The notes under the pieces were generated by a model. That model made no database searches, was not told the DNA's origin, and saw only the letters and a program-made list of their open reading frames with translations. The translations under genes were made by a program, and so were the position numbers. 64,000 nucleotides of DNA, from IMG/VR virus record IMGVR_UViG_3300009378_000006; one strand, 5' to 3'. Shown piece by piece: positions 1 to 64,000 of this stretch. This DNA is from an uncultured virus (IMG/VR IMGVR_UViG_3300009378_000006). Taxonomy: Duplodnaviria > Heunggongvirae > Uroviricota > Caudoviricetes. The stretch's first letter is position 1. Every line of letters begins with the position of its first letter.

Positions 1-189
1 CAGACGCCGCTGGACATGCAGACCGACTGGATGGCACGTATGCAATACCAGCGCCTGCAAGATACAGTGGTGGACGCAGCCCTGAAGAACTGGGGCAGTG
101 ACATTCACGGGATGCACCCGGTGCCGGGCATGGCCTACGGCGCCGAGTTCGGGAAGCCCCCACTGGGGATAACGAGCTTCAAGTACTGA
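1..189 (+). CDS. C-terminal fragment of a probable multisubunit RNA polymerase beta'-like subunit (5' truncated by window)
   Basis: Frame 1 reads QTPLDMQTDWMARMQYQRLQDTVVDAALKNWGSDIHGMHPVPGMAYGAEFGKPPLGITSFKY*. This resembles the beta' C-terminal block (SFxSAASFQETxRVLTEAAxxGxxDxLxG). Only 62 aa are visible. Confidence 0.5.
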   Translation, partial: QTPLDMQTDWMARMQYQRLQDTVVDAALKNWGSDIHGMHPVPGMAYGAEFGKPPLGITSFKY

Positions 190-198
190 GGAGCGACG

Positions 199-666
199 AT
201 GCAAGACCTCGAGAAGACCGCAGTGTTCCAGACGTTCAGGGCAGGGGCCCTCGACGAGATGGAGAAGATCGCCACCGAGCAGGGACTGACCCACCTAGAG
301 AAGGTGGCCCTCCTGAGCGCCATGGGCAACGGCCTGCAGAAGGTCGCCATCTTCGGCGCCATCGGCAAGGGCGTGGCGAGCATGACCAAGAGCTTCGGCC
401 AGTCCCTGGGGCAGCGTGGCTCGAAGGTGATGGCCGGACGCGCAGCCAAGGCCGGTGGTGAGGCCGTGAAGGCCCCCTGGCACATCGGTGCGGCCAACCG
501 CCTCGGTGACGCGTCCAAGTGGATGGCCGCGCGTCCCGGGACCACGGGTGGTCTGGCCCTCGGTGGGGCAGGTCTGGGCGCAGCCGGCCTGACCGGCGCG
601 GGCTTCGCCGCCGGCGGCGCCGCCGGTGAGGGCCACCAGGCTGTCCGCCGCGCCGTGAGGGGGTAG
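199..666 (+). CDS. Putative internal virion protein with KxA motifs and a Gly-zipper C-terminus
   Basis: SD GAGGAG; motifs EKTA, DEMEKIA, EKVA, QKVA; C-terminal GGLALGGAGLGAAGLTGAGFAAGG. Confidence 0.7.
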   Translation: MQDLEKTAVFQTFRAGALDEMEKIATEQGLTHLEKVALLSAMGNGLQKVAIFGAIGKGVASMTKSFGQSLGQRGSKVMAGRAAKAGGEAVKAPWHIGAANRLGDASKWMAARPGTTGGLALGGAGLGAAGLTGAGFAAGGAAGEGHQAVRRAVRG

Positions 667-673
667 TGCATAG

Positions 674-1795
674 GTGCCGCCCAACCCCCTGGTGCACGGC
701 CGACGCAGGCCGGCCTTCATCGAGTCTGCACGGGTGATGAACGTGAACGCAGCGAGCTACTCGGTGGACATCCTCACTGACCCGCCCGACGAGCGGTTCT
801 GGGGTGACATGCCGTTTGCGTCCCCGTACATGCACCCGCAGGGGGGCGAGGGGCTGTACGTCATGCCCGAGGTGGGAGCTCGCTGCTGGGTCTGCTGGCC
901 CAGCGACGCGCTCTCTCCCTTCGTGCTGGCCTACGGCCCCTACGCGTCCGCGGACCAGGAGGCGGCAACCCGCTGGCGCTCCGGCCGGGAGGAGCTCCGG
1001 CCCGGGGACATCTACCTGGGCACGCGTGACCGCAACGGCATCGTCATCCGGCGCGGCGGGGTGCTGCAGGTGATGTCCACCCCGCTGGCTCAGCGGATGT
1101 ACATCCCCATCAACAACCTCATCCGGGACTTCTGCCAGAACTACGGCATGCACACGTTCGGCGGCGACCTGACCTGGGAGGTGGGGACCCCGGCGGACAA
1201 CGCCTACGGGGACCGGGAGACGGTGTGGCGCCTCAAGGCCAAGGAGAAGGCGGACGACCCTGGGATCGTCTGCGACTTCTCCCTGGGCCACCACGACGAG
1301 GACGTGGCCCTGGAGCTGCTCATCTACAGCGACGGCACGGATGAGCACACGCAGGTGGCGCACCTCACCATCGACAAGGCCGGGGTGACTACCTGGACCC
1401 TCGAGGACAACTTCAACATCGTCACCGAGAAGTCCTTCTCAGTGGAGGCCACGGAGAACGTGGAGATGGTGGCGACCCAGGAGATGAACCTGGACGGCAA
1501 GGCCGGCGTGCTGCTGCAGAGCACCAGCGCCGGCGTGAAGCTGCTGGCCAACGCGAACATCGAGCTGGGTGACTCCGGCCTCGTGGTGACGCCCGATGGG
1601 CGGGTCGAGGTGGGAGCAGGGGCCACGGAGAAGATGGTGCTGGGGGACTCCCTGGCCAGCTGGCTGCTCAACCACGGCCACATCATCACGGGTACCCTGA
1701 GCGGCACGGCGGTCACTGGTCAGACCGCCGGGCTGATGCCGGGTACTCCAGACCCGACGACCACGATCCTCTCGAAGAAGCACACGGTGAACTAG
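674..1795 (+). CDS. Baseplate central spike protein (gpV/gp45/VgrG-like)
   Basis: OB-fold-like N-terminus (PEVGARCWV), beta-strand repeat region, apex HxH motif (LLNHGH). Confidence 0.75.
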   Translation: MPPNPLVHGRRRPAFIESARVMNVNAASYSVDILTDPPDERFWGDMPFASPYMHPQGGEGLYVMPEVGARCWVCWPSDALSPFVLAYGPYASADQEAATRWRSGREELRPGDIYLGTRDRNGIVIRRGGVLQVMSTPLAQRMYIPINNLIRDFCQNYGMHTFGGDLTWEVGTPADNAYGDRETVWRLKAKEKADDPGIVCDFSLGHHDEDVALELLIYSDGTDEHTQVAHLTIDKAGVTTWTLEDNFNIVTEKSFSVEATENVEMVATQEMNLDGKAGVLLQSTSAGVKLLANANIELGDSGLVVTPDGRVEVGAGATEKMVLGDSLASWLLNHGHIITGTLSGTAVTGQTAGLMPGTPDPTTTILSKKHTVN

Positions 1796-1804
1796 GAGAC
1801 TGCC

Positions 1805-3790
1805 ATGGATCTCTTCCTCGACGCACAGCCCACCACGGAGAAGACGGCCGCGTCCATCGCTCGGATGGACAGCAACCCCGCCACGTGGTCCAAGCAGATC
1901 CTGCAGGAAGCGCACCGTCAGCTGCCCTTCCTCCAGGAGTACGACATCTCGGTGAACCTCACGGACTCCGCCCCCGAGCAGGGCTACGCCATCGGGTACA
2001 TCGAGGTGAAGAACCCCACCATGATGACCCCGGGCGACGAGCTGATCACCCAGCCGGTGAAGCACGGCCGCATCCCCATCATCATCCGGGAGTTCGAGCT
2101 GCACCCGCTCGACCTGTTCATGAAGGGGGACAAGTCGTACCCGCTGACGGAGGCGCGCTTCCGCCAGGCGATGTTCCGGCCGGAGGAGTTCGACGCCCCC
2201 GGGAACCTCCCGCCCGAGGTGAACATCGAGAACAACCTCGAGCCTCCCTTCGTGGGCAACCGCGGCGGCTTCCTCTCCACGGGCCGCGAGGTGACCAGCT
2301 CGGTGCGCGACCTGCCGCCGCTGCTGTACACGCTGGCGCCGCTGATGGACAACCAGACCATCGAGAAGGTGGCGGACATCGTCGCCTCCGACCCCACCGT
2401 GCAGGCACGGTTCCGGGACAACCCCGACGCCGCGGCGAGCCTCGGGTTCCTGGCGGGCTCCAGCGAGATGGAGAAGGCCTCGTCCGATGAGGTGTGGTCC
2501 TCCGTGGTCGAGCGCATCAAGCCCAACGTCATCCAGGTGGAGAAGCTGGCCAGCGGGAAGTACCGGGTGAAGTGGGCCAACTCCGAGGCGTTCGCGCCCC
2601 AGGAGGCAGAGATGGTGCAGCCCCAGGTCGAGGAGATGGCGGGCGAGGAAGCCATCGGTGGCCTCGGCGAGGGCGAGAACCTCACCGTGTCCCCCGACGC
2701 CGGCCCCACCCCGATGACGGAGCCGGAGCTGGACCTCAAGGCCATCGCCGAGTTCGGCCAGTGGAAGGTCGTGTCCCTGGACGGGCGTGAGCTGGTCGGC
2801 TGGGTGTTCCCCCAGCTCCTGAGCTTCGACGGGGAGTCCCTCCCCATGGCGCTGTTCACCAACGGCTCGGAGTACAGCATCCAGGGCGCCATCGCGGGCA
2901 GCCGCGTGGGCCAGGGGGTGAACCTCCCCCACTCCGACCCCCAGGGCTACGGCTGCTTCTACTACATCTCCGAGGGCACGGCGCGCGCGACCATCCCCTT
3001 CCAGATCGAGGCCCTCGACGAGACCGGGGAGTCCCGCACCTACTCGGTGAGCACCGACATGGGCGAGGAGTTCCAGGTGCAGGTGGTCCCGCAGCTGCAG
3101 GTCATCACGCCCATGGGCGAGGGGATGTACGGGGTGCCCGAGCACTTCGGCTTCCTCCCCCTGACCGGGCAGCTGACCAAGCTGGTGGAGGATCCCGCGG
3201 CCCTGACCAAGGAGTCCGAGGCCCGGGAGATCGCCGACTGGGGCGAGGTCATCACCGACGGCACCGTCTACAGCCTGAGCGGCCGGCCGTTCGAGAAGCT
3301 GGCGGACTCCGTCAAGAGCTTCATCGACAGGCCGGCGGCCGAGTTCCTCCTGGTCTCCGCCGGGGCCAACCCCAGCGAGGTCAAGGAGAAGCTCGCCGTC
3401 GCCGCCGAGTTCGGCGGCGCGTCGTTCACCTTCAACAACCTCCGGCAGATCACCCCGTTCGTCGAGGTCTACGAGGACTCGATCAAGACCGCCAGCGCCG
3501 TGCGGGGCAAGCTCCCCGAGCCCCGGCTGCTGGTCAAGGAGGCAGCCGACGTGGCCGTCGGTGACGGCACCGCCGTCGACGCCGTGCTGTCGCTGGGGTT
3601 CCTCACCCCCGAGACGGTGTCGGTCTTCCTCTCCTACATCCCGTACCTGGAGGACACCATCAACCGGCTGGCTGACCTGCTGATGGCCACCCGGATGGGC
3701 CTCCGCATCATGAACGAGAGCTCGGTCCGCACGGCGCTGTTCTCCCTGGAGGAGACGCTCAACGGCCTGAAGCTGCTGGCGCAGGCATGA
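1805..3790 (+). CDS. Large virion/morphogenesis protein of unknown function (661 aa)
   Basis: SD AGGAG, genome-typical codon use, many KxA motifs (EKTAA, EKVAD, EKLAS, KTASA, KEAA). Confidence 0.7.
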   Translation: MDLFLDAQPTTEKTAASIARMDSNPATWSKQILQEAHRQLPFLQEYDISVNLTDSAPEQGYAIGYIEVKNPTMMTPGDELITQPVKHGRIPIIIREFELHPLDLFMKGDKSYPLTEARFRQAMFRPEEFDAPGNLPPEVNIENNLEPPFVGNRGGFLSTGREVTSSVRDLPPLLYTLAPLMDNQTIEKVADIVASDPTVQARFRDNPDAAASLGFLAGSSEMEKASSDEVWSSVVERIKPNVIQVEKLASGKYRVKWANSEAFAPQEAEMVQPQVEEMAGEEAIGGLGEGENLTVSPDAGPTPMTEPELDLKAIAEFGQWKVVSLDGRELVGWVFPQLLSFDGESLPMALFTNGSEYSIQGAIAGSRVGQGVNLPHSDPQGYGCFYYISEGTARATIPFQIEALDETGESRTYSVSTDMGEEFQVQVVPQLQVITPMGEGMYGVPEHFGFLPLTGQLTKLVEDPAALTKESEAREIADWGEVITDGTVYSLSGRPFEKLADSVKSFIDRPAAEFLLVSAGANPSEVKEKLAVAAEFGGASFTFNNLRQITPFVEVYEDSIKTASAVRGKLPEPRLLVKEAADVAVGDGTAVDAVLSLGFLTPETVSVFLSYIPYLEDTINRLADLLMATRMGLRIMNESSVRTALFSLEETLNGLKLLAQA

Positions 3791-4692
3791 GCACGGTCCT
3801 CGGCGAACGGCCTCGCCACCCGAGCGAGCGCTTCATCCTCTTCCTGCTGACCCAGCAGGACCCGGACGAGTGCCACACCGACGTCATCCTGGCGCAGCTG
3901 GATGCGTGCAAGCTCCCGCCGGCCCACGAGAACCACGTGGACGGCCTCCGCATGCTGCTCCTGCGGGACATCCCCAAGCCGTTCATGCCCAGGAACCGGC
4001 GGCACCAGAAGTCGATGGACTTCCTCCGCCAGCACGAGGTGTACGACCTGCACCACCCCGGTCCCGCGGTGGAAGAAGCCGCGGCCATCCTGGGGGACTA
4101 CCCGGTGCGCAGGAAGGTGGAGATCGGGCTGCTCGGCCGCATCTCCCACGCCCTCATCGCCCGAGAGATCGGGGACCAGCAGGGCGTGACGCTCACCGAG
4201 GAAGGCGTGAGCGCCTACGAGTACTTCTTCTGGGACGTCAGCACGATGAGCCTCGAGGAGTGGGCGGCCATCATCGACCAGCAGCCCATCACCATGCTCA
4301 TCCGGGACAACCAGATGTCCGCGCTGCAGTGCGGAGGCAAGGTCGCCCTGGCGAAGATGGGGCTGGACCCCAGCGTCGACCCCCAGGAGATGATCCAGGA
4401 CATGCTGCGTCGCGTGTACCTGAACTTCGTGGAGGTGGACAAGGTCATCCCCCTGCACAAGGACAAGATCGGCATGCTCTCGAGCCTGGCGAGCACCGGC
4501 CTCGCGCTGTACAAGCAGGCGACCACCAGCGAGCACGCCCTCCGTCGACTGCTCAAGGACTTCGAGCGGATGAAGATGGAGACCAACGACGAGAACACAC
4601 CGGCGCTGTCCGAGCTGGTGGACAAGGACGGGACCTTCACGGACACTGCAGACATCATCCCGCTGCACGGCGGGGCGAAGAAGGGGAGCTGA
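3787..4692 (+). CDS. Hypothetical protein (301 aa, helical)
   Basis: ATGA overlap with the upstream gene; high GC3. Confidence 0.7.
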   Translation: MSTVLGERPRHPSERFILFLLTQQDPDECHTDVILAQLDACKLPPAHENHVDGLRMLLLRDIPKPFMPRNRRHQKSMDFLRQHEVYDLHHPGPAVEEAAAILGDYPVRRKVEIGLLGRISHALIAREIGDQQGVTLTEEGVSAYEYFFWDVSTMSLEEWAAIIDQQPITMLIRDNQMSALQCGGKVALAKMGLDPSVDPQEMIQDMLRRVYLNFVEVDKVIPLHKDKIGMLSSLASTGLALYKQATTSEHALRRLLKDFERMKMETNDENTPALSELVDKDGTFTDTADIIPLHGGAKKGS

Positions 4693-5033
4693 TGGAAGAG
4701 CAGGGAATCCAGATCAAGCCTGTCACCACGCTCCCGCTCGTGGACTTCGGTCCGGTGAAGGTCGAGTGGGTCTTCAAGGACGGGAACATCATCTACCACA
4801 TCTACCGCGGCACACTGCGGCGGTGGCCCGGTGAGCTGCACATGCGGGACGTCCTCGGCGATGTCTTCGAGTCGCTCGGGGTCCCGTCCGACGACGTCGT
4901 CGGCTCCTACACCGAGGAGGTGGACAGCTGGGCCGTGCGAGCTCCCGGGGTGGGCGGGGACACCGAGGACCTGGTCCGGATGACTGCGACCTTCGGGGAG
5001 CGCCTGGCGGAGAAGCTGCGCCGTGCCTCCTGA
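4692..5033 (+). CDS. Hypothetical protein (MEEQGIQIKP...)
   Basis: TGATG coupling with the upstream stop; protein-like 3' part of ORF 3870..5033. Confidence 0.7.
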   Translation: MEEQGIQIKPVTTLPLVDFGPVKVEWVFKDGNIIYHIYRGTLRRWPGELHMRDVLGDVFESLGVPSDDVVGSYTEEVDSWAVRAPGVGGDTEDLVRMTATFGERLAEKLRRAS

Positions 5034-5997
5034 CCTCCTGAAGCTGGCGGTCGAGGTAGGGGCGCTGCCCTCCCCGGCCATGCCCGAGCCCAAGCCGCTG
5101 GTGCCCTTCACCGTGGGAGCGCCCGACGCGAGCTGGGGCGAGCGGCTCAAGCGCAGGGAGGCACCGGCGGAGTACAAGCAGTACTCGCGCGGAGGGAAGT
5201 CGTTCTTGCTGGACAAGGACATCCCGATGCTGGAGACCCTGGAGGAGGGCGAGGCCGGGCTGGAGGCGATGCGCAAGGCCATCCGGGAGGGGATGGACAA
5301 GAACTGGACGCACCCCCAGGTGGCCATCCCACGGGACATCGACCTGCTGAAGCGCTTCCCCGGCTTCCAGAAGAGCGTGCTCCCCGCCGTCCGCCTCCCG
5401 GGCGAGCCCCGAGGTAGTGACACCTGGCGGCGGGGCCGGCTGCACGCCCACGAGTACGGCCCGGTCTGGCTGGTGCACGAGGACGCCCACGCTCCCCAGT
5501 CCAAGCGGGTCACGGACCTCAAGGGGGCGTTGAAGTTCAGGGAGATGTTGAACATCGAGGCAGCCAGGCACGCCCCCGAGGCCGGGAGGGCGCAGCTCCG
5601 TCGCTACCGGGCGCTGCGGCCCGTCGTGCTGAACACCCCGAAGGGGCGGTGGGAGCGGGAGAAGACCAGCGGGGTCGTGAAACTGGCGCAGAACCCCCCG
5701 CCCATGCAAGCTCCCGTCGACCCGACGGGGAACATGTGGGGGCTCGCCGGCGGCGCGGGCACCCTCCTCGCCGGCGGCCTGGCTGGGCGCGCCGCGCTGC
5801 CCCAGGTCGCAGGGAGCCGGGTGGCTCAGCACCTGCTGACCGACGCGCAGGTGGCGACGGCGAAGCAGTGGGCCGCTCGTCGCGGCGCCCTCGGCGGCGC
5901 TCTCCTGGCGGCCTACCCCGCGTGGCGGGTGGCCCAGATGGTAGCCAACTCCCCGCGCAGGCACACTGCCTGGCAGCACCAGGTGTTCGGGTTCTGA
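5023..5997 (+). CDS. Putative virion cargo protein, two modules each starting after KLA
   Basis: LLKLAV at the N-terminus, VVKLAQ internally, followed by Gly-rich hydrophobic helices. Confidence 0.65.
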   Translation: MPPDLLKLAVEVGALPSPAMPEPKPLVPFTVGAPDASWGERLKRREAPAEYKQYSRGGKSFLLDKDIPMLETLEEGEAGLEAMRKAIREGMDKNWTHPQVAIPRDIDLLKRFPGFQKSVLPAVRLPGEPRGSDTWRRGRLHAHEYGPVWLVHEDAHAPQSKRVTDLKGALKFREMLNIEAARHAPEAGRAQLRRYRALRPVVLNTPKGRWEREKTSGVVKLAQNPPPMQAPVDPTGNMWGLAGGAGTLLAGGLAGRAALPQVAGSRVAQHLLTDAQVATAKQWAARRGALGGALLAAYPAWRVAQMVANSPRRHTAWQHQVFGF

Positions 5998-5999
5998 GT

Positions 6000-6941
6000 A
6001 TGCGCCCCTCTGTCCCCGCCTTCCGAGACGAGCTCGAGCAGATCGGCCTGGAGAAGGTGGCGGCCAACGTGCAGGCCCTTTGGTCTGCAGCGCAGCGGCT
6101 GGCTCGGCACGTCCGCCCGGACATGCAGAAGCACGTCCTCCATGGGGACTGGCGTGTGGTAGGCAAGGAGGTCTTGCGGGCCGAGCGTCAGGGTCTCCCA
6201 CTGGACTCGGTGATGCCTCGGATCTCTGAAGGCTTCCGCGAGTCCGCGGCGCGCCTGGGGCGTGAGGGCATCGAGGCGGGCCAGGTCTCTGTGCCGGGCG
6301 GGGCGCCCCACCTCATCCGTGGGTACAGGGGGTCGGACTTCAGTGCCATCGCCTTCCCCAAGCCCTCGAGCGTTCGTGCATCTGGTGGAGGTGAGGCGCG
6401 AAGTGCGATGGCTAGCCGGCGCGCGAAGGCCATCTACACCCGGAACAAGGCAGGCCTCGACCGAATCGCGGACACCCAGGGGCAGACCGCGGCGATGGCG
6501 CGCCTCACCCGCCTGACGGATGCTGAGATGCGGCGTGCAGCTACACCCAGCGGCCCCATCATGAAGCGGACGACGGTACACAGCCACCCCTACGTTCAGG
6601 CTGGGTACTGGGGCCCCTCGGGGCACTTGCAGACTGAGGCGGCCAGGTCCGCCAAGAGGTCGGGGGACATGCTGAAGATGTGGAGACAGGAACCCCGCCT
6701 GCAGGCGGAGTTCCGGAAGATGGGCCCGCAGCTGGAGCGGGAGCATGCGATGGCCACCAGCAAGCTGCAGGACATCATGCCCTCAGCAGCGGACGTGGTG
6801 TCAGGCACGCGCCCACAGCAGATTGGCAGGTGGCAGGGTATCTTCTCTCCGCAGACCGGGAACACAGGCTTCTTCCGCTCCGGTGGGTACAAGCCGGACA
6901 CCAAGACCCCGAGCCGCTGGTTCGCCATCAGCGGGAAGTGA
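6000..6941 (+). CDS. Putative virion cargo protein with AFxDEL...EKVA leader; possible JAB/MPN-like motif
   Basis: ATG at 6000 gives MRPSVPAFRDELEQIGLEKVAA; contains TTVHSHP and later MPSAAD. Confidence 0.65.
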   Translation: MRPSVPAFRDELEQIGLEKVAANVQALWSAAQRLARHVRPDMQKHVLHGDWRVVGKEVLRAERQGLPLDSVMPRISEGFRESAARLGREGIEAGQVSVPGGAPHLIRGYRGSDFSAIAFPKPSSVRASGGGEARSAMASRRAKAIYTRNKAGLDRIADTQGQTAAMARLTRLTDAEMRRAATPSGPIMKRTTVHSHPYVQAGYWGPSGHLQTEAARSAKRSGDMLKMWRQEPRLQAEFRKMGPQLEREHAMATSKLQDIMPSAADVVSGTRPQQIGRWQGIFSPQTGNTGFFRSGGYKPDTKTPSRWFAISGK

Positions 6942-6950
6942 GGTAGCGTA

Positions 6951-9900
6951 GTGCCCTTCAAGTCCGAGGCGCAGCGACGGAAATTCTACGCGATGGCTGC
7001 GCGCGGGGAGATCTCCGAGGAGACCCTGAAGGAGTGGCAGGACTCCACGGGGGACAAGGAGCTGCCGGAGAAGGTGGGCAAGGAGAAGACTGCGCTCAAC
7101 GAGCGGCTGCTCGCCCGCGCCTTCGGTAAGGAGCTGGAGCGTCACGGACTGAAGGCGGGGGAGGTTCTGGACGAGCTGATCCACAACTACGGGAAGGTGG
7201 AGATCCCGAAGCGGCTGCGCAAGGGCATAGTGGGGTTTGCCATCAAGACCTCCCCGGATGTGCGAGCGGGGCTGGACCCGCTCGCCGGATACTTCAAGGC
7301 AACACGCATGGTGACGCGCCTCCCACTGGACCACCCGGCGCGGAATGTAGACGCCGCGAGGAAGCGGTTCGTCGACATGGCGGAGAAGAGGTACTGGGAG
7401 AGAGCCGCAGCCGAGGCCAAGAGGGGCAGGGAGACAATGCTGTCCGGGAGGCACCAAGGCGCGGGCGCGGCCGTCCCCAAGGTACCAAGCACCGTCTCCG
7501 AAGAGGGGGCCGTCCTGGGGGGGACTACGTACAACCCCGATGCCATAGGGTACAAGGGGTCCAGGGCGCTCTCCACCTTGGGAGGCAGCGGGCCGGGAGA
7601 GAGATGGATTACCGCGCACCCCGATGTCGCTGCAGGGTACGCCCGCCGGCCCAGCCGCTTCGCCGCAGAGGCACGCATTTCCGCGCACGACTTGAGCCGG
7701 GCGAAGGATTGGACGGGCGGGTGGACGCCGCATATTGCACGACCCCTAGCTGAGGGAGAGGTCGGTGCCCAGTCTCCAGAGGCCCTCAAGGCCCTGCTGG
7801 GGGAGGCTGAGGCCGGGATACTCCGGAGGAAGGGCAACTTCTGGGGCCGGTCGCCTACCTATGAGGGGGTTGCCACTGCTGATGATCTCGCCCGCTCGTT
7901 GCTCGCCGAGTACAAGCAACTGCCCGGCGGGGGGTACATGCGCGTGCGTGGGGCCCCAGTACTCGGAGAGTGGTCGGCCGCGGCCCCGCAGGTCAAGGTG
8001 AGCCACGTGAAGGAGGCCAAGCAGGTCCGACTCGGCCCACCGCCCAAGCGGAACCGCAAGCAGTGGCCCTACCAGGGGACCATCAACTTCCGCGGCCTCG
8101 ACATCCTGGTGGAGAACAAGCGAGGCACCGACCGGGTCTGGACCGACGAGAACAGCAACGAGACGGGCCGTACCCGGATGCACCACCACTACGGGGAGGT
8201 GCGCCGGACCATGGGCCCCGACGGCGACCCCGTCGACGTGTTCGTCGGCCCCGACGCTGGGTCCGACGTGGTGTACATCGTCCACCAGATGAAGCGCCCC
8301 AAGTACAAGGAGTACGACGAGGACAAGTGCATGCTGGGGTTCCGCACCGCCAAGGAGGCGAAGGCGGCCTACCTCAAGCACTACGACAACCCCAAGTTCT
8401 TCGGCTCGATGACCACGATGTCGTTCGACGACTTCGCCAAGCTGCTCCGCCGGCGAGACGTGCGGGGCAAGCGGATCACCGAGGCACTCATCAAGGTGGG
8501 GGCGCAGCTGTTCTTCCCCTCGGTGAAGACCGCGTCGACGGTGCGGGAGCTGTTCCGCGAGGAGATGAGCAAGACCGGTGCAGCTCAGGGCGAAGAGAAG
8601 CTGGCCTCCTCTGAGTACGTGGTCCCCGAGAGGCAGTTCCGTCCTGGCGGCCTGGTTGGAGACTTCGCGGCCGGGATGGACCCCACAGGTACGTGGACCA
8701 CTGGTCTGTCCAAGCGCACGGAGAGCCGGTACCCGACGGGCGGCGCGAAGGCACGGCATGCAGCGGGGTACGGAGCAGCTGTCACGGGTGGCTTGGTGGG
8801 GGGCGGTGTCCTCCTTCCCGGCACAGTCTCGGGCATCCTCGGGGCTGCACGTGGTGTAGCGCAGACCGGGGGAGGGGCTGGTCAGCGGGCACTGGGGGCA
8901 GCGCGCGGGTTCACCAAGGGGTTTGCCGCGCCCTTCAAGGGCCTAGCCCGTGGTGCCCGCCTGCACAGATGGATGCGGGGGGTGCACAAGGGTGGCCAGC
9001 CCATGCACGTCCCCGAGAGGATGGTCAGGGACGTCGCGGACACAGCCAAGGGCGTGACCTTTGGCTCTCTGTTCCGTGGGAAGGGTGGGGCCCCCAACAA
9101 CCTACTCCACGACGTGGGCTCCAAGATGCGGGCGGGTGGGGAGTATTCCCTCGACGACATCGCCAGCTTCCTGCACAGCAAGGGCTACGGGCCCGAGCAG
9201 ATCACCTCGTACATGAAGCAGCGGGGGATGTCTCCTGAGCACATCGGGCATGCGATGGAGCGGGTCAAGGGGCTGTCCCCAGAGCAGACAGGTGCCTGGC
9301 TCAGGCAGAAGGGGGTGTCCGAGGAGGTTGTCTCGAACTACCTCACGAGCCGAGGGCTCGCTCCGTCCTTCGTCACGGACGCCCTGACTGCCCGTGGGGT
9401 GACTCCGGCCAACGCACAGAAGGTCTGGGGGGAGCTCCAGAAGGTCACCAACCCGCAGCAGGCGGCCAAGATGCTGGAGGCCCACGGGCTCACCCCAGAA
9501 CAGGCTGCGCAGATCCTACGGCAGCGTGGGGCGACTCTGGAAGGCGTGGGGCAGCACATGTCTGCCAAGGGGCTGGACGTCGCTGCGCAGACTCGACGCC
9601 TGGAGCAGTTCGGAGTGACCCCCGAGCGCGCAGGCAAGGTCTTCCAGGCGATGGAGGGGGCCACCCCCGAGCGCGCAGCTCAGATCCTGCGGGACTCCGG
9701 GGTCTCTCCAGAGAACATCGTCAAGGTGCTGGCCGAGCGTGGCGTGGGGCAGAGGGCAGCCACCTTCGCCGTCGAGCGTCTCGGGGTGTCCCGGGATGCC
9801 GCGAGTCGGCTGTTTGCCAACATCCACAAGATCACCCCGGAAGCTGCAGCGAAGAGGCTCCAACAAGAGATTGGGAACCAGAAGCTGACGAGGGGTCAGA

Positions 9901-12755
9901 TCGAGGACTTCATTCGGAGGCAGGTGGTCACTCCCGAGAAGGCACGCTACATCCTGCCCATCACCGCAGCGGAGATGACGGGAGGCCTTGCCAGCCTCGG
10001 TGTAGGCGCCGGCGTGGGCACGCTCGGCGCAGCGGCCCAGTACCGGAAGGGCGTCTCCCTTGAGCGGGAGTTCCGAGGCAGGCTGCGCAAGGACCGGGAG
10101 AAGCGTGGGTCTGGCGAATTCGTTTTGGACTTCTCCCCAGAAAACGCCCCTACTACGGGTCCAATTTTGGAAACCCAACTGGACAAGTTGGGGGCGGAGC
10201 AGGTCGGACTGGAGAAGACGGCGCTCAACGAGCGGCTGCTTGTACGCGTCTTGGGGAGGGAACTGGAGCGGCATGGGATCACTGCGCGGCGAGCCCTCGC
10301 AGAGTACAACTACGGGTTTGGGAAGCAGGATCTCCCTGTCGCGCTTGCACGTCAGATCGACGAGCTCGCGGGCGCCGTAAAACCGCACACACCTTCTCGC
10401 TGGAGACAGGGCGTGGCGCCCTCCCGCGATGCGGCGGCCAGGAGGGGCGTGCTCCTTGGGCGGAAGGGGAGATCCCCGCGGTCCCTCACCCCCATGCAAG
10501 AGGCCGAGCGGCAGGGGACAGAGCGCCTCATCCTGTCTGGGCGGCATGGGGAACCGGAGATCATCCCAGGCGGCGGGCCCGGGTCTCGCATGCTTTGGGC
10601 ATCCCCGGAGTCTGTAGTGATCAAGGGACTGGATGCGAAAAGAGGCCAATGGGCGTATCGTGGTCACCAGCCGTCACCAAGCCCTGCGCCTCCTGGGTCT
10701 CGTTGGGTCACCGGACATTCTGAGGTCGCCAGGAACTACGCTGGGTCCCTGCCTGCAGGGGAGAAGGGGCTGGGGGATGTCTATTTCGCAGTCTATGACC
10801 CGAGAAGGATCAGAGACAAGGGCCCATGGACGAGGCATGAGGGTTTGGACGTCCGAAACCTCCCCCTAGTCTCCCGCCTGCTACATCGCATCAATACAGC
10901 GCTCGGGAGGTCCCGGAAGAACTTCGGAAGCGAGGTTGGGTGGTCCCCTTACTACGAGAGGGTGGTGCATGGCGGACAACTCGCCGATGCGCAAGTGGCC
11001 TCGTACAAACAGCTGCCGAGTGGGAACTTCATGCGGGTGAGGGGCACCCACCCGTTCCCGGGTGCCGAGGAGCTAATCAGTAAGGCGGAAACGCCGAAAT
11101 GGTCCCTGTGGGACAGGTTCTGGGGGGGCCCCGTACGGAGAGAGGCCAAAGAGCTTCAGAGGAGGCTGATACAACTCCGACTTGGTGGGGGCCTGTCTGC
11201 GTCCCAGAAGGCGCGCGCGGACAAGCTGACGCCAGTTCTGGGGCATTTCAGTCATGTGCATGACGTACCGGGTGTGACTCGCCTGAAGAAGCCGATGGAC
11301 GAGGTAGTGAGCTCTGCACGGAAGAAGGTGCTGACGCTCGGTCTAGTTGGGCGGCGCGGGGCGCAGACCCCCCTGGAGGGTCACAACGCATACCTCAAGA
11401 ACTTGGATAACCTCTTCCACAAAAACAAACTGGCCAAGTTGGGTGAGTACGCGCCAGGGCTGCCCAACAAGAAGAAGCGCACCGACCCCCCGAAGCTGAC
11501 CAGCCCGCAGACGATGGAGTTCGTCACCCAGCTGCATCACGCGCACAAGGCGGGGCCGCACATCGACCTGCGCATCGGCGACACCAAGTCGGGGATCGCC
11601 CATTCCTGGGCGCTGCCGAAGGTCATCGTGCCGCAGCCCGGGGAGAGGGTCCTGGCCGTGCAGCAGCCGGACCACACCCTGCGCTACATGGACTTCCGTG
11701 GGCTCATCGGCAAGGGGTACGGGGCGGGGACCGTGAAGGCCGTGGACCGGCTCCAGACCGAGGTGCACCACTCCGAGCCGGGGAAGCTGAAGTTCCGCCT
11801 GGACCGCGGACGCGGGGACGAGGAGTTCATCTTGCGGCGCACAGGCAAGGGCGACCAGAGCACGAAGTGGCTCCTGCAGAACGTCACCAAGACCGCCGCG
11901 GCCATGGAGGAGCACGTGGCCTCCTCCAGCGAGCAGGTCCTGGCGACCGTGCGCGAGCGGGTGAAGCTGGCGGCCGCGGACCCCGTCATCCCGACCCCGC
12001 GGCACCTCGAGATGGCCGAGGAGATCGTCACCGGCGACAGTCTGTCGCAGGACGACTGGGGCACGTTCCGACAACGACTGCAACGGAGCCCTGGCTATCG
12101 GCAGGCGGTTCTGCTACACCCCCAGGCCGACGCCAAGCTGAAGAGGCACGTGCGGGCCATGGGGGCTCTGCACGAGGGAACCCACCTAAAAAAGGTGCAG
12201 TCGCTGAGCGGGCCCCAGAAGTACCAGCTGAAGCTGATGTCTTCTGGGCGCCTGGGCTGCACCTGCCCAGACTGGCGATACCGCAAGTCGCACGGTGGGG
12301 GCGACTGCAAGCACGTTCGGGCGTTCCGGTCGGCCTACGACGCAGGTGAGATGCCGCGGGGCTACAAGGGACTGGAGAACGCCCTGAAGAAGACATCCGC
12401 CGTGGTCTCCTCCAAGGTCATCCAGCAGTCGCTCGACGAGCTGCCGAGGCTCTTGCAGAGCGCCGTGAAGAACTACCCCCAGCAGACCATCCGGTCCGCG
12501 GAGGTAGTCGCTCAGGCGCCGGCGTGGATCCGCGCGCTGATGCCGCAGGGGCTGCGCCGCCAGGTGGGGTCGGCCGGGTGGACCGCGGACATCATGACGA
12601 AGGGGGCGCCCTCGCCCACGGAGCTCATGGCCAAGCGGATGTCGGCGCAGTTCGACCAGCGTGCGACGAAGAGCCTGCGGGACGCCTACCAGGCTGCCCT
12701 GATGCGGAACCCCAACCTCAGCATCCCAGACAGCGTCCGCCGGATGGGCTTCTAG
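6951..12755 (+). CDS. 1934-aa polyvalent polyprotein: MPFKS leader, 2 ART-like modules, inorganic pyrophosphatase-like domain, helical repeats, LigD 3'-phosphoesterase domain, SWIM finger
   Basis: InPase motifs (ENKRG, YGEVRRTMGPDGDPVDVFVG, YDEDKCMLGF); LigD-PE motifs (QLHHA, HIDLR, SWALPK, LAVQQPDH, GYGAGTV); SWIM CTCPDWRYR...CKH; duplicated EKTALNERLL modules. Confidence 0.85.
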   Translation: MPFKSEAQRRKFYAMAARGEISEETLKEWQDSTGDKELPEKVGKEKTALNERLLARAFGKELERHGLKAGEVLDELIHNYGKVEIPKRLRKGIVGFAIKTSPDVRAGLDPLAGYFKATRMVTRLPLDHPARNVDAARKRFVDMAEKRYWERAAAEAKRGRETMLSGRHQGAGAAVPKVPSTVSEEGAVLGGTTYNPDAIGYKGSRALSTLGGSGPGERWITAHPDVAAGYARRPSRFAAEARISAHDLSRAKDWTGGWTPHIARPLAEGEVGAQSPEALKALLGEAEAGILRRKGNFWGRSPTYEGVATADDLARSLLAEYKQLPGGGYMRVRGAPVLGEWSAAAPQVKVSHVKEAKQVRLGPPPKRNRKQWPYQGTINFRGLDILVENKRGTDRVWTDENSNETGRTRMHHHYGEVRRTMGPDGDPVDVFVGPDAGSDVVYIVHQMKRPKYKEYDEDKCMLGFRTAKEAKAAYLKHYDNPKFFGSMTTMSFDDFAKLLRRRDVRGKRITEALIKVGAQLFFPSVKTASTVRELFREEMSKTGAAQGEEKLASSEYVVPERQFRPGGLVGDFAAGMDPTGTWTTGLSKRTESRYPTGGAKARHAAGYGAAVTGGLVGGGVLLPGTVSGILGAARGVAQTGGGAGQRALGAARGFTKGFAAPFKGLARGARLHRWMRGVHKGGQPMHVPERMVRDVADTAKGVTFGSLFRGKGGAPNNLLHDVGSKMRAGGEYSLDDIASFLHSKGYGPEQITSYMKQRGMSPEHIGHAMERVKGLSPEQTGAWLRQKGVSEEVVSNYLTSRGLAPSFVTDALTARGVTPANAQKVWGELQKVTNPQQAAKMLEAHGLTPEQAAQILRQRGATLEGVGQHMSAKGLDVAAQTRRLEQFGVTPERAGKVFQAMEGATPERAAQILRDSGVSPENIVKVLAERGVGQRAATFAVERLGVSRDAASRLFANIHKITPEAAAKRLQQEIGNQKLTRGQIEDFIRRQVVTPEKARYILPITAAEMTGGLASLGVGAGVGTLGAAAQYRKGVSLEREFRGRLRKDREKRGSGEFVLDFSPENAPTTGPILETQLDKLGAEQVGLEKTALNERLLVRVLGRELERHGITARRALAEYNYGFGKQDLPVALARQIDELAGAVKPHTPSRWRQGVAPSRDAAARRGVLLGRKGRSPRSLTPMQEAERQGTERLILSGRHGEPEIIPGGGPGSRMLWASPESVVIKGLDAKRGQWAYRGHQPSPSPAPPGSRWVTGHSEVARNYAGSLPAGEKGLGDVYFAVYDPRRIRDKGPWTRHEGLDVRNLPLVSRLLHRINTALGRSRKNFGSEVGWSPYYERVVHGGQLADAQVASYKQLPSGNFMRVRGTHPFPGAEELISKAETPKWSLWDRFWGGPVRREAKELQRRLIQLRLGGGLSASQKARADKLTPVLGHFSHVHDVPGVTRLKKPMDEVVSSARKKVLTLGLVGRRGAQTPLEGHNAYLKNLDNLFHKNKLAKLGEYAPGLPNKKKRTDPPKLTSPQTMEFVTQLHHAHKAGPHIDLRIGDTKSGIAHSWALPKVIVPQPGERVLAVQQPDHTLRYMDFRGLIGKGYGAGTVKAVDRLQTEVHHSEPGKLKFRLDRGRGDEEFILRRTGKGDQSTKWLLQNVTKTAAAMEEHVASSSEQVLATVRERVKLAAADPVIPTPRHLEMAEEIVTGDSLSQDDWGTFRQRLQRSPGYRQAVLLHPQADAKLKRHVRAMGALHEGTHLKKVQSLSGPQKYQLKLMSSGRLGCTCPDWRYRKSHGGGDCKHVRAFRSAYDAGEMPRGYKGLENALKKTSAVVSSKVIQQSLDELPRLLQSAVKNYPQQTIRSAEVVAQAPAWIRALMPQGLRRQVGSAGWTADIMTKGAPSPTELMAKRMSAQFDQRATKSLRDAYQAALMRNPNLSIPDSVRRMGF
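9141..9945 (+). repeat. Degenerate ~14-aa tandem helical repeats (G-h-[ST]-P-E-x4-h-L) within the polyprotein
   Basis: KGYGPEQI, RGMSPEHI, KGLSPEQT, KGVSEEVV, RGVTPANA, HGLTPEQA, FGVTPERA, EGATPERA, SGVSPENI. Confidence 0.75.
12034..12048. promoter_or_regulatory. Palindrome GCGACAGWCTGTCGC copy 1
   Basis: GCGACAGTCTGTCGC, perfect. Confidence 0.8.
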
Positions 12756-13394
12756 TCAGAAGCTGGCCTTCCGTGCCGACCTGTACGGGGCGCCCTTGTC
12801 CAGGAACTTCTCGGTGTAGCGCATCCGGTGGATGGGGCTGGCCCCCTGGTTCTTGAGGCCCTCGATGTGGTGGGCCGTCGGGTACCCCACGTTCGTGTCG
12901 AACCTGTACCCAGGGTACAACTCGGCGTACTCGCGCATCAGGCGGTCCCGCCAGACCTTGGCGATGATGGAGGCCGCGGACACCTGCCACCACTGCTGGT
13001 CGGCCTTGTTCAGGGCCAGCTGAGGCAGGCCCAGCGCGCGCAGCTTGTACTTCTCGCCGTCGACGATGACGATGTCGGGGGAGACCTCGAGGTCCTTCAC
13101 GGCGCGCCGTAGAGCCTGCTTGTGCGCGACGTGGATCTCCAGCTTGTCGATCTCCTCGGGGGTGGCCCACCCGATGCCCACGTCGACGGCTGCGTCGATG
13201 AGGGGCTCGAAGAGGCGCTCGCGCGCCGTGGGGGTCAGCTGCTTGCTGTCCCGGTAGCGGTGGTTCTTGACCCGCACGACGCGGGCGAAGAGCTCGGGGA
13301 ACGGGCAGACGAGCTCGTTGTACAGGGCGGCGACGGCGACGACAGGCCCCGCCAGGGGGCCCACGCCGACCTCGTCCAGCCCCGCCACGATCAT
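12756..13394 (-). CDS. rnhB: Ribonuclease HII
   Basis: MIVAGLDEVGVGPLAGPVV, RDSKQL, IVDG, KAD...VSAASIIAKVWRD, GYPT..H, IHR; SD GGAGGAGG before ATG at 13394. Confidence 0.95.
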   Translation of the reverse strand: MIVAGLDEVGVGPLAGPVVAVAALYNELVCPFPELFARVVRVKNHRYRDSKQLTPTARERLFEPLIDAAVDVGIGWATPEEIDKLEIHVAHKQALRRAVKDLEVSPDIVIVDGEKYKLRALGLPQLALNKADQQWWQVSAASIIAKVWRDRLMREYAELYPGYRFDTNVGYPTAHHIEGLKNQGASPIHRMRYTEKFLDKGAPYRSARKASF

Positions 13395-13834
13395 CTGCCC
13401 CTCCTCCGTTTGGACGTTGAACTTCTTCCGAAGCCACCGCCTCGTCGCGAGGGCACTGGCCGTTTGTCCCATGGGGTGTAGTTGGTTCCTCCGCCGCCCC
13501 GGTACTTGATGTGCAGGGTGGCAGTGATGGCCAGGGGAGTGATCTCCACCGACCGGGGTTCGACATCGTTCAGCCTGGCCCACTGGGTGACCAGGTCCTT
13601 CACGTAGCGGTCGCTTCCGTCCTCGAGGGGGTGCTGCAGCTGGAAGGTGACCGTGGCGAGGTCCTTGCGGGTCGGGTCCTCGCTGATGCTGGAGCTGAGC
13701 AGGTTGCCGCAGGCCCTGTGCAGGGACCCGTAGAGCGCCTCGACCCACTCCAGCCTCTGGGCTAATAGACGGTCGACGGGCGGCCCCGGGGAATCCCCGG
13801 AGCCACCCGCACCCTTGTTCGGTCCGTCAGCCAT
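13391..13834 (-). CDS. Hypothetical protein
   Basis: Coupled to both neighbours; start MADGPNK chosen from the overlap. Confidence 0.55.
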   Translation of the reverse strand: MADGPNKGAGGSGDSPGPPVDRLLAQRLEWVEALYGSLHRACGNLLSSSISEDPTRKDLATVTFQLQHPLEDGSDRYVKDLVTQWARLNDVEPRSVEITPLAITATLHIKYRGGGGTNYTPWDKRPVPSRRGGGFGRSSTSKRRRGR

Positions 13835-14213
13835 CGTCCCGGCAGAGCCGGAGGAACGGGCGACCCCCACCCCTCGGCTTGACCTCCTCGACCAGCGCCT
13901 TGCGGCCGAGCAGGCTCACGCCCTCGAGCCCGGCCTTCTTCCGCGCCTCGCGGACCAGGGCCTGCAGCTCCGTGGCGTTGGGGCAGGGAGCCTGCTGCCC
14001 CAGACGCTTGTCGATGACGCGGATGCGGCCCTGGTTGACAGAGCCGTCGTCCATCCGGTGGATGTAGGTCAGGTCGACCTCGATGCGGGGCAGGTAGGTG
14101 ATGACGATCCCTCCCTTGTCCTGGTTCTTCTGGGGACGGAAGAAGGGCTGGATGGACGTCAGTTCGACCTCGAACGCGGTGGGACCACTCTCAGCTTGCG
14201 GCATGTTGTGCAC
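13827..14213 (-). CDS. Hypothetical protein
   Basis: SD GAGGAG; genome-typical codon use. Confidence 0.6.
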   Translation of the reverse strand: MHNMPQAESGPTAFEVELTSIQPFFRPQKNQDKGGIVITYLPRIEVDLTYIHRMDDGSVNQGRIRVIDKRLGQQAPCPNATELQALVREARKKAGLEGVSLLGRKALVEEVKPRGGGRPFLRLCRDDG

Positions 14214-14251
14214 CTCCTCTAGGCATAGCTGTTGGCTCCCTTATGCCCATT

Positions 14252-15136
14252 TCAGTCCAGATCTTCCCTCTCGCCGAGGGCCCATTCCAGCGCGTCGATC
14301 CGTCCCTGGAGGTTGTTGATGTCGGCGGTGAAGGCGACCACGCGGCCCGCGTTGGCGCCGTCGTTGACGATGTCCTGGATGGTGGTGGGCTTGTCGCGGT
14401 TCACCTCCATCATGGCCTCCTGCCGGGCGGTCATCTCACCGAGCTGCCCCTTCAGCTGCTTGACCGTCTTCTTGCCCGACTTGCGGCCGGTCTGCTGACG
14501 TACCTGCTGGCGCTTCTTGGTGACGTCGCCCTTCTTGCGGCCCTTCTTCTTCTCCTGCGTGTGGGCGTCGGCCGCCTGCTTCTGCTCCTCCGGGGGCTTC
14601 TGGGAGTAGTCGTAGGCGGCGTCGATGGAGACGTCCCCCTTGTGGACGCTGTCCATCAGCTCGGAGGTGGCATCCTTCTTCAGCTTCATCAGCCGCTGCA
14701 CGTGCCGGGTGGAGACACCCAGAGTCGTGGCGATCTCCGCCGGCGACATGCCGAAGCGCGCGAGGGTCTCGCAGGCCACGCACATCTCGGCGGGGGTGTA
14801 CGCCTTGCGGTCGACGTCCAGGACGATGCCGGCGATGTTGGCGTCGCGGCGGGAGCCCTGGAGGCTGTAGTAGGGGACGCCGTCGGGGAAGCGAGCGGCG
14901 AAGTCGTCGGGGTGGTCGGTGGAGAGCATCTCGAGGGCGAGGTAGCGGCGCATGCCGTCGGCCAGGTAGGCGTCGCCCTTGTCGTCGAACCAGATGCCGA
15001 GGGGATCGGAGAGTCCTTGCGTCTTGATCCGGAAGGAGAGACCCTCCACGTCACCGAAGTCCCTCCTGGGATTCTCGATGACCTCGGGGTCCACGATGAT
15101 GGCGTCGAACGGGATGACAGGTTGCTTGTCGGTCAT
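14252..15136 (-). CDS. ParB/Srx N-terminal domain protein with HTH
   Basis: NPRRDF..VEGL...I...GL..PL, LADGMRRYLAL (ParB box), HTH GMSPAEIATTLGVSTRHVQR, C-terminal coiled coil. Confidence 0.85.
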   Translation of the reverse strand: MTDKQPVIPFDAIIVDPEVIENPRRDFGDVEGLSFRIKTQGLSDPLGIWFDDKGDAYLADGMRRYLALEMLSTDHPDDFAARFPDGVPYYSLQGSRRDANIAGIVLDVDRKAYTPAEMCVACETLARFGMSPAEIATTLGVSTRHVQRLMKLKKDATSELMDSVHKGDVSIDAAYDYSQKPPEEQKQAADAHTQEKKKGRKKGDVTKKRQQVRQQTGRKSGKKTVKQLKGQLGEMTARQEAMMEVNRDKPTTIQDIVNDGANAGRVVAFTADINNLQGRIDALEWALGEREDLD

Positions 15137-15192
15137 GGTCTCCTCTGTATGGTAAGGTTGCCTGTACCCAGATTTGTTGACAAGGAGGCTGT

Positions 15193-18100
15193 GTGCATCA
15201 GCCACTGTTTCATTCCCCAGGGCTGGCCCGGGTAGGTGTGAGTCGGGACGAGGCCCTCGCCCGAAGGGAAGAGGTACACGACCCGGAGTCCATGGTCTAC
15301 GCCCGGCCCTCGGACTTCACCGAGTACGCCATCCGCGTGGTCGACCAGAAGGCCAACAAGGTCGTCCCCTTCTCGTACAAGGAGCGTCGCTACCTCCGAC
15401 GGATCTACGACACAGGGGCCAAGCGCGTCCTGCTGAAGTGTGGCCGGCAGGTCGAGAAGACGCTGCACAAGTGTTCAGTAGTCACGACGGTGTCCGGTGC
15501 CCCGAAGACGATGGAGGACATCGAGGTAGGTGACCGAGTCATTGGCTTGGCTCCCGACGGGGCTCACACCGCCACGGGGGAAGTCACCTGGAAGTCTGAG
15601 GAGTACTCCAAGCCCTGCGTCCGGATGCGGACCCGACAGGGGCACGAGATCATCATCGCACTTACACACCCTATGCGGACGTGGGGATCTTGGACGGAGG
15701 GCTCTGATCTGCGTGTTGGTACCAGGCTGGCCGTGGCAAGGCAGGCCGGGTTCTTCACGTGCCGAGGAGGGTCTGTCCTCAAGGACGAGTGGGTGGCTCT
15801 CGCTGGGGCGATGATTGCGGAGGGGGGTTGTGGTGGAAGCAGCTCCCCGAACTTCACGCAGAACGAGGGGGCACTGCTCGACGACGTCCTCGACGCCTGC
15901 GTTCAGCTGGAGATTCCCTACAACCCGCACGAGAAGACGGACAGTGACGGCAGCTGGGTCCTGACGTTCGTTCAGCCTGAGCCTGGCGTGGACAACCCGG
16001 TCACGACCAAGCTGAAGCAGTGGGGGCTGTATGGCACCACCTCCCACACCAAGTTCGTTCCGGACTTCGTCTACGAGCTGTCCCCCGGCCAGACGGCCCT
16101 CTTCCTCAACCGCCTCTGGGCCGGCGATGGGCACTGCAGCCTGCAGGACTCCTCGTACCACATCGAGTACGACACCGTATCCGAGCGGCTGGCGCGGGAT
16201 GTTCAACGCCTCCTCTGGAAATTCGGCATCCCCACCAGCTTCCGAAGGTGGAAGCCGAAGTTGTACTTGGGGACCGACAAGTGGGCCTACAAGCTCCGCG
16301 TCGAGACGCAGGAGGGCGCCCGTAGATTCGTCGAGCACATAGGCGCGCTGAGCAAGACCGAGCACCTCCCCCTGTTGGGCGTTGACGAGAACAGCAACCG
16401 CGACACGTACCCGATGGAGATTGCGGAGGACATCAAAGCCATCCACCGCTCCCGCGAGGGCTACGCTCGTCGAGGTCGGTGGGTGCCCCAGCCCTCTCTC
16501 CGCTCGGCCGGTCTGCGCGAGAAGCCCAAGTACTCTCCCAGCAAGGCGAAGCTGCGGGAGTACGTCGAGTTCTTCCGGGCCGATGCTCGCTTCGACCAGG
16601 AGGCAGTGGACGAGCTCGAGGCCCACCTGGACACGGATCTGTTCTGGGATGAGGTCGTTGAGTACGTGGAGATTGGGGAGCAGCCCTGCTACGACATCAC
16701 GGTGGCTGCTACGGACAGCTTCATCGCCGATGGGTTCATCACCCACAACAGCACCATGCTCGGCAACCGGATGCTGTCGATGTGCTGCCTCAACACAGGC
16801 TTCAAGTGCCTGTACGTGTCCCCCACCCACTCCCAGACGAACACGTTCAGCCGCGACAGACTGTCGGATCCCATCACGCTGTCGCCGATCCTGTCGTCCT
16901 GGACGACGACCAAACTCACCGACAACATCCACCTCAAGAAGTTCATCAACCACAGCAACATCACCCTGCGCTACGCGTACCACAACGCCGACCGTACTCG
17001 AGGTATCCCCTCGGACATGGTCACCATCGACGAGCTGCAGGACATCCTGATGACCAACATCCCGGTCATCGAGGAGACGGCCTCCCACTCCCCCTGGGGC
17101 ATCTTCGTCTACTCGGGCACCCCGAAGACGACGGACAACCCCATGGAGCACTACTGGGTCTACTACTCGCGGCAGAACGAGTGGATGGTCCCGTGCGAGC
17201 GCCACGGCCTCCCCCGGCGGCCGGCCAGCTGGCACTGGAACATCCTGGGCGAGCGCAACATCGGCAAGCACGGCCCCATCTGCGACAAGTGCGGCGAGAC
17301 CATCGACCCGATGCACCCCAAGGCGCACTGGCGGTCGCTCAACCCCAAGCCCGACATCCCCGAGCCGTTCGAGGGCTTCCGCATCCCGCAGCTGATGGTG
17401 CCCTGGATCGGGTGGACCGACATCCTCCAGAAGCAGAAGTTCTACGGCCGGGCCCAGTTCTACAACGAGGTCCTGGGCCTGAGCTACGACTCGGGGACCC
17501 GCCCCATCACGCGCAGGCACCTGCGAGCGCTGTGCAACCCCGAGCTGTCGATGTCGCGGGAGGGGCTGGAGAAGGTCCGGGAGAACATGGGCGGTGCCCG
17601 GGTCTTCATGGGCGTCGACTGGACCGGCGGGAGCAACAAGAGCTTCACGGTCGCCACCCTGGGGGCGTACCTCCCGGGGAGCCGGAAGTTCACCTACTTC
17701 TACGTGCACAGGTTCGAGGGCCAGGAGTCGGAGCCAGAGACCCAGCTCGAGCTCCTCAAGCAGCTCATCCGCAACTGGAACGTCGACGTCGTGGGTGTGG
17801 ACTTCGGCGGCGGCTACTGGCCGAACAACGAGCTCATCAAGACCTTCGGCCCCCAGCGGGTCATCAAGTGGCAGTACAGCCAGCCCAACGAGAAGTGGCG
17901 GTGGGACGCGGGCCAGCAGCGGTACATGGTGAATCGCACGGCCGTGATGACCGACTTCTTCAACGCGCTGAAGCACGCCGACCGCCAGATCTTCGAGCTC
18001 CCCAAGTGGGAGGAGTTCCGTGAGCCCTACGCCACGGACTTCACCAACATCTTCAGCGAGTACAACGAGTCCCTCCGGCTCGACGAGTACAAGCTGGCCC

Positions 18101-18204
18101 CAGAGATGACGGACGACACCTGCCACTCCGCCCTCCTGTGCCTGCTGGCCTCCACCCTCCGGATCCCCCGCCTCGACATCTTCGCCGTACAGCAGGAAAC
18201 ATAG
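15193..18204 (+). CDS. terL: Terminase large subunit (GpA-like), interrupted by an intein
   Basis: Spliced Walker A region KCGRQVEK/STMLG; Walker B VTIDELQD; YSGTPK; nuclease FMGVDW and DDTCHS; SD AAGGAGG. Confidence 0.9.
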   Translation: MHQPLFHSPGLARVGVSRDEALARREEVHDPESMVYARPSDFTEYAIRVVDQKANKVVPFSYKERRYLRRIYDTGAKRVLLKCGRQVEKTLHKCSVVTTVSGAPKTMEDIEVGDRVIGLAPDGAHTATGEVTWKSEEYSKPCVRMRTRQGHEIIIALTHPMRTWGSWTEGSDLRVGTRLAVARQAGFFTCRGGSVLKDEWVALAGAMIAEGGCGGSSSPNFTQNEGALLDDVLDACVQLEIPYNPHEKTDSDGSWVLTFVQPEPGVDNPVTTKLKQWGLYGTTSHTKFVPDFVYELSPGQTALFLNRLWAGDGHCSLQDSSYHIEYDTVSERLARDVQRLLWKFGIPTSFRRWKPKLYLGTDKWAYKLRVETQEGARRFVEHIGALSKTEHLPLLGVDENSNRDTYPMEIAEDIKAIHRSREGYARRGRWVPQPSLRSAGLREKPKYSPSKAKLREYVEFFRADARFDQEAVDELEAHLDTDLFWDEVVEYVEIGEQPCYDITVAATDSFIADGFITHNSTMLGNRMLSMCCLNTGFKCLYVSPTHSQTNTFSRDRLSDPITLSPILSSWTTTKLTDNIHLKKFINHSNITLRYAYHNADRTRGIPSDMVTIDELQDILMTNIPVIEETASHSPWGIFVYSGTPKTTDNPMEHYWVYYSRQNEWMVPCERHGLPRRPASWHWNILGERNIGKHGPICDKCGETIDPMHPKAHWRSLNPKPDIPEPFEGFRIPQLMVPWIGWTDILQKQKFYGRAQFYNEVLGLSYDSGTRPITRRHLRALCNPELSMSREGLEKVRENMGGARVFMGVDWTGGSNKSFTVATLGAYLPGSRKFTYFYVHRFEGQESEPETQLELLKQLIRNWNVDVVGVDFGGGYWPNNELIKTFGPQRVIKWQYSQPNEKWRWDAGQQRYMVNRTAVMTDFFNALKHADRQIFELPKWEEFREPYATDFTNIFSEYNESLRLDEYKLAPEMTDDTCHSALLCLLASTLRIPRLDIFAVQQET
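15460..16749 (+). mobile_element. Intein (430 aa) with LAGLIDADG homing endonuclease
   Basis: Begins TLHKCSVVTT, has IEVGDRV, LAGAMIAEGG and FLNRLWAGDG, ends CYDITV...FIADGFITHN followed by Ser+1. Confidence 0.9.
16853..16867. promoter_or_regulatory. Palindrome copy 2
   Basis: GCGACAGACTGTCGG (14/15). Confidence 0.75.
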
Positions 18205-18212
18205 GGCTACGA

Positions 18213-18242
18213 CGTGGGGGCCCGCGGATGCGGGCCCCCACG
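18213..18242. terminator. 13-bp perfect GC hairpin between convergent genes
   Basis: CGTGGGGGCCCGC-GGAT-GCGGGCCCCCACG; no U tract. Confidence 0.6.
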
Positions 18243-18266
18243 CACCCACGCGAGGTAGCGGGGGTA

Positions 18267-18965
18267 TCAGACCGTGCGGCCCTCGATGACCGGCGCGGTG
18301 CTCAGGCGGTAGGCCTCGACGGTCTGCAGCAGGAGCTTGCCGCCGACGTAGAGGGTCTCACCGACAGCGACGCCGGTGGCGCCAGCCAGCAGGATGGCCA
18401 CCCAGCCGGTCGGCAGGGCGAACCGTGTCTCCAGCAGCCTGGCGATGAGGAGCCAGGCACCGGCGCCGATGGCGAACTGGATGCCGTGGCGGACCTTCGG
18501 GGAGGAGTTGGCGAACCGGATGGGGGCCCGGTATGCCTTCTGGCCGATGGTCTCATCCTCCGGCTTGACGCCGAGCTGCTTCTCGAGGTAGTTGGCGTGG
18601 TGGGCCGCCGCCTGAGCGGTGGCCTCGGCCGTCTCGATGCGCTTGAGGCCCTCGGACACCGAACCCTCGATCTGGGCGATCTTGAGCTCGATGTTCTCCT
18701 TGATGGCCTCGACCAGCTTGGGGTCGGTGGTCTCGGCCAGCGCCTCGACGGAGGACGCCAGACCGTCGAGCCGGTCCTGCAGCTCGGCGGCGAGCTCGCC
18801 CTGACCGGACAGCTCCTTGACCACCTCGTCGAACCTCTTGTCCATCGAGGCCTTGGTCGGCCGGTCCTTCAACCGACCGAACTTGTCCTCGACGATGGAC
18901 ACCACCTCAGCCTTGGTGACCGGCGCCTTGCTGGCGTCGACCTTCTTCACGGGGTCTGCGGACAT
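18267..18965 (-). CDS. Coiled-coil protein with two C-terminal TM segments
   Basis: SD GAGGAG before MSADPVKK; heptad-rich N-terminal part; hydrophobic GIQFAIGAGAWLLIA and GWVAILLAGATGVAV. Confidence 0.65.
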   Translation of the reverse strand: MSADPVKKVDASKAPVTKAEVVSIVEDKFGRLKDRPTKASMDKRFDEVVKELSGQGELAAELQDRLDGLASSVEALAETTDPKLVEAIKENIELKIAQIEGSVSEGLKRIETAEATAQAAAHHANYLEKQLGVKPEDETIGQKAYRAPIRFANSSPKVRHGIQFAIGAGAWLLIARLLETRFALPTGWVAILLAGATGVAVGETLYVGGKLLLQTVEAYRLSTAPVIEGRTV

Positions 18966-19056
18966 GAGTACTCCTCGTTCTTGGGGGTTTGCGGCCGCAA
19001 GGACGGGAGAACTACGGGATGTAGTCCTCCTGTCCAACCACTTGTCTTATGGCTGA

Positions 19057-19752
19057 TCAGGTGCGGTTTTTGCGGATGATGGCGAGGACGTCGCCCTTGG
19101 GGTCCACGTTGGGGGTGCTGAGCGCCAGGAAGCGGTCGCGGATGGCCTCGTCCCGGTAGGTCTCGATGTAGATGATGACGGCACCCCGGAGGTGCTTGCG
19201 GCAGAACTCCAGGCGGCTGTGGAGCTTCTGGGCGTCGAGGTCGGTCTTGTAGTCGGGCTGCCCACGCACCAGGGCTTGCAGCTCGAGGCAGAGCTTGAGG
19301 AACGTCAGCTCCGGCGTGTCCTCCTTCGTCGCCTCGTGGATGGCGTGGAACACCGTTTCGTCCAGCCGGGGGAAGAGCTCCACCCACCGAGCGGCCTCCT
19401 CGACGGAGGGGTGTAGCGTAGCGCGGTTCGCCATCTCCAGCATGGCCACGCACTCCTCCGCGTCCAGCTGGAGCGGGGGGAGGGTGATCTCGTGGATCTC
19501 GGTGAGCAGCCGGAGGTTGGACTCGAGCCGCAGGACGCGCCTCTGCAGGTCCAGGAGGGTCTTGCGGTTGAGGAGCGACCCGGTGTGGGCGTCGCGGTCG
19601 GCCGCCAGCTCCATGACCTCGTCGCGGAGGAGCATGGTGTACCGGCCCTGGGTGAAGCGGGTGAGCATCGAGCGGCCGATGTAGGTTTCCACCGTGCGGA
19701 CGGAGACTCCGAGCAAGGTGGCGGCCTCCTTCTTGGTCAGCATTTCGGGCAT
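19057..19752 (-). CDS. HTH (excisionase/MerR-like) DNA-binding protein
   Basis: MLTKKEAATLLGVSVRTVETYIGRSML followed by a coiled coil. Confidence 0.8.
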   Translation of the reverse strand: MPEMLTKKEAATLLGVSVRTVETYIGRSMLTRFTQGRYTMLLRDEVMELAADRDAHTGSLLNRKTLLDLQRRVLRLESNLRLLTEIHEITLPPLQLDAEECVAMLEMANRATLHPSVEEAARWVELFPRLDETVFHAIHEATKEDTPELTFLKLCLELQALVRGQPDYKTDLDAQKLHSRLEFCRKHLRGAVIIYIETYRDEAIRDRFLALSTPNVDPKGDVLAIIRKNRT

Positions 19753-19806
19753 GAATCAGGACCTCCAGTTGCCTCTCTTGTAGCAGGAAGCGCCCCGGCT
19801 TTGCCG

Positions 19807-19836
19807 TTGACACTGTCTCTGGCCACTGCCTATAAC
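19807..19836 (+). promoter_or_regulatory. Sigma70-like promoter for the head operon
   Basis: TTGACA-18 nt-TATAAC in a divergent intergenic region. Confidence 0.6.
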
Positions 19837-19866
19837 GAGGGGAGGCCAACCCTGCTCGAGGTGTCC

Positions 19867-20754
19867 ATGTCCGACTTCAACGAGATGCTCTCCACGACCA
19901 AGGGTACCAAGGTGTCGGCAAGTACCCTCCTGCTGATGGCCAAGGAGGCGAGCAAGGCCTACCTGGACCACAAGACCCCGCTCAACGACTCCATCGTGAA
20001 GCTGGCTCAGCAGCACCCCGAGTGGGGTGGCGAGCACATCCGGCGCGTCATCGAGGCGGCCAACCAGGAGACCTACGCGGCCCTGTTCCACAAGGAGGCC
20101 AGCGCGGTCAAGAACATCGTCTACGACCTGGCCGACCCCGAGGTCATCCTGCCCCAGCTGGAGAAGGAAGCACGCGCACACGTGACCCTCCCTGCCGGCG
20201 CAGCCTACGACAGGGACATCCCCGACTTCCGTGACGCGCTGAACGAGGACGAGTCCGACGCCATCCTGGCCAACGCCTTCGGCATCCCGGCGGCCCAGGA
20301 GAAGGTGGCGGAGGCAGCCCCCCACTCCACGCGCGACTGGGACCAGGCGCTGGGCGCCCTGGACCACGTGCGCGCCGAGGCGGGCGGGATCGACCGCATG
20401 CACGACGACCTCGTGCGCGACTTCAACCACCAGGTCAAGCAGGCGATGCTCGAGGGGCATGACCTCGCCGACATCGGCGCGGTGATGGAGGGGATGCTCG
20501 GTGAGAAGACGGCGGCGCTCAAGGACTACCTCGTTCGTGCCGTGCATCGCACGCTGGCGGAAGCGCCTGGGCTCGAGGTGTCGGCGGACCCTGCGAAGAC
20601 GGCTGCGGCTCAGGCTCGAGTCGTGGATCCTGCAGGCCCACTGGCAGTGGTCACCAAGCAGCTGCATGACGTCGTGGAGCGTCGGGACCTGTTCAAGACC
20701 GCCGAGGCCATCCTCGTCGAGAAGGAACGGGAGATCCGGGCGGCCCTGACGTGA
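19867..20754 (+). CDS. Putative prohead core protein, KxA-rich
   Basis: MSDFNEML...; KEAS x2, KLAQ, EKEA, EKVA, EKTAA, KTAAA. Confidence 0.7.
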   Translation: MSDFNEMLSTTKGTKVSASTLLLMAKEASKAYLDHKTPLNDSIVKLAQQHPEWGGEHIRRVIEAANQETYAALFHKEASAVKNIVYDLADPEVILPQLEKEARAHVTLPAGAAYDRDIPDFRDALNEDESDAILANAFGIPAAQEKVAEAAPHSTRDWDQALGALDHVRAEAGGIDRMHDDLVRDFNHQVKQAMLEGHDLADIGAVMEGMLGEKTAALKDYLVRAVHRTLAEAPGLEVSADPAKTAAAQARVVDPAGPLAVVTKQLHDVVERRDLFKTAEAILVEKEREIRAALT

Positions 20755-21014
20755 GCGAGGACTGGGCCAGGCGAACGCGAGTCGCTGTGGTGGCCCGCAC
20801 GATGGCCGGGCAGAAGAAGCTCGGCGGGGTGCTGAACGCGGCGGCCGCGGCACCCAAGCTCCTGTGGCAGCACCCTGTCGCCGGGTCGATGGCCATCGCC
20901 GGCGGAGCACTGGGGGCACACGGCCTGAAGCAGACGTCGGACACGGCCAAGGCCCTGAAGTTCCAGGAGCAGGCCAAGTTCCGTACCATCAAGGGACCAC
21001 TCGGGTACCAGTGA
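20751..21014 (+). CDS. Small hydrophobic virion protein
   Basis: GTGA overlap; KKLGG then a Gly/Ala-rich helix. Confidence 0.55.
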   Translation: MSEDWARRTRVAVVARTMAGQKKLGGVLNAAAAAPKLLWQHPVAGSMAIAGGALGAHGLKQTSDTAKALKFQEQAKFRTIKGPLGYQ

Positions 21015-21015
21015 G

Positions 21016-21642
21016 GTGGCGATGAGCGCTCGAGACGTGATTGCGAAGATGGTGAAGGAGGGCTCCCTCTCCCTGGAGCAGGTCCGCCACGTCGAGGCGA
21101 GGGCCGAGAAGGTCGCCAACGTCCTGACCCCCGAGATGCTGGCCGCCGTGGAGCACGCGGCGCGGGCCGCGACCCGGGGCGGCGGAGCGCAGCACCCCCT
21201 CAAGTTCGTGCAGGCGATGACCGGCCGGAACGCCCTGCCGACCATGGCCGCCATCGGCGCGGGCGGCGCGGCACTCACCGCCGGCGGCATCGGCGCCGCC
21301 ATGCTGGGATCCCTGGGCGTGCACGGCGTCGACCGCTTCGTCCAGGCCGTGAAGAAGGGCAAGGACTACAAGGACATGATGGAGGCCAACCCGGAGCTGG
21401 AGCACTACGACCCCCAGGAGCTCCAGGACGCCTTCAACACGCTCCACAAGTTCAACCCCGAGCTGGCCGGCGACCCGCTGGTGGCCGGCACCTTCGTGCG
21501 TCGCGTGGCCGACGCGGACGCCATCGACCACCGCACCGTGGGCGAGCTGGCCCGTACCCGCAAGGAGATGGGCCGCCCCTTCGGCCAGCAGGCCGCGCAG
21601 GGGGGTGCCTCCTTCAACGCGGCGATGGGCCTCCTCAAGTAG
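21016..21642 (+). CDS. Putative virion protein with a Gly-zipper helix
   Basis: EKVAN motif; AAIGAGGAALTAGGIGAAMLGSLG. Confidence 0.7.
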   Translation: MAMSARDVIAKMVKEGSLSLEQVRHVEARAEKVANVLTPEMLAAVEHAARAATRGGGAQHPLKFVQAMTGRNALPTMAAIGAGGAALTAGGIGAAMLGSLGVHGVDRFVQAVKKGKDYKDMMEANPELEHYDPQELQDAFNTLHKFNPELAGDPLVAGTFVRRVADADAIDHRTVGELARTRKEMGRPFGQQAAQGGASFNAAMGLLK

Positions 21643-21645
21643 TCC

Positions 21646-23367
21646 ATGCTCAAGCTGCTGCACTACGCGGGGGAGGACGAGAGCGGCCCCCGCTCGCACA
21701 TCATCACCCCGGGAGAGCCGGAGCTGGTCAAGACAGCTGCGCCGCTCCACCACGAGGTGCAGCAGTTCATCGCCCACCTGAAGCCGCGTGACGGCAAGAC
21801 CTACGCCCTGGTCAACGCCCTGGGGGCCACCGAGCTGTACGGCCCCAACATCAACGCCGACGGCTTCTCCATCGACGCGCTGAGGTACAAGCCCGACGGC
21901 TGGGACGACATCCCTCCGTGGGAGGTGGAGGCCCGCCGCGCACTTGCGGCGAAGGCCCCCTACGGGTTCACCACCTTCTACGACGCCGGGGCCTTCCGCC
22001 ACCACAAGAACAAGCCCTACGCCCCCCACAACCACCCGCAGTACGGCGTCGTCGACCTGGCCGTCTGGCACGAGGCGATGCGCCGGGTGGAGCTGGTGGT
22101 CGCGCTGGACCACGACCTGTGCCGCAAGGCCGGTGGCTGGGACATCGTCGAGAAGCTCGAGGCCGGGGAGTACCTCCCGGTCTCCATGGGCTGCCGCGTC
22201 AAGTACGACACGTGCTCCCTCTGTGGCCAGAAGTCGAAGACCCGCAACGACTACTGCCACCACATGAACAAGCAGGACCCGCGGTTCAAGCCGAACCTCA
22301 TCCTGCCGGACGGCCGCCAGATCTTCGTCTGGAACCCGTACCCCCGGTTCTTCGACATCTCCTTCGTGCTCATCGGCGCCGACAAGACCGCCAAGGTGAT
22401 GGGCCTGCTGTCCTCCGGGAAGCAGTCCTTCATCTCGGTCCCGCCACAGTCGTTGTCCGACCGCTCGGCAGACCGCGCGGCCGACCTCGGCTACACTGAC
22501 GGGGCCGTGGAGAAGGTGGCCAGCCCCGAAGAGGAACTGCTGGCCCTCCTCCAGGAAGACGAGATGGAGAAGGTCGCCCACCAGAAGGTCGCCGTCGAGC
22601 AGAAGCTCGCCGACATCATCAAGGAGCTGCCGCCCGACCGCGCGGCCGGGAAGGCGATGCCCCTGCTGGAGCGGGTCGAGCCCGACATCCCCAGCGGCAT
22701 CCTCGACTCCCTCTCCAAGCCCCGAGGCTCCGTCGCAGACGACCTCGGCAGCATCGCTGCAACTGCCGGGAAGCTGGGCATCGTGCTCAAGCCCCGGGAG
22801 TTCCAACATCTCGTGCTGTCCCGTTGCGGAAACGGGGCACTCGCCAACGAACTGGGCGCCAGGAATCAGGTGTTCAGCCCGTGCTTGGGGACGAGCCCGT
22901 TCTCGATGGGGTCGCCCCTCCCAGACCTGCACAGGCTGCTGCATCCGTTCCTCGCGACGAGGTCGATGATGGGGGCGCCGCTGAAGAAGCGGATCACCAT
23001 CGTCATCTCCGTCACCCCTCCGCCACCTCGGAACGAGGTGCGCTCCACGATGCCCCTGCTGGACGAGATCTCTCGGTCCTACAACGGGTACCGTCACTCC
23101 CTCCTGCGGTTCCTGGCGGGAGGGGGGTGCGACAGTCTGTCGCATCTCCACCAGGAAGCCAGCGACCCGCTGGCCAAGTTGTTCACAAGAAACCCTGTTG
23201 CCATTACCGACGATTCGCTGGCAGGATTGTTTTCGTTGGGGCCTCTGATGTACTTGCTTCGCGCGTACTGGGACGCCACGAAGCACCTGGGTCCCGAGGT
23301 CAGTCAGCGAATTGCTGCAGAAAACCCAGGGCTGGTTGCCAAACTGGCGTATGCCAACCCAGCGTGA
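21646..23367 (+). CDS. Prohead (capsid maturation) protease with a Zn-binding insertion and C-terminal extension
   Basis: N.NADGF, FRHHKN, VSMGC.V.YD.CS.CG, and FFDISFVLIGADKTAKV (like the ExSxVxxPA motif of HK97-type proteases); lies upstream of scaffold and capsid genes. Confidence 0.7.
   Translation: MLKLLHYAGEDESGPRSHIITPGEPELVKTAAPLHHEVQQFIAHLKPRDGKTYALVNALGATELYGPNINADGFSIDALRYKPDGWDDIPPWEVEARRALAAKAPYGFTTFYDAGAFRHHKNKPYAPHNHPQYGVVDLAVWHEAMRRVELVVALDHDLCRKAGGWDIVEKLEAGEYLPVSMGCRVKYDTCSLCGQKSKTRNDYCHHMNKQDPRFKPNLILPDGRQIFVWNPYPRFFDISFVLIGADKTAKVMGLLSSGKQSFISVPPQSLSDRSADRAADLGYTDGAVEKVASPEEELLALLQEDEMEKVAHQKVAVEQKLADIIKELPPDRAAGKAMPLLERVEPDIPSGILDSLSKPRGSVADDLGSIAATAGKLGIVLKPREFQHLVLSRCGNGALANELGARNQVFSPCLGTSPFSMGSPLPDLHRLLHPFLATRSMMGAPLKKRITIVISVTPPPPRNEVRSTMPLLDEISRSYNGYRHSLLRFLAGGGCDSLSHLHQEASDPLAKLFTRNPVAITDDSLAGLFSLGPLMYLLRAYWDATKHLGPEVSQRIAAENPGLVAKLAYANPA
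23129..23143. promoter_or_regulatory. Palindrome copy 3
   Basis: GCGACAGTCTGTCGC, extends to 17 bp with T/A flanks. Confidence 0.8.
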
Positions 23368-23379
23368 GGAGAAGCCAAC

Positions 23380-24057
23380 ATGTCCGGAATGAACCAGTTC
23401 CTCGCAGAGGCCTACGGCACGGCCGCACCGACGCAGGAGCCCAGTGAGCAGGAGAAGGTCGCCGCGGCCTACGAGTTCCTGGACAAGCTGGCCTCCGCCG
23501 ACGGCATCGACATCCGTCAGCTCAACGACGCGGACGTCGAGAAGGTCGCCAACTTCTACTTCGCCAAGCTCGCCGAGGAGGAGGCCGCGGAAGCCGCCCC
23601 CGCCGAGGAGAAGAAGGAGGAGAAGAAGGAGGAGAAGGAGGACAAGGGCGAGGTCCCGCCCCAGTTCACCGACCCCGAGAAGCAGGCCATGGCCGAGATG
23701 GGGGAGGCCGACTTCCTCGGTCGGCAGATGGCCCACGCCTTCGTCAACGAGCTGGACACCATCCAGAAGACCGCCATGGCGGCGCAAGCCGAGGCTCCCG
23801 CCGAGCCGGCGGCCGAGCAGCCCGCCGAGATCCCCGAGGCCCTGCTGAAGGTCGCCGAGGCGCGCGCCCTGGAGTTCCTGCAGCAGAAGGTCGCCGAGGG
23901 CAAGCTGTGCAAGTGCGGTGACCCCGCCTGCGACGGCGCGGCCTGCGCGAGCAACAAGGACGAGACCAAGGAGGCCTCCGCCGACCAGAGCCAGGTCGAC
24001 GCCATCGCGGCGCAGATGCTGGCCCAGTCCGGCTACGGTCACCTGCTCGAGGGCTAG
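23380..24057 (+). CDS. Acidic scaffold/core protein, KxA-rich
   Basis: EKVAA, DKLAS, EKVAN, AKLAE, EKQA, AFVNELDTIQKTA, KEAS. Confidence 0.7.
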   Translation: MSGMNQFLAEAYGTAAPTQEPSEQEKVAAAYEFLDKLASADGIDIRQLNDADVEKVANFYFAKLAEEEAAEAAPAEEKKEEKKEEKEDKGEVPPQFTDPEKQAMAEMGEADFLGRQMAHAFVNELDTIQKTAMAAQAEAPAEPAAEQPAEIPEALLKVAEARALEFLQQKVAEGKLCKCGDPACDGAACASNKDETKEASADQSQVDAIAAQMLAQSGYGHLLEG

Positions 24058-24076
24058 GACGCGAGGGCAGTGAGGC

Positions 24077-24352
24077 ATGACGGGCACAGGTCCAGCGCGG
24101 AGTCAGCAGTCGGGGGCGTTCTCGCCCAGCGGGCTGTCTGCGTTCCAGGACGAGCTCCGCAAGATCGGCGCGTCGCTCGGTGTCAAGCTCCCCAAGGCCA
24201 AGCTCCCGAAGAGTTCCGTCCCGACACCCAAGGCGCCGACGGCGCGGGGGCAGAAGGCGGAGTACATCACGGGCGTCAGCGAAACCTCCACGCCCCCACA
24301 AGTGACAGGTACCTTGCCGCCAGGATCGGCGGCCGGGGCCCCCACGAGGTGA
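24077..24352 (+). CDS. Small protein with AFQDELRKIGA leader
   Basis: SD GAGG; motif shared with other cargo-like proteins. Confidence 0.55.
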   Translation: MTGTGPARSQQSGAFSPSGLSAFQDELRKIGASLGVKLPKAKLPKSSVPTPKAPTARGQKAEYITGVSETSTPPQVTGTLPPGSAAGAPTR

Positions 24353-24355
24353 CAC

Positions 24356-26230
24356 ATGGGTGACCAGCACGGCTTCGCTCTCCAGAGCATGCTCAGCAGC
24401 GTCTTCTCCGAAGCGCAGCAGAGGATGGAGAAGACGGCCGAGGAGGCCCCTCCCGCTTCCGACGAGAAGAAGGAGAAGGACCTTCCGCCGTTCCTGGAGA
24501 AGAAGGACGACGACAAGGAAGAGGCGAAGGAAGCCTCCATCAACTACGAGTACTGCTACAAGCTGGCCAGCGCGGTCGAGCACGTCGCGACGCACCTCCC
24601 GGAGATGACCGACGGTCGCTCCAACGAGGAGAAGGTCGCGGAGGCGCTGCTCATCGCCGAGGCCATGGGCTTCCAGAAGGTGGCCGTCGAGGGGCAGGAG
24701 AAGAAGGACGCGGGCAACGCCCCGGCCTCCCTCACGCCGCCGAAGGATCCGCCGATGGGCCAGGGGCTCCAGGAGTCCCCGGCGCCCAGCAACGCCCTGC
24801 AGAACACGCAGGAGCAGCGCCCGGGCGGTGAGGGCGAGCAGCCCTACAAGCACGACAAGTCCAAGACCATGACCCTGCCGACCGACCCCAAGCTGGAGAG
24901 CCCCGCGCTCGCAGCCGGGGACTCGACCACGGCCCTGGAGACCGACGAGAACCAGGCGCCCGGCAACAACAGCGGTCCGGTCCCGACCGAGGGCTACCCC
25001 GAGAAGGGCGTGTTCAAGGAGGCCGGCGTGCCGGCGTCCTTCGCTGACGCCCTCGTCAAGCAGGCCCTGTCCGACCCGTTCAGCGGGTTCGCCGAGGGCC
25101 AGGAGGCCGCCCGGGGAACCGGCCGCGGCTTCCGGGGTGGCATGCGCGTCGCCGGGGGCACGGCCCTTGGCGGCGCTGCCGGCGGCGCTGCCGGAACCGC
25201 AGCTGGCGGTCTCGGCGGTGGTGCCCTCGGTGGCCTCGGCGGTGCCGGCCTGGCGGGTCTGGCGATGCTGGTCCCGGGGCTGCGTGCCCAGGCGGCGAGG
25301 GTCCTCGGCGGTGGCGCCGGTCGGGCCATCGGTGCCGGTGCTGCTGGCGGAGCCGCTCTCGGCGGCCTCGGCGGCGCGGCCCTCGGCGGCCCCGCAGGGG
25401 CGCTGTACGGGAGCCAGCGTGGGCGGGACATGTCCATGCGCAAGATCGAGGAGCACCGCGGCGCCTACGGCGAGCCGACCGAGAAGGCCGTCGCGCGCTG
25501 GGAGAAGCGAGAGGACAAGGGCAAGCCCCCGGCCATGTCCGACCTCCGCGTCCCGACCCAGGCGCTCATCGACCCGGACAACATGCCCAAGACCGGGTCG
25601 GCCAAGCCGGGCACCAGCCCCCTGGTCGACTACGTGCTCCAGAAGCTGTCCGAGGAGAACTCGGGCGCGACCATCTCCGCCGGACCGTCGTCGACCACGA
25701 CGGTGGACGGCGGCGACTTCCCCGGCACCGAGGCCGGCGAGGGCGTACCCCCCATGAAGACCCGCGGTCAGGACTCCATGATCGCGGACAGCAACGCCGC
25801 CATCGACTTCACCAAGCGTGACGCGAAGGCGGAACCCAAGAAGGACCTCAAGAAGGTCCTGGACGAGCCCGCTCAGTCGAAGGCGACCGACTCCAAGCTC
25901 AAGGAGAACCTCACGGCGACGGACCAGGCAGGAGCCAAGATCGCGACCGCAGCGGCGCGCGAGCTCCTCCGACGGGTCCTCTCTGGCGAGGAAGGCCACG
26001 AGAAGGAGGCCACGCTGAAGATGGCGCTGCGGAAGCTCGCCGGAGAGCCCGAGATCTCGGAGGAGCCGGAGACCCCGGACACCGAAGAGGACGCTCGGGA
26101 CGAAGAAGACCAGCAGGAACGCGCCGAGCAGGCCTTCGCCGAACTCCTCGAGGAGGCGGCACAGGCCGAGGGCGAGGAGGGCACTCCCGCCGCTCCCGCC
26201 GCAGCTCCCGACGTCCCGGCGACGGTGTAG
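24356..26230 (+). CDS. Low-complexity internal head/scaffold protein with a central Gly-zipper module
   Basis: About 12 KxA motifs; long GGxxG run after VKQAL. Confidence 0.7.
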   Translation: MGDQHGFALQSMLSSVFSEAQQRMEKTAEEAPPASDEKKEKDLPPFLEKKDDDKEEAKEASINYEYCYKLASAVEHVATHLPEMTDGRSNEEKVAEALLIAEAMGFQKVAVEGQEKKDAGNAPASLTPPKDPPMGQGLQESPAPSNALQNTQEQRPGGEGEQPYKHDKSKTMTLPTDPKLESPALAAGDSTTALETDENQAPGNNSGPVPTEGYPEKGVFKEAGVPASFADALVKQALSDPFSGFAEGQEAARGTGRGFRGGMRVAGGTALGGAAGGAAGTAAGGLGGGALGGLGGAGLAGLAMLVPGLRAQAARVLGGGAGRAIGAGAAGGAALGGLGGAALGGPAGALYGSQRGRDMSMRKIEEHRGAYGEPTEKAVARWEKREDKGKPPAMSDLRVPTQALIDPDNMPKTGSAKPGTSPLVDYVLQKLSEENSGATISAGPSSTTTVDGGDFPGTEAGEGVPPMKTRGQDSMIADSNAAIDFTKRDAKAEPKKDLKKVLDEPAQSKATDSKLKENLTATDQAGAKIATAAARELLRRVLSGEEGHEKEATLKMALRKLAGEPEISEEPETPDTEEDARDEEDQQERAEQAFAELLEEAAQAEGEEGTPAAPAAAPDVPATV

Positions 26231-26244
26231 AGGAGGTACCGACC

Positions 26245-26613
26245 ATGCTGAAGACGGCAGATGCCTACTCCGTGCTCGACCAGGTTCCCGGCACCATGCG
26301 GGCCCTGACCAAGCGCGCGTCCTCCCTCGAGGAGGAGAACGCCAAGCTCCGGGCGGAGAACACGCAGTTCAAGCTGCGTGACCGCGCGGTCAAGGTCGCC
26401 CAGGAGATGGAGGCCAAGGGCCTCAACGAGGACCTCACCCTCGAGGAGAAGGTCGCGTCGCTCCTGGAAGACCCCGACCAGCTCGCCACCCGCGAGGCCG
26501 CCGTTTCGATGGCAGCCCAGCAGGTCAAGCTCGGCTCCCCGGCCGAGGGCAAGCCCGACGCCGGCAGCAACGCCAGCCAGCTCGTGGCGTACCTGATGGA
26601 CGACGACGAGTGA
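26245..26613 (+). CDS. Coiled-coil scaffolding-like protein
   Basis: SD GAGGAGG; LKTA, KRAS, KVA, EKVAS; precedes the capsid genes. Confidence 0.7.
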   Translation: MLKTADAYSVLDQVPGTMRALTKRASSLEEENAKLRAENTQFKLRDRAVKVAQEMEAKGLNEDLTLEEKVASLLEDPDQLATREAAVSMAAQQVKLGSPAEGKPDAGSNASQLVAYLMDDDE

Positions 26614-26662
26614 CCAACAACCAGCACATCTGAGGCGCTAGCCTCACGGAGGAAAAGATCAG

Positions 26663-27238
26663 ATGTTCACCCTGATCAGCGACTACGAGGAGACCAAGCG
26701 ACGGGATCTCCCCATCATCGCCGGAACCGGCGACGCGGCGGGCCATGCCCCGCTGAACCCCAACGACGCGCGCTCCCTCGTCATCGGCGAGTGGCTCGAG
26801 CAGGACGACACCAACGGCGTGTGGTCCTTCGTGCGCGGCGGCACCAACAACGTGGCCGGTCTCCCGGCCGCCCCGCAGCCCTCCGTGGCGATGGCCTTCC
26901 CGTTCTTCCTGGAGCGGGGACGCTACGACATGCAGGCCATCTCCGGCGGCGGCAAGGCCACCGTCCTGTACATGGGGCACTACGAGTTCGAGACGGACCT
27001 CACGCTCGACTTCGCGACCGACACCCCGACCCTCGGTGACCCCCTGACGGTCATCGACATCGACTGGCAGGGCGCCGGCGTCGTACGCCGCGGCCTCTGC
27101 TCCATCACCGAAGCCAACTTCGCAGCCGCGGCCGTCGCCGGTGGCTGGGTGCTCGGCGTCGACTACCACATCCACGCGCGCGTGACGTTCGTGGACGCAA
27201 CCAACGAGCGGGTCCGCGCGATCCGCGTCTACAGCTGA
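26663..27238 (+). CDS. Probable capsid decoration/cement protein
   Basis: Beta-rich 191 aa immediately upstream of the major capsid gene. Confidence 0.5.
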   Translation: MFTLISDYEETKRRDLPIIAGTGDAAGHAPLNPNDARSLVIGEWLEQDDTNGVWSFVRGGTNNVAGLPAAPQPSVAMAFPFFLERGRYDMQAISGGGKATVLYMGHYEFETDLTLDFATDTPTLGDPLTVIDIDWQGAGVVRRGLCSITEANFAAAAVAGGWVLGVDYHIHARVTFVDATNERVRAIRVYS

Positions 27239-27265
27239 TCCCTGAGAAGGGCAGGAGGAAACGCC

Positions 27266-28390
27266 ATGTCGCGTCCCGCAGACATCCTGAATCGGCTCTT
27301 CTCCCAGAAGGTCGAAACCGCGGAAGGCAAGGAGAAGATCGCCGAGTACGGCGGCACCTACATCCGCGACCACCTCCGCGAGGTGAGCTTCGCCCGCAAG
27401 GTCGTTCCCCCGCAGCAGGTCACCAAGGCCGACTGCCAGCGGAGCGTCTCGCACGACACCCTGGTCAAGATCGTCGACATCGAGCCGGAGAGCCGGGCGA
27501 TGGCGATCACCTTCCGGGGTGAGCCCACCGCGCGCTACATCAGCGCCCCGCGCTTCGAGATCCCCTTCTACACGATCTCCTCGGAGAAGTTCGAGAAGAC
27601 CGAGCAGGAGCTCCTGGCCTACGAGATGCCCATCACCAAGGTCATCGAGGACAACACGGCCAAGGACATCCAGGAGATCGAGGACCGCGAGTTCCTGCTG
27701 CACATCGAGGCCTGCATCGAGGCCGTCCAGCAGGAGAACAACGGCGGCATCGCCGTCGCGTTCAACCGCACCAACGTCAACGCCGGCGCCGTGGTGGGTG
27801 CCTCCAAGGTCAAGGGCCTCAACTCCCTGACCCTGGGCGGCGCGGACGACTTCACCGTCCGGCCCATCCTGCGGCCCGACATCGTCAACCTGCGCAAGCT
27901 GCTCAGCCGCAACCGGCTGCGCCCCGAGCGCATGCTGATGACCGAGCCGGACTTCGAGGACGTACTGCAGTGGACCATCGAGGACTTCGGTGACAAGATC
28001 CAGTCCGAGACGGTGGTCGACGGCTACAAGTACAACATGCTCCTCGGCACCAACTTCATCCGCACGATCAAGACCGACATCCTGCGGGACGGCAACGTGT
28101 ACATCTTCACGAAGCCGGAGTTCTTCGGCCGGTTCTACATCCTGAACCAGACGAAGTTCTACATCGACAAGAAGGCGAACGTCCTCTTCTGGCAGGCCTG
28201 GGAGGACATCGGCATGGGCTTCGGCAACATCGCCTCCGTGCGCAAGCTCGAGCTCTACCGGGGCTCGGTCATCACGGGCGCGACCGACGCGGGCTTCGCG
28301 GCCCGGCAGCCGGTGGCCGAGACCGCGCTGGGCGCGATGCAGAACCGCGCCGCCGACGGCCTGACGTTCCCGCAGGTCAACCAGTTCTGA
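27266..28390 (+). CDS. Major capsid protein (HK97-fold)
   Basis: 374 aa, strongly biased codons, SD AGGAGG, position after protease and scaffolds; IRDHLREVSFARKVVPP and AWEDIGMGFGN. Confidence 0.75.
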   Translation: MSRPADILNRLFSQKVETAEGKEKIAEYGGTYIRDHLREVSFARKVVPPQQVTKADCQRSVSHDTLVKIVDIEPESRAMAITFRGEPTARYISAPRFEIPFYTISSEKFEKTEQELLAYEMPITKVIEDNTAKDIQEIEDREFLLHIEACIEAVQQENNGGIAVAFNRTNVNAGAVVGASKVKGLNSLTLGGADDFTVRPILRPDIVNLRKLLSRNRLRPERMLMTEPDFEDVLQWTIEDFGDKIQSETVVDGYKYNMLLGTNFIRTIKTDILRDGNVYIFTKPEFFGRFYILNQTKFYIDKKANVLFWQAWEDIGMGFGNIASVRKLELYRGSVITGATDAGFAARQPVAETALGAMQNRAADGLTFPQVNQF

Positions 28391-28403
28391 TTCCGCCGGG
28401 GCT

Positions 28404-28438
28404 CCCGCCCCCGTCTCCTACCCGGTGTCGGGGGCGGG
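28404..28438 (+). terminator. Hairpin after the capsid gene
   Basis: CCCGCCCCCG...CGGGGGCGGG 10-bp stem, 15-nt loop. Confidence 0.35.
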
Positions 28439-28463
28439 GGTACCCAGCTTGGAAGGGGCCCCG

Positions 28464-29027
28464 ATGTCCAGCTACCACATCCTCAAGACCCGCACCGCCC
28501 CCCCGACCCTCTTCGCCGCAGGCAAGGGCGTGGGCCGCAGGTTCCCCCTCGTCCTGACCTACGCCGAGTACAAGGCGCACCAGCAGGAGCTGCTCCAGCT
28601 CAAGGGTCAGGGCTACATCACCATCGAGGAGGTCAAGGAGGCCGCTCCCCCCGAGCCGCCCCCGGCCCCCGCCGTCGAGCCCGATCCGGAACCGGCCCCC
28701 GAGCCGGAGCCCGAGCCGGTGACCGAGGAGCTCGCCGACGAGATCGACGAGGCCCGGGCCGAGCCCGAGCCGGAGGCCCTCGACGAGAAGCCCGAGGAGG
28801 TCGTCGAGGTTCCCCCCGAGGAGCCGGCGGACGAGCCGGTCGAGGAGGACCCGGAGGTGTACGACACCACCCTCCTGGACCAGGCCGTCAAGGGCCTCGT
28901 CAAGGACCTGGCCGAGATCACCGACCCCGCCTGGCTCCGTGCGCTCCGTGCGGCGGAGAACCTGGGCAAGACCCGCAAGAGCGCCATCGCCGCCATCAAG
29001 GAGCGGCTCGAGGCCCTGGAGGGCTGA
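28464..29027 (+). CDS. Pro/Glu-linker protein with a small C-terminal helical domain
   Basis: PE repeats; LRAAENLGKTRKSAIAAIKERL resembles a terminal domain common after capsid genes. Confidence 0.65.
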   Translation: MSSYHILKTRTAPPTLFAAGKGVGRRFPLVLTYAEYKAHQQELLQLKGQGYITIEEVKEAAPPEPPPAPAVEPDPEPAPEPEPEPVTEELADEIDEARAEPEPEALDEKPEEVVEVPPEEPADEPVEEDPEVYDTTLLDQAVKGLVKDLAEITDPAWLRALRAAENLGKTRKSAIAAIKERLEALEG

Positions 29028-29030
29028 CCC

Positions 29031-29522
29031 ATGGGTGACCGCACCAACATCTACAACCTGACGGACGTGACGCCGCGGCCCACGCCGCTGAAGATCTTCC
29101 GGCAGTTCATCGCCCCCGGCGGGAAGATGATCGTCCCGGTGTCCAAGCTGCGGACGCGCTCGGTGCAGAAGCGCCTGGCGCGGATGCAGGAGAACCGGGC
29201 CATCTTCGTCGGGACCGCGCCGCCGGCGTGGTACGTCGCCGCCAAGAAGGCGGCCAAGACCGAGCGCCGGCAGGCCCAGGCCTACAAGCCCCCGGCCGCG
29301 GAGCCGACCCCCGAGCCCGAGCCCGCGACAGTCTGTCGCGACGATGTCATGAAGGTCCTGCGCAAGCGGACCAAGGGCGACATCGAGGCCCTGGCGGAGC
29401 TCCTCGACCGGCCGGACGTCACCACGGACATGACCAAGGCCGAGATGCTCACCTCCCTCGAGGCGGGCATGGACGAGGTCATGCCGCTGACGGCCCCGCT
29501 GGAGAAGTACCTGGAGGGCTGA
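29031..29522 (+). CDS. Hypothetical protein with a possible HeH/Rho-N-like C-terminus
   Basis: TKGDIEALAE...MTKAEML. Confidence 0.6.
   Translation: MGDRTNIYNLTDVTPRPTPLKIFRQFIAPGGKMIVPVSKLRTRSVQKRLARMQENRAIFVGTAPPAWYVAAKKAAKTERRQAQAYKPPAAEPTPEPEPATVCRDDVMKVLRKRTKGDIEALAELLDRPDVTTDMTKAEMLTSLEAGMDEVMPLTAPLEKYLEG
29325..29339. promoter_or_regulatory. Palindrome copy 4
   Basis: GCGACAGTCTGTCGC, 17 bp with C/G flanks. Confidence 0.8.
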
Positions 29523-29523
29523 C

Positions 29524-30012
29524 GTGGTCGAACCCACACTCACGATGGCTCGTGCGATCCAGCTGGTGCGGCTGGTGATGCGGGACTACCCCGAGCTCAA
29601 CCGCCTCATCCGCGGTGAGGAGCACAGCGACCGCCTGGTCGCCTGGGCCATCATGGACGTGCTGGACGACTGGAACACGACGCCCCCGCTCATCGGGAAT
29701 GTGACCATCGGCTCCTTCCCATCGACCCGCCTCCTGGTGAAGGGGGCCATCGCGCAGCTGCTGACCTCGGTCGGGCTGCTGTCCACACGCAACGCCGTGG
29801 CCTTCTCGGATGGTGGCTTCTCGTACAACACGGACAAGACCCGGGCCCTCACGACCTGGATCCAGCTGTTCCAGAACGAGTACGAGAAGAAGAAGCTGCG
29901 CCTCAAGACCGCGCAGAACATCGCCGGCGGCTTCGGCGGGGGCGTCCACAGCGAGTACGACTGGCTCAACTCGGGCTGGTATGGGAACTGGGATGAGAAT
30001 TTCAGCCGATAG
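29524..30012 (+). CDS. Head-tail adaptor/neck protein (putative)
   Basis: Helical 162 aa with FSDGGFSY hairpin; position after the capsid gene. Confidence 0.55.
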   Translation: MVEPTLTMARAIQLVRLVMRDYPELNRLIRGEEHSDRLVAWAIMDVLDDWNTTPPLIGNVTIGSFPSTRLLVKGAIAQLLTSVGLLSTRNAVAFSDGGFSYNTDKTRALTTWIQLFQNEYEKKKLRLKTAQNIAGGFGGGVHSEYDWLNSGWYGNWDENFSR

Positions 30013-30583
30013 CCTGGTAGGCCGGGCCCTCCTCAAGCTGGCCGAGGACCCCCGGTGGTCCTCCGGCTCTCTCCCGGTGCGTGCAACGGCCCCCGGTGGG
30101 GCAGCGCAGACGAGAGCCCGAGCCACTCAGCAGGCGCAGCAGAAGGCGCAGCTCGCTGCCGGCCAGAAGAAGGAAGCCCAAGCTCCCGCTGCCGCCGAGG
30201 CGGTGCTGAACGCCTGGGCCCGCCTCCCTGCCGCGGCGAAGGGCGCGATCATCGGCGCCCCCATCGGCGCCGTGACCACCGGCAGCGGCGAGATGCTGCT
30301 CAACCGACAGCTCGACGACGGCAGCACGCCTCAGCAGCACATGTACGGGTCGCTGGCCGAGCGTGCCCGGGCGGTGCGGGACGCCTCGGACAACCCGGGG
30401 CTCATGAAGAAGCTGCTGGCCGAGACCGGCGGCCACGCCGAGAACCTGGCCGGCATCACGGCGGAGCACCCCGTCAAGTCGGCCCTCATCGCGGCACTAC
30501 TCGGAGGCGCACTCGGCGCTGGAGTAGGCGCCGGCTCTGGAGCTACACTCAGGATGCTGCCTCGGGCAGCAGCTGCGAGGTGA
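29993..30583 (+). CDS. Gly-zipper cargo-like protein
   Basis: MRISADSLVGRALLKLAE leader; GAIIGAPIGA and ALLGGALGAGVGAG. Confidence 0.6.
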   Translation: MRISADSLVGRALLKLAEDPRWSSGSLPVRATAPGGAAQTRARATQQAQQKAQLAAGQKKEAQAPAAAEAVLNAWARLPAAAKGAIIGAPIGAVTTGSGEMLLNRQLDDGSTPQQHMYGSLAERARAVRDASDNPGLMKKLLAETGGHAENLAGITAEHPVKSALIAALLGGALGAGVGAGSGATLRMLPRAAAAR

Positions 30584-30586
30584 CCC

Positions 30587-32755
30587 ATGTTGGACCGCTG
30601 GCTCGATGAACTGGCTCGTGACGAGGAGGAGCAGACCAAGCTCGCCTCGGTCGAGGACTCGTTCGCCAACCTGAGCACCGAGGAGCTGATGAAGCTGTCC
30701 GGCCTGGACAAGAAGGCGCTCGCGCCGTCCACGCTGCAGCTCCCGACGCCCCCGCCGCCCACCCAGCCGGGTGTGCCGCCGGTGCCGGAAGAGCCCCCCG
30801 CGATGCCGGGGGAGGAGATGCCTCCCGAGGAGATGATGCCGGAGGAGGAGATGGGTCCCGAGACCGCCAGCGAGGCGGTGGCCGAGGAAGCCGCCATGCC
30901 CCTGGCTGGCGGAGCCCCCGTCACCCCCGGCCAGGTCGGCGCCGCCGTCGGATCCGGCGTGGCCACCGTCATGGAGATGATGGGTGCCCTCGGAGCCGGT
31001 GCCGAGGCGATGGCTGCCGAGGAGGCACCGCCCGAGCCCTCCCCCGAGGAGGCCGCCATGATGGAGCAGCAGATGGCGGAGGACCAGGCGGCCCAGATGC
31101 AGCCGGCCGCCGAGCAGGCCGCTCCGCCCCCGCCTCCCCCCGCTCCCGCCCCGATGCCGGCGTCGAACCCGGCCGTCGGTGGCGCAGGCGGCATGAGCAT
31201 GCCGCCGGGCGCCGGCCCGTCCGGCGCGCAGGTGCCGGGGACGGGTGGCATGGGAGGCATGGGCATGCCGGGCATGACCCCCAAGATGAGCTCGGTGCGG
31301 GACCTCCAGGGCCTGCTGCAGGAGAAGCTCGCGCGCAAGGGGAACCGGACCCCGGCCAGCTACAAGGCGCGGCAGCACGCCGAGGACAACCCTCCCGCGG
31401 CGCGGCTGGTCCCGCGAAAGCCGGAGCAGGCGCCGGCATCCCCCGCGGGTGTCCCCCGCGGCCCAGGCAAGCTCCCCCCGAAGCGGACATCCCCGGCGGG
31501 TGACCGAACGGGGCTGTCCCCCTTCGCGGGCAAGGAGGCGACCTCCTCCGTGGACCCTACCGTAGGCGCTGACTCGGTCAAGACCGGCTCGGCGCTGCCG
31601 CTGGACGTGTACGAGTCGGCCATCGTCAAGACCGCCCAGGCGGAGGCGATGGAGAAGGAGGCGGAGAACGTCGTCTACCCCAGCATCGGGATGGCGGAGC
31701 TCCGCCAGCTGCTCAAGACCAAGCTGAGCCCCCCGACTGGGGTCGAGAAGCTCGCCTGGGGCTGGCCTGCCGCGCTCGGGGCGGCCGGCGGCCTCGCCGG
31801 TGGCATCGGTGGCACCCTCGGCGCGCAGAAGCTGATGAAGGAACGGCGCGAGGGCAAGATCGAGTCGGCCCTGCAGCAGCTCCCCGGACCCCTCGGCGAG
31901 TTCTACCTGGCCAACCCGGAGCGCCGGGATGAGGTGGCCGACTTCATGAGCAGGATGCCGGCGGCGGACAAGAAGCCGATGGGCACCTTCGCCAACGTGC
32001 AGTTCGCCCCCATCTCCGACGAGATGATCGACCACCTGGAGCAGCTCCAGAAGGAGAGCTCCGTGCCCGAGGTCTACGCCTCCGCCCTGGAGAAGCAGGC
32101 GGTGGGCCCCGAGGCAGCCGCGGCCCTGGAGCAGTTCGTGGCCAAGGCGCCCCCACGGATGGGGCATGCCCGCTCGGTCGCTGGCGATCTCCTCAACCCG
32201 TTCAAGCACCTGAGCAAGCGCAAGGAGATGCGCGACGTCGCCCAGCACATGCGCGAGATCGGTGAGGCGCCGATGAGCATCAAGGCGCTGCCCGAGCTGG
32301 TCGGGACCCCCAGCAGCTCCGGCCACCTCATGACCGTCGGTGACGACGTGATGACCCGGCCCGAGTTCCAGCAGCTGCTCGCGCAGCGTGCGCAGCTGGT
32401 CGAGGCGGGGCTCCCCTCCGGTGCCAAGATCAACCTGAACCCGCAGCAGCTCGAGACCCTGTTGGCTCAGCGCCACGGGCAGGCTCAGCGGGCCTTCGGG
32501 CAGGCCGAGGAGCTCGAGCGCGCAGCGCTGCGTGAGGGCCTCATCGGTGGTGGCATGCTGACCGCCGGACCTCTCGGGGTCGTCGGAGCTGGCGCGACTG
32601 GCGCGGCACTGCTGAGCGGCCTGGACGCCAACCCCAGCCGCAAGCACGACCGGGCCATCGCCCGGTCGGAGAGGCGGGCGGCCCGGGCCGAGCGCAAGGC
32701 GGCGCGGTCCCAGGAGAAGGGAGCGAGCGCACAGCTCCGCCCCTTTCGATCTTGA
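30587..32755 (+). CDS. Modular Pro-rich internal virion protein, KxA-punctuated
   Basis: KLAS, KMSS, EKLA, KEAT, KTGS, KTAQ, EKEA, EKLAW, KESS, EKQA; Gly-zipper modules. Confidence 0.7.
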   Translation: MLDRWLDELARDEEEQTKLASVEDSFANLSTEELMKLSGLDKKALAPSTLQLPTPPPPTQPGVPPVPEEPPAMPGEEMPPEEMMPEEEMGPETASEAVAEEAAMPLAGGAPVTPGQVGAAVGSGVATVMEMMGALGAGAEAMAAEEAPPEPSPEEAAMMEQQMAEDQAAQMQPAAEQAAPPPPPPAPAPMPASNPAVGGAGGMSMPPGAGPSGAQVPGTGGMGGMGMPGMTPKMSSVRDLQGLLQEKLARKGNRTPASYKARQHAEDNPPAARLVPRKPEQAPASPAGVPRGPGKLPPKRTSPAGDRTGLSPFAGKEATSSVDPTVGADSVKTGSALPLDVYESAIVKTAQAEAMEKEAENVVYPSIGMAELRQLLKTKLSPPTGVEKLAWGWPAALGAAGGLAGGIGGTLGAQKLMKERREGKIESALQQLPGPLGEFYLANPERRDEVADFMSRMPAADKKPMGTFANVQFAPISDEMIDHLEQLQKESSVPEVYASALEKQAVGPEAAAALEQFVAKAPPRMGHARSVAGDLLNPFKHLSKRKEMRDVAQHMREIGEAPMSIKALPELVGTPSSSGHLMTVGDDVMTRPEFQQLLAQRAQLVEAGLPSGAKINLNPQQLETLLAQRHGQAQRAFGQAEELERAALREGLIGGGMLTAGPLGVVGAGATGAALLSGLDANPSRKHDRAIARSERRAARAERKAARSQEKGASAQLRPFRS

Positions 32756-32768
32756 GAAGGAGGCGTGG

Positions 32769-33092
32769 TTGGGCGGACTCAAGGGCCTCTTCACCCGTGG
32801 CGCAGGAGAGGTGGCAGAGGCCGCTGCCACGAAGACGCACCCCAAGGCGGTGACGGACATGACGGCGGCGATCAGGGCACGACAGGCTGCGGGCATCCCC
32901 GCTGGAGTGAGCAGGACTGCTGCGCCACAGCCGACGAGGAGCCTCGATGACTACTTGAGGTGGCAGCAGGCCCAGCCGGTAGCCACCCAAGTGAGGGCGA
33001 GCACACCTGGTCGCCTCCGTGGCGGTGAGTGGATTGAGGGTGGTACTTCCGTGCAGACGGTGATGCGGCCCCCGGCCCGCCCGCGGTTCTAG
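32769..33092 (+). CDS. Hypothetical protein
   Basis: SD AAGGAGG plus TTG start; atypical codon use. Confidence 0.45.
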   Translation: MGGLKGLFTRGAGEVAEAAATKTHPKAVTDMTAAIRARQAAGIPAGVSRTAAPQPTRSLDDYLRWQQAQPVATQVRASTPGRLRGGEWIEGGTSVQTVMRPPARPRF

Positions 33093-33100
33093 GAGGTAGG

Positions 33101-34000
33101 TTGATCGAGGTCACCAACATCAGAGTCCGGTCGTTCGACCTGGATCGACTCGACCTCTGGTGGGAGATCTCGACCACCTCGGAGGACCCGCAGGACTACG
33201 ACCTGTACGTGCTGCGGTCCACCTCCCCGCTGGGCCCCTACGAGCCGCTGCATGATCGGCCGCTGAGCGACGTCTACCACTTCCGCGACGCGCGCATGGG
33301 GCTGATGCACAACTGGCGTCAGCTCTACTACCGCATCCGGATGGTCAACCGGGCCACCGGGGAGACCAGGGACTTCCCCGAGGACCGGGGCGCCTCCGTG
33401 GATCCCCCGCTGGCCCTGGACGCCCTCGAGGCCGCTCGGTACGAGGAGATCCTCTTCAAGGAGAAGATCGGCCGCCCGTGCTGGCTGTTCAAGAAGCGCA
33501 CCTTCGGTCCGCGCTGCCCCCACTGCTTCGACGAGCGCCTGCAGCGGGCGAAGACCAAGCGCTGCCCGGCGTGCTACGGGGCCAGCTACCTGCACGGGTT
33601 CATGTCCCCCATCCAGTTCTACTGCCAGATCGACCCGACGACGCAGAGCAACCAGCAGTCGACCAAGAGCGAGCAGCGGGAAGAGCGCACGATGGCGCGG
33701 TGCATCTTCTTCCCGCCCGTCACGCCCGAGGACGTCATCGTCGAGCTGGAGAACGTGCGCTGGCGGGTAGCCAAGGTGACACCCACCAAGCGCCTGGGGT
33801 CGGTCATCCACCAGGAGCTCACCCTGCGCCGTATCCCGGAGGGCAGCATCGAGTACACGCTGCCCCTCGACGTGGACCTGGAGAACTTCGTGGGCGGGCC
33901 CGACCGGGAGTTCACCAACCCGCAGAACCTCGAGAACGCGGACCGGCCACACATGGACATCCGCGACCTGGCCGCCGCATACAGGTGGGTGACACGATGA
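33101..34000 (+). CDS. Neck/head-closure protein with Ig/FN3-like N-terminus and Zn finger
   Basis: LDLWW...YDLYVLRS...YYRI; CPHC...CPACYG; DVIVE..NVRWRV. Confidence 0.55.
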   Translation: MIEVTNIRVRSFDLDRLDLWWEISTTSEDPQDYDLYVLRSTSPLGPYEPLHDRPLSDVYHFRDARMGLMHNWRQLYYRIRMVNRATGETRDFPEDRGASVDPPLALDALEAARYEEILFKEKIGRPCWLFKKRTFGPRCPHCFDERLQRAKTKRCPACYGASYLHGFMSPIQFYCQIDPTTQSNQQSTKSEQREERTMARCIFFPPVTPEDVIVELENVRWRVAKVTPTKRLGSVIHQELTLRRIPEGSIEYTLPLDVDLENFVGGPDREFTNPQNLENADRPHMDIRDLAAAYRWVTR

Positions 34001-34443
34001 AGCCCTCGATGGCCGCCTTCCACGATGAGCTGAGCCGCATCCTCTCCTTGGAGAAGGTGGCGGACCAGCACGAGGACGACAGTCTGTCGCCGGACGAGCC
34101 GCTGCCCCGCGAGGCCCCGTCGGGTGCCTACGAGTTCGCGCGCTACGGCATCGCGGAGCCCCTGGTGCGGGTGGGCCTGCCCGCCGCCCTCGGGACAGGC
34201 GCGGGCTACCTCGCCGGCGGCGGCATGTACCATGCGCTGCGCAACGCGCCGCACCTGGGTCCGTGGTTCCAGTCCCTGCCGCACCAGAACGTCGTCTCGG
34301 GCGGGCTGAAGGCGGCCGTGGGCCTCGGCGGGCTGCTGACCGGGCTGGGCCTGGCGTGGAAGCGCCACCAGCTCTACAACGAGATCGAGCGTGCCCAGAT
34401 GGAGCGGCGCGCCAAGATGGAGGAGGCTCTAGGTGAGGGGTAG
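33997..34443 (+). CDS. Small cargo-like membrane protein with AFxDEL...EKVA leader
   Basis: MKPSMAAFHDELSRILSLEKVAD; two Gly-rich hydrophobic helices. Confidence 0.65.
   Translation: MKPSMAAFHDELSRILSLEKVADQHEDDSLSPDEPLPREAPSGAYEFARYGIAEPLVRVGLPAALGTGAGYLAGGGMYHALRNAPHLGPWFQSLPHQNVVSGGLKAAVGLGGLLTGLGLAWKRHQLYNEIERAQMERRAKMEEALGEG
34076..34090. promoter_or_regulatory. Palindrome copy 5
   Basis: ACGACAGTCTGTCGC (14/15). Confidence 0.75.
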
Positions 34444-35185
34444 TGTCAAGCACGTAGATCCGCCCGACGCCGCGCTGTCCGAAGGACCGGCGCAGTGGGC
34501 CGTCTACCTGTACACCTGCTTCCTCCAGGGGCTGTTCAACCACCTCCCGCACGGGTTCTTCCGGTGGGAGCCGGACCTCAAGGACACCGAGATCGTCATC
34601 ACGGGTGAGCAGCCGCTGGACGCGGACGCCATCCAGAAGAACCCGCACCTCGTCGTGCTCCGCGGCCCGTACAAGTGGGCCAACCTGAGCCTCGACAAGA
34701 TGCGCAACACCGGATCGTTCACAGGGAACCGCACCCACACCGACCTCGTTGCGGGGACGATGGGTGTGTTCTGCATCGCCGAGGAGGGCATGGAGGCAGA
34801 CCGCCTGGCGGACATCGTGTTCCGCGCCACGGTCTACCACCGCCGCCTCCTCCAGAAGACGGGTGGATTCCACAAGATCGGCCACGACCTCTCCACCGGA
34901 CCCGAGACCCCGCCTGGTGCCCTCATCCGGGACTCCAGCGAGGTGGAGGGCGTGATGGTGGAGGTCTCGGTCCCCTGGTTCCTCCAGTGGACCTGGACGT
35001 CTGAGTTGATCGTGCCACCGCAGAAGACAACGCTCGGTCTCATCTTTGACGAGCCCCGTGCCAGTGACGTCGAGAAGCCGGCCTTCGACGTGCTCAACGA
35101 CGCCACGCTCCTGGCACATTACGGGGTAGCCAATAACGAGGAAGCCGAGTCAGAATTTGGGCTGCAGGCGTTGGTGACGCCGTAG
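34433..35185 (+). CDS. Tail completion/terminator protein (putative)
   Basis: Directly upstream of the sheath gene; PHLVVLRG and EADRLADIVF pattern. Confidence 0.5.
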   Translation: MRGSVKHVDPPDAALSEGPAQWAVYLYTCFLQGLFNHLPHGFFRWEPDLKDTEIVITGEQPLDADAIQKNPHLVVLRGPYKWANLSLDKMRNTGSFTGNRTHTDLVAGTMGVFCIAEEGMEADRLADIVFRATVYHRRLLQKTGGFHKIGHDLSTGPETPPGALIRDSSEVEGVMVEVSVPWFLQWTWTSELIVPPQKTTLGLIFDEPRASDVEKPAFDVLNDATLLAHYGVANNEEAESEFGLQALVTP

Positions 35186-35201
35186 CCCAGAGGAGATTGC
35201 C

Positions 35202-38200
35202 ATGGCAGCTCTTGCAAAGCCCAACGTGTCCGTCATCCAGGAGTTCGCGACCACGAGTCCGACGATCCTGGTCCCGACCCTGCGCCCGTGCGTGGTGGGA
35301 CCGGCGCTCGAGGTCGTGGAGGTGCTGGATGACGCCGGCGCCATCAACGACGACGCCAAGGACGGAGCCTACGACCAGTTCCAGCAGGTGGTCACCCAGA
35401 CCTCCTTCCCCGACCCGCGGGGGAACCTCGACGAGCTCGACATCCAGGAGAGCACCATCCGCGCCTTCCTGACGTTCGGCGGCGCGATGTACGAGCTGGA
35501 CAACGGGGACTCCCTCTACGGGACCTACGGCTCGTCCTTCCTGGCCTTCGCCAACTGGGCCTCCCGCGCGGCGATCATCGCCTCCGGGCCGGAGAACTAC
35601 GCCTTCGGGGCCGGCCTGCTGTTGGCCTTCTGCGTCGACAACCCCCTGCGGACGGACACCTCCTCGGACATCACCGTGGAGCTGACCGGCACGCTGACGG
35701 CCGAGGACACCGCCGACGAGATCAACGCGGCGGCGGGCGAGACCATCGCCTACTCCATCGAGGTCGCCCCCGGCGACACCCGCCTGGTGCTGGTGTCCAA
35801 CACCTACGGTGCCGGGTCGTCCCTGACCATCCGGGCCAGCAGCGGCGCGGCAGGCATCCTGTACAGCGGCCTCCCCCTGAGCGGGGTCGAGGAGTACCGG
35901 ATCGAGGGCTGCGGCTTCCGCGGCCAGGACGACGGCGACGTCGACACCACGACCCCGTGGATCGAGTTCTTCCGCGGTGAGGAGTACATGGACGGTGTCG
36001 CCGCCGGCGCGGCCGCGTGGCAGGCGGAGGGCAACCTCCGCGACGAGCTCGACGTCTTCACCAACGCGCGTGCGGCGGCCCGAACCTACTCCGGCGTGAG
36101 CCCGGACGTCCCCCTGCAGGCGGCCACGGCCGTCCTCCCGGGCGACATCTTCTACGCGGACGGCGCGCAGGTGGGCACCACGGCCGAGGTCATCGAGGTC
36201 CAGCAGGACCGCTTCCGTCTCGGGGTGCTCGACAGCGAGAACTCCGTCTTCGACGACGACGGCGTGCCCACCAGCCGGGTCTACACCGAGTTCGAGGTGG
36301 GCAACCTCTTCGACGGCACCCCGCTGGCGCCCCAGTACTGCTGGTTCGGCGCCCAGGGGCTGGTCGAAGGCAACATCGTCCCGACCCCGGTGGCTGCGGC
36401 ACTCACCGGCAGCACGGAGGCCTCCGCCGCCCTGTTCGGCTACCTCGTGGGCGGTCCGGTGGCCACGGCCAACTTCCCACTCCTCATCGGCAACAAGCGC
36501 CTGTACCTGCGGGCCACGGTCGATGGCGTCCGTGGGGCCGAGCAGACCGTCCTGTTCAGCGGGACGTTCAACTCCATGGCGGACGTGGCCGCGGCCATCA
36601 CCGCGCAGGCCACCGACATCATCGCCACCTCCTACACCGACGTCACGGCTGCCGAGCAGTACCTGACCCTGCAGACCGGCGCGACCGGAGCGGACCAGGC
36701 CGTCGAGGTGAGCGAGACTGGCGCGTTCAACGCCGTGACCGACCTGGAGATGGACGCGGCCTCCCGCTCCGGCGGCAGCGGAGTCGGCGTGGACGCCGAG
36801 TTCTCCACCCAGGCCTTCGTCACCGGCGGCCCGGACGACGGCGAGACCCCCGGACCCTACGTCTTCCCGCTGGTGGGCGGTGAGCTGCTGGACTACACGG
36901 TCACCGACCGCAACGGTACGACCCTCAGCCTCGCCTACACCCTGGATGCTGCCGACGTCGGCGCACCGGCGGCGAACACCTGGGCCGGCCTGGCCGCCCA
37001 CCTCAACGCCGGAGGCAACGGAACGGCGCTGCCGGCCAACGGCATGCCCAACTGCCCGATGGTGGAGTTCATCGGGGACGACACCGCCAACGCTCGAGGC
37101 CTGACCATCCGGGTGCTCGAGGGCGGCAGCGGCACGGCCATCGACGTGGACGAGGCCACCACGCACGCCAACTTCAGCTTCGCGGGCGCCCGCGTGGCTG
37201 CCACGGCGGACATCGTCATCGCAGGTGGCGACCCCGGTGCCGCCGCGGCCATCACCGTCGACACGACGGAGCTCGGTGGCGCGGCCCGCGTGTCCGCGGC
37301 GGCTGGCGGTGGGCCCACGGACTGGGTCATCACGGCGGGTGACATCCCGGCGACCATCGCCTCCCTCGCGGCAGGACTGTCGGCACACCCGGACATCACG
37401 GCGGTCGACAACGGCGTCGACACGGTGACCGTGACTGTGGCCACCACGGGCTGGCGCGGCAACCTCTGCACCATCGTGTCGAGCGACTTCACCAACATGA
37501 CCATCCAGGGTGGGGCGGTCATCGCCTTCCTCACGGGTGGAACGGCCACGTCTACCCAGACCGCACTCATCGGTCCCGCCACCGCGGGCGGTGACATCCT
37601 CACCGTCGACACCGCGGCCGTCGGCGGCTCGCAGGTGGACTACGAGGCTGGTGGTGTGGACTGGGTCGGCAACGGGGCGGCTGGGGCCTCCTCCCTGGTC
37701 ACCGCCATCAACACCGGGCCCCAGAACGGTGAGGTGTACGCCCACAACCTGGACGCCGTAGGCGCGGCCCAGGCCACTGTGACTCTCTACGCGCTCAACC
37801 CCGACGGCTACCTCGCCAACCTGTGCTGGGCGCAGACCACCGACTTCGCCCAGATCAACGTGGCAGGCGCGGGCGACCTCCTGGAGCACGAGTTCACGGG
37901 CGGCACCGAGGACAACGACAACGACACGGGCGCCGACGTGCTGACGGGCGAGGAGTTCGCCTTCCAGCTCGACTACAACCCGCACGAGTGGGTGGTGACG
38001 CCGGCCAACGACTCCCTCGACGACCTGATCGAGATGATCAACGAGGAGGTCAACGACAACATCGTGGCCACGGCAGGCGGCACCAACACCCGCCAGCTGG
38101 TCCTGACCAGCCTCCTGCTGGGCCAGGCGTCGAGGGTGGAGGTCCTGGCGGACACCGCCAGCCGCATCATCACCTCGGCGGCGCTGGGCATGGCGACCCC

Positions 38201-39737
38201 GAACCACGAGGCGGACGGCTCCGGCCGACCGAACCCGGACTTCTACCTGGACCTCAACCTCAGCGTGGTCATCGGGGCGCAGATCCTCCGTGACACCGTC
38301 ACGGGCATCCCCTTCGACAACGACTACCTGGGGACCTCCGACATCTACCTGCAGTACCACGCGCTGCGCCTGGACCTGAGCCCGTCGGCCGACAGCCCGG
38401 CGCTGCTCATCGTGGAGGACACCACCACGCTCGAGTCCATCCTGGATCCGCTGACCGCGGACAACCCGCTGGGCCTGGGCCTGTTCTTCGCCAAGCTGAA
38501 CGCCCCGGGCGTGAGCGTGGCGGGGCTCGGCGTCGACGAGGTGACCGCGGCCATGCCGGAGGGCACCCTGACGGCCTACACCCAGGCCGCCGAGTTCCTC
38601 GAGAGCGAGGAGGTCTACGCTCTCGCGCCGCTGACCCACGAGGAGGTGGTGCACCAGCTGTTCAAGACCCACGTCGACTACATGAGCGGGTCGGACCTGC
38701 GCGGCGAGCGCATCGTCTTCATCAACCCGGAGGTCCCGGACGAGGAGGCGCCGACGACGGCCGCCAGCGGCACCGACGGCAACAGCACCGGCGCGGACAA
38801 CCAGTTCATCGTCGACGAGAACCCCCACACCGCCCTCGTGGCGGCGGGGGTCGCCAACCCGGCGGTCATGCCGGTGAGCGACGGGGTGTACCTCGAGATC
38901 ACCGTCGGCGGTGAGCAGCGGCGGTACAACCTCAGCGCCATCAACGGAGCGCTGGTCACCATCAACCTGACCTTCGCGGCCGGGGAGAACGACGACAGCT
39001 TCTACTCCACCGAGACGCTCCTGGCCGGCCTGCTCATCAGCGTCGACTGGGCCATCAAGGTCCGGGGCGACGCCCTGGTGGTGGCCGGGGTCTCCGACCT
39101 CGACGGCATCGCCACGGCGGTGGCCACGGTCGCCTCGACCTACGCCGACCGCCGGGTCTACTACGTCTTCCCGGACTCGGTGACCGCGGAGCTCGACGCC
39201 GGGACGGCGGCGCTGCCGGCCTACTACGCCTGCTGCGCCATCGCCGGCATGGTGGGCCAGCTGGTGCCCCAGCAGGGCTTCACCAACTACCCGATGACCG
39301 GCTTCACGGGGGTCACCGGGTCGAACGACATCTTCAAGGACTCGCTGCTCGACGAGATCGCCGGCGGCGGGGTGTACATCCTCATCCAGGAGGCGGACGG
39401 GGCTCCGGTCATCTGCCGCCACCAGCTGTCCACGGACGTCACCAGCATCGAGACGAGGGAGCTCTCCATCACCAAGGTGGTGGACTTCACCGCCAAGACG
39501 CTGCGGACGGGCCTGCGCAACTTCCTGGGGATCTACAACATCACCCCGGCGTTCATGGACACCCTGACCACGGTGGTCGACGGCATGCTCGACTTCCTCA
39601 AGCAGGGTGGCGTGCTCATCGGAGCCTCGCTGAACAGCATCAGCCAGGACACGACCAACCCGGACACGGTCCTCATCGACGTGACCCTGGAGGTCCCGTA
39701 CCCGTGCAACTACATCAGGGTTACCTTGGTTGTCTGA
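35202..39737 (+). CDS. Tail sheath protein, unusually large (1511 aa)
   Basis: N-terminal KPNVSVIQE; C-terminal sheath domain (PQQGFTNYP, ICRHQLST, RELSITKVVDF, VPYPCNYIRVTLVV). Confidence 0.9.
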   Translation: MAALAKPNVSVIQEFATTSPTILVPTLRPCVVGPALEVVEVLDDAGAINDDAKDGAYDQFQQVVTQTSFPDPRGNLDELDIQESTIRAFLTFGGAMYELDNGDSLYGTYGSSFLAFANWASRAAIIASGPENYAFGAGLLLAFCVDNPLRTDTSSDITVELTGTLTAEDTADEINAAAGETIAYSIEVAPGDTRLVLVSNTYGAGSSLTIRASSGAAGILYSGLPLSGVEEYRIEGCGFRGQDDGDVDTTTPWIEFFRGEEYMDGVAAGAAAWQAEGNLRDELDVFTNARAAARTYSGVSPDVPLQAATAVLPGDIFYADGAQVGTTAEVIEVQQDRFRLGVLDSENSVFDDDGVPTSRVYTEFEVGNLFDGTPLAPQYCWFGAQGLVEGNIVPTPVAAALTGSTEASAALFGYLVGGPVATANFPLLIGNKRLYLRATVDGVRGAEQTVLFSGTFNSMADVAAAITAQATDIIATSYTDVTAAEQYLTLQTGATGADQAVEVSETGAFNAVTDLEMDAASRSGGSGVGVDAEFSTQAFVTGGPDDGETPGPYVFPLVGGELLDYTVTDRNGTTLSLAYTLDAADVGAPAANTWAGLAAHLNAGGNGTALPANGMPNCPMVEFIGDDTANARGLTIRVLEGGSGTAIDVDEATTHANFSFAGARVAATADIVIAGGDPGAAAAITVDTTELGGAARVSAAAGGGPTDWVITAGDIPATIASLAAGLSAHPDITAVDNGVDTVTVTVATTGWRGNLCTIVSSDFTNMTIQGGAVIAFLTGGTATSTQTALIGPATAGGDILTVDTAAVGGSQVDYEAGGVDWVGNGAAGASSLVTAINTGPQNGEVYAHNLDAVGAAQATVTLYALNPDGYLANLCWAQTTDFAQINVAGAGDLLEHEFTGGTEDNDNDTGADVLTGEEFAFQLDYNPHEWVVTPANDSLDDLIEMINEEVNDNIVATAGGTNTRQLVLTSLLLGQASRVEVLADTASRIITSAALGMATPNHEADGSGRPNPDFYLDLNLSVVIGAQILRDTVTGIPFDNDYLGTSDIYLQYHALRLDLSPSADSPALLIVEDTTTLESILDPLTADNPLGLGLFFAKLNAPGVSVAGLGVDEVTAAMPEGTLTAYTQAAEFLESEEVYALAPLTHEEVVHQLFKTHVDYMSGSDLRGERIVFINPEVPDEEAPTTAASGTDGNSTGADNQFIVDENPHTALVAAGVANPAVMPVSDGVYLEITVGGEQRRYNLSAINGALVTINLTFAAGENDDSFYSTETLLAGLLISVDWAIKVRGDALVVAGVSDLDGIATAVATVASTYADRRVYYVFPDSVTAELDAGTAALPAYYACCAIAGMVGQLVPQQGFTNYPMTGFTGVTGSNDIFKDSLLDEIAGGGVYILIQEADGAPVICRHQLSTDVTSIETRELSITKVVDFTAKTLRTGLRNFLGIYNITPAFMDTLTTVVDGMLDFLKQGGVLIGASLNSISQDTTNPDTVLIDVTLEVPYPCNYIRVTLVV

Positions 39738-40421
39738 CGCAGATGGTCTAACATTCCGGGTGGAGGCCCGGAATGGGGAAGGTCAAGAAGTGCAAGATCT
39801 CAGTCTGCAGCAAGAAGATGCACGCCAGGGGGTTCTGTTCGACCCACTACGCGTACTGGAGGGCCGGCATCTTCGACCTGGAGGGCAACCAGCTCAGGCC
39901 GTTTGCACGCAAGGGCTCGTGGAAGGGCCACACGTGCAAGCAGGAGGGCTGCGATGACCCAGTGCGAGCGCGGGGATGGTGCAATCGGCACTACCTGCAA
40001 GTACGTAGTGGCATCATCGACGAGAGTGGCAATCAGCTTCGGGACCCCAAACGGCGAAAGCCACGGAAGGGGTACAGGTACTACCTGAAGGAGTACCTGA
40101 AGGTGCGGGCGCCCGATGGCCACCCGCACACGGACAAGGACGGCTACATCCTCGAGCACCGTCTCGTGATGGAGCAACACTTGGGCCGCTTCCTGGAGCC
40201 GGGAGAGGTCGTCCACCACCTCAACGGGGTGCGGGACGACAACCGGATTGAGAACCTGCAGCTCCGAAGGAGCCGCAAGGAGCATGGGCACGGCCACGAA
40301 AGGCTGGACGATGTGAGTGCTGCTCTGGCACTGTTGGAGCAGCTGGTGAACAAGGGGATGACTGATGGCCGCGAGACCAAACAGAGGCTGCAACGTCTGG
40401 CCCGTCGCCTCTGACTACATC
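39717..40421 (+). mobile_element. HNH endonuclease cassette inserted in the 3' end of the sheath gene
   Basis: Bounded by ACTACATC direct repeats (39709-39716 and 40414-40421); lower GC3. Confidence 0.75.
39773..40414 (+). CDS. HNH homing endonuclease with two N-terminal CxxxxC...CxxH Zn repeats
   Basis: EHRLVME..LGR.L...[26 protein letters not shown] and ARGWCNRHY. Confidence 0.9.
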
Positions 40422-40500
40422 CGCGTCACCCTGGTGGTCTGATACGGTTGTAGCCCGGCTGGTAGGTGCAACCTCGCGCCTCCAGCCCTGGAGGTGAGAG

Positions 40501-41346
40501 ATGACCCAGGTACAAGCGTCGGCGGTCAAGGCCGATGCCGAGATGGATGTCTCCCCGGAGACCCTCAAGGCGCTGAGCCCGTTCCAGGACACGAGCCAGG
40601 CCTTCATCACGGTCCTCGACAACGACTCCCTCACCGGCGTCCAGGTCAACCTCGACCTCACGCTCATCGGTGGCGGGGTCACGGCCTACGTGGAGGGTGC
40701 GGCCTGGAACGCCGGGACGACCGCCGCCCTCTCGGCCACGGCACTGGCCGCGGCGATGAACGCGGACATGGTCGCCCAGGGCGGCACGGCCGTGGCGGTC
40801 GACGAGACGGTCGTCCTGACGACCAACAACGGCACGGACTTCGCCATCTTCCCGACCGTCGGGTCGGACGACCCCACGGTGCTGCTCATCAACGACGCGT
40901 GGGGCTCCGGCCTCGAGCCGTTCCACAGCTTCTGGGACTCGGAGTTCAACGGCGGCGACAACATCGCCATGAACGCCAACGACTACCTGCACCTCTACCT
41001 GGTGTTCGCCATCGTGGCGGGCAGCACGGTGACCCAGGTGCAGCTGCGGCTGCGGTACGGGATGGGCGAGGCCAGCCGGGGCCACGGCAAGATGTACGAC
41101 GAGGTGGGTCTGGACCTGGGCCTCGCCGCCGCCGGGGTGCTCCCCATCGACACCCCGATCACGGAGTACCAGTTCACCGTGGCGGCCCCGGCCGCCGGGG
41201 TGCAGTGGTACTACAAGCGGCTCACCATCCCGGTCAACGACCCGATGGTGAAGGTCCTGGTGACCACGGACAACCAGCCCGACGCAGACGACGGCCTGGA
41301 GATCCTCTACATGAGGACGATGCGCGACAGCGTCACGGGCCAGTAG
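40501..41346 (+). CDS. Virion structural protein (beta-rich)
   Basis: Acidic, Ala/Thr/Val-rich, in the tail region. Confidence 0.6.
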   Translation: MTQVQASAVKADAEMDVSPETLKALSPFQDTSQAFITVLDNDSLTGVQVNLDLTLIGGGVTAYVEGAAWNAGTTAALSATALAAAMNADMVAQGGTAVAVDETVVLTTNNGTDFAIFPTVGSDDPTVLLINDAWGSGLEPFHSFWDSEFNGGDNIAMNANDYLHLYLVFAIVAGSTVTQVQLRLRYGMGEASRGHGKMYDEVGLDLGLAAAGVLPIDTPITEYQFTVAAPAAGVQWYYKRLTIPVNDPMVKVLVTTDNQPDADDGLEILYMRTMRDSVTGQ

Positions 41347-41355
41347 GAGGCAACC

Positions 41356-42927
41356 ATGCTCGGAGCCATCAAGCACGGCCTCCACACCCTGACCTCGGCC
41401 ATCGCCTCGGCGCTGGGCGCCAAGTCCTTTGCTCAGCGTGTGCCCGTACACGTCGGCACGACCGAGTTCACCATGGGTGGTGCCCCGGCGCAGGGCTTCG
41501 CCCTCATCGCTGCGGAGTTCCCTGGCGGTGCCGGCACCCTCGCCATCGGCGGCCCCGCAAGTACGACCGACGGCGGGTACGAGGCAGCGGTCTCGGCGGG
41601 CTTCGCCGCCGGGGTCATGACCCCGAGCGCCACGGACTACCTGGCGGTCGACGACGAGATCATCAACCGGGTCGACCTCTACAACGCCGACACCGGGGAG
41701 CCGTTCGAGACGGCCGAGGGTGAGCAGATCTTCGGGCTCCTCCAGGCCGCCAATGGCGCGGTCGATGGGGACGCCATCGTGGACGCCCCGAATCCCGAGA
41801 ACGTCCAGATCAGCTTCGTGTACCTGCCCCGGGCCAACCCGGCGCTGAACAACATGCAGCTGGTCAACCTGGACGCGGGGCAGGACGTCCGCTTCGGCCT
41901 CCGACTGCACCGCATCCTGGTCAACATGTCGTACGCCACGATGGTCATGGGCGGGGACCCGATCCCTGACGTGGTCACCAGCGTGTACTACATCCCCTCG
42001 TTCAACGGCGCCGTGCTGGCGAACTACCCCGAGGGCTCCATCGTGGTCGCCGTGGACACCGGCGAGGTCCGCAGCGTCGCCGTGGGTGGCGCGAACTGGG
42101 AGTACCTCGGCAAGGGCACCCCAGCCACACTCACCGGAGCCGCAGCCGACACCACCATCACCGACTTCGACGGGCTCAAGACCATCCTCGTCGACTGCGA
42201 CGGCGCCGACCGGACGCTGGTGCTGCCGACGCTGGCGGACAACCTCGGCCGGCCCATCACCATCGTGAAGATCGACGCCGGGGCCGACCAGGTCATCCTC
42301 GACGGTGAGGGGGTCGAGACCATCAATGGTGCAGAGGAGCAGGCGCTCTCCCGACGCCGTCAGCGCATGACGGTGCTGGGGACCCCCACCGAGTGGGTGG
42401 TGCTCGAGGGCGACGCGGTTCCCGACGAGGTCTTGCTGCGCACCCTGAACCTGTGGATCGGTGGCCCGGCCGGCGGGCCTCCTGGGGCGGCGGTGGCCTA
42501 CCTCGAGTCCATGGACTTCGCGGCCGCTGGCGGCGAGGAGGTCGTGGGGTCGTTCGTGCTGGGCCCGGATTACATCCCCGGCCGGGGCCTGGAGATCGAG
42601 TTCCTGTACTCCAGCGATGCGGCCGCGGCCTCGAACGCGCTGTTCTCCACCTCCACGGCGCTCTTCCGCACGGGAACGGACACGGACTCCAATCCGCCGA
42701 CCAACCTGCACGCGGACAACGCCAACGCGGTGCCCGAGAGCGCGCCGGTCGACGTGACCACCCTCTCTCCACGCTTCGAGCTCACCGACGGGGCGGGGCA
42801 GATCAACGGCCTCACCCCCGCGGTTGGTGACAACATCGCGGTGCTGCTCGCGCGTGACGCAGGTGACCCCAGCGCCGCCGTCTTCCGGGTCTACATCGAG
42901 GCCCGCGTGTACATGATGGGAGCGTAG
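41356..42927 (+). CDS. Tail fiber/appendage-like protein
   Basis: Contains TILVD....RTLVLP....GRPITIVKID...ETING, a module typical of fiber proteins. Confidence 0.6.
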   Translation: MLGAIKHGLHTLTSAIASALGAKSFAQRVPVHVGTTEFTMGGAPAQGFALIAAEFPGGAGTLAIGGPASTTDGGYEAAVSAGFAAGVMTPSATDYLAVDDEIINRVDLYNADTGEPFETAEGEQIFGLLQAANGAVDGDAIVDAPNPENVQISFVYLPRANPALNNMQLVNLDAGQDVRFGLRLHRILVNMSYATMVMGGDPIPDVVTSVYYIPSFNGAVLANYPEGSIVVAVDTGEVRSVAVGGANWEYLGKGTPATLTGAAADTTITDFDGLKTILVDCDGADRTLVLPTLADNLGRPITIVKIDAGADQVILDGEGVETINGAEEQALSRRRQRMTVLGTPTEWVVLEGDAVPDEVLLRTLNLWIGGPAGGPPGAAVAYLESMDFAAAGGEEVVGSFVLGPDYIPGRGLEIEFLYSSDAAAASNALFSTSTALFRTGTDTDSNPPTNLHADNANAVPESAPVDVTTLSPRFELTDGAGQINGLTPAVGDNIAVLLARDAGDPSAAVFRVYIEARVYMMGA

Positions 42928-42928
42928 G

Positions 42929-43114
42929 ATGGGTGGCTACTCTCAGATTCCTGGTGGCGGTGGTGGCGGTGGGACTCCGACTCCTCCCGTTCCGCAGTTC
43001 GCGATCTCCGAGGACCTCATCGAGGAGGAGGTCTACGACAACAACTGCGTCCCCGATGCCCAGGAGGGCCTGTGGGACGTCGACAACCCGACCGATACCA
43101 CTGTGTACCCGTGA
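42929..43114 (+). CDS. Small hypothetical protein
   Basis: Fills the gap between structural genes. Confidence 0.5.
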   Translation: MGGYSQIPGGGGGGGTPTPPVPQFAISEDLIEEEVYDNNCVPDAQEGLWDVDNPTDTTVYP

Positions 43115-43125
43115 GGTAGAGCATC

Positions 43126-44100
43126 ATGGCGAACCCCTCGAACCTCCCCGACCTCAACTGGACGCTCAGCGGCATGAAGCGCTTCGAGCTGGAGCACGGT
43201 GACTCCGGCATCGGGCTGCTCGAGACGCTGTACGACCTGGTCACGGCCAGCACGCACTGGGACGTCGTCTCGTTCGACCCCGGCTTCACGTGGATCGAGG
43301 TGGCCCCCAAGGACGCCGGCGCGGTCGGCCTGGACGACATGCGGGCCATCTTCCGCAACGGAGCGGCCACGAACCGCCTCCGTGGTGGGCCGTGGAACGC
43401 CGACGACATCAGCGTGGGGGTACACCCCAACGTCTCCGGCGCAGGAGCCATGGCGGACCACGACAGCACCACGCCGTGGGGCGGTGGCGCAAGTTGGGCG
43501 TTCTCCAACTACGTGCGCTGCGTGGACATCGCCGCCATCGACATGATCCAGATCGTGGAGTCCGAAGAGGTTCTGGTGCTCATCGGTTACGACTGGGCGG
43601 CTGACCAGATGCACTGCCTCACGATGGTCGGGTTCTGGCTGGATCCCGTCACCGAGGAGAACGGTATCGACTTCTACTCCGAGGGCAGCATCGGCCGCAT
43701 CGTCGGCATGCAGAACACGGAGAACATGCAGGTCTCCAACGGCTTCTGGAACTCCACCAACAACCTGCTCAACTACAACAACGGTGCGAACAACAACAGC
43801 ATGTACTGCCTGAAGCCGGACGGCACGACCTGGAGCCACGTGCAGAGGTTCGAGGTCACCGGGTACCCGACTGAGCAGCGTCACGTCACTATGGACCCCG
43901 GAGCTGTGGTGACGCGGGTCAACTACTACTACATCACGGGCAGTCAGTACGCAGGCACGTCCCGCCAGTGGGGAATGACCTCGGACGGTATGGGTGTGCG
44001 TGCGCGTAGGGAGGGCGGCCCCAGCGGTGACCTCAAGCAGATCGCCGTATCGTCGGTGCCCCGCGGCGAGGCGGACTCCGTGGGCTTCGCCAACGTGTAG
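43126..44100 (+). CDS. Virion protein, paralog A
   Basis: Colinear similarity to 44110..45063. Confidence 0.7.
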   Translation: MANPSNLPDLNWTLSGMKRFELEHGDSGIGLLETLYDLVTASTHWDVVSFDPGFTWIEVAPKDAGAVGLDDMRAIFRNGAATNRLRGGPWNADDISVGVHPNVSGAGAMADHDSTTPWGGGASWAFSNYVRCVDIAAIDMIQIVESEEVLVLIGYDWAADQMHCLTMVGFWLDPVTEENGIDFYSEGSIGRIVGMQNTENMQVSNGFWNSTNNLLNYNNGANNNSMYCLKPDGTTWSHVQRFEVTGYPTEQRHVTMDPGAVVTRVNYYYITGSQYAGTSRQWGMTSDGMGVRARREGGPSGDLKQIAVSSVPRGEADSVGFANV

Positions 44101-44109
44101 GAGGACAGC

Positions 44110-45063
44110 GTGAGCGACACCAATTTGCCCAAGCTCACCTGGGATACGAGCGCGGTGGTGAACCTCGCCGCGGGGCACGGCCAGGATGGTGCGGGGATGG
44201 TCGAGACCATCCACGACATCATCGACGCCAGCACCTACTGGCGGGTGGTGAGCGAGCACGGCACCTTCGACTGGATCGAGATCGCGCCGAAGGTCGGCGA
44301 GGACTGCGAGGACATGCGTGTCCTCGTGCGCCACACCGTCCCGACCAACAAGATTCGGGCCTACACCTCTGGCGTCGACGACCTGTACGTCGGCATCCAC
44401 CCCAACGTGGGCGGCGCAGCGCTGGTGGACCACGACGCGGTGGACCCGTGGGGTGGCGCGACCGGCTACGCTTTCAGCCAGTACGCCAACGCCTTCCACG
44501 CAACCGCTGTCTCTGGGGTCGAGGACCTCATGGTCATCGAGTGCGAGGAGGCGCTGCACATCCTGGGCCTGGACACCGGGGGCAACCTGCGGCACGCCTT
44601 CTTGGGGCACCTCTTGGACCCCCGCTCCTCCATCAACGGCGACGACTTCTACTCGGAGACGCCTGCGGTGTACCGAAAGCTGGCGTTGTTCTCCAGCGAG
44701 GACAAGGTGGCCCAGAACGGCTTCTGGAACACGGGCAACGACTTCCTCACGTACAACAACGGCGCAAACAACCACCTGTGCTACACCTTGCGCCCGGACG
44801 GCGTCTGGGCGCACATGCAGCGCCTCGAGCAGACTCCTTTCCTCACGACCACACGCAATACGGATGCGGGTGGGCGCGAGTACTCTTTCCCGGTGTCGTA
44901 CTTCCACATCAACCAGACGTTCGCTGGGGTATCGCGCCAGTGGGGCACGACCAACAACATGCAGGGGGTCGTCGAGCAGGAGGTGGCGGCTGTTCTGGTG
45001 CGAGTACAGGTCGGGGCGCACAGGTCTTCGGACCAGCATGCCATGGCGCACAACAACGAGTAG
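44110..45063 (+). CDS. Virion protein, paralog B
   Basis: Shared motifs WIE.APK, VG.HPNV, PWGG, NGFWN, YNNGANN, SRQWG. Confidence 0.7.
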   Translation: MSDTNLPKLTWDTSAVVNLAAGHGQDGAGMVETIHDIIDASTYWRVVSEHGTFDWIEIAPKVGEDCEDMRVLVRHTVPTNKIRAYTSGVDDLYVGIHPNVGGAALVDHDAVDPWGGATGYAFSQYANAFHATAVSGVEDLMVIECEEALHILGLDTGGNLRHAFLGHLLDPRSSINGDDFYSETPAVYRKLALFSSEDKVAQNGFWNTGNDFLTYNNGANNHLCYTLRPDGVWAHMQRLEQTPFLTTTRNTDAGGREYSFPVSYFHINQTFAGVSRQWGTTNNMQGVVEQEVAAVLVRVQVGAHRSSDQHAMAHNNE

Positions 45064-45072
45064 GAGGACGAC

Positions 45073-45366
45073 GTGGCGTACAGCGCGGTGCCAGGAGGTG
45101 GGAAGCCCGGCGTGCCCTTCCGTCCGCGCAACGCAGTGCCGGTGCCGCGCAAGGGCCCGAAGCGGCCCAAGAGACCGGAGAACGACGAAGAGCGCGCCGC
45201 GATGGAGCAGTGGAAGGCGGACAAGAGGCGCAAGGCCGAGGAGCGCTACGCGCGGCAGGAGGCCGACCGCATCCAGACCGAGAAGGAGCGGGCCAAGGAG
45301 GAGAAGGACAAGAGGGGTCCGAAGGACGATAAACTGGGTGGAGGGGAGAAGGGTCCGCAGCCATGA
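45073..45366 (+). CDS. Small charged hypothetical protein
   Basis: SD AGGAGG plus GTG start. Confidence 0.5.
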   Translation: MAYSAVPGGGKPGVPFRPRNAVPVPRKGPKRPKRPENDEERAAMEQWKADKRRKAEERYARQEADRIQTEKERAKEEKDKRGPKDDKLGGGEKGPQP

Positions 45367-45459
45367 CGACAAGTGACGAAGCGCTCGCCCTGTGGGATGA
45401 GAGCCTGACGTCGTTGGAGAACAGCCAGGCTGAAGCACGGGCGACCATGAGGAGCTGGA

Positions 45460-45924
45460 ATGGGGACGGACGACAAGAAGGGTACTGCTCCCCCGGCGGA
45501 AACGACAGATGCGGCGTTCCTCAGAACGGTGATCGACCTGGCGGAGCGGACCGCCTCATCGTTGCGGGGCCAGGAGGACATCTCCGCGGAGATGGTCCGC
45601 ACCACCCAGCACTGCTTGGACGAGCGGAAGGAAGCCGAGCAGCTGACGCAGGGACGGATCGACGCCCTGATCAAGTCCAAGGACGAGAACGCCAAGGCAC
45701 TCGTGAAGGCTCTGGAGGAGCTGACGAAGAAGGTCACGGAGGTCTGCGCCTTGGCCCCACGACAGCCGAAATGGCTGTGGTGTTTCCGGGAGCTGGTGTC
45801 TCTGGTGGAGAAGAAGCCGCTGGCGACGATGGCGACACTGCTCGGGCTGATGCTGTTCGCCGTGGTCTTGGCCGAGCTCGGGTGGAACATCACCGACTGG
45901 ATTCAACCACCGTCGGGTGGGTAG
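45460..45924 (+). CDS. Coiled-coil protein with a C-terminal TM helix (holin-like, tentative)
   Basis: SD GAGGAG; LATMATLLGLMLFAVVLA. Confidence 0.55.
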   Translation: MGTDDKKGTAPPAETTDAAFLRTVIDLAERTASSLRGQEDISAEMVRTTQHCLDERKEAEQLTQGRIDALIKSKDENAKALVKALEELTKKVTEVCALAPRQPKWLWCFRELVSLVEKKPLATMATLLGLMLFAVVLAELGWNITDWIQPPSGG

Positions 45925-45989
45925 TTGGCCTGGTGGTGTTCCTGATGGGTCTGGGGGCTGTCGCGCAGCTCCTCACGGGAGGATAGCTC

Positions 45990-46019
45990 TCGACACTACG
46001 TGTCGGGGTGTTCTACAGT
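45990..46019 (+). promoter_or_regulatory. Possible sigma70-like promoter
   Basis: TCGACA-18 nt-TACAGT in a ~200-bp intergenic gap. Confidence 0.35.
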
Positions 46020-46121
46020 AATCGCAACCGGCCCGGCCAACGGTGGGCGCATCGGGCGTGCCACAGGACCTGACCCAAAAGGCTGGTCCCGGCTGGGGGC
46101 CATGAATCAAGGGATACACAG

Positions 46122-47489
46122 ATGACGCGTGCACGCACTCGCATCCCGCTGCTCCCCCACTTCAACCTGGGGAACCGGCAGCGGAGGCATCACCGCTTCC
46201 TGGATGAGGTCCGCGAGGTCCTGGCCAGGGGGCTCCTCTCCCCCATCGACGATGGAGCCTTCCCCCACGCCGCCGGCGTGTCGGGCACCTTCGCGCCGGC
46301 GGTGGCCCAGCCCGTCACCCTGACGGGGACCCACTTCCTGCAGGACGGCGTCCAGGCGGTCGGCGCCACGGACGCCCTCGTCGCCGCCGCCGACGTGGAC
46401 TGGAAGGTCATCACCCCCGGCCTGGCCGGCAACAACATGACCCTGTCCATCGTGGACGGTGGCGGTGGTGCCCCGACGGTGGTCACCACCCCGACGGCCA
46501 CCTCCGTCGTGGTCACCCTGGACGTGGCCGGTGGTGTGACCGCCACCGCCGTCATCGCAGCGGTCGCCGCGCACGCCACGGCTCGCGGCATGATCATCGG
46601 TGTGGCCTCCGGTGGTGGTGGTGGCAACGTCACCGCGCAGGTGGCCACCTTCTCCGGTGGCATCGGTGAGGGCGACTACGGCGTCGAGATCGCCGCCGTG
46701 GCCCAGACCATCCTGGACTGGACCGCCACCTCCATCAGCGCCGAGCTGGACCTGAGCGGCTTCAGCCACGGCGACCTGGTCGAGATGATCATCATCGCCG
46801 ACGGCATCGAGTACCGCTTCAACGCGCTGTGCTCCGCCGGTGGCCGGGTGGGCACGGGCCACTTCCTGGGCACCCCGGGCCTGATCGCCGACGGTGACAC
46901 GTTCACCATCAACGGCCGGTCCTACGGCTGCTACCTGGCGCTGCCGGGCCCCGGCACCGAGGACGTCGAGATCCTCATCACGGCCGTGGACGTCGACACC
47001 AACGTCGACGAGGTCGTGGCCGGCGTCAACGGCGACGCGCTCCGCGAGGTCGACGCGGCCCCGGTCGGTCCGGCCGCCGCGTTCACCGGCGTGGGCTTCG
47101 TGCCGCACACCCCGGCGGGCAACTACGCGCTCGTCCACACCATGACCAACTGGGTCTGGTCCGAGGGCGCCTCGCCGTCGGCCCTGACCGACGGGTCGGG
47201 CAACCCGCTGACCGTCGTGCCGTTCCAGCACACCGTCAGCGCCGGCGAGGGAGCCGAGCTGGCCGCGGGCCGCTGGATCCAGATCGCCAGCTTCCCGAGC
47301 GCCAACGCTCCCATCCTGGCCGGGTTCGTCCTGATGGACGCCACGGGCAGCCACTACTCCAAGGCCAACGTCGAGACGCAGGTCGCCTTCGACGGAGCCA
47401 CGGGGATGTACAACCTCCAGATGCTCGACCCCGGTGGTGCCATCGGCATCGCCGCGACCGACATCGTCTCCGGCTTCCTGGCCGTGTAG
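46122..47489 (+). CDS. Virion structural protein with sheath-insertion-like beta domains
   Basis: PGLAGNNMTLSIVDG...TFSGG pattern. Confidence 0.6.
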   Translation: MTRARTRIPLLPHFNLGNRQRRHHRFLDEVREVLARGLLSPIDDGAFPHAAGVSGTFAPAVAQPVTLTGTHFLQDGVQAVGATDALVAAADVDWKVITPGLAGNNMTLSIVDGGGGAPTVVTTPTATSVVVTLDVAGGVTATAVIAAVAAHATARGMIIGVASGGGGGNVTAQVATFSGGIGEGDYGVEIAAVAQTILDWTATSISAELDLSGFSHGDLVEMIIIADGIEYRFNALCSAGGRVGTGHFLGTPGLIADGDTFTINGRSYGCYLALPGPGTEDVEILITAVDVDTNVDEVVAGVNGDALREVDAAPVGPAAAFTGVGFVPHTPAGNYALVHTMTNWVWSEGASPSALTDGSGNPLTVVPFQHTVSAGEGAELAAGRWIQIASFPSANAPILAGFVLMDATGSHYSKANVETQVAFDGATGMYNLQMLDPGGAIGIAATDIVSGFLAV

Positions 47490-47502
47490 GAAGGAGCAGA
47501 AC

Positions 47503-48276
47503 ATGCCGGACATCAGTGACGGACAACGCGCAGACATCGGTCTCAGCGAGTTCACCCCCACCATCGAGCAGACGGCGGAGCAGATCGCCGTCGGCTACTT
47601 CTGGCACGACGTGGCCGGTGGCGCCAACGCCGGCCGCCCGGCCGACCAGGTCCAGTACTCCATCGGTGGCCGCCTCTACGAGGTGGACAAGAACGCCACC
47701 CCGCTCGACGGCGGCGGCGACGTCTCCATCGACTGCAACGCCGCGGCCAACCTCGCCGACGACATCGACGCGGCCGTGCTCGCCATCAACAACGATGGTT
47801 CCACCAACGTGATCGCGTGGAACATCGACGACATCATCCTGGCCGTGGCCAACGACCAGAACACGGGCTCCGCTGGCAACGGCCTGGCCCTGGCCGACGT
47901 CGGCGACGCTGGTGCGGACGTGCTCCCGGTCACGGGAGGCGTCACCGTCGACGGTGACGACCCCGAGGACGTCACGGTCTACGAGGGCAAGCACGCCGTC
48001 GAGCTCAGCGACGTGGGTGCCTGGGCGGCCGCGGGCCCGGCCTACACGCCCATCAACTACTTCGAGGTCCCCGCAGGCACCACGCCCACCGTGGACTTCA
48101 TGCAGGTGTGGTCGGCGACCGGCCAGATGCGGAACCCCGAGGCGATCATCGGTCCCGTCCACCTGACCCACCGCCTGGTCAACGTGGCCGGGGACTTCTA
48201 CTCGCTGGAGGTGTACGACGAGGTGGGCACCCTGGTGGCCACCGACATCATCAGCTGGAAGGTCACGGCTCGCTAG
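47503..48276 (+). CDS. Virion structural protein, related to the C-terminal half of 46122..47489
   Basis: SD AAGGAG; YSIGGRLY vs FTINGRSY; both end with ATDI[IV]S. Confidence 0.6.
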   Translation: MPDISDGQRADIGLSEFTPTIEQTAEQIAVGYFWHDVAGGANAGRPADQVQYSIGGRLYEVDKNATPLDGGGDVSIDCNAAANLADDIDAAVLAINNDGSTNVIAWNIDDIILAVANDQNTGSAGNGLALADVGDAGADVLPVTGGVTVDGDDPEDVTVYEGKHAVELSDVGAWAAAGPAYTPINYFEVPAGTTPTVDFMQVWSATGQMRNPEAIIGPVHLTHRLVNVAGDFYSLEVYDEVGTLVATDIISWKVTAR

Positions 48277-48288
48277 AGGAGGTAGCCC

Positions 48289-49020
48289 ATGGGCTCCATC
48301 GGTGACTGGAGGCCGTACGAGAACTACGTACAGGATGGCCTCGTCGACGGTCGCTTCATGTCAGCGGCCTTCACGCTCCTGGCCGCAGGTCCTCCGCGCC
48401 TCTCCGCTCTCGGTGGAGCCAGTGGTGCCGAAGACCTCGCAGGGGCAGCAGCAGGTGGGTCCCAGGGTGGGACCGAGCTGGTGCACCCCATCGGCGTCGT
48501 GCAGAACATCAGCCTCGCCCAGAACCGGCAGTTCAGCCGGTTCTGGGAGGTGGGCTCGGAGCGGAGCTACTTCGTGTCCGGCCGCACCATGGGGCAGATC
48601 GGGCTGAGCCGGGTCCTGTACCACGGCCCCAGCCTCCTGCGCGTGCTGTACGGGTACTACCAGGACACCGAGGGGACCACGCAGTTCCCCGCGCTGTTCA
48701 ACAACCCCGGCATCACGGGCGTGGCCAACCCCCACGACGTGAAGGTCGCTCCCGGCCACAAGAACGTCTTCCTGAACCTCGCCTCCGACCTCTTCAGCCA
48801 GCCCATCGGGCTGATGCTGTACCTCCGGGACAGCAACGAGGAGACCCTGGGCGCGGTGTACCTCGAGGCCTGCTACATCCCGACCCACAACATGGCGACG
48901 GACGCGCAGGGCGTGGTGATGCAGGAGAACGTGACCATCCAGTACGAGCGGATGATCCCCGTGGCCGTCGGCGCCATCAACCTCATCGAGGGCATCTACG
49001 GGCAGGAGGTCCTGTCGTAG
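48289..49020 (+). CDS. Tail tube protein
   Basis: IGVVQNISLAQNR...WEVGS.RSYFV.GR, YLEACYI..H, VMQENVTIQYER. Confidence 0.7.
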   Translation: MGSIGDWRPYENYVQDGLVDGRFMSAAFTLLAAGPPRLSALGGASGAEDLAGAAAGGSQGGTELVHPIGVVQNISLAQNRQFSRFWEVGSERSYFVSGRTMGQIGLSRVLYHGPSLLRVLYGYYQDTEGTTQFPALFNNPGITGVANPHDVKVAPGHKNVFLNLASDLFSQPIGLMLYLRDSNEETLGAVYLEACYIPTHNMATDAQGVVMQENVTIQYERMIPVAVGAINLIEGIYGQEVLS

Positions 49021-50127
49021 ATGCTGGAGAAGCAGGCAGAGGCCGACCGCCGAGCAGCGGTCTGCTTGATGGCTGACTCCGCTGGCCGCGTGCTGGCGAG
49101 GGACTTCTCCGACTCCACCCTCGCGGACTCCGTCCTCCTCGAGAAGATGTCCTCGGCGCAGGCCGAGGCTCTCGCGACAGTCTGTCGCACCAAGCTGGCT
49201 GCCGGCATCGAGCCCACCGAGCTGGAGAAGCAGGCCTTCGTCGGCTCGCTCTCCGGTTCCCTGGCCGTCGGCAAGCACATGATGCGCGGTGCAGGACGAG
49301 GGTGGGGTGAGGGGTTCAAGCTCACCACCAAGCTCCGCAACATGCTCGGTGGGGCGTCCAAGGCACGCACCAGCGCCGTCAAGGCGGTGGAGCGCGGTGA
49401 GAGGCAGGCCCTCGACGCCGGCCTGAGCCGGAGTGCCTGGAAGAACGTCTCCCCCGTCACGAAGACCCCCATGGTGGCCTCACCCGCCAGGGTGCCTCAT
49501 GCGAGGCCTCCGGCCAAGGCACCGGCAGCTCCTGCCTCCTCAGCGAAGCCTCCCGCGGCTCCGGCCGCGGCAGCGAAGGAAGCCCCCACCCCGCTCATGC
49601 AGGGAACCCTGGGTGCTGGAGCTCGCGGTGCTGGTTGGGGCGGCCTGGGTGGTGCTGGCGTGGGTGCCGCAGGTGGTGCCGCCGTCGGCGCCGGGACCGC
49701 CGAGGAAGGACATCGCCTGCGCGGTGCCCTCGTCGGTGGAGCCCTCGGCGCCACAGGCGGTGCAGCCCTCGGAGCTACCGGAGGCGCGGCCATCGGCATG
49801 GGGCGGCAGATGAGCCGCAACGCCGCAGGTGCCGCAGCCAAGGGTGGCCAGCAGGCAGGTCAGCAGGCGGCCCAGAAGGGAACCCAGCAGGCCGCTCAGG
49901 CGACGGAGGCCGCGGTGCCCCAGAACCTGAGCACCGAGGTCGCCGGCGACGTGGCCAAGAAGGGGCTGAGCCCGATGCACTACGGTCTCGGGGCCCTGGG
50001 CCTCGGCGCGGCCGGCACCGGCGCCTACTTCGCAGGCCGGGGCTACCTCAACCGCCGCAAGCAGCTCCAGCAGGGCGTCCAGCAGTACCCGCAGCCGATG
50101 ATGGCTCCCCCGGCACATTACAGCTAA
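49021..50127 (+). CDS. Gly-zipper cargo-like protein with EKQA motifs
   Basis: LEKQA x2, EKMSS, KLAAG; long GxxxG runs. Confidence 0.7.
   Translation: MLEKQAEADRRAAVCLMADSAGRVLARDFSDSTLADSVLLEKMSSAQAEALATVCRTKLAAGIEPTELEKQAFVGSLSGSLAVGKHMMRGAGRGWGEGFKLTTKLRNMLGGASKARTSAVKAVERGERQALDAGLSRSAWKNVSPVTKTPMVASPARVPHARPPAKAPAAPASSAKPPAAPAAAAKEAPTPLMQGTLGAGARGAGWGGLGGAGVGAAGGAAVGAGTAEEGHRLRGALVGGALGATGGAALGATGGAAIGMGRQMSRNAAGAAAKGGQQAGQQAAQKGTQQAAQATEAAVPQNLSTEVAGDVAKKGLSPMHYGLGALGLGAAGTGAYFAGRGYLNRRKQLQQGVQQYPQPMMAPPAHYS
49174..49188. promoter_or_regulatory. Palindrome copy 6
   Basis: GCGACAGTCTGTCGC, perfect. Confidence 0.8.
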
Positions 50128-50132
50128 CAGAA

Positions 50133-50168
50133 GGGCGCACGAGGCGCCCACGGACGGCGGATGCCGTC
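50133..50168. terminator. Two short hairpins at the convergence of plus- and minus-strand blocks
   Basis: GGGCGC-ACGAG-GCGCCC and GACGGC-GGAT-GCCGTC. Confidence 0.35.
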
Positions 50169-50248
50169 ACTTCTGCTTGTAGGGCAGGTCGCTCCAGTCT
50201 GCGGCAGCGCACCTGAGCTTGGGGCCGAGCTTGCACAGCTTCCGGCCG

Positions 50249-50476
50249 TCAGGGGTCCGGTCGATGTCCGGGCAGTCCCCGATGTCCTCGCGAACGCACA
50301 GCCTCTGCGGTCTCTTGCCGGGCAAGGTACCGGAAGTGAGCCTGGCAGATGGCATCGACGAGCTCGCTGAGCTCGACGCGGCGCCCGACCGCATCACTCA
50401 TCTCCCTCTTGAGGCGGTTGAGTCCCCTCATCGTCTCCGGCTGGAGCTGCAGGCTCACGCGATACGGGCTCGTCAT
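50249..50476 (-). CDS. Possible ribbon-helix-helix protein
   Basis: RVSLQLQPETMRGLNRL...VELSELVDAIC; overlaps the neighbouring gene, so the call is uncertain. Confidence 0.35.
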   Translation of the reverse strand: MTSPYRVSLQLQPETMRGLNRLKREMSDAVGRRVELSELVDAICQAHFRYLARQETAEAVRSRGHRGLPGHRPDP

Positions 50477-50936
50477 CGGGGATGGTCCTCCGGAGCCACA
50501 CGATGGTGGTGGCCGGGTTGGTGACCTCGGCGAAGTCCGGGTTGTTCTGGAACCGAGCCAGGGTCTCGCCGAAGTCCTCGCCATCGGCGAAGGTGAGCAG
50601 CCGGTCGGTGTGGCAGCCCATCACCCGGTAGGGCAGCAGGCGGCTCCCCTGGTAGACGCTGTGGGTCGGACCGACCTCCGCGTTGCCGGGGATCAGGATG
50701 GTGCGCGCCCCGTGGTCCAGGGCGCTCATGTCGCGGATGGACAGCTGGAGCTGGTCGAACTCGACCACGGAGTGGTGGTGCAGGGCGACGAACTCGGGCT
50801 CCTTCACCTCGGGCGGCTCCTCGGCGAAGACGGCCGCGGCGCTGAGGTCCTGGGCCAGGCGGTGGATGAGCCAGAGCTGGTCGGCCACGCTGAGGCGCTG
50901 TGCGTCGCGCAGAACGGTTTCGGTTACAGGTGCCAT
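50394..50936 (-). CDS. Hypothetical protein
   Basis: SD GAGGAG; high GC3. Confidence 0.65.
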   Translation of the reverse strand: MAPVTETVLRDAQRLSVADQLWLIHRLAQDLSAAAVFAEEPPEVKEPEFVALHHHSVVEFDQLQLSIRDMSALDHGARTILIPGNAEVGPTHSVYQGSRLLPYRVMGCHTDRLLTFADGEDFGETLARFQNNPDFAEVTNPATTIVWLRRTIPDDEPVSREPAAPAGDDEGTQPPQEGDE

Positions 50937-50944
50937 GTCTCTCC

Positions 50945-52978
50945 TCAGTGCCTCGTCCGAAGATACTCCACGAACTGCTTGCGGACCAGCTGAACGAGGG
51001 CGTCACAGATGTCGTCGGAGGTCTTCGCCCGCTCCCAGAACTTGGGGTGGCCGAAGACGCGGTTGGCGGACTTGTCGTCCAGGCGGCCGATGACCATGCC
51101 GAAGGTCCCGACGTGGTTGTGCCGGGCCTCGGCGACGTTGCGGGCGCAGAAGGTGTACAGCAGGTCGGTGGAGACGCTCTTGCCCCGGAAGTCGTGGTAG
51201 ACGGGCGCGCCGTCGGTGAGCACGAACATCCGCCGGACCTTGTCGTGCAGCATGCACTGCCTGGCCCCGACCTTGATGGCCTCGTGCATGGGGGTGAGCC
51301 CCCAGGCCTCGACGCCCCTGGCCGTGCCGTTGAGCTTGGGATCCACGCGGAACAGGTCCACCTGGCCCTTCTCCTTCTGGGTGAACAGCCACTTCTCGAT
51401 GTGCACGAAGGGGAACTCCATGGCGATGCGGAGCATCTTCTCGGCCTTCTCCACCGCGGCGAACTTGTGGTTGTTCATGGACCCGCTGGCGTCGCAGACG
51501 ATGAGGCCGTAGAAGCCCGGGCCGGGCTCCTCGAACTCGAACACCTCGGTGACAGTGGGGTCGAGCTTGCGGTCGATGAGCGCCTGGACGTTGGGCTCGT
51601 CGCCGTCGTCCTCGAGGGAGTGGCGCTTCTGGCCGAGGATCTTGACGAACTCGACCTTCATGCTCTGCGCGCGCTTCTTCTCCTCGTCGGTGAGCTCCAC
51701 CGGCGCGCCCAGCTCCTCGCGGCCGACGTCGTGGAAGGCGATCTTGCACTTGCTGCCCTTGGTCAGCCAGTCGTCGGTGGACACGTTCTGCACGTGGGAG
51801 CGCGCCTGCTCGACGCGCCGGACCATCTCGTCCCGGCCCACCTCGAGGGCGAAGTCGAACTCCTCGTTGTGGTGGGGGTTGACCTGCAGCGACTGGTTGA
51901 CCAGCGCGTGGGCCTTGCTGAGCTTCTGCTTGTTGCGCTTCTGGAAGTCGTTGGGGACGACGTCGCCGTGGCGCTCGGTGTCGCGGCCGGGCTTCTTGTC
52001 GTTCTTGCTCATGGCCGTGAGCAGGCCGAGCATGGTGGCTCGGCGCTTGTCCACGCTCTTGACGTCGGGCTTCTGCTTGCCCTGCTTGGGGTCCTGCTGG
52101 CCCTTGCCCTTCCCCTGTCCTCCCTGCTGAGGCTTCGGGTCCTGACCCTGGGGGTCCTTCTGCTTGCCGTCGTCCAGAGCTGCGGCGGCCATCGCCTGTG
52201 CGGCGCGGGCCTTGGTGCTGCTGGCGCTGGGGAACGGGTTCTGGATGGCCTTCTGCTGCTCCTCGAGCTGGTCCAGGAGCACGTTGAGGATGCGGTCCAT
52301 GGTCTGGCGCACGACGATGAGGCACCCCTCGAAGTCCACGGTCTCCACCTTGCGGAAGCCGTCCTCGAGCACGGGCCGGATGGCCAGGAACTCCGGCCGG
52401 GGGTCGGTGACCTCGTCACCCAGGCCGGCCGAGACGCACAGGGCGTAGTCGAAGAACTGCCGGTTGGCCTCGCCGGAGGCGATGCGGTCGCGGTCCAGGC
52501 GCTGCCACCGCCGGCGGAGCGTGTCGTCGTCGCCGGGGTAGATGCGCCCCCACAGCGCGGAGCAGCGATGGTCGTCGAAGACGTTGATGAGGAAGCGGGT
52601 GAGCTCCTTGAACTGCTCCTCGAAGGAGGGCTGGGTCACGATGGGGGATCCCGCCAGCTTGAATCGCAGGATGAGCCTGGCGGTGTAGTCGTCGACGAAG
52701 ATGTCCCTGGCCAGCATGTTGCTGCCGAAGTACCAGTGGCTGAGCTCGTGGACGGTGATGATGTAGGCCTCGGGGTCGTGCAGCGGCACGTAGAGGTACC
52801 GCTCGCAGTCGGTCATCCCCTGGGCACCCTGCTTGAGCCAGATGGTGGCGTCCATGAGGCCGGCGAAGATGTCGCAGACCCGGCGGCACAGCTCGCGCGT
52901 GCGCCACTGGGGGATCTGCAGGCACTTGGGCAGGGAGAGGAAGATCTCCCCAGTCGAGGCCGGGTGAGCTCCGCTCAC
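50945..52978 (-). CDS. VWA (MIDAS) domain protein, NorD/CobT-like partner of a MoxR ATPase
   Basis: LIVCDASGSM, TPMHEAI, VLTDGAP; Gln/Lys-rich linker. Confidence 0.85.
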   Translation of the reverse strand: MSGAHPASTGEIFLSLPKCLQIPQWRTRELCRRVCDIFAGLMDATIWLKQGAQGMTDCERYLYVPLHDPEAYIITVHELSHWYFGSNMLARDIFVDDYTARLILRFKLAGSPIVTQPSFEEQFKELTRFLINVFDDHRCSALWGRIYPGDDDTLRRRWQRLDRDRIASGEANRQFFDYALCVSAGLGDEVTDPRPEFLAIRPVLEDGFRKVETVDFEGCLIVVRQTMDRILNVLLDQLEEQQKAIQNPFPSASSTKARAAQAMAAAALDDGKQKDPQGQDPKPQQGGQGKGKGQQDPKQGKQKPDVKSVDKRRATMLGLLTAMSKNDKKPGRDTERHGDVVPNDFQKRNKQKLSKAHALVNQSLQVNPHHNEEFDFALEVGRDEMVRRVEQARSHVQNVSTDDWLTKGSKCKIAFHDVGREELGAPVELTDEEKKRAQSMKVEFVKILGQKRHSLEDDGDEPNVQALIDRKLDPTVTEVFEFEEPGPGFYGLIVCDASGSMNNHKFAAVEKAEKMLRIAMEFPFVHIEKWLFTQKEKGQVDLFRVDPKLNGTARGVEAWGLTPMHEAIKVGARQCMLHDKVRRMFVLTDGAPVYHDFRGKSVSTDLLYTFCARNVAEARHNHVGTFGMVIGRLDDKSANRVFGHPKFWERAKTSDDICDALVQLVRKQFVEYLRTRH

Positions 52979-53034
52979 ACCGGACCTGCGACGAGGTAGA
53001 GGAAGATGTAGAACAGTCCGATCAGGATGAACAC
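52975..53034 (-). CDS. 19-aa hydrophobic micropeptide
   Basis: GTG start overlaps the upstream TAG; TGA overlaps the VWA gene GTG; MFILIGLFYIFLYLVAGPV. Confidence 0.45.
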   Translation of the reverse strand: MFILIGLFYIFLYLVAGPV

Positions 53035-53420
53035 TAGTAGGCCTCCGGGTGGCACGCAGGGCATGCCTGGGTTCGCTCTTCGGTGAATGGGCCAGGCACC
53101 TTGCCGTAGCCCTGGCACTTGGCGCAGCCCACCCTGGACTGCTCGCCCGACCTGGGCTTGAAGTGGATGGCGACGTCGAGGTTCACCTGCCACTCGGCGC
53201 CGCAGCCCTTGTCCTCCTCGTCGGGCCAGCAGGAGAAGTACACGGTGGGATCCAGCCCACCGGGGATGTAGTCGTCTCCGAGGTCGACCTCGTGTACGTA
53301 CCCGCAGGTGGGGCAGGGGCACCGGATGGTCACCCCCTCGACGTAGCAGCGCTTGACCTCGGGGAGCTGGGTGGCGACCCCGAGGACCTCGACCTTGTCG
53401 ATGGCGAGGGGCTCAGCCAC
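53034..53420 (-). CDS. Cys-rich Zn-finger protein
   Basis: CPCPTC, CAKCQG.G...CPAC. Confidence 0.65.
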   Translation of the reverse strand: MAEPLAIDKVEVLGVATQLPEVKRCYVEGVTIRCPCPTCGYVHEVDLGDDYIPGGLDPTVYFSCWPDEEDKGCGAEWQVNLDVAIHFKPRSGEQSRVGCAKCQGYGKVPGPFTEERTQACPACHPEAY

Positions 53421-53892
53421 AGCTCGTGACCAGGAACAGCGTGGGCTTGGTGTGGATGTCGTGGCGTTGCAACCACTCGGCCACCTCCCGGTAGGCCTCG
53501 ATGGTCACCTTGAACGGCCGGAGGTCCTTGCCTGACTCGATGATGTCGTCGTCCTCCACCAGGACCAGGCCGAGGACCTCCTCCGCGTCGTCCCACTCGG
53601 AGTTGCCAGCGGTGTGCAGGACCTCGCGGTCTCCCCACGAGGGGGCGTCCTCCTCGAGCATCCTCTCGAACTCGTACATCTCGAAGTCCTCGTTCTCGAC
53701 CTCTTCGCTCTTGCGCACGTGCGCAGTCGGAGCACCACAGGTGCTGCAGAAGTCGCCGGAGGCCTTGTGCCTCTTGTCCTTGGTGCAGACGTACTCCACC
53801 CAGGCCTCGGTCTTGTGCGTGAGGGACCTGGGGATCATGCTCTCGTCGAACTTCACACCCAGGACCACTGCGGCTCTGAAGGTCACTCCCAT
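53413..53892 (-). CDS. Hypothetical Zn-ribbon protein
   Basis: FCSTCGAP; tightly packed operon. Confidence 0.65.
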   Translation of the reverse strand: MGVTFRAAVVLGVKFDESMIPRSLTHKTEAWVEYVCTKDKRHKASGDFCSTCGAPTAHVRKSEEVENEDFEMYEFERMLEEDAPSWGDREVLHTAGNSEWDDAEEVLGLVLVEDDDIIESGKDLRPFKVTIEAYREVAEWLQRHDIHTKPTLFLVTSCG

Positions 53893-54948
53893 CTATCTCA
53901 TCCTCTCATCCCAGCAGCACTCGCCGTACCACTGGTCGGTTCCGTCCTTGTTCACGTAGTGGGCCGTCCGGCCCGAGGTCTTCTTCTTGCAGCCGCCGCA
54001 GGTGAGCAGCAGGGTCCTGGGGGGCATGCCCGCATCCAGTTCCGCCGCGGTGAGGATGTCCTCCTCGGTCCAGCCGCAGGACAGCAGGTACTCCACCTGC
54101 TCGTCGAGGCCGCCGTTGTTGATGCTGGCACGCTGCCTGGACTTCTCCTGGTCCATGGCGCCGTCGAGGTGCTCGGCCTCGATGTGGTTGCGCTCCAGGA
54201 ACTGGACGATGGCGGTGGCGAGGCCAGAGTTGTCGGGTGGCCCCTCGGCGTCGATGTGCTGGATCTGCTGGATGAGGTATGCCCGCTGCTCGGGGTCGTT
54301 GAGGGCGTACTCCTGGGCGGCGACGTCGTCGTCGAACTGGGCGCACGTGTCGCACCGCTGGATGGACCAGCCGCGGTTGGAGTCGAAGAGGTCCCAGCCC
54401 CGGCAGCCCGGGTCGCAGTCGTGGCCCTCGTCGAGGGAGGCGAACCCCTCGGTGGGGGCGAAGGCCGCGGCCTCGCACTCGGCCAGAGCCTTGCCGTGAG
54501 GCAGCTGCTCCTTGAACCGCGCCTCGAGGGACAGCTTGATGTCGCCGGTGACGCCGAGGATCAGTGTGTCGCCCTCGTTGGACAGCACGTCGTAGTGGAT
54601 GTCGGTCATCAGGGGGTGGCCACAGCGCGCAGCCATGGTCTCCAGCACCGTCTCGACGTCGTGGCCGATGAACTCGGAGAGCTCCATCTTGATGGTGTAG
54701 GCGCGGTGGGTGTTCTCCTCGGGGATCCCGAGCTCCTTGATGATGGGGCGGTCCGGGCCATCCCCGTCGTAGTAGTCGACCAGGAAGCGGTCGCCGTTGG
54801 GCATGGTGCACTCGAAGGCGTGCCGGTTGCCGGGGTCGCGCATCTGCTCCTCAGCTCGAGCACACGCCACCTGGAGGGCGTCCTCGGTGGTGTACTGCTC
54901 GTCTACGTCGAAGACGTCGGCAGCCCACTCGACGCGGATGTCTGGCAT
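53893..54948 (-). CDS. Mosaic hypothetical protein with CxxC motifs
   Basis: CRG...IQRCDTC; acidic; SD GAGGAG. Confidence 0.7.
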   Translation of the reverse strand: MPDIRVEWAADVFDVDEQYTTEDALQVACARAEEQMRDPGNRHAFECTMPNGDRFLVDYYDGDGPDRPIIKELGIPEENTHRAYTIKMELSEFIGHDVETVLETMAARCGHPLMTDIHYDVLSNEGDTLILGVTGDIKLSLEARFKEQLPHGKALAECEAAAFAPTEGFASLDEGHDCDPGCRGWDLFDSNRGWSIQRCDTCAQFDDDVAAQEYALNDPEQRAYLIQQIQHIDAEGPPDNSGLATAIVQFLERNHIEAEHLDGAMDQEKSRQRASINNGGLDEQVEYLLSCGWTEEDILTAAELDAGMPPRTLLLTCGGCKKKTSGRTAHYVNKDGTDQWYGECCWDERMR

Positions 54949-55364
54949 GGGGTCTCCTCTCTCGGGGCCACGGTGACGAGGTGGGGGCCCTTGCCCCCAC
55001 GGTCCGCCCTGTCCCTCTCGTACAGCACCTCGACGGTGCAGGGTTCGGTGATCAGCTGGGGCAGGACCTCCTCGAGGAACACGTCGATCTCATCGCCGTA
55101 GTTCTTCAGGCTGCACACGACGTCCCAGACGCCGTCCACGACCTTCCTCGTGTTGTCTCCCCACTCTGGGGGCATGTAGCAGACGGCGCCGCGGGGGATG
55201 AAGTCCCGGCGGCCGATCTTCGACCACTGCGGAATCTCCAGCTCCGGGGTGTCAGCTGCGATGTCGCTCCAGCTCGGCCACGGGTCCTTGTCCAGCCTGT
55301 CGGCTACTCGGGCACCCAGCTCGTTGAGCTTGGCGGTGAAGCGGACGCCGGTGTAGTCGCCCAT
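54903..55364 (-). CDS. Hypothetical protein
   Basis: MGDYTGVRF...CSLKNY..EI..FL. Confidence 0.65.
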   Translation of the reverse strand: MGDYTGVRFTAKLNELGARVADRLDKDPWPSWSDIAADTPELEIPQWSKIGRRDFIPRGAVCYMPPEWGDNTRKVVDGVWDVVCSLKNYGDEIDVFLEEVLPQLITEPCTVEVLYERDRADRGGKGPHLVTVAPREETPCQTSASSGLPTSST

Positions 55365-55876
55365 CAGGTCCTCCCGTACTTCTTGTTGAGGCGGTCGCGC
55401 TCAGCGCGCTCCCGCTTGCGCTTGACCTCCTCGTCCGCCGCGGACCACACGGTGCCGAAGGTGGCGCCGTGGATGTCGACGACGGCCCAGCCGCCGCCGA
55501 AGCTGCCCAGCAGGGGCCGGGTGCAGGTCCCTGCCCAGGTCATCTTCCAGACCATCTTCGGGCGGAACTTCTTGATGAAGGCGTGCACGAACTCGGTGAC
55601 GTGCTCCGCTCGGAAGCAGCCGCCATCGTCGTACATCCATACGCCCTCGGCGTCGACCTCCCAGGTGAAGCGCGGCCAGTCGTCGTCCTCGATGAGGGTG
55701 GGTTCGATGTGCTCCAGGAGGAAGGCTGTTTCCTCGTCCCCCTCCTGCTTGATGGTTTCGGCATCCCAGCCGCCGGTGGAGTCCACGGGGCGCAGGATCT
55801 TCTCGACCCACGCCTTCTCCTCGTCAGTCAGCTCCACGATGAGCTGGTCGCTGAATTGCTCGTAGTAGTCAGCCAT
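55364..55876 (-). CDS. Hypothetical protein (MADYYEQFS...)
   Basis: SD GAGGAG; WAGTCTRP..GSFGGG. Confidence 0.7.
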   Translation of the reverse strand: MADYYEQFSDQLIVELTDEEKAWVEKILRPVDSTGGWDAETIKQEGDEETAFLLEHIEPTLIEDDDWPRFTWEVDAEGVWMYDDGGCFRAEHVTEFVHAFIKKFRPKMVWKMTWAGTCTRPLLGSFGGGWAVVDIHGATFGTVWSAADEEVKRKRERAERDRLNKKYGRT

Positions 55877-56153
55877 CGTCGTTCTCCTCGTCCTGGCACG
55901 GGTAGCAGTCGCAGCACTCACACAGCTCGTTGCCGTGCTCGTCCAGACCCATGAACTCCGGTGCGCTCCGCTGCTCGATGAGCAGCTTGGCCATCTCGGC
56001 GGGTGTGACCTTGATGCACTCCTGGGTCTTCACGTCCCCGGAGAACGCGCCCGTCTCGGCCTCGGTCAGGCACTCCTTGAGGTCTGCGTCGCCGAGGTCC
56101 TCGTCCTGGGACAGGATCTCGACCACGAACGTGGTCTTGTAGTAGTCAGCCAT
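55869..56153 (-). CDS. Hypothetical protein (MADYYKTTF...)
   Basis: Coupled ORF in the operon. Confidence 0.65.
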   Translation of the reverse strand: MADYYKTTFVVEILSQDEDLGDADLKECLTEAETGAFSGDVKTQECIKVTPAEMAKLLIEQRSAPEFMGLDEHGNELCECCDCYPCQDEENDDG

Positions 56154-56955
56154 CGTCTTCCTCCTCGAAGATGCTCAGCGCCTCCTCCACGAGGGTGGGG
56201 GCGTGCTTGTCCAGGATGCGCCGCCAGCTGGGGTCCTCCAGCATGCGGGACACGAGGCTCCAGCACTGGTTGGCACGCTCCTGCGGCGGCGTCTTGCGGT
56301 CCGGGGCCTTGAGAGCCAGCATCGCCCCGTCGACGACCTTGCCCAGGTGGTGCAGCATGTCGGCGAAGGCGATGGCGGGCTGCCGCCTGTTGAACTTGGC
56401 CACCGCGCTGTAGCTGAGGTCCACGTCCTGGTAGTGGTCGAGGTCCTCGCAGATCTCCTCCACGCTGACCCAGACCTTGTAGTCCATGAATGGGGCCTTC
56501 TCGACCTCGCAGTCGAGGCACCAGCCGTTCTCCTCGATGGAGAGGCGGTGCTGGACGGCGACGCCGCCGTAGATGGTCCGGCACTTCGGGCAGATGAAGT
56601 CGGGGATGGTGATGTTCTCCCCGCACTCGCCGCGGCACACGGCGATCAGGGTGCTGTGCTTGCCCTCGCCCCGCCGCTCGTGGCCGACGGTGCCGCACTC
56701 GCACAGCGGGCACTCATCGCCCTCGTCCACGTCGAGCAGGTCGTACTTGGTGTACTTCTCCAGGGTGAAGGGCGCGTTGAAGACGGCGCAGAACTGCGCC
56801 TTCCGGAAGCGCGCCTGGGTCAGCAGGTTGTCGTTGGCCCAGTCCACCAGCACGTCGTGGTTGGGGTTGGTGACGCTGGTCAGGAAGTCGGGCACCGCCA
56901 CCACGACGGTCTCCCAGGTGTGGTCGTCGAAGGCGAGGATGTACTCAACGCGCAT
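56146..56955 (-). CDS. Cys-rich hypothetical protein
   Basis: CPLC, CRGEC, CPKC, CLDC. Confidence 0.65.
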   Translation of the reverse strand: MRVEYILAFDDHTWETVVVAVPDFLTSVTNPNHDVLVDWANDNLLTQARFRKAQFCAVFNAPFTLEKYTKYDLLDVDEGDECPLCECGTVGHERRGEGKHSTLIAVCRGECGENITIPDFICPKCRTIYGGVAVQHRLSIEENGWCLDCEVEKAPFMDYKVWVSVEEICEDLDHYQDVDLSYSAVAKFNRRQPAIAFADMLHHLGKVVDGAMLALKAPDRKTPPQERANQCWSLVSRMLEDPSWRRILDKHAPTLVEEALSIFEEEDDG

Positions 56956-57244
56956 CGTCATCCTCCAGGTCGAGCTCGTTGCACTTCCGGTCGATGTACT
57001 CCTGCTGCCGGCGCGCACGCCACTTGGAGAGCATGCCGAGGATGAGGAAGCACCACAGGGGGATGCAGATGACGCCGGAGACGATGATGCCCGCGAGGAC
57101 GCCGCGGTTGAGGATGAGCTCGGCCTCCCACTCGGGGCGGACGAGCCACAGGACGAAGCAGAAGATGGCGGACCACGAGATCAGGTGCCAGAAGGTGGCC
57201 ATGGTCATCATGAAGACGCGCTCGCCGTTGGTGCGGTACTTCAC
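56945..57244 (-). CDS. Small two-TM membrane protein
   Basis: Two hydrophobic segments; GTGA overlap. Confidence 0.6.
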   Translation of the reverse strand: MKYRTNGERVFMMTMATFWHLISWSAIFCFVLWLVRPEWEAELILNRGVLAGIIVSGVICIPLWCFLILGMLSKWRARRQQEYIDRKCNELDLEDDDAR

Positions 57245-57591
57245 TTCGACACCTCCAGGCCGATGACGAACCACAGCTCGTCACCGCCATCCTCCTCGTT
57301 GTAGGTGTGGTCCCAGTCCAGCGAGAGCTCCGTGGAGCAGTCGGGGCACGTCATCTCGAAGGTGGGTGCCGCGAGCTCGCAGATGGGCTCCTCGAGGTCG
57401 ACGAGGCAGTGGGGGCAGATCGGGGGCCACTTGAAGTGGTCCGAGCCCACGTGGGGGTTGTAGGCCTTGGCCTTGTCAGGCTCAGGCTTCTCCGTCTCCG
57501 GAGGCACCAGGGGCTTCACAGGGATCGGGCCGAGGCCCGTCCACTGCTCCAGCTCCTTGCGCATCTCCTTGTCGTCCTTGTCGCTCAACAT
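57241..57591 (-). CDS. Zn-ribbon protein
   Basis: CPHC...CPDC. Confidence 0.6.
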   Translation of the reverse strand: MLSDKDDKEMRKELEQWTGLGPIPVKPLVPPETEKPEPDKAKAYNPHVGSDHFKWPPICPHCLVDLEEPICELAAPTFEMTCPDCSTELSLDWDHTYNEEDGGDELWFVIGLEVSK

Positions 57592-57934
57592 CAGTCCTCT
57601 CCAGCCACTGGCGCCTCATGCGCAGGGCTTCTTGCAGGGTTTCGGGCACGTCCACCTCGTCCCGGTAGTTGCTCCCAGTGCAGGTGAAGCGCTGGCAGAT
57701 CCCGGGGCGGTTCTCGTAGTCGATGCAGCCCACGTCGGGCCGGTAGTTGCGGCAGAAGGCACGCCACAGGGTCGTGGGCTGCTCGTTGCCTGGGATGATG
57801 ACCTCGCTGTTCTCCTGCTGGGAGTAGATGACCAGCAGGGACTCGAACTCTGGGAGCATGTTGGGTCGGGTGCTGCCCCACACAGGCGGGAGGTAGATGT
57901 TGCGACAGCAGCGGCCACACTTCTGGCAGGTCAA
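57482..57934 (-). CDS. YkgJ-family Cys-cluster protein
   Basis: CQKCGRCC...C...GCIDYENRPGICQRF. Confidence 0.7.
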   Translation of the reverse strand: MTCQKCGRCCRNIYLPPVWGSTRPNMLPEFESLLVIYSQQENSEVIIPGNEQPTTLWRAFCRNYRPDVGCIDYENRPGICQRFTCTGSNYRDEVDVPETLQEALRMRRQWLERTDVERQGRQGDAQGAGAVDGPRPDPCEAPGASGDGEA

Positions 57935-58257
57935 TACTTGTTCACCTTCGGGTACGCCTCGTCGAGCCCGGGCCGGCCCTTCTCGTGGCGGATGAAGTGC
58001 TGCTTCGCTCCCGTGATGATCGGGGTCTTGTGTGCGTCGACCAGGTAGTCCGCGTAGGCGTGGGCCATCATGCGGCCGAGGTATTCGGCCTCGCGCGTGG
58101 TGGGGTGGTCTGGTGGGGCGTAGCGGTCGGCCTCCAGCTCCTCTTCGGCCTGGTGCAGTGAGGCTCCGCAGCTCTCGCAGGAGTCGAGCCCCTCTGCCTC
58201 GAGGAAGTCCTCGTAGAACTCGGCGGAGCAGTCGGGGCAGATGACGATGACGCTCAC
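57931..58257 (-). CDS. Zn-ribbon hypothetical protein
   Basis: CPDC...CESCG. Confidence 0.6.
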   Translation of the reverse strand: MSVIVICPDCSAEFYEDFLEAEGLDSCESCGASLHQAEEELEADRYAPPDHPTTREAEYLGRMMAHAYADYLVDAHKTPIITGAKQHFIRHEKGRPGLDEAYPKVNKY

Positions 58258-58709
58258 GGCATCCCCCTCATCAGCTCCTTGTAGTCGAAGGGGCTCCCCA
58301 GTGCGTTGACGACCGACACAGTCTCGCTGCTGAAGTCCTGGGGCTCATTGTTGCGGAGCTCCACCCACCTGGAGACCTCGATGCGGTCCATGACGAAGTC
58401 GATGCCCTCCTCCGTGGGACGGTACTCTCCCCGGCCCCTGCGCTCCAGCAGGCCCCAGTGGACGAGGTAGGACGCGTCCGTGGAGGACTTCCGGGTTCCT
58501 GCGGCGTCCAGGTCGCGGACGTGGGTCCACTCCCCGGTCCGCCGGTATTGCCTGACGAGGTGGATGAGGAAGGTGGCCATCTCCCGGTGGAGCTTCCGCC
58601 GGTAGACCTTGACGAAATGCCGGCAGCAGGGGCACTCCACCCCGTCGCGTGCGCGAGCGTCCACGTAGTCTCTGGCCTCCTTCAGGGGTGTCTTGGGCCC
58701 GAGGATCAT
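58254..58709 (-). CDS. Putative winged-helix DNA-binding protein
   Basis: CPCC then LVHWGLLE...GEYRPTEEG. Confidence 0.6.
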   Translation of the reverse strand: MILGPKTPLKEARDYVDARARDGVECPCCRHFVKVYRRKLHREMATFLIHLVRQYRRTGEWTHVRDLDAAGTRKSSTDASYLVHWGLLERRGRGEYRPTEEGIDFVMDRIEVSRWVELRNNEPQDFSSETVSVVNALGSPFDYKELMRGMP

Positions 58710-59347
58710 CGTGCCAGCCCCAGCAGCATGAGGGCGAGGTCGTTGGCCACGGCCTCACGCTCGGCCTCGTTGTCCAGGCAGGCTCCGTCGTTCCGGATGA
58801 GGGCAAGCAGGAGCTTGTTCGTCAGCCACTCCTCCTCGGTCTCCTCCCCCAGCTTCATGCAGGGGATGATGATGTTGGCCTTGCTGAAGTGGTCGAGGTC
58901 CTCCTCGAACTCGTCGATGGTGGCCGCCAGGCGCGTCACACGCTCGTCGGTGACGGAGGCCGGCCGCAGCTCGGCCAGGCGCGCCTTGAGCTCACGCAGG
59001 TTGTAGCCGAAGGCCTCCTTGGCGCCCTCGTCGTCGGGCGGCCGGGGGATGATGGTGTACACCAGCGTCGAGAGGGCCTCGGTGGTCTCGCTGTCCCACT
59101 CGTGGTCAGGGTCCCCGTGGGGGTGCAGGACCCCGTGCATCTGCTCGAGCACCCGCAGCATGAGGCGGCCTCTCGAGTAGTCCTCGGGGGGATCCAGGAT
59201 GCGGGGGTGCCCCTCGACGCCCGTGCGCTCCTTGATGTGCTCGGCGTGCCCCTGGATGAGGCACAGGGGACAGTATGCGGCGTTGTTGCGGGTGACGTAG
59301 GACGGCTGGTCGCCGTGCCTGGGGCAGTCAATCCTGGGGTGGTCCAT
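58706..59347 (-). CDS. Hypothetical protein
   Basis: SD GAGGAG; coupled ORF. Confidence 0.65.
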   Translation of the reverse strand: MDHPRIDCPRHGDQPSYVTRNNAAYCPLCLIQGHAEHIKERTGVEGHPRILDPPEDYSRGRLMLRVLEQMHGVLHPHGDPDHEWDSETTEALSTLVYTIIPRPPDDEGAKEAFGYNLRELKARLAELRPASVTDERVTRLAATIDEFEEDLDHFSKANIIIPCMKLGEETEEEWLTNKLLLALIRNDGACLDNEAEREAVANDLALMLLGLAR

Positions 59348-60284
59348 CGGACTCCTCCTCTCCTCCCACCGTGACGGTCAGGTTGACGAGCTCCACCGGC
59401 GTCGCGGGCAGGTAGACGGCCTTCAGGTGCTCGCCATCGTACTCGGTCTTCTCGAGCAGCATCTTGCCCACGTGGCGTCTGTGGCCGTCGGGGCCCACAG
59501 TCCAGACCTGCCCCGACCTGGGGTTCATCTCGCAGGCCTTGAGGTCCCACCAGGCCGCGAGGATCTGGTTGCCTGCGGCGCGCATGTCCTCCTCGGGCCG
59601 GGTCTCGTGGATGAACCGCTCGGCGGCGGAGCGCACGGTCTCGACGATGAAGTCGGAGATCCAGGACTCGAAGGCCTTGGGGTCCTCGGCCAGCGCCGCC
59701 TTGACGTGCTCGCACTCGTTGAAGCCCTTGCCGCAGACGTTGCAGGTGTCGACGAACTTCAGGGGCTTCAGCGTCTCCGCTCCCTGCGCGTCCAGCGCGT
59801 TCCCCATCCCCACGAGGATGGGACCCAGCAGCTGGTCGACCTCCTGGTCTCGGCTGTGCAGGTGTCTCGCGAGGGTGTCGCGGTGGGGCATGTCCTCGCT
59901 CTTCAGGGCCGCCTCGAAGGCGCTGGCGATCTCGCCCCAGCCCCAGATGAACGAGCCATCAGCACTGGTGCGTCTCTCCGGGAGCGGGTCGCGGGTGGGG
60001 GTCCAGTCCTCACCGCGGTACTGCACCAGGCCGGCGTCCCACTCGCTGTAGTGGTCGCTGGAGCGGTCGAAGAAGATGCGGTGCCGGACGAGGAACTCCT
60101 CGAGCTCCTCGAAGCGGCCATAGGAGGCCTCGGAGTTGCCGGCGTGGAAGTCGTCGCCCTCCTCGAAGGTGGAGTCGACCTCGTAGGGGTCGAAGTTCTC
60201 GATGATCATCTCGTGGATACGTGGGACGAGCCACTTGGGCACGTCCCCCCCGATGCAGATGCTGCCCCAGAAGCGCTCACCCAT
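59328..60284 (-). CDS. Hypothetical protein
   Basis: MGERFWGSICIGG...YGRFEELEEFL. Confidence 0.7.
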   Translation of the reverse strand: MGERFWGSICIGGDVPKWLVPRIHEMIIENFDPYEVDSTFEEGDDFHAGNSEASYGRFEELEEFLVRHRIFFDRSSDHYSEWDAGLVQYRGEDWTPTRDPLPERRTSADGSFIWGWGEIASAFEAALKSEDMPHRDTLARHLHSRDQEVDQLLGPILVGMGNALDAQGAETLKPLKFVDTCNVCGKGFNECEHVKAALAEDPKAFESWISDFIVETVRSAAERFIHETRPEEDMRAAGNQILAAWWDLKACEMNPRSGQVWTVGPDGHRRHVGKMLLEKTEYDGEHLKAVYLPATPVELVNLTVTVGGEEESDGPPQD

Positions 60285-61225
60285 CAGAGCACCGACCTTC
60301 TCGTCCCGGGCTTGGACGGAGCGCGCAGGTTGGGCGGCGGGACCATCAGCTCGACGGCCGCGATGTCGACGCCGGCCTTGGCCTGGACGCGGGCATGGAA
60401 GGTGTCGCGCTCGGTCCCCTCGTCGTAGCGGTAGGACAGCAGCTTCAGGGCCTTGTCCAGCCCCATCGCCTGCGCGTCCTCCAGGGCCTGGACGAGGTCG
60501 CGTGTGCTGAGCTGGTAGGCCATGTCACCGGAGCGGGTCTCCTGGGCGACGGACAGCATGGTGTCCACCCACTTCTCGTCGATGCCCGGCAGCACGGTCA
60601 TGGCGATGACGCGCTCGGGGGAGATGCCCTTGACCAGGTCGAGCTCGGGGTAGCCGACCCACAGCTGCCTGAAGCGGCTCTGGAGGTCCTCGTTGAGCGC
60701 GTACGTGCCGCCGTGGGCCGCGGGGTTCATGGTGCCGATGGTCCAGAGCTTGGCCTTCTTGGCGGTCTTGAAGACGCGGCCGAGGGAGGGGATGCTGACC
60801 TGGCGCTGCCAGTCGGCGAAGCTGTTCAGCCCCTTCTGGAGCTGGGGGGTGAGGCCGTTGATCTCGTTGAGGAGCAGCACCACGCCGGCGGGCTTGTCCG
60901 GGTCCGTGCTGTCCATGATCTCGTTGGCCACGTCGATGGCCGAGGTGAGGCACCCGAGGGTGAAGTAGATGTGGTCGCCTTCCATGCCCAGGGCGCCGTA
61001 GAGGTGCTTCTCGCGCGTGCCCTCGGTGCAGCCGAACTCGATGACGAGGTAGTTGTGCTGGGCCGCCCAGGCGTAGACGCCCATGGTCTTGCCCACGCCC
61101 TTGGGGCCGAAGATGATGAGGGGCCTGCCCTCGAGCAGGTCCAGCGCACCCAGCAGGCCCACGGCATCCACATACCCCGGGTCCTCCACGTGCAGGTCCT
61201 TGATGTCCAAACGACGAATCTCCAC
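60284..61225 (-). CDS. MoxR-family (CbbQ/NirQ/NorQ-like) AAA+ ATPase
   Basis: Walker A GPKGVGKT, Walker B LLLNEIN, GTMNP, LNEDLQSRF, LSTRDLV; SD AAGGAGG plus GTG at 61225. Confidence 0.9.
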   Translation of the reverse strand: MEIRRLDIKDLHVEDPGYVDAVGLLGALDLLEGRPLIIFGPKGVGKTMGVYAWAAQHNYLVIEFGCTEGTREKHLYGALGMEGDHIYFTLGCLTSAIDVANEIMDSTDPDKPAGVVLLLNEINGLTPQLQKGLNSFADWQRQVSIPSLGRVFKTAKKAKLWTIGTMNPAAHGGTYALNEDLQSRFRQLWVGYPELDLVKGISPERVIAMTVLPGIDEKWVDTMLSVAQETRSGDMAYQLSTRDLVQALEDAQAMGLDKALKLLSYRYDEGTERDTFHARVQAKAGVDIAAVELMVPPPNLRAPSKPGTRRSVL

Positions 61226-61321
61226 TGCCGTACCTCCTTGGCTGTTTGCAGCTACGTTCGAGTCTCTTATCCCCGAAACCCTCGCATATTTGATTACGCG
61301 CGAAGGGCACTTTGCGGGGTC

Positions 61322-61336
61322 GCGACAGACTGTCGC
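61322..61336. promoter_or_regulatory. Palindrome copy 7 (intergenic, divergent promoter region)
   Basis: GCGACAGACTGTCGC, 17 bp with C/G flanks. Confidence 0.8.
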
Positions 61337-61414
61337 GGGCGGCGCCTGGCTCGGACATGCGGACTGAGTATCAGAGGTCTGCACCAACTGGGGGTTGTTG
61401 TGTAAAGGAATCCG

Positions 61415-61444
61415 TTGACAACGCCTGCGACAGGACGGGATACT
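61415..61444 (+). promoter_or_regulatory. Possible sigma70-like promoter
   Basis: TTGACA-18 nt-GATACT. Confidence 0.4.
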
Positions 61445-61451
61445 CCCAGCG

Positions 61452-61808
61452 ATGGGCAACGACAATGGGCAGGTGAAAGAGGTCGGACAGGTCGGCACAA
61501 CCCCGCTGACCCGGAGCACCATGGCCACCCCCGCAGCCGTCGAGATCCTCGGCGGCCTCGTCGTCCGACAGCTCATCGAGTACGGCCACGTCACCTTCCG
61601 CATCAACCCGCCCGACGAGGGTGTCCACCTCATCGAGCCTTGGCGGGTCACCATCGACGGCGCGCCCCTGGCCATCCCACCTCACGCTCTGCTCGACGCC
61701 CTGACCGAAGAAGCCGCCATGGAGAAGATGATCCAGCAGGGGATGACCGACCAGGAGATCGTTCTGGCCCTGCAGGAGAGAGCCCGCCGCACCCACGTCA
61801 AGCAGTGA
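61452..61808 (+). CDS. Hypothetical protein
   Basis: High-GC3 ORF after the divergent gap. Confidence 0.55.
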   Translation: MGNDNGQVKEVGQVGTTPLTRSTMATPAAVEILGGLVVRQLIEYGHVTFRINPPDEGVHLIEPWRVTIDGAPLAIPPHALLDALTEEAAMEKMIQQGMTDQEIVLALQERARRTHVKQ

Positions 61809-61826
61809 GGCGGGGGAGGACTGGAT

Positions 61827-62072
61827 ATGCACCTCAACACCGCTGCTGCCCTCATTCTCGCCGCCGGCGTCCTCGCCCTCGGCTACTTCTGGCCGGCCAA
61901 GGCTGACCTGAACTCGGTCGTACCCTATGCCGCTCAGGGGTGGTTCGAGGTAGAGTGTTCGGACGTGGACTGCATCCGGTACAATCCGAGAACTGGGGAG
62001 AGCTGGATCATGGCGTGTCCGGGGGCGCCCAAGGGCTGCGAGTGGGATCCCATCGAGGTACGTGAGCCGTGA
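61827..62072 (+). CDS. Small exported Cys-containing protein
   Basis: SD GGAGG; signal-like N-terminus; four Cys. Confidence 0.55.
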   Translation: MHLNTAAALILAAGVLALGYFWPAKADLNSVVPYAAQGWFEVECSDVDCIRYNPRTGESWIMACPGAPKGCEWDPIEVREP

Positions 62073-62137
62073 CTACCGGCCGCCTTGCACCAACCGCCGG
62101 GCCGAGCTTCGGCGCGGACAGAAACAGGGAGTTCGAG

Positions 62138-63031
62138 ATGAGCATGGACATCGTGAAGCGCGGGGACCGCAACGACACCGTCAAGGAGCTGCAGCAGCGG
62201 CTCAACATCCACGGCCTCAACGCCGGGCGCCCCGACGGCATCTTCGGCCGCGGCACCGAGCGCGCGGTCAAGGACTTCTGCCGGAAGAACGAGCTCGTCT
62301 TCGACGGCACCGTCGGCCCGCACATCTGGGCCGTGCTACTCACGGACCCGCCCAAGACCGGCATGGAGCCGGACGTGGCCATCCCTGGCGGCTCCCGCCT
62401 CGCCCAGACCTGGAACAAGTACGGCAAGGTCCTGCAGGAGCAGGCCGTGGAGATGGGCGTGAGTCCCGCCGCCGTGCTGGCCGTGCTGCTCGTCGAGGCC
62501 GGGGGCATGGCCTTCGGCTACAAGGGCGCCCTGCTGGCCCGGTTCGAGAACCACGTGTTCTGGGACTACTGGGGCAAGAAGGGCAACGAGGCCAAGTTCA
62601 AGGAGCACTTCCGCTACAGCTCCGGCAAGCGCTGGACTGGCCACGAGGTGCGCTTCGAGGGCGGCGAGTGGGAGAAGTGCCACACCTCCCAGAAGCACGA
62701 GTGGAAGGTGCTGGCCCTGGCCGTGTCCCTGGACGCCGAGGCCGCCTACGACGCCACCAGCTTCGGGCTGCCCCAGATGATGGGGTTCAACGCGGAGACC
62801 TGTGGCTACGCCAACGCCGTGGCCATGGTCAACGCCTGGTCCAAGTCTGCGGCCGCGCAGATCGACGGCATGTTCGAGTTCATCGAGGCCAACCGCAAGA
62901 TGCACGCCGCGCTCAAGGCCGGCGACTACGTCACCTTCGCGCGCTACTACAACGGCCCGGGCAAGTCCGAGGACTACGGCGCCAAGATCGCCGACGCCGC
63001 GGCGCGCGCCAAGGCCGCGGGAGTGAGCTGA
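62138..63031 (+). CDS. Modular endolysin: peptidoglycan-binding domain plus N-acetylmuramidase (DUF3380-type)
   Basis: VKELQQRL...DGIFG..TE.AV..F...DG.VGP; VEAGG, RFENHVF, TSFGLPQMMGFN, FARYYNGP. Confidence 0.9.
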   Translation: MSMDIVKRGDRNDTVKELQQRLNIHGLNAGRPDGIFGRGTERAVKDFCRKNELVFDGTVGPHIWAVLLTDPPKTGMEPDVAIPGGSRLAQTWNKYGKVLQEQAVEMGVSPAAVLAVLLVEAGGMAFGYKGALLARFENHVFWDYWGKKGNEAKFKEHFRYSSGKRWTGHEVRFEGGEWEKCHTSQKHEWKVLALAVSLDAEAAYDATSFGLPQMMGFNAETCGYANAVAMVNAWSKSAAAQIDGMFEFIEANRKMHAALKAGDYVTFARYYNGPGKSEDYGAKIADAAARAKAAGVS

Positions 63032-63423
63032 TGGATCCCTGGGTCGTCGTACTACTGGTCATCGCCATCTGCGTGGGCGCTTCCATCGGGGTGCTCTACC
63101 TGATCCCCAGCACCCGGCCGTTCATCCAGAAGTGGTGGCCGGCCTTCCTGGTGGTGGTGCTGTCGCTCGTGGCAGCGGCCATGGCTGCGGCGGCCCGGAG
63201 CAAGAAGCCCACACGGCTGCAGACCGACCTGGACAAGAAGATCGAGAAGGCGAAGGAGGACATCACCGACGCCAAGATCGAGGCCGCCATCAAGCACGCC
63301 GAGGCTGCCTCCGTCCACGACCACGTGATCGCCGAGCTGGACGAGGCCAACAAGGTCCAGGACGTGTTCGCGCGCCACGCGGCGAAGCGGACGCTCCTGG
63401 AAGAGGCGAGGAGGTCGCCGTGA
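63031..63423 (+). CDS. Membrane protein with a coiled coil (holin or i-spanin-like)
   Basis: TGATG coupling to the endolysin; two TM segments then a coiled coil. Confidence 0.6.
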   Translation: MDPWVVVLLVIAICVGASIGVLYLIPSTRPFIQKWWPAFLVVVLSLVAAAMAAAARSKKPTRLQTDLDKKIEKAKEDITDAKIEAAIKHAEAASVHDHVIAELDEANKVQDVFARHAAKRTLLEEARRSP

Positions 63424-63980
63424 GCGCCGAGCCCCGAGGAGTGCTGGTCGAGATGGCGGTGATGTTCCTGCTGGTGCTGATCTGCGTGACCATCGGCGCG
63501 TGGCCGGTGCAGGCCCAGGAGGCGGAGGACTACGGCGAGGTCGTGGGCGAGGGCAAGGACACCGACCCCTTCACCGACGGCTTCGGCCCCCTCCCCCTGG
63601 CCTACCGCTGCCCCGACGAGCCGCACCCCGATCAGGGCTGCGCGCCGGGCATGTGGTACATCGGCTCGCTGTTCGGCGACACCGCCTTCGACCTGGCCAT
63701 CAAGCACGCCGCCGACGCGCGCAGGTACAAGATGGACTGGGACACCTGCGAGGAGGAGAAGCGGCGCATCGAGACGGGCATGGGCATCCAGCTCGACGCC
63801 CGCACCAAGCAGTTCGAGAAGGCCGAGCTCCGCGCCTACCGGGCGGAGAAGGCCCAGCCCATCCTCTTCGGGGTGGGCGTCGGCCTGGGTGTGGCTGCCA
63901 CCATCCTCATCGTCGCCCTGGTCGAGCGCACGAGTGACGAGCCAGCGGCGATGGAGCCAGCCTTCGGCGTGAGGTGGTGA
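63420..63980 (+). CDS. Spanin-like protein (signal peptide, coiled coil, C-terminal TM)
   Basis: GTGA overlap; MFLLVLICVTIGAWPVQA; PILFGVGVGLGVAATILIVALV. Confidence 0.5.
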   Translation: MSAEPRGVLVEMAVMFLLVLICVTIGAWPVQAQEAEDYGEVVGEGKDTDPFTDGFGPLPLAYRCPDEPHPDQGCAPGMWYIGSLFGDTAFDLAIKHAADARRYKMDWDTCEEEKRRIETGMGIQLDARTKQFEKAELRAYRAEKAQPILFGVGVGLGVAATILIVALVERTSDEPAAMEPAFGVRW

Positions 63981-64000
63981 TGTACTACTGGGACAACACC

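Follow-up and report, generated by a model that had tools for sequence, protein, structure and literature searches.

Dispersed copies of a 13-bp palindrome in a large marine phage are candidate docking sites for an orphan ParB-like protein

Why should one perfect palindrome recur, base for base, in unrelated genes of a phage? The window analyzed here, 64,000 nt of an uncultured member of the Caudoviricetes (IMG/VR IMGVR_UViG_3300009378_000006), comes from a ~200-kb marine phage in which such a palindrome returns at intervals of 5 to 15 kb, no two copies lying closer than ~5 kb. We recovered all seven copies listed in the preliminary description, with cores beginning at 12035, 16854, 23130, 29326, 34077, 49175 and 61323 (Table 1). 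The 13-bp core, CGACAGWCTGTCG, was exact in 7/7 copies, as had been claimed, but the 15-bp form under which the copies were announced, GCGACAGWCTGTCGC, was exact in only five, with one flank mismatch each at 16853 and 34076. The recomputed spacings (4819, 6276, 6196, 4751, 15098 and 12148) and the reading frames (GDSLS, RDRLS, CDSLS, ATVCR, DDSLS and ATVCR) agreed with those first given. Six of the seven copies lie inside genes. The seventh is, as described, the only intergenic copy and occupies a promoter-type gap between divergent genes, 98 nt from the start of the AAA_5 gene, which is most likely a GTG preceded by AAGGAGG. This placement is conserved in the complete relative G012 (201,921 bp), which carries its own variant of the motif 95 nt upstream of the AAA_5 orthologue (G012:87639).

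Table 1. Palindrome copies and neighboring genes in the 64,000-nt window; G003 coordinates refer to relative B.
Feature	Coordinates	Strand	Remarks
Palindrome copy 1 (CGACAGTCTGTCG)	12035..12047	.	Inside gene for 1934-aa giant protein, frame G-D-S-L-S; kept in relative B (G003:14164)
Small gene just downstream of parB	13827..14213	-	128 aa; possible partner
Orphan ParB/Noc/KorB-like protein, proposed binder	14252..15136	-	294 aa, counted from a Met that relatives share; ORF to 15205
Large terminase with intein	15193..18204	+	Divergently adjacent to parB
Palindrome copy 2, central A	16854..16866	.	Within large terminase gene, R-D-R-L-S, rare Arg codon AGA; kept in relative B (G003:18945)
HTH_17 protein	19057..19752	-	231 aa; disfavored as binder
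Palindrome copy 3	23130..23142	.	Close to 3' end of 573-aa gene, C-D-S-L-S; kept in relative B
Palindrome copy 4	29326..29338	.	Within 163-aa gene, A-T-V-C-R; kept in relative B (G003:32351)
Palindrome copy 5	34077..34089	.	ORF 33478-34443 (+), D-D-S-L-S; kept in relative B (G003:37950)
Palindrome copy 6	49175..49187	.	Gene 49021-50127 (+), A-T-V-C-R
Palindrome copy 7	61323..61335	.	Intergenic, 226-bp gap between AAA_5 operon (start 61225, -) and + gene (start 61452), divergent

We compared the count with a Markov background. With the palindrome sites masked during training, models of order 1 to 4 gave expectations of 0.0073 down to 0.0001 copies, so the seven observed are far above background at every order. 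In 100 dinucleotide shuffles of the window, the core averaged 0.01 copies and never exceeded 1. Near-identical records extended the array to 11 sites in a 104-kb composite, of which the core is the commonest 13-mer. The sites were also more evenly spaced than chance, the probability of a minimum gap at least as large as that observed being 1.3e-3 for the composite and 4.6e-4 for G012.

The preliminary description held that the copies force rare codons and that selection acts on the DNA itself. The codons at the coding copies do make up just 2-11% of their synonymous sets; in the phage's long genes, AGT accounts for 3.1% of Ser codons, AGA for 2.1% of Arg, ACA for 3.9% of Thr and TGT for 11% of Cys. 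In relative B, at 86.1% flank identity, 8/8 sites and 96/96 specified bases were kept (P ~6e-7), with a single central T/A flip among the eight shared sites. Both observations uphold the proposal and, as judged from sequence, they show purifying selection on the palindrome sites. Individual sites, by the same kind of comparison, are dispensable: relative L059 (88% identity) had 3 substitutions at the window-12035 site, and relative B had one site that the phage is without.

Other relatives carried altered versions of the motif. In the syntenic relative G007, whose proteins are 37-71% identical to those of the phage, the symmetric variant GGACAGNCTGTCC occurred 3 times in 49 kb, and in G012 the symmetric variant CGACACWGTGTCG occurred 15 times, giving three site specificities among syntenic relatives with terminases 71-73% identical. 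At positions orthologous to the mapped coding sites, we found the motif at 0/5 in G012 and 0/4 in G007; opposite copy 2, G007 had a degenerate form of the site with the amino acids RDRL conserved. Certain switched variants nonetheless share places with the phage sites. The G007 variant GGACAGWCTGTCC at G007:6-18 occupies the codons of the 573-aa gene that hold copy 3 in the phage, G012 has its variant upstream of AAA_5, and each of the three lineages has its own version in the convergent gap that follows a conserved 663-aa gene.

That both half-sites change symmetrically points to a dimeric reader, and this bears on whether the copies might instead be cis-acting DNA signals with no ParB-type binder, such as dispersed origins, packaging-series sites, or cleavage or nick sites. 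Even spacing would be compatible with multiple origins or processing sites as well, and PMC11780129 describes nicks that accompany motifs and are dispersed along phage genomes. The nick motifs described there, of the T5 and tf types, are asymmetric, lie on one strand only and cluster toward one genome end, whereas the present motif is a perfect palindrome, identical on both strands, at which nicks on both strands would therefore cut the genome. Moreover, in the assembled contigs on which the analysis was based, we saw neither an AT-rich unwinding element nor an iteron cluster beside the sites. Binder-free signals of this kind are in our estimation quite improbable.

The central base was always A or T, at 11/11 sites in the phage and 15/15 in G012, and an A:T pair in this place is symmetric by nature. 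Read on the sense strand, it was T at about six sites and A at three in the phage, and A at six and T at four in G012. This absence of a sense-strand preference argues that duplex DNA is recognized, as it would be unexpected of an RNA signal. It therefore weighs against RNA-level hairpins at which transcripts are processed or the phage's own RNA polymerase pauses or terminates. The site that lies between convergent genes in each of the three lineages would suit a bidirectional hairpin terminator, and the G012 sites do extend into palindromes of 19-25 bp. However, a one-base loop is impossible, so the stem in the phage would have only 5 bp; the sites have no downstream U-run; and most copies are intragenic, where termination would harm. 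RNA hairpins would also leave the co-occurrence with a ParB gene, described below, unexplained, and we find them scarcely credible.

The preliminary description had looked to co-occurrence of the palindrome with the ParB gene in relatives as a check, and such co-occurrence was found. Of 26 terminase-anchored loci, 4 had a ParB gene, and exactly these 4 had a repeated 13-bp palindrome. De novo palindrome scans of the ParB phages returned log10P values of -28.6, -36.5 and -10.4. In G014, G015 and 160 kb of G016 there was no such palindrome, the best candidates (log10P -6 to -11) being short and codon-like. A ParB profile search gave a clear match in G012 and none in G014-G016; in G013 it picked up a single marginal frame of 80 aa (E 0.0094). 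The palindrome was confined to ParB-bearing lineages and absent from three complete ParB-less relatives. Because the phages with ParB all belong to a single clade, the co-occurrence amounts essentially to one evolutionary event.

The recognition helix of the ParB-like protein reads STRHVQRL in both the phage and relative B, which have the same motif, and it differs along with the motif in G007 (STRHVRRW) and G012 (DVRTVQRA). KorB contacts bases partly outside its recognition helix, so we take this covariation as suggestive only. We also considered that a host protein, such as a nucleoid-associated protein or a regulator, recognizes the sites and is exploited by the phage, the fallback named in the preliminary description. 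Three specificities exist among these syntenic relatives, each accompanied by a diverged phage ParB, and the ParB-less relatives lack any array; reading by the host would need three host switches that coincided with the presence of ParB. We rate it very improbable.

At its N terminus, the ParB-like protein has a ParB fold that includes a G-x-R-R box; an HTH, a linker rich in Lys and Arg, and C-terminal helices follow. The protein matched phrog_1033 (PHROG) at 7.6e-22; Pfam ParBc gave no match at E 0.001, and TIGR00180 gave 17.6 bits, below its cut-off of 58.45. In box II, D-G-M-R-R-Y-L-A aligns to G-E-R-R-Y-R-A of Spo0J, and G61, R63, R64 and A67 of the motif (G-x-R-R-x-x-A) showed little or no variation across 68 homologues. 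Box III reads L-D-V-D-R against E-N-L-Q-R in Spo0J, with the acidic and Asn residues replaced; in canonical ParB, the box-III acidic residue serves CTP hydrolysis. The HTH could be aligned to its counterpart in Spo0J and had a weak match to Pfam HTH_23. Modeled with a pLDDT of 92.7, the protein had as its top Foldseek matches, at probability 1.0, Noc (7nfu), ParB (7bnk) and KorB (8qa9), and the DNA-binding domains of KorB and ParB (1r71 and 6s6h) were also matched. A homodimer model scored 0.58 versus 0.16 for the best control, passing a mark reached by 20/30 solved homodimers and 1/23 single chains, although similar ParB dimers have been solved and the predictor may have reproduced those. The modeled interface involves residues 221-293 plus the N-terminal domain; runs shared 63% or more of their contacts, and the partner pLDDT was at least 76. 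As recognized by phrog_1033 and the predicted fold, the protein is a distant member of the ParB/Noc/KorB superfamily.

Two binders had been proposed in the preliminary description, this protein and the HTH protein at 19057. The latter matched Pfam HTH_17 at 2.7e-5 and had tblastn matches in 6/6 relatives tested, including the ParB-less G014, G015 and G016. Because it is conserved in 3/3 ParB-less relatives without such a palindrome, we disfavor it as the binder. The link between the sites and the ParB-like protein is the part of the proposal that was supported, on a basis that is comparative throughout: co-occurrence, symmetric motif switches with a diverging ParB, the fold and the modeled dimer.

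Several small clade-specific proteins of no assigned function share the phyletic pattern of ParB. Proteins without a family, among them those encoded at 199-666 in the window and at 13757-14215, 15018-15410 and 23098-23502 in the composite, were present in G012 and G007 and absent from G014-G016. One of these, or the HTH_17 protein with its DNA-binding motif and its location near the terminase, could be the phage factor that binds the sites, leaving ParB a bystander. We hold this to be improbable. The HTH_17 protein persists where the palindrome array does not, the remaining clade-specific proteins contain no recognizable DNA-binding domain, and ParB alone among the clade-specific proteins combines an HTH with a dimeric build suited to a 13-bp palindrome.

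We therefore favor, with a probability of roughly 70%, the reading that the palindromes are docking sites for the orphan ParB and form a KorB/Noc-like array. A ParB-type dimer would dock on the double-stranded palindrome, one HTH reading each half-site. The protein would load at each site and occupy the flanking DNA, either by NTP-gated clamping and sliding in the manner of KorB and ParB or by spreading. With sites spread along the whole ~200-kb chromosome, the array would thereby cover the entire phage genome.

The OB operators of KorB are 13-bp palindromes with a single central base, many copies of which are dispersed over the replicon. The phage resembles that system in having a ParB-family HTH protein, here the proposed reader, together with many dispersed 13-bp palindromes, and the fold match between the phage protein and KorB (8qa9) had a target-normalized TM of 0.61 and an rmsd of 4.1 A. 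KorB of the IncP plasmid RK2 is described in PMC11790492 as a CTP-dependent clamp that loads at OB, slides and acts at a distance, and that works with ParA (IncC) and a clamp-locking partner, KorA. In contrast to the KorB system, we found no ParA in the phage, 6/7 of the window sites are intragenic and the spacing is unusually even; in contrast to its plasmid, the replicon is that of a ~200-kb phage with no sign of lysogeny. Noc is a ParA-less ParB paralogue that binds many palindromes over the Bacillus chromosome, many of them intragenic, and that tethers DNA to the membrane via an N-terminal amphipathic helix. The phage ParB is likewise ParA-less and its proposed sites are dispersed and mostly intragenic, but ~10 residues precede its ParB fold and do not look like an amphipathic helix. 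Relatives scored far below the cut-off of the NCBIfam Noc model, and the window protein had no match to it.

Phage N15 has centromere sites scattered over its genome. It is a linear temperate plasmid-prophage that uses SopB, SopA and four IR centromere sites for partition, according to PMC7205306. Both are phage genomes with several separate palindromes for their own ParB-type protein, a candidate pairing in the present case, but we found no ParA, integrase or prophage copy here. The ParB activators of phage thymine dioxygenases are presented in PMC13229309 as partner-less, without an obvious DNA-binding domain and paired with a 5mYOX enzyme; our phage protein is also a partner-less ParB homologue, yet retains its HTH. 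A Tet_JBP search had no match in the phage, and its control was likewise without a match.

The preliminary description suggested genome organization, segregation or stoperator-like repression as the use of the sites. Segregation was disfavored, as we found no ParA, ParA-binding motif, integrase or prophage copies. The ParA family PF13614 was detected in 0/5 records, including complete G012, while the control was positive in 14/14 genomes, and Pfam scans of 170/201 called G012 genes and of the called genes of the window and its extensions returned no ParA family. PMC12704722 defines the motif by which the N terminus of ParB binds ParA as (L/F/I)G(K/R)G(L/F/I), and inspection of the ParB-like sequences by eye gave no instance of it. 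Among 185,579 reference genomes, the only relative was one 176-kb MAG contig. The sites are evenly dispersed, not clustered near an origin as in canonical ParABS, and plasmid-style segregation appears less likely.

Stoperators of cluster A mycobacteriophages are tens of identical short sites distributed across a phage genome, asymmetric, oriented with transcription and mostly intergenic, and a single phage protein, the temperate phage's immunity repressor, binds them all. The sites described here differ in being perfect palindromes without orientation and mostly intragenic, and this symmetry told against stoperator-like repression. The most likely purpose would be genome-wide organization or marking of the phage DNA, with control of the KorB kind at a few sites close to promoters, 61323 for instance. 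Indeed, the even genome-wide layout suggests coverage of the whole chromosome rather than a single centromere. A more specific version, possible but doubtful, is that in a virulent phage the even array loads a ParA-less ParB clamp over the whole chromosome as a self-mark or chromatin-like layer that organizes or shields replicating DNA. If that were true, the rapid divergence of site-protein specificity, with three versions in phages that share at least 71% terminase identity, would be reminiscent of plasmid incompatibility groups and would prevent cross-talk when relatives co-infect.

In the open-access papers and preprints searched, we found no array of this kind in a non-temperate phage. 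Phages commonly encode partner-less ParBs, whose roles were left open in a recent survey of the ParB-CTPase fold (PMC12704722). The locus provides a testable case, with a defined 13-bp site, a defined protein and two natural specificity variants usable for swaps. If the binding is true, it would extend dispersed-site control of the KorB/Noc style to large phages without signs of lysogeny, and it would explain why rare codons were selected into unrelated genes.

Family searches with the product of the small gene downstream of parB gave no match, and a role as a KorA-like partner of ParB is only a guess. By BLASTP, this product matched that of the gene downstream of the G012 parB at E 2e-5, with 30% identity over 88 aa.

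The 13-bp palindrome CGACAGWCTGTCG occurs in seven exact copies in the window, compared with a mean of 0.01 and a maximum of 1 in 100 dinucleotide-preserving shuffles. The preliminary description had proposed a comparison with a Markov background, and models of orders 1 to 4, trained with the palindrome sites masked, gave an expectation of 0.0073 down to 0.0001 copies. The 15-bp form in which the palindrome was originally described holds exactly in five of the seven copies; in the other two, one flanking base is off, and no degenerate copies within 2 mismatches of the 15-mer were found in the window. Six copies do lie within genes, in the frames reported previously, and the codons that they impose are indeed rare, with AGT, AGA, ACA and TGT making up 3.1%, 2.1%, 3.9% and 11% of their synonymous sets over the long genes of this phage. 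The copy at 61323 is intergenic, as had been noted. The AAA_5 gene on one side of it most likely starts at the GTG at 61225, which is preceded by AAGGAGG and at which codon-position GC turns coding, and the plus-strand gene on the far side starts at 61452, so the site lies within a 226-bp divergent gap.

The window has a G+C content of 67% and its genes include those for a large terminase with an intein, a major capsid protein, a tail sheath, an endolysin and an orphan ParB-like protein. Two near-identical virus records overlap it: G002, with 99.9% identity across 44,108 bases, extends 29.8 kb upstream, and G001, with 99.97% identity across 52,580 bases, extends 10.5 kb downstream. CheckV completeness of these records was 32-40%, which places the genome near 185-200 kb. 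Upstream of the window are genes for a fused beta-beta' RNA polymerase (2043 aa), a family A DNA polymerase, a primase, a DnaB-like helicase and a UvsX-like recombinase. Megablast of the phage DNA against GenBank phages returned no match; the nearest named capsid relatives, Salmonella phage Arash and three Vibrio phages, were 26-29% identical. The DNA was present in 6 public runs from 2 studies of marine and seawater metagenomes (contigs; no RNA run listed).

We joined G002 and G001 into a composite of 104,373 bp, whose coordinates past the join are off from those of the window by 6 bases. Exact copies of the site number 11 in the composite, more than for any other 13-mer, and neighbouring sites are 4.8 to 15.1 kb apart. 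Among 200,000 random placements on the composite, a minimum gap as large as that observed had a frequency of 1.3e-3 and a coefficient of variation as low as that observed a frequency of 5.3e-3; the sites are therefore too evenly spread, besides being too many. A relative represented by two records, G003 and G004, shares 83-87% DNA identity with the window phage and keeps in place all 8 composite sites of the shared region. All 96 specified bases at these sites were unchanged, while flanks of 300 nt each were 86.1% identical (2066/2400); if the sites changed at the flank rate, this would have P of about 6e-7. Across the 8 sites, just one central T has become A. This relative has one extra site, where the window phage differs at 5 of 13 bases, and a 4.1-kb metagenome contig with 88% identity has 3 substitutions in the site at 12035; thus, single sites can be gained and lost.

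To follow the palindrome into distant relatives, we used 26 terminase-anchored loci. A ParB gene adjoined the terminase in 4 of them (tblastn), and a 13-bp palindrome was present at least 2 times in the same 4 only, the co-occurrence with ParB for which the preliminary description had proposed a test. In each of two further loci, a 12-bp palindrome occurred twice. A ParB-family profile run on five relatives classed as 93-100% complete matched G012 at 1.7e-99 and gave a single marginal 80-aa frame in G013 (E 0.0094) and no match in G014, G015 or G016. We also scanned for palindromes de novo (half-sites 5-7, gaps 0-4), covering the first 160 kb only of G016 and leaving out G013. The log10P value was -28.6 in the composite and -36.5 in G012, and G007, a ParB-bearing relative, reached -10.4; the ParB-less G014, G015 and G016 did no better than -6 to -11, with short palindromes of the GAAGA type.

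The motif is switched in the two distant ParB-bearing relatives. G007 (49 kb) is syntenic with the window phage, with proteins 37-71% identical, and has 2 copies of GGACAGWCTGTCC and 1 of GGACAGGCTGTCC, with about 0.006 copies expected. G012 is a complete genome of 201,921 bp in which the terminase is 73% and ParB about 29-32% identical to those of the window phage. It has 15 copies of CGACACWGTGTCG, with A or T at the centre every time; their spacing is even, with a smallest gap of 5.7 kb (P = 4.6e-4 for so large a minimum), and many extend into palindromes of 19-25 bp. In both variants the change from the window motif is symmetrical across the two half-sites. The ParB recognition helix follows the motif across lineages: it reads STRHVQRL in the window phage and in its 86% relative, which have the same motif, and STRHVRRW in G007 and DVRTVQRA in G012, where the motif is changed, a covariation based on three specificities. 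Set beside this pattern, recognition of the palindromes by a host factor seems very unlikely.

Because several small unassigned proteins are limited, like ParB, to the palindrome-bearing clade, and the clade amounts to one evolutionary gain, what these genomes offer is an association of ParB with the palindrome rather than proof. Another phage factor could on this account be the one that binds, which we regard as unlikely. The HTH_17 protein previously suggested as a second possible binder did not fare well, having homologues in all six relatives tested, including three that lack ParB, and so a distribution unlike that of the palindrome.

Some site positions are shared between lineages. All three have a site in the convergent-gene gap 3' of a conserved 663-aa gene, G007 has one in the same five codons of a 573-aa gene, and in the divergent gap upstream of AAA_5 the site stands at 95 nt in G012 versus 98 nt in the window phage. 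When coding sites of the window phage were mapped to orthologous positions, the motif was found at 0 of 5 in G012 and 0 of 4 in G007, and one G007 terminase position is a two-mismatch remnant of a site. Judged by these comparisons, coding sites outside the shared positions turn over between lineages. In crude gene calls for G012, which give 46 strand-switch points, 7 of the 15 sites are no more than 300 nt from such a point. The AAA_5 divergent gap of the window phage and G012 also has in common GTCAAC and GATTCC separated by one variable base, which may be a promoter element for the polymerase that the phage encodes.

A word-based search with the ParB-like protein found close relatives only (three proteins and a fragment, 77-86% identity), whereas an exhaustive one recovered 1052 proteins with a threshold of E 0.001 and 43 with 1e-10. 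Pfam ParBc was not called and the TIGR00180 score was far under the cut-off, but phrog_1033, the PHROG for a ParB-like partition protein, matched at 7.6e-22, and the box-II G-x-R-R motif is kept. The predicted structure (68 sequences) had a mean pLDDT of 92.7, and its best structural matches were Noc 7nfu, ParB 7bnk, 6t1f and 1vz0, and KorB 8qa9, all with probability 1.0. A two-copy model scored 0.58 versus 0.16 for the best control, a mark that 20 of 30 solved homodimers attain, but only 1 of 23 single chains; at least 63% of contacts were shared between runs, with partner pLDDT of at least 76, and the contacts are in the C-terminal helices and from one N-domain to the other. Since solved ParB dimers exist, this model shows likeness rather than proof. 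In canonical ParB, CTP hydrolysis is linked to box-III residues that this protein does not retain, and a low-confidence Lys/Arg-rich linker lies between its HTH and C-terminal helices. The small gene that follows parB has a weakly similar counterpart in G012 (30% over 88 aa, pairwise E 2e-5) and belongs to no known family, its protein atlas matches being unnamed viral clusters only; it could encode a ParB partner.

We favor, with a probability of about 0.7, the proposal that the palindromes are docking sites on duplex DNA for a dimer of the ParB-like protein. A dimer would fit because both half-sites change together symmetrically, and a symmetric duplex reader because the central A:T pair has no strand preference; that the palindromes act as RNA hairpins is barely credible beside this. 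Cis-acting origin, packaging or nick signals are improbable as well, and the nick motifs known from the excerpted text of PMC11780129 are asymmetric and on one strand only. KorB clamps DNA in a CTP-dependent manner, loading at its operators and sliding as far as 1.5 kb, by which it reaches distal promoters (PMC11790492). By analogy, the ParB-like protein would load at each palindrome and occupy its flanks, and the even spacing would leave the chromosome covered by loaded protein; its binding, nucleotide use, sliding and purpose are what we infer. A regulatory role at some sites is plausible, as two of the cross-lineage positions are intergenic, one of them between divergent operons, and the many in-gene sites fit better with a coverage role.

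Among known systems, those most like this one are KorB-OB on RK2, Noc with its binding sites, and N15 SopB with its four IR sites (PMC7205306). Unlike these, the window phage is a large phage with no ParA found and no lysogeny signs, its sites are mostly in-gene and evenly spaced, and its close relatives between them show three specificities. Many ParB-like proteins of plasmids, prophages and phages are described as orphan and long-branched in a survey of the ParB-CTPase fold, which assigns them no sites (PMC12704722). Searches of the open-access literature on phage, orphan and jumbo-phage ParB listed no paper that reports an array of this kind in a phage that is not temperate.

Segregation had been raised as a function. 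Neither ParA (PF13614) nor tyrosine integrase (PF00589) was found in G012 or four partial records, with controls that rang in 14 of 14 genomes. Pfam also detected no partition ATPase, integrase or replication initiator in 170 of the 201 called genes of G012, a scan that left out 10 genes crossing fetch boundaries and 21 others, most of which have a Pfam-scanned homologue in the window phage. Among 185,579 reference genomes, searched with two peptide patterns per query, the terminase query gave no prophage or plasmid copy and the capsid query only one 176-kb MAG contig (63% identity). Partition of a plasmid-prophage is therefore unsupported. Activation of a thymine dioxygenase by the ParB-like protein is unlikely: the ParBs that do so are without an obvious DNA-binding domain (PMC13229309), and a Tet_JBP search saw no such enzyme, with its control silent too.

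Coordinates of the palindrome and of other features in the window and related records
Feature	Location (strand)	Description
CGACAGWCTGTCG	window 12035, 16854, 23130, 29326, 34077, 49175, 61323	exact match
GAGAAGGTGGC	window 298, 2363, 6051, 20299, 22510, 34051 (+); 46644-46654 (-)	
GTCAAC-N-GATTCC element	window about 61395-61425 (-); G012:87555-87585	~70-80 nt from palindrome, AAA_5 divergent gap
Gene downstream of parB	window 13827-14213 (-); similar to G012:128744-129175	possible ParB partner
Fused RNA polymerase gene	G002:23890-30021; C-terminal end at window 1-189	Rpb2 + Rpb1 domains
Terminase gene	window 15193-18204 (+)	intein with LAGLIDADG domain at residues about 106-519
Giant protein gene	window 6951-12755 (+)	1934 aa; InPase domain and LigD-type 3'-phosphoesterase domain
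HNH endonuclease gene	window 39773-40414 (+)	directly 3' of tail sheath gene
tRNA-like gene	window 30190-30286 (-)	four-base anticodon, no amino acid assigned (ARAGORN)
Pilin-like gene	G001:58075-58728	217 aa; downstream of window; type IV pilin-like N-terminal methylation motif

Several other genes were of interest. The RNA polymerase is a single gene fusing beta-type (Rpb2) and beta-prime-type (Rpb1) domains of the multisubunit enzyme, with 64-66% identity to G007 and G012 and 41-44% to the ParB-less relatives. The intein appears to be absent from the G012 terminase, which is only 589 aa long, and the InPase part of the giant protein is in G012 a 325-aa gene of its own, adjoining an SNF2-type helicase gene. 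The HNH endonuclease gene is probably a mobile insertion, since no counterpart was found in G012, G007 or the ParB-less relatives. The tRNA-like gene occupies the gap between a gene end at 30012 and a gene start at 30587. The pilin-like gene has a spanin-like neighbour, a hint that the host is Gram-negative.

A second word, GAGAAGGTGGC, is also over-represented in the window, with 7 copies versus 0.04 expected. Its six plus-strand copies are within plus-strand genes and read E-K-V-A in frame, and the palindrome at 34077 has a copy 16 nt ahead of it. The word may be a DNA signal with an orientation, or it may reflect a peptide that recurs. It is strand-biased in relatives, with 7 forward and 0 reverse copies in G003, 2 and 4 in G012, and 0 and 5 in G007, where the orientation is inverted; the ParB-less G015 also has it, in 1 forward and 4 reverse copies.
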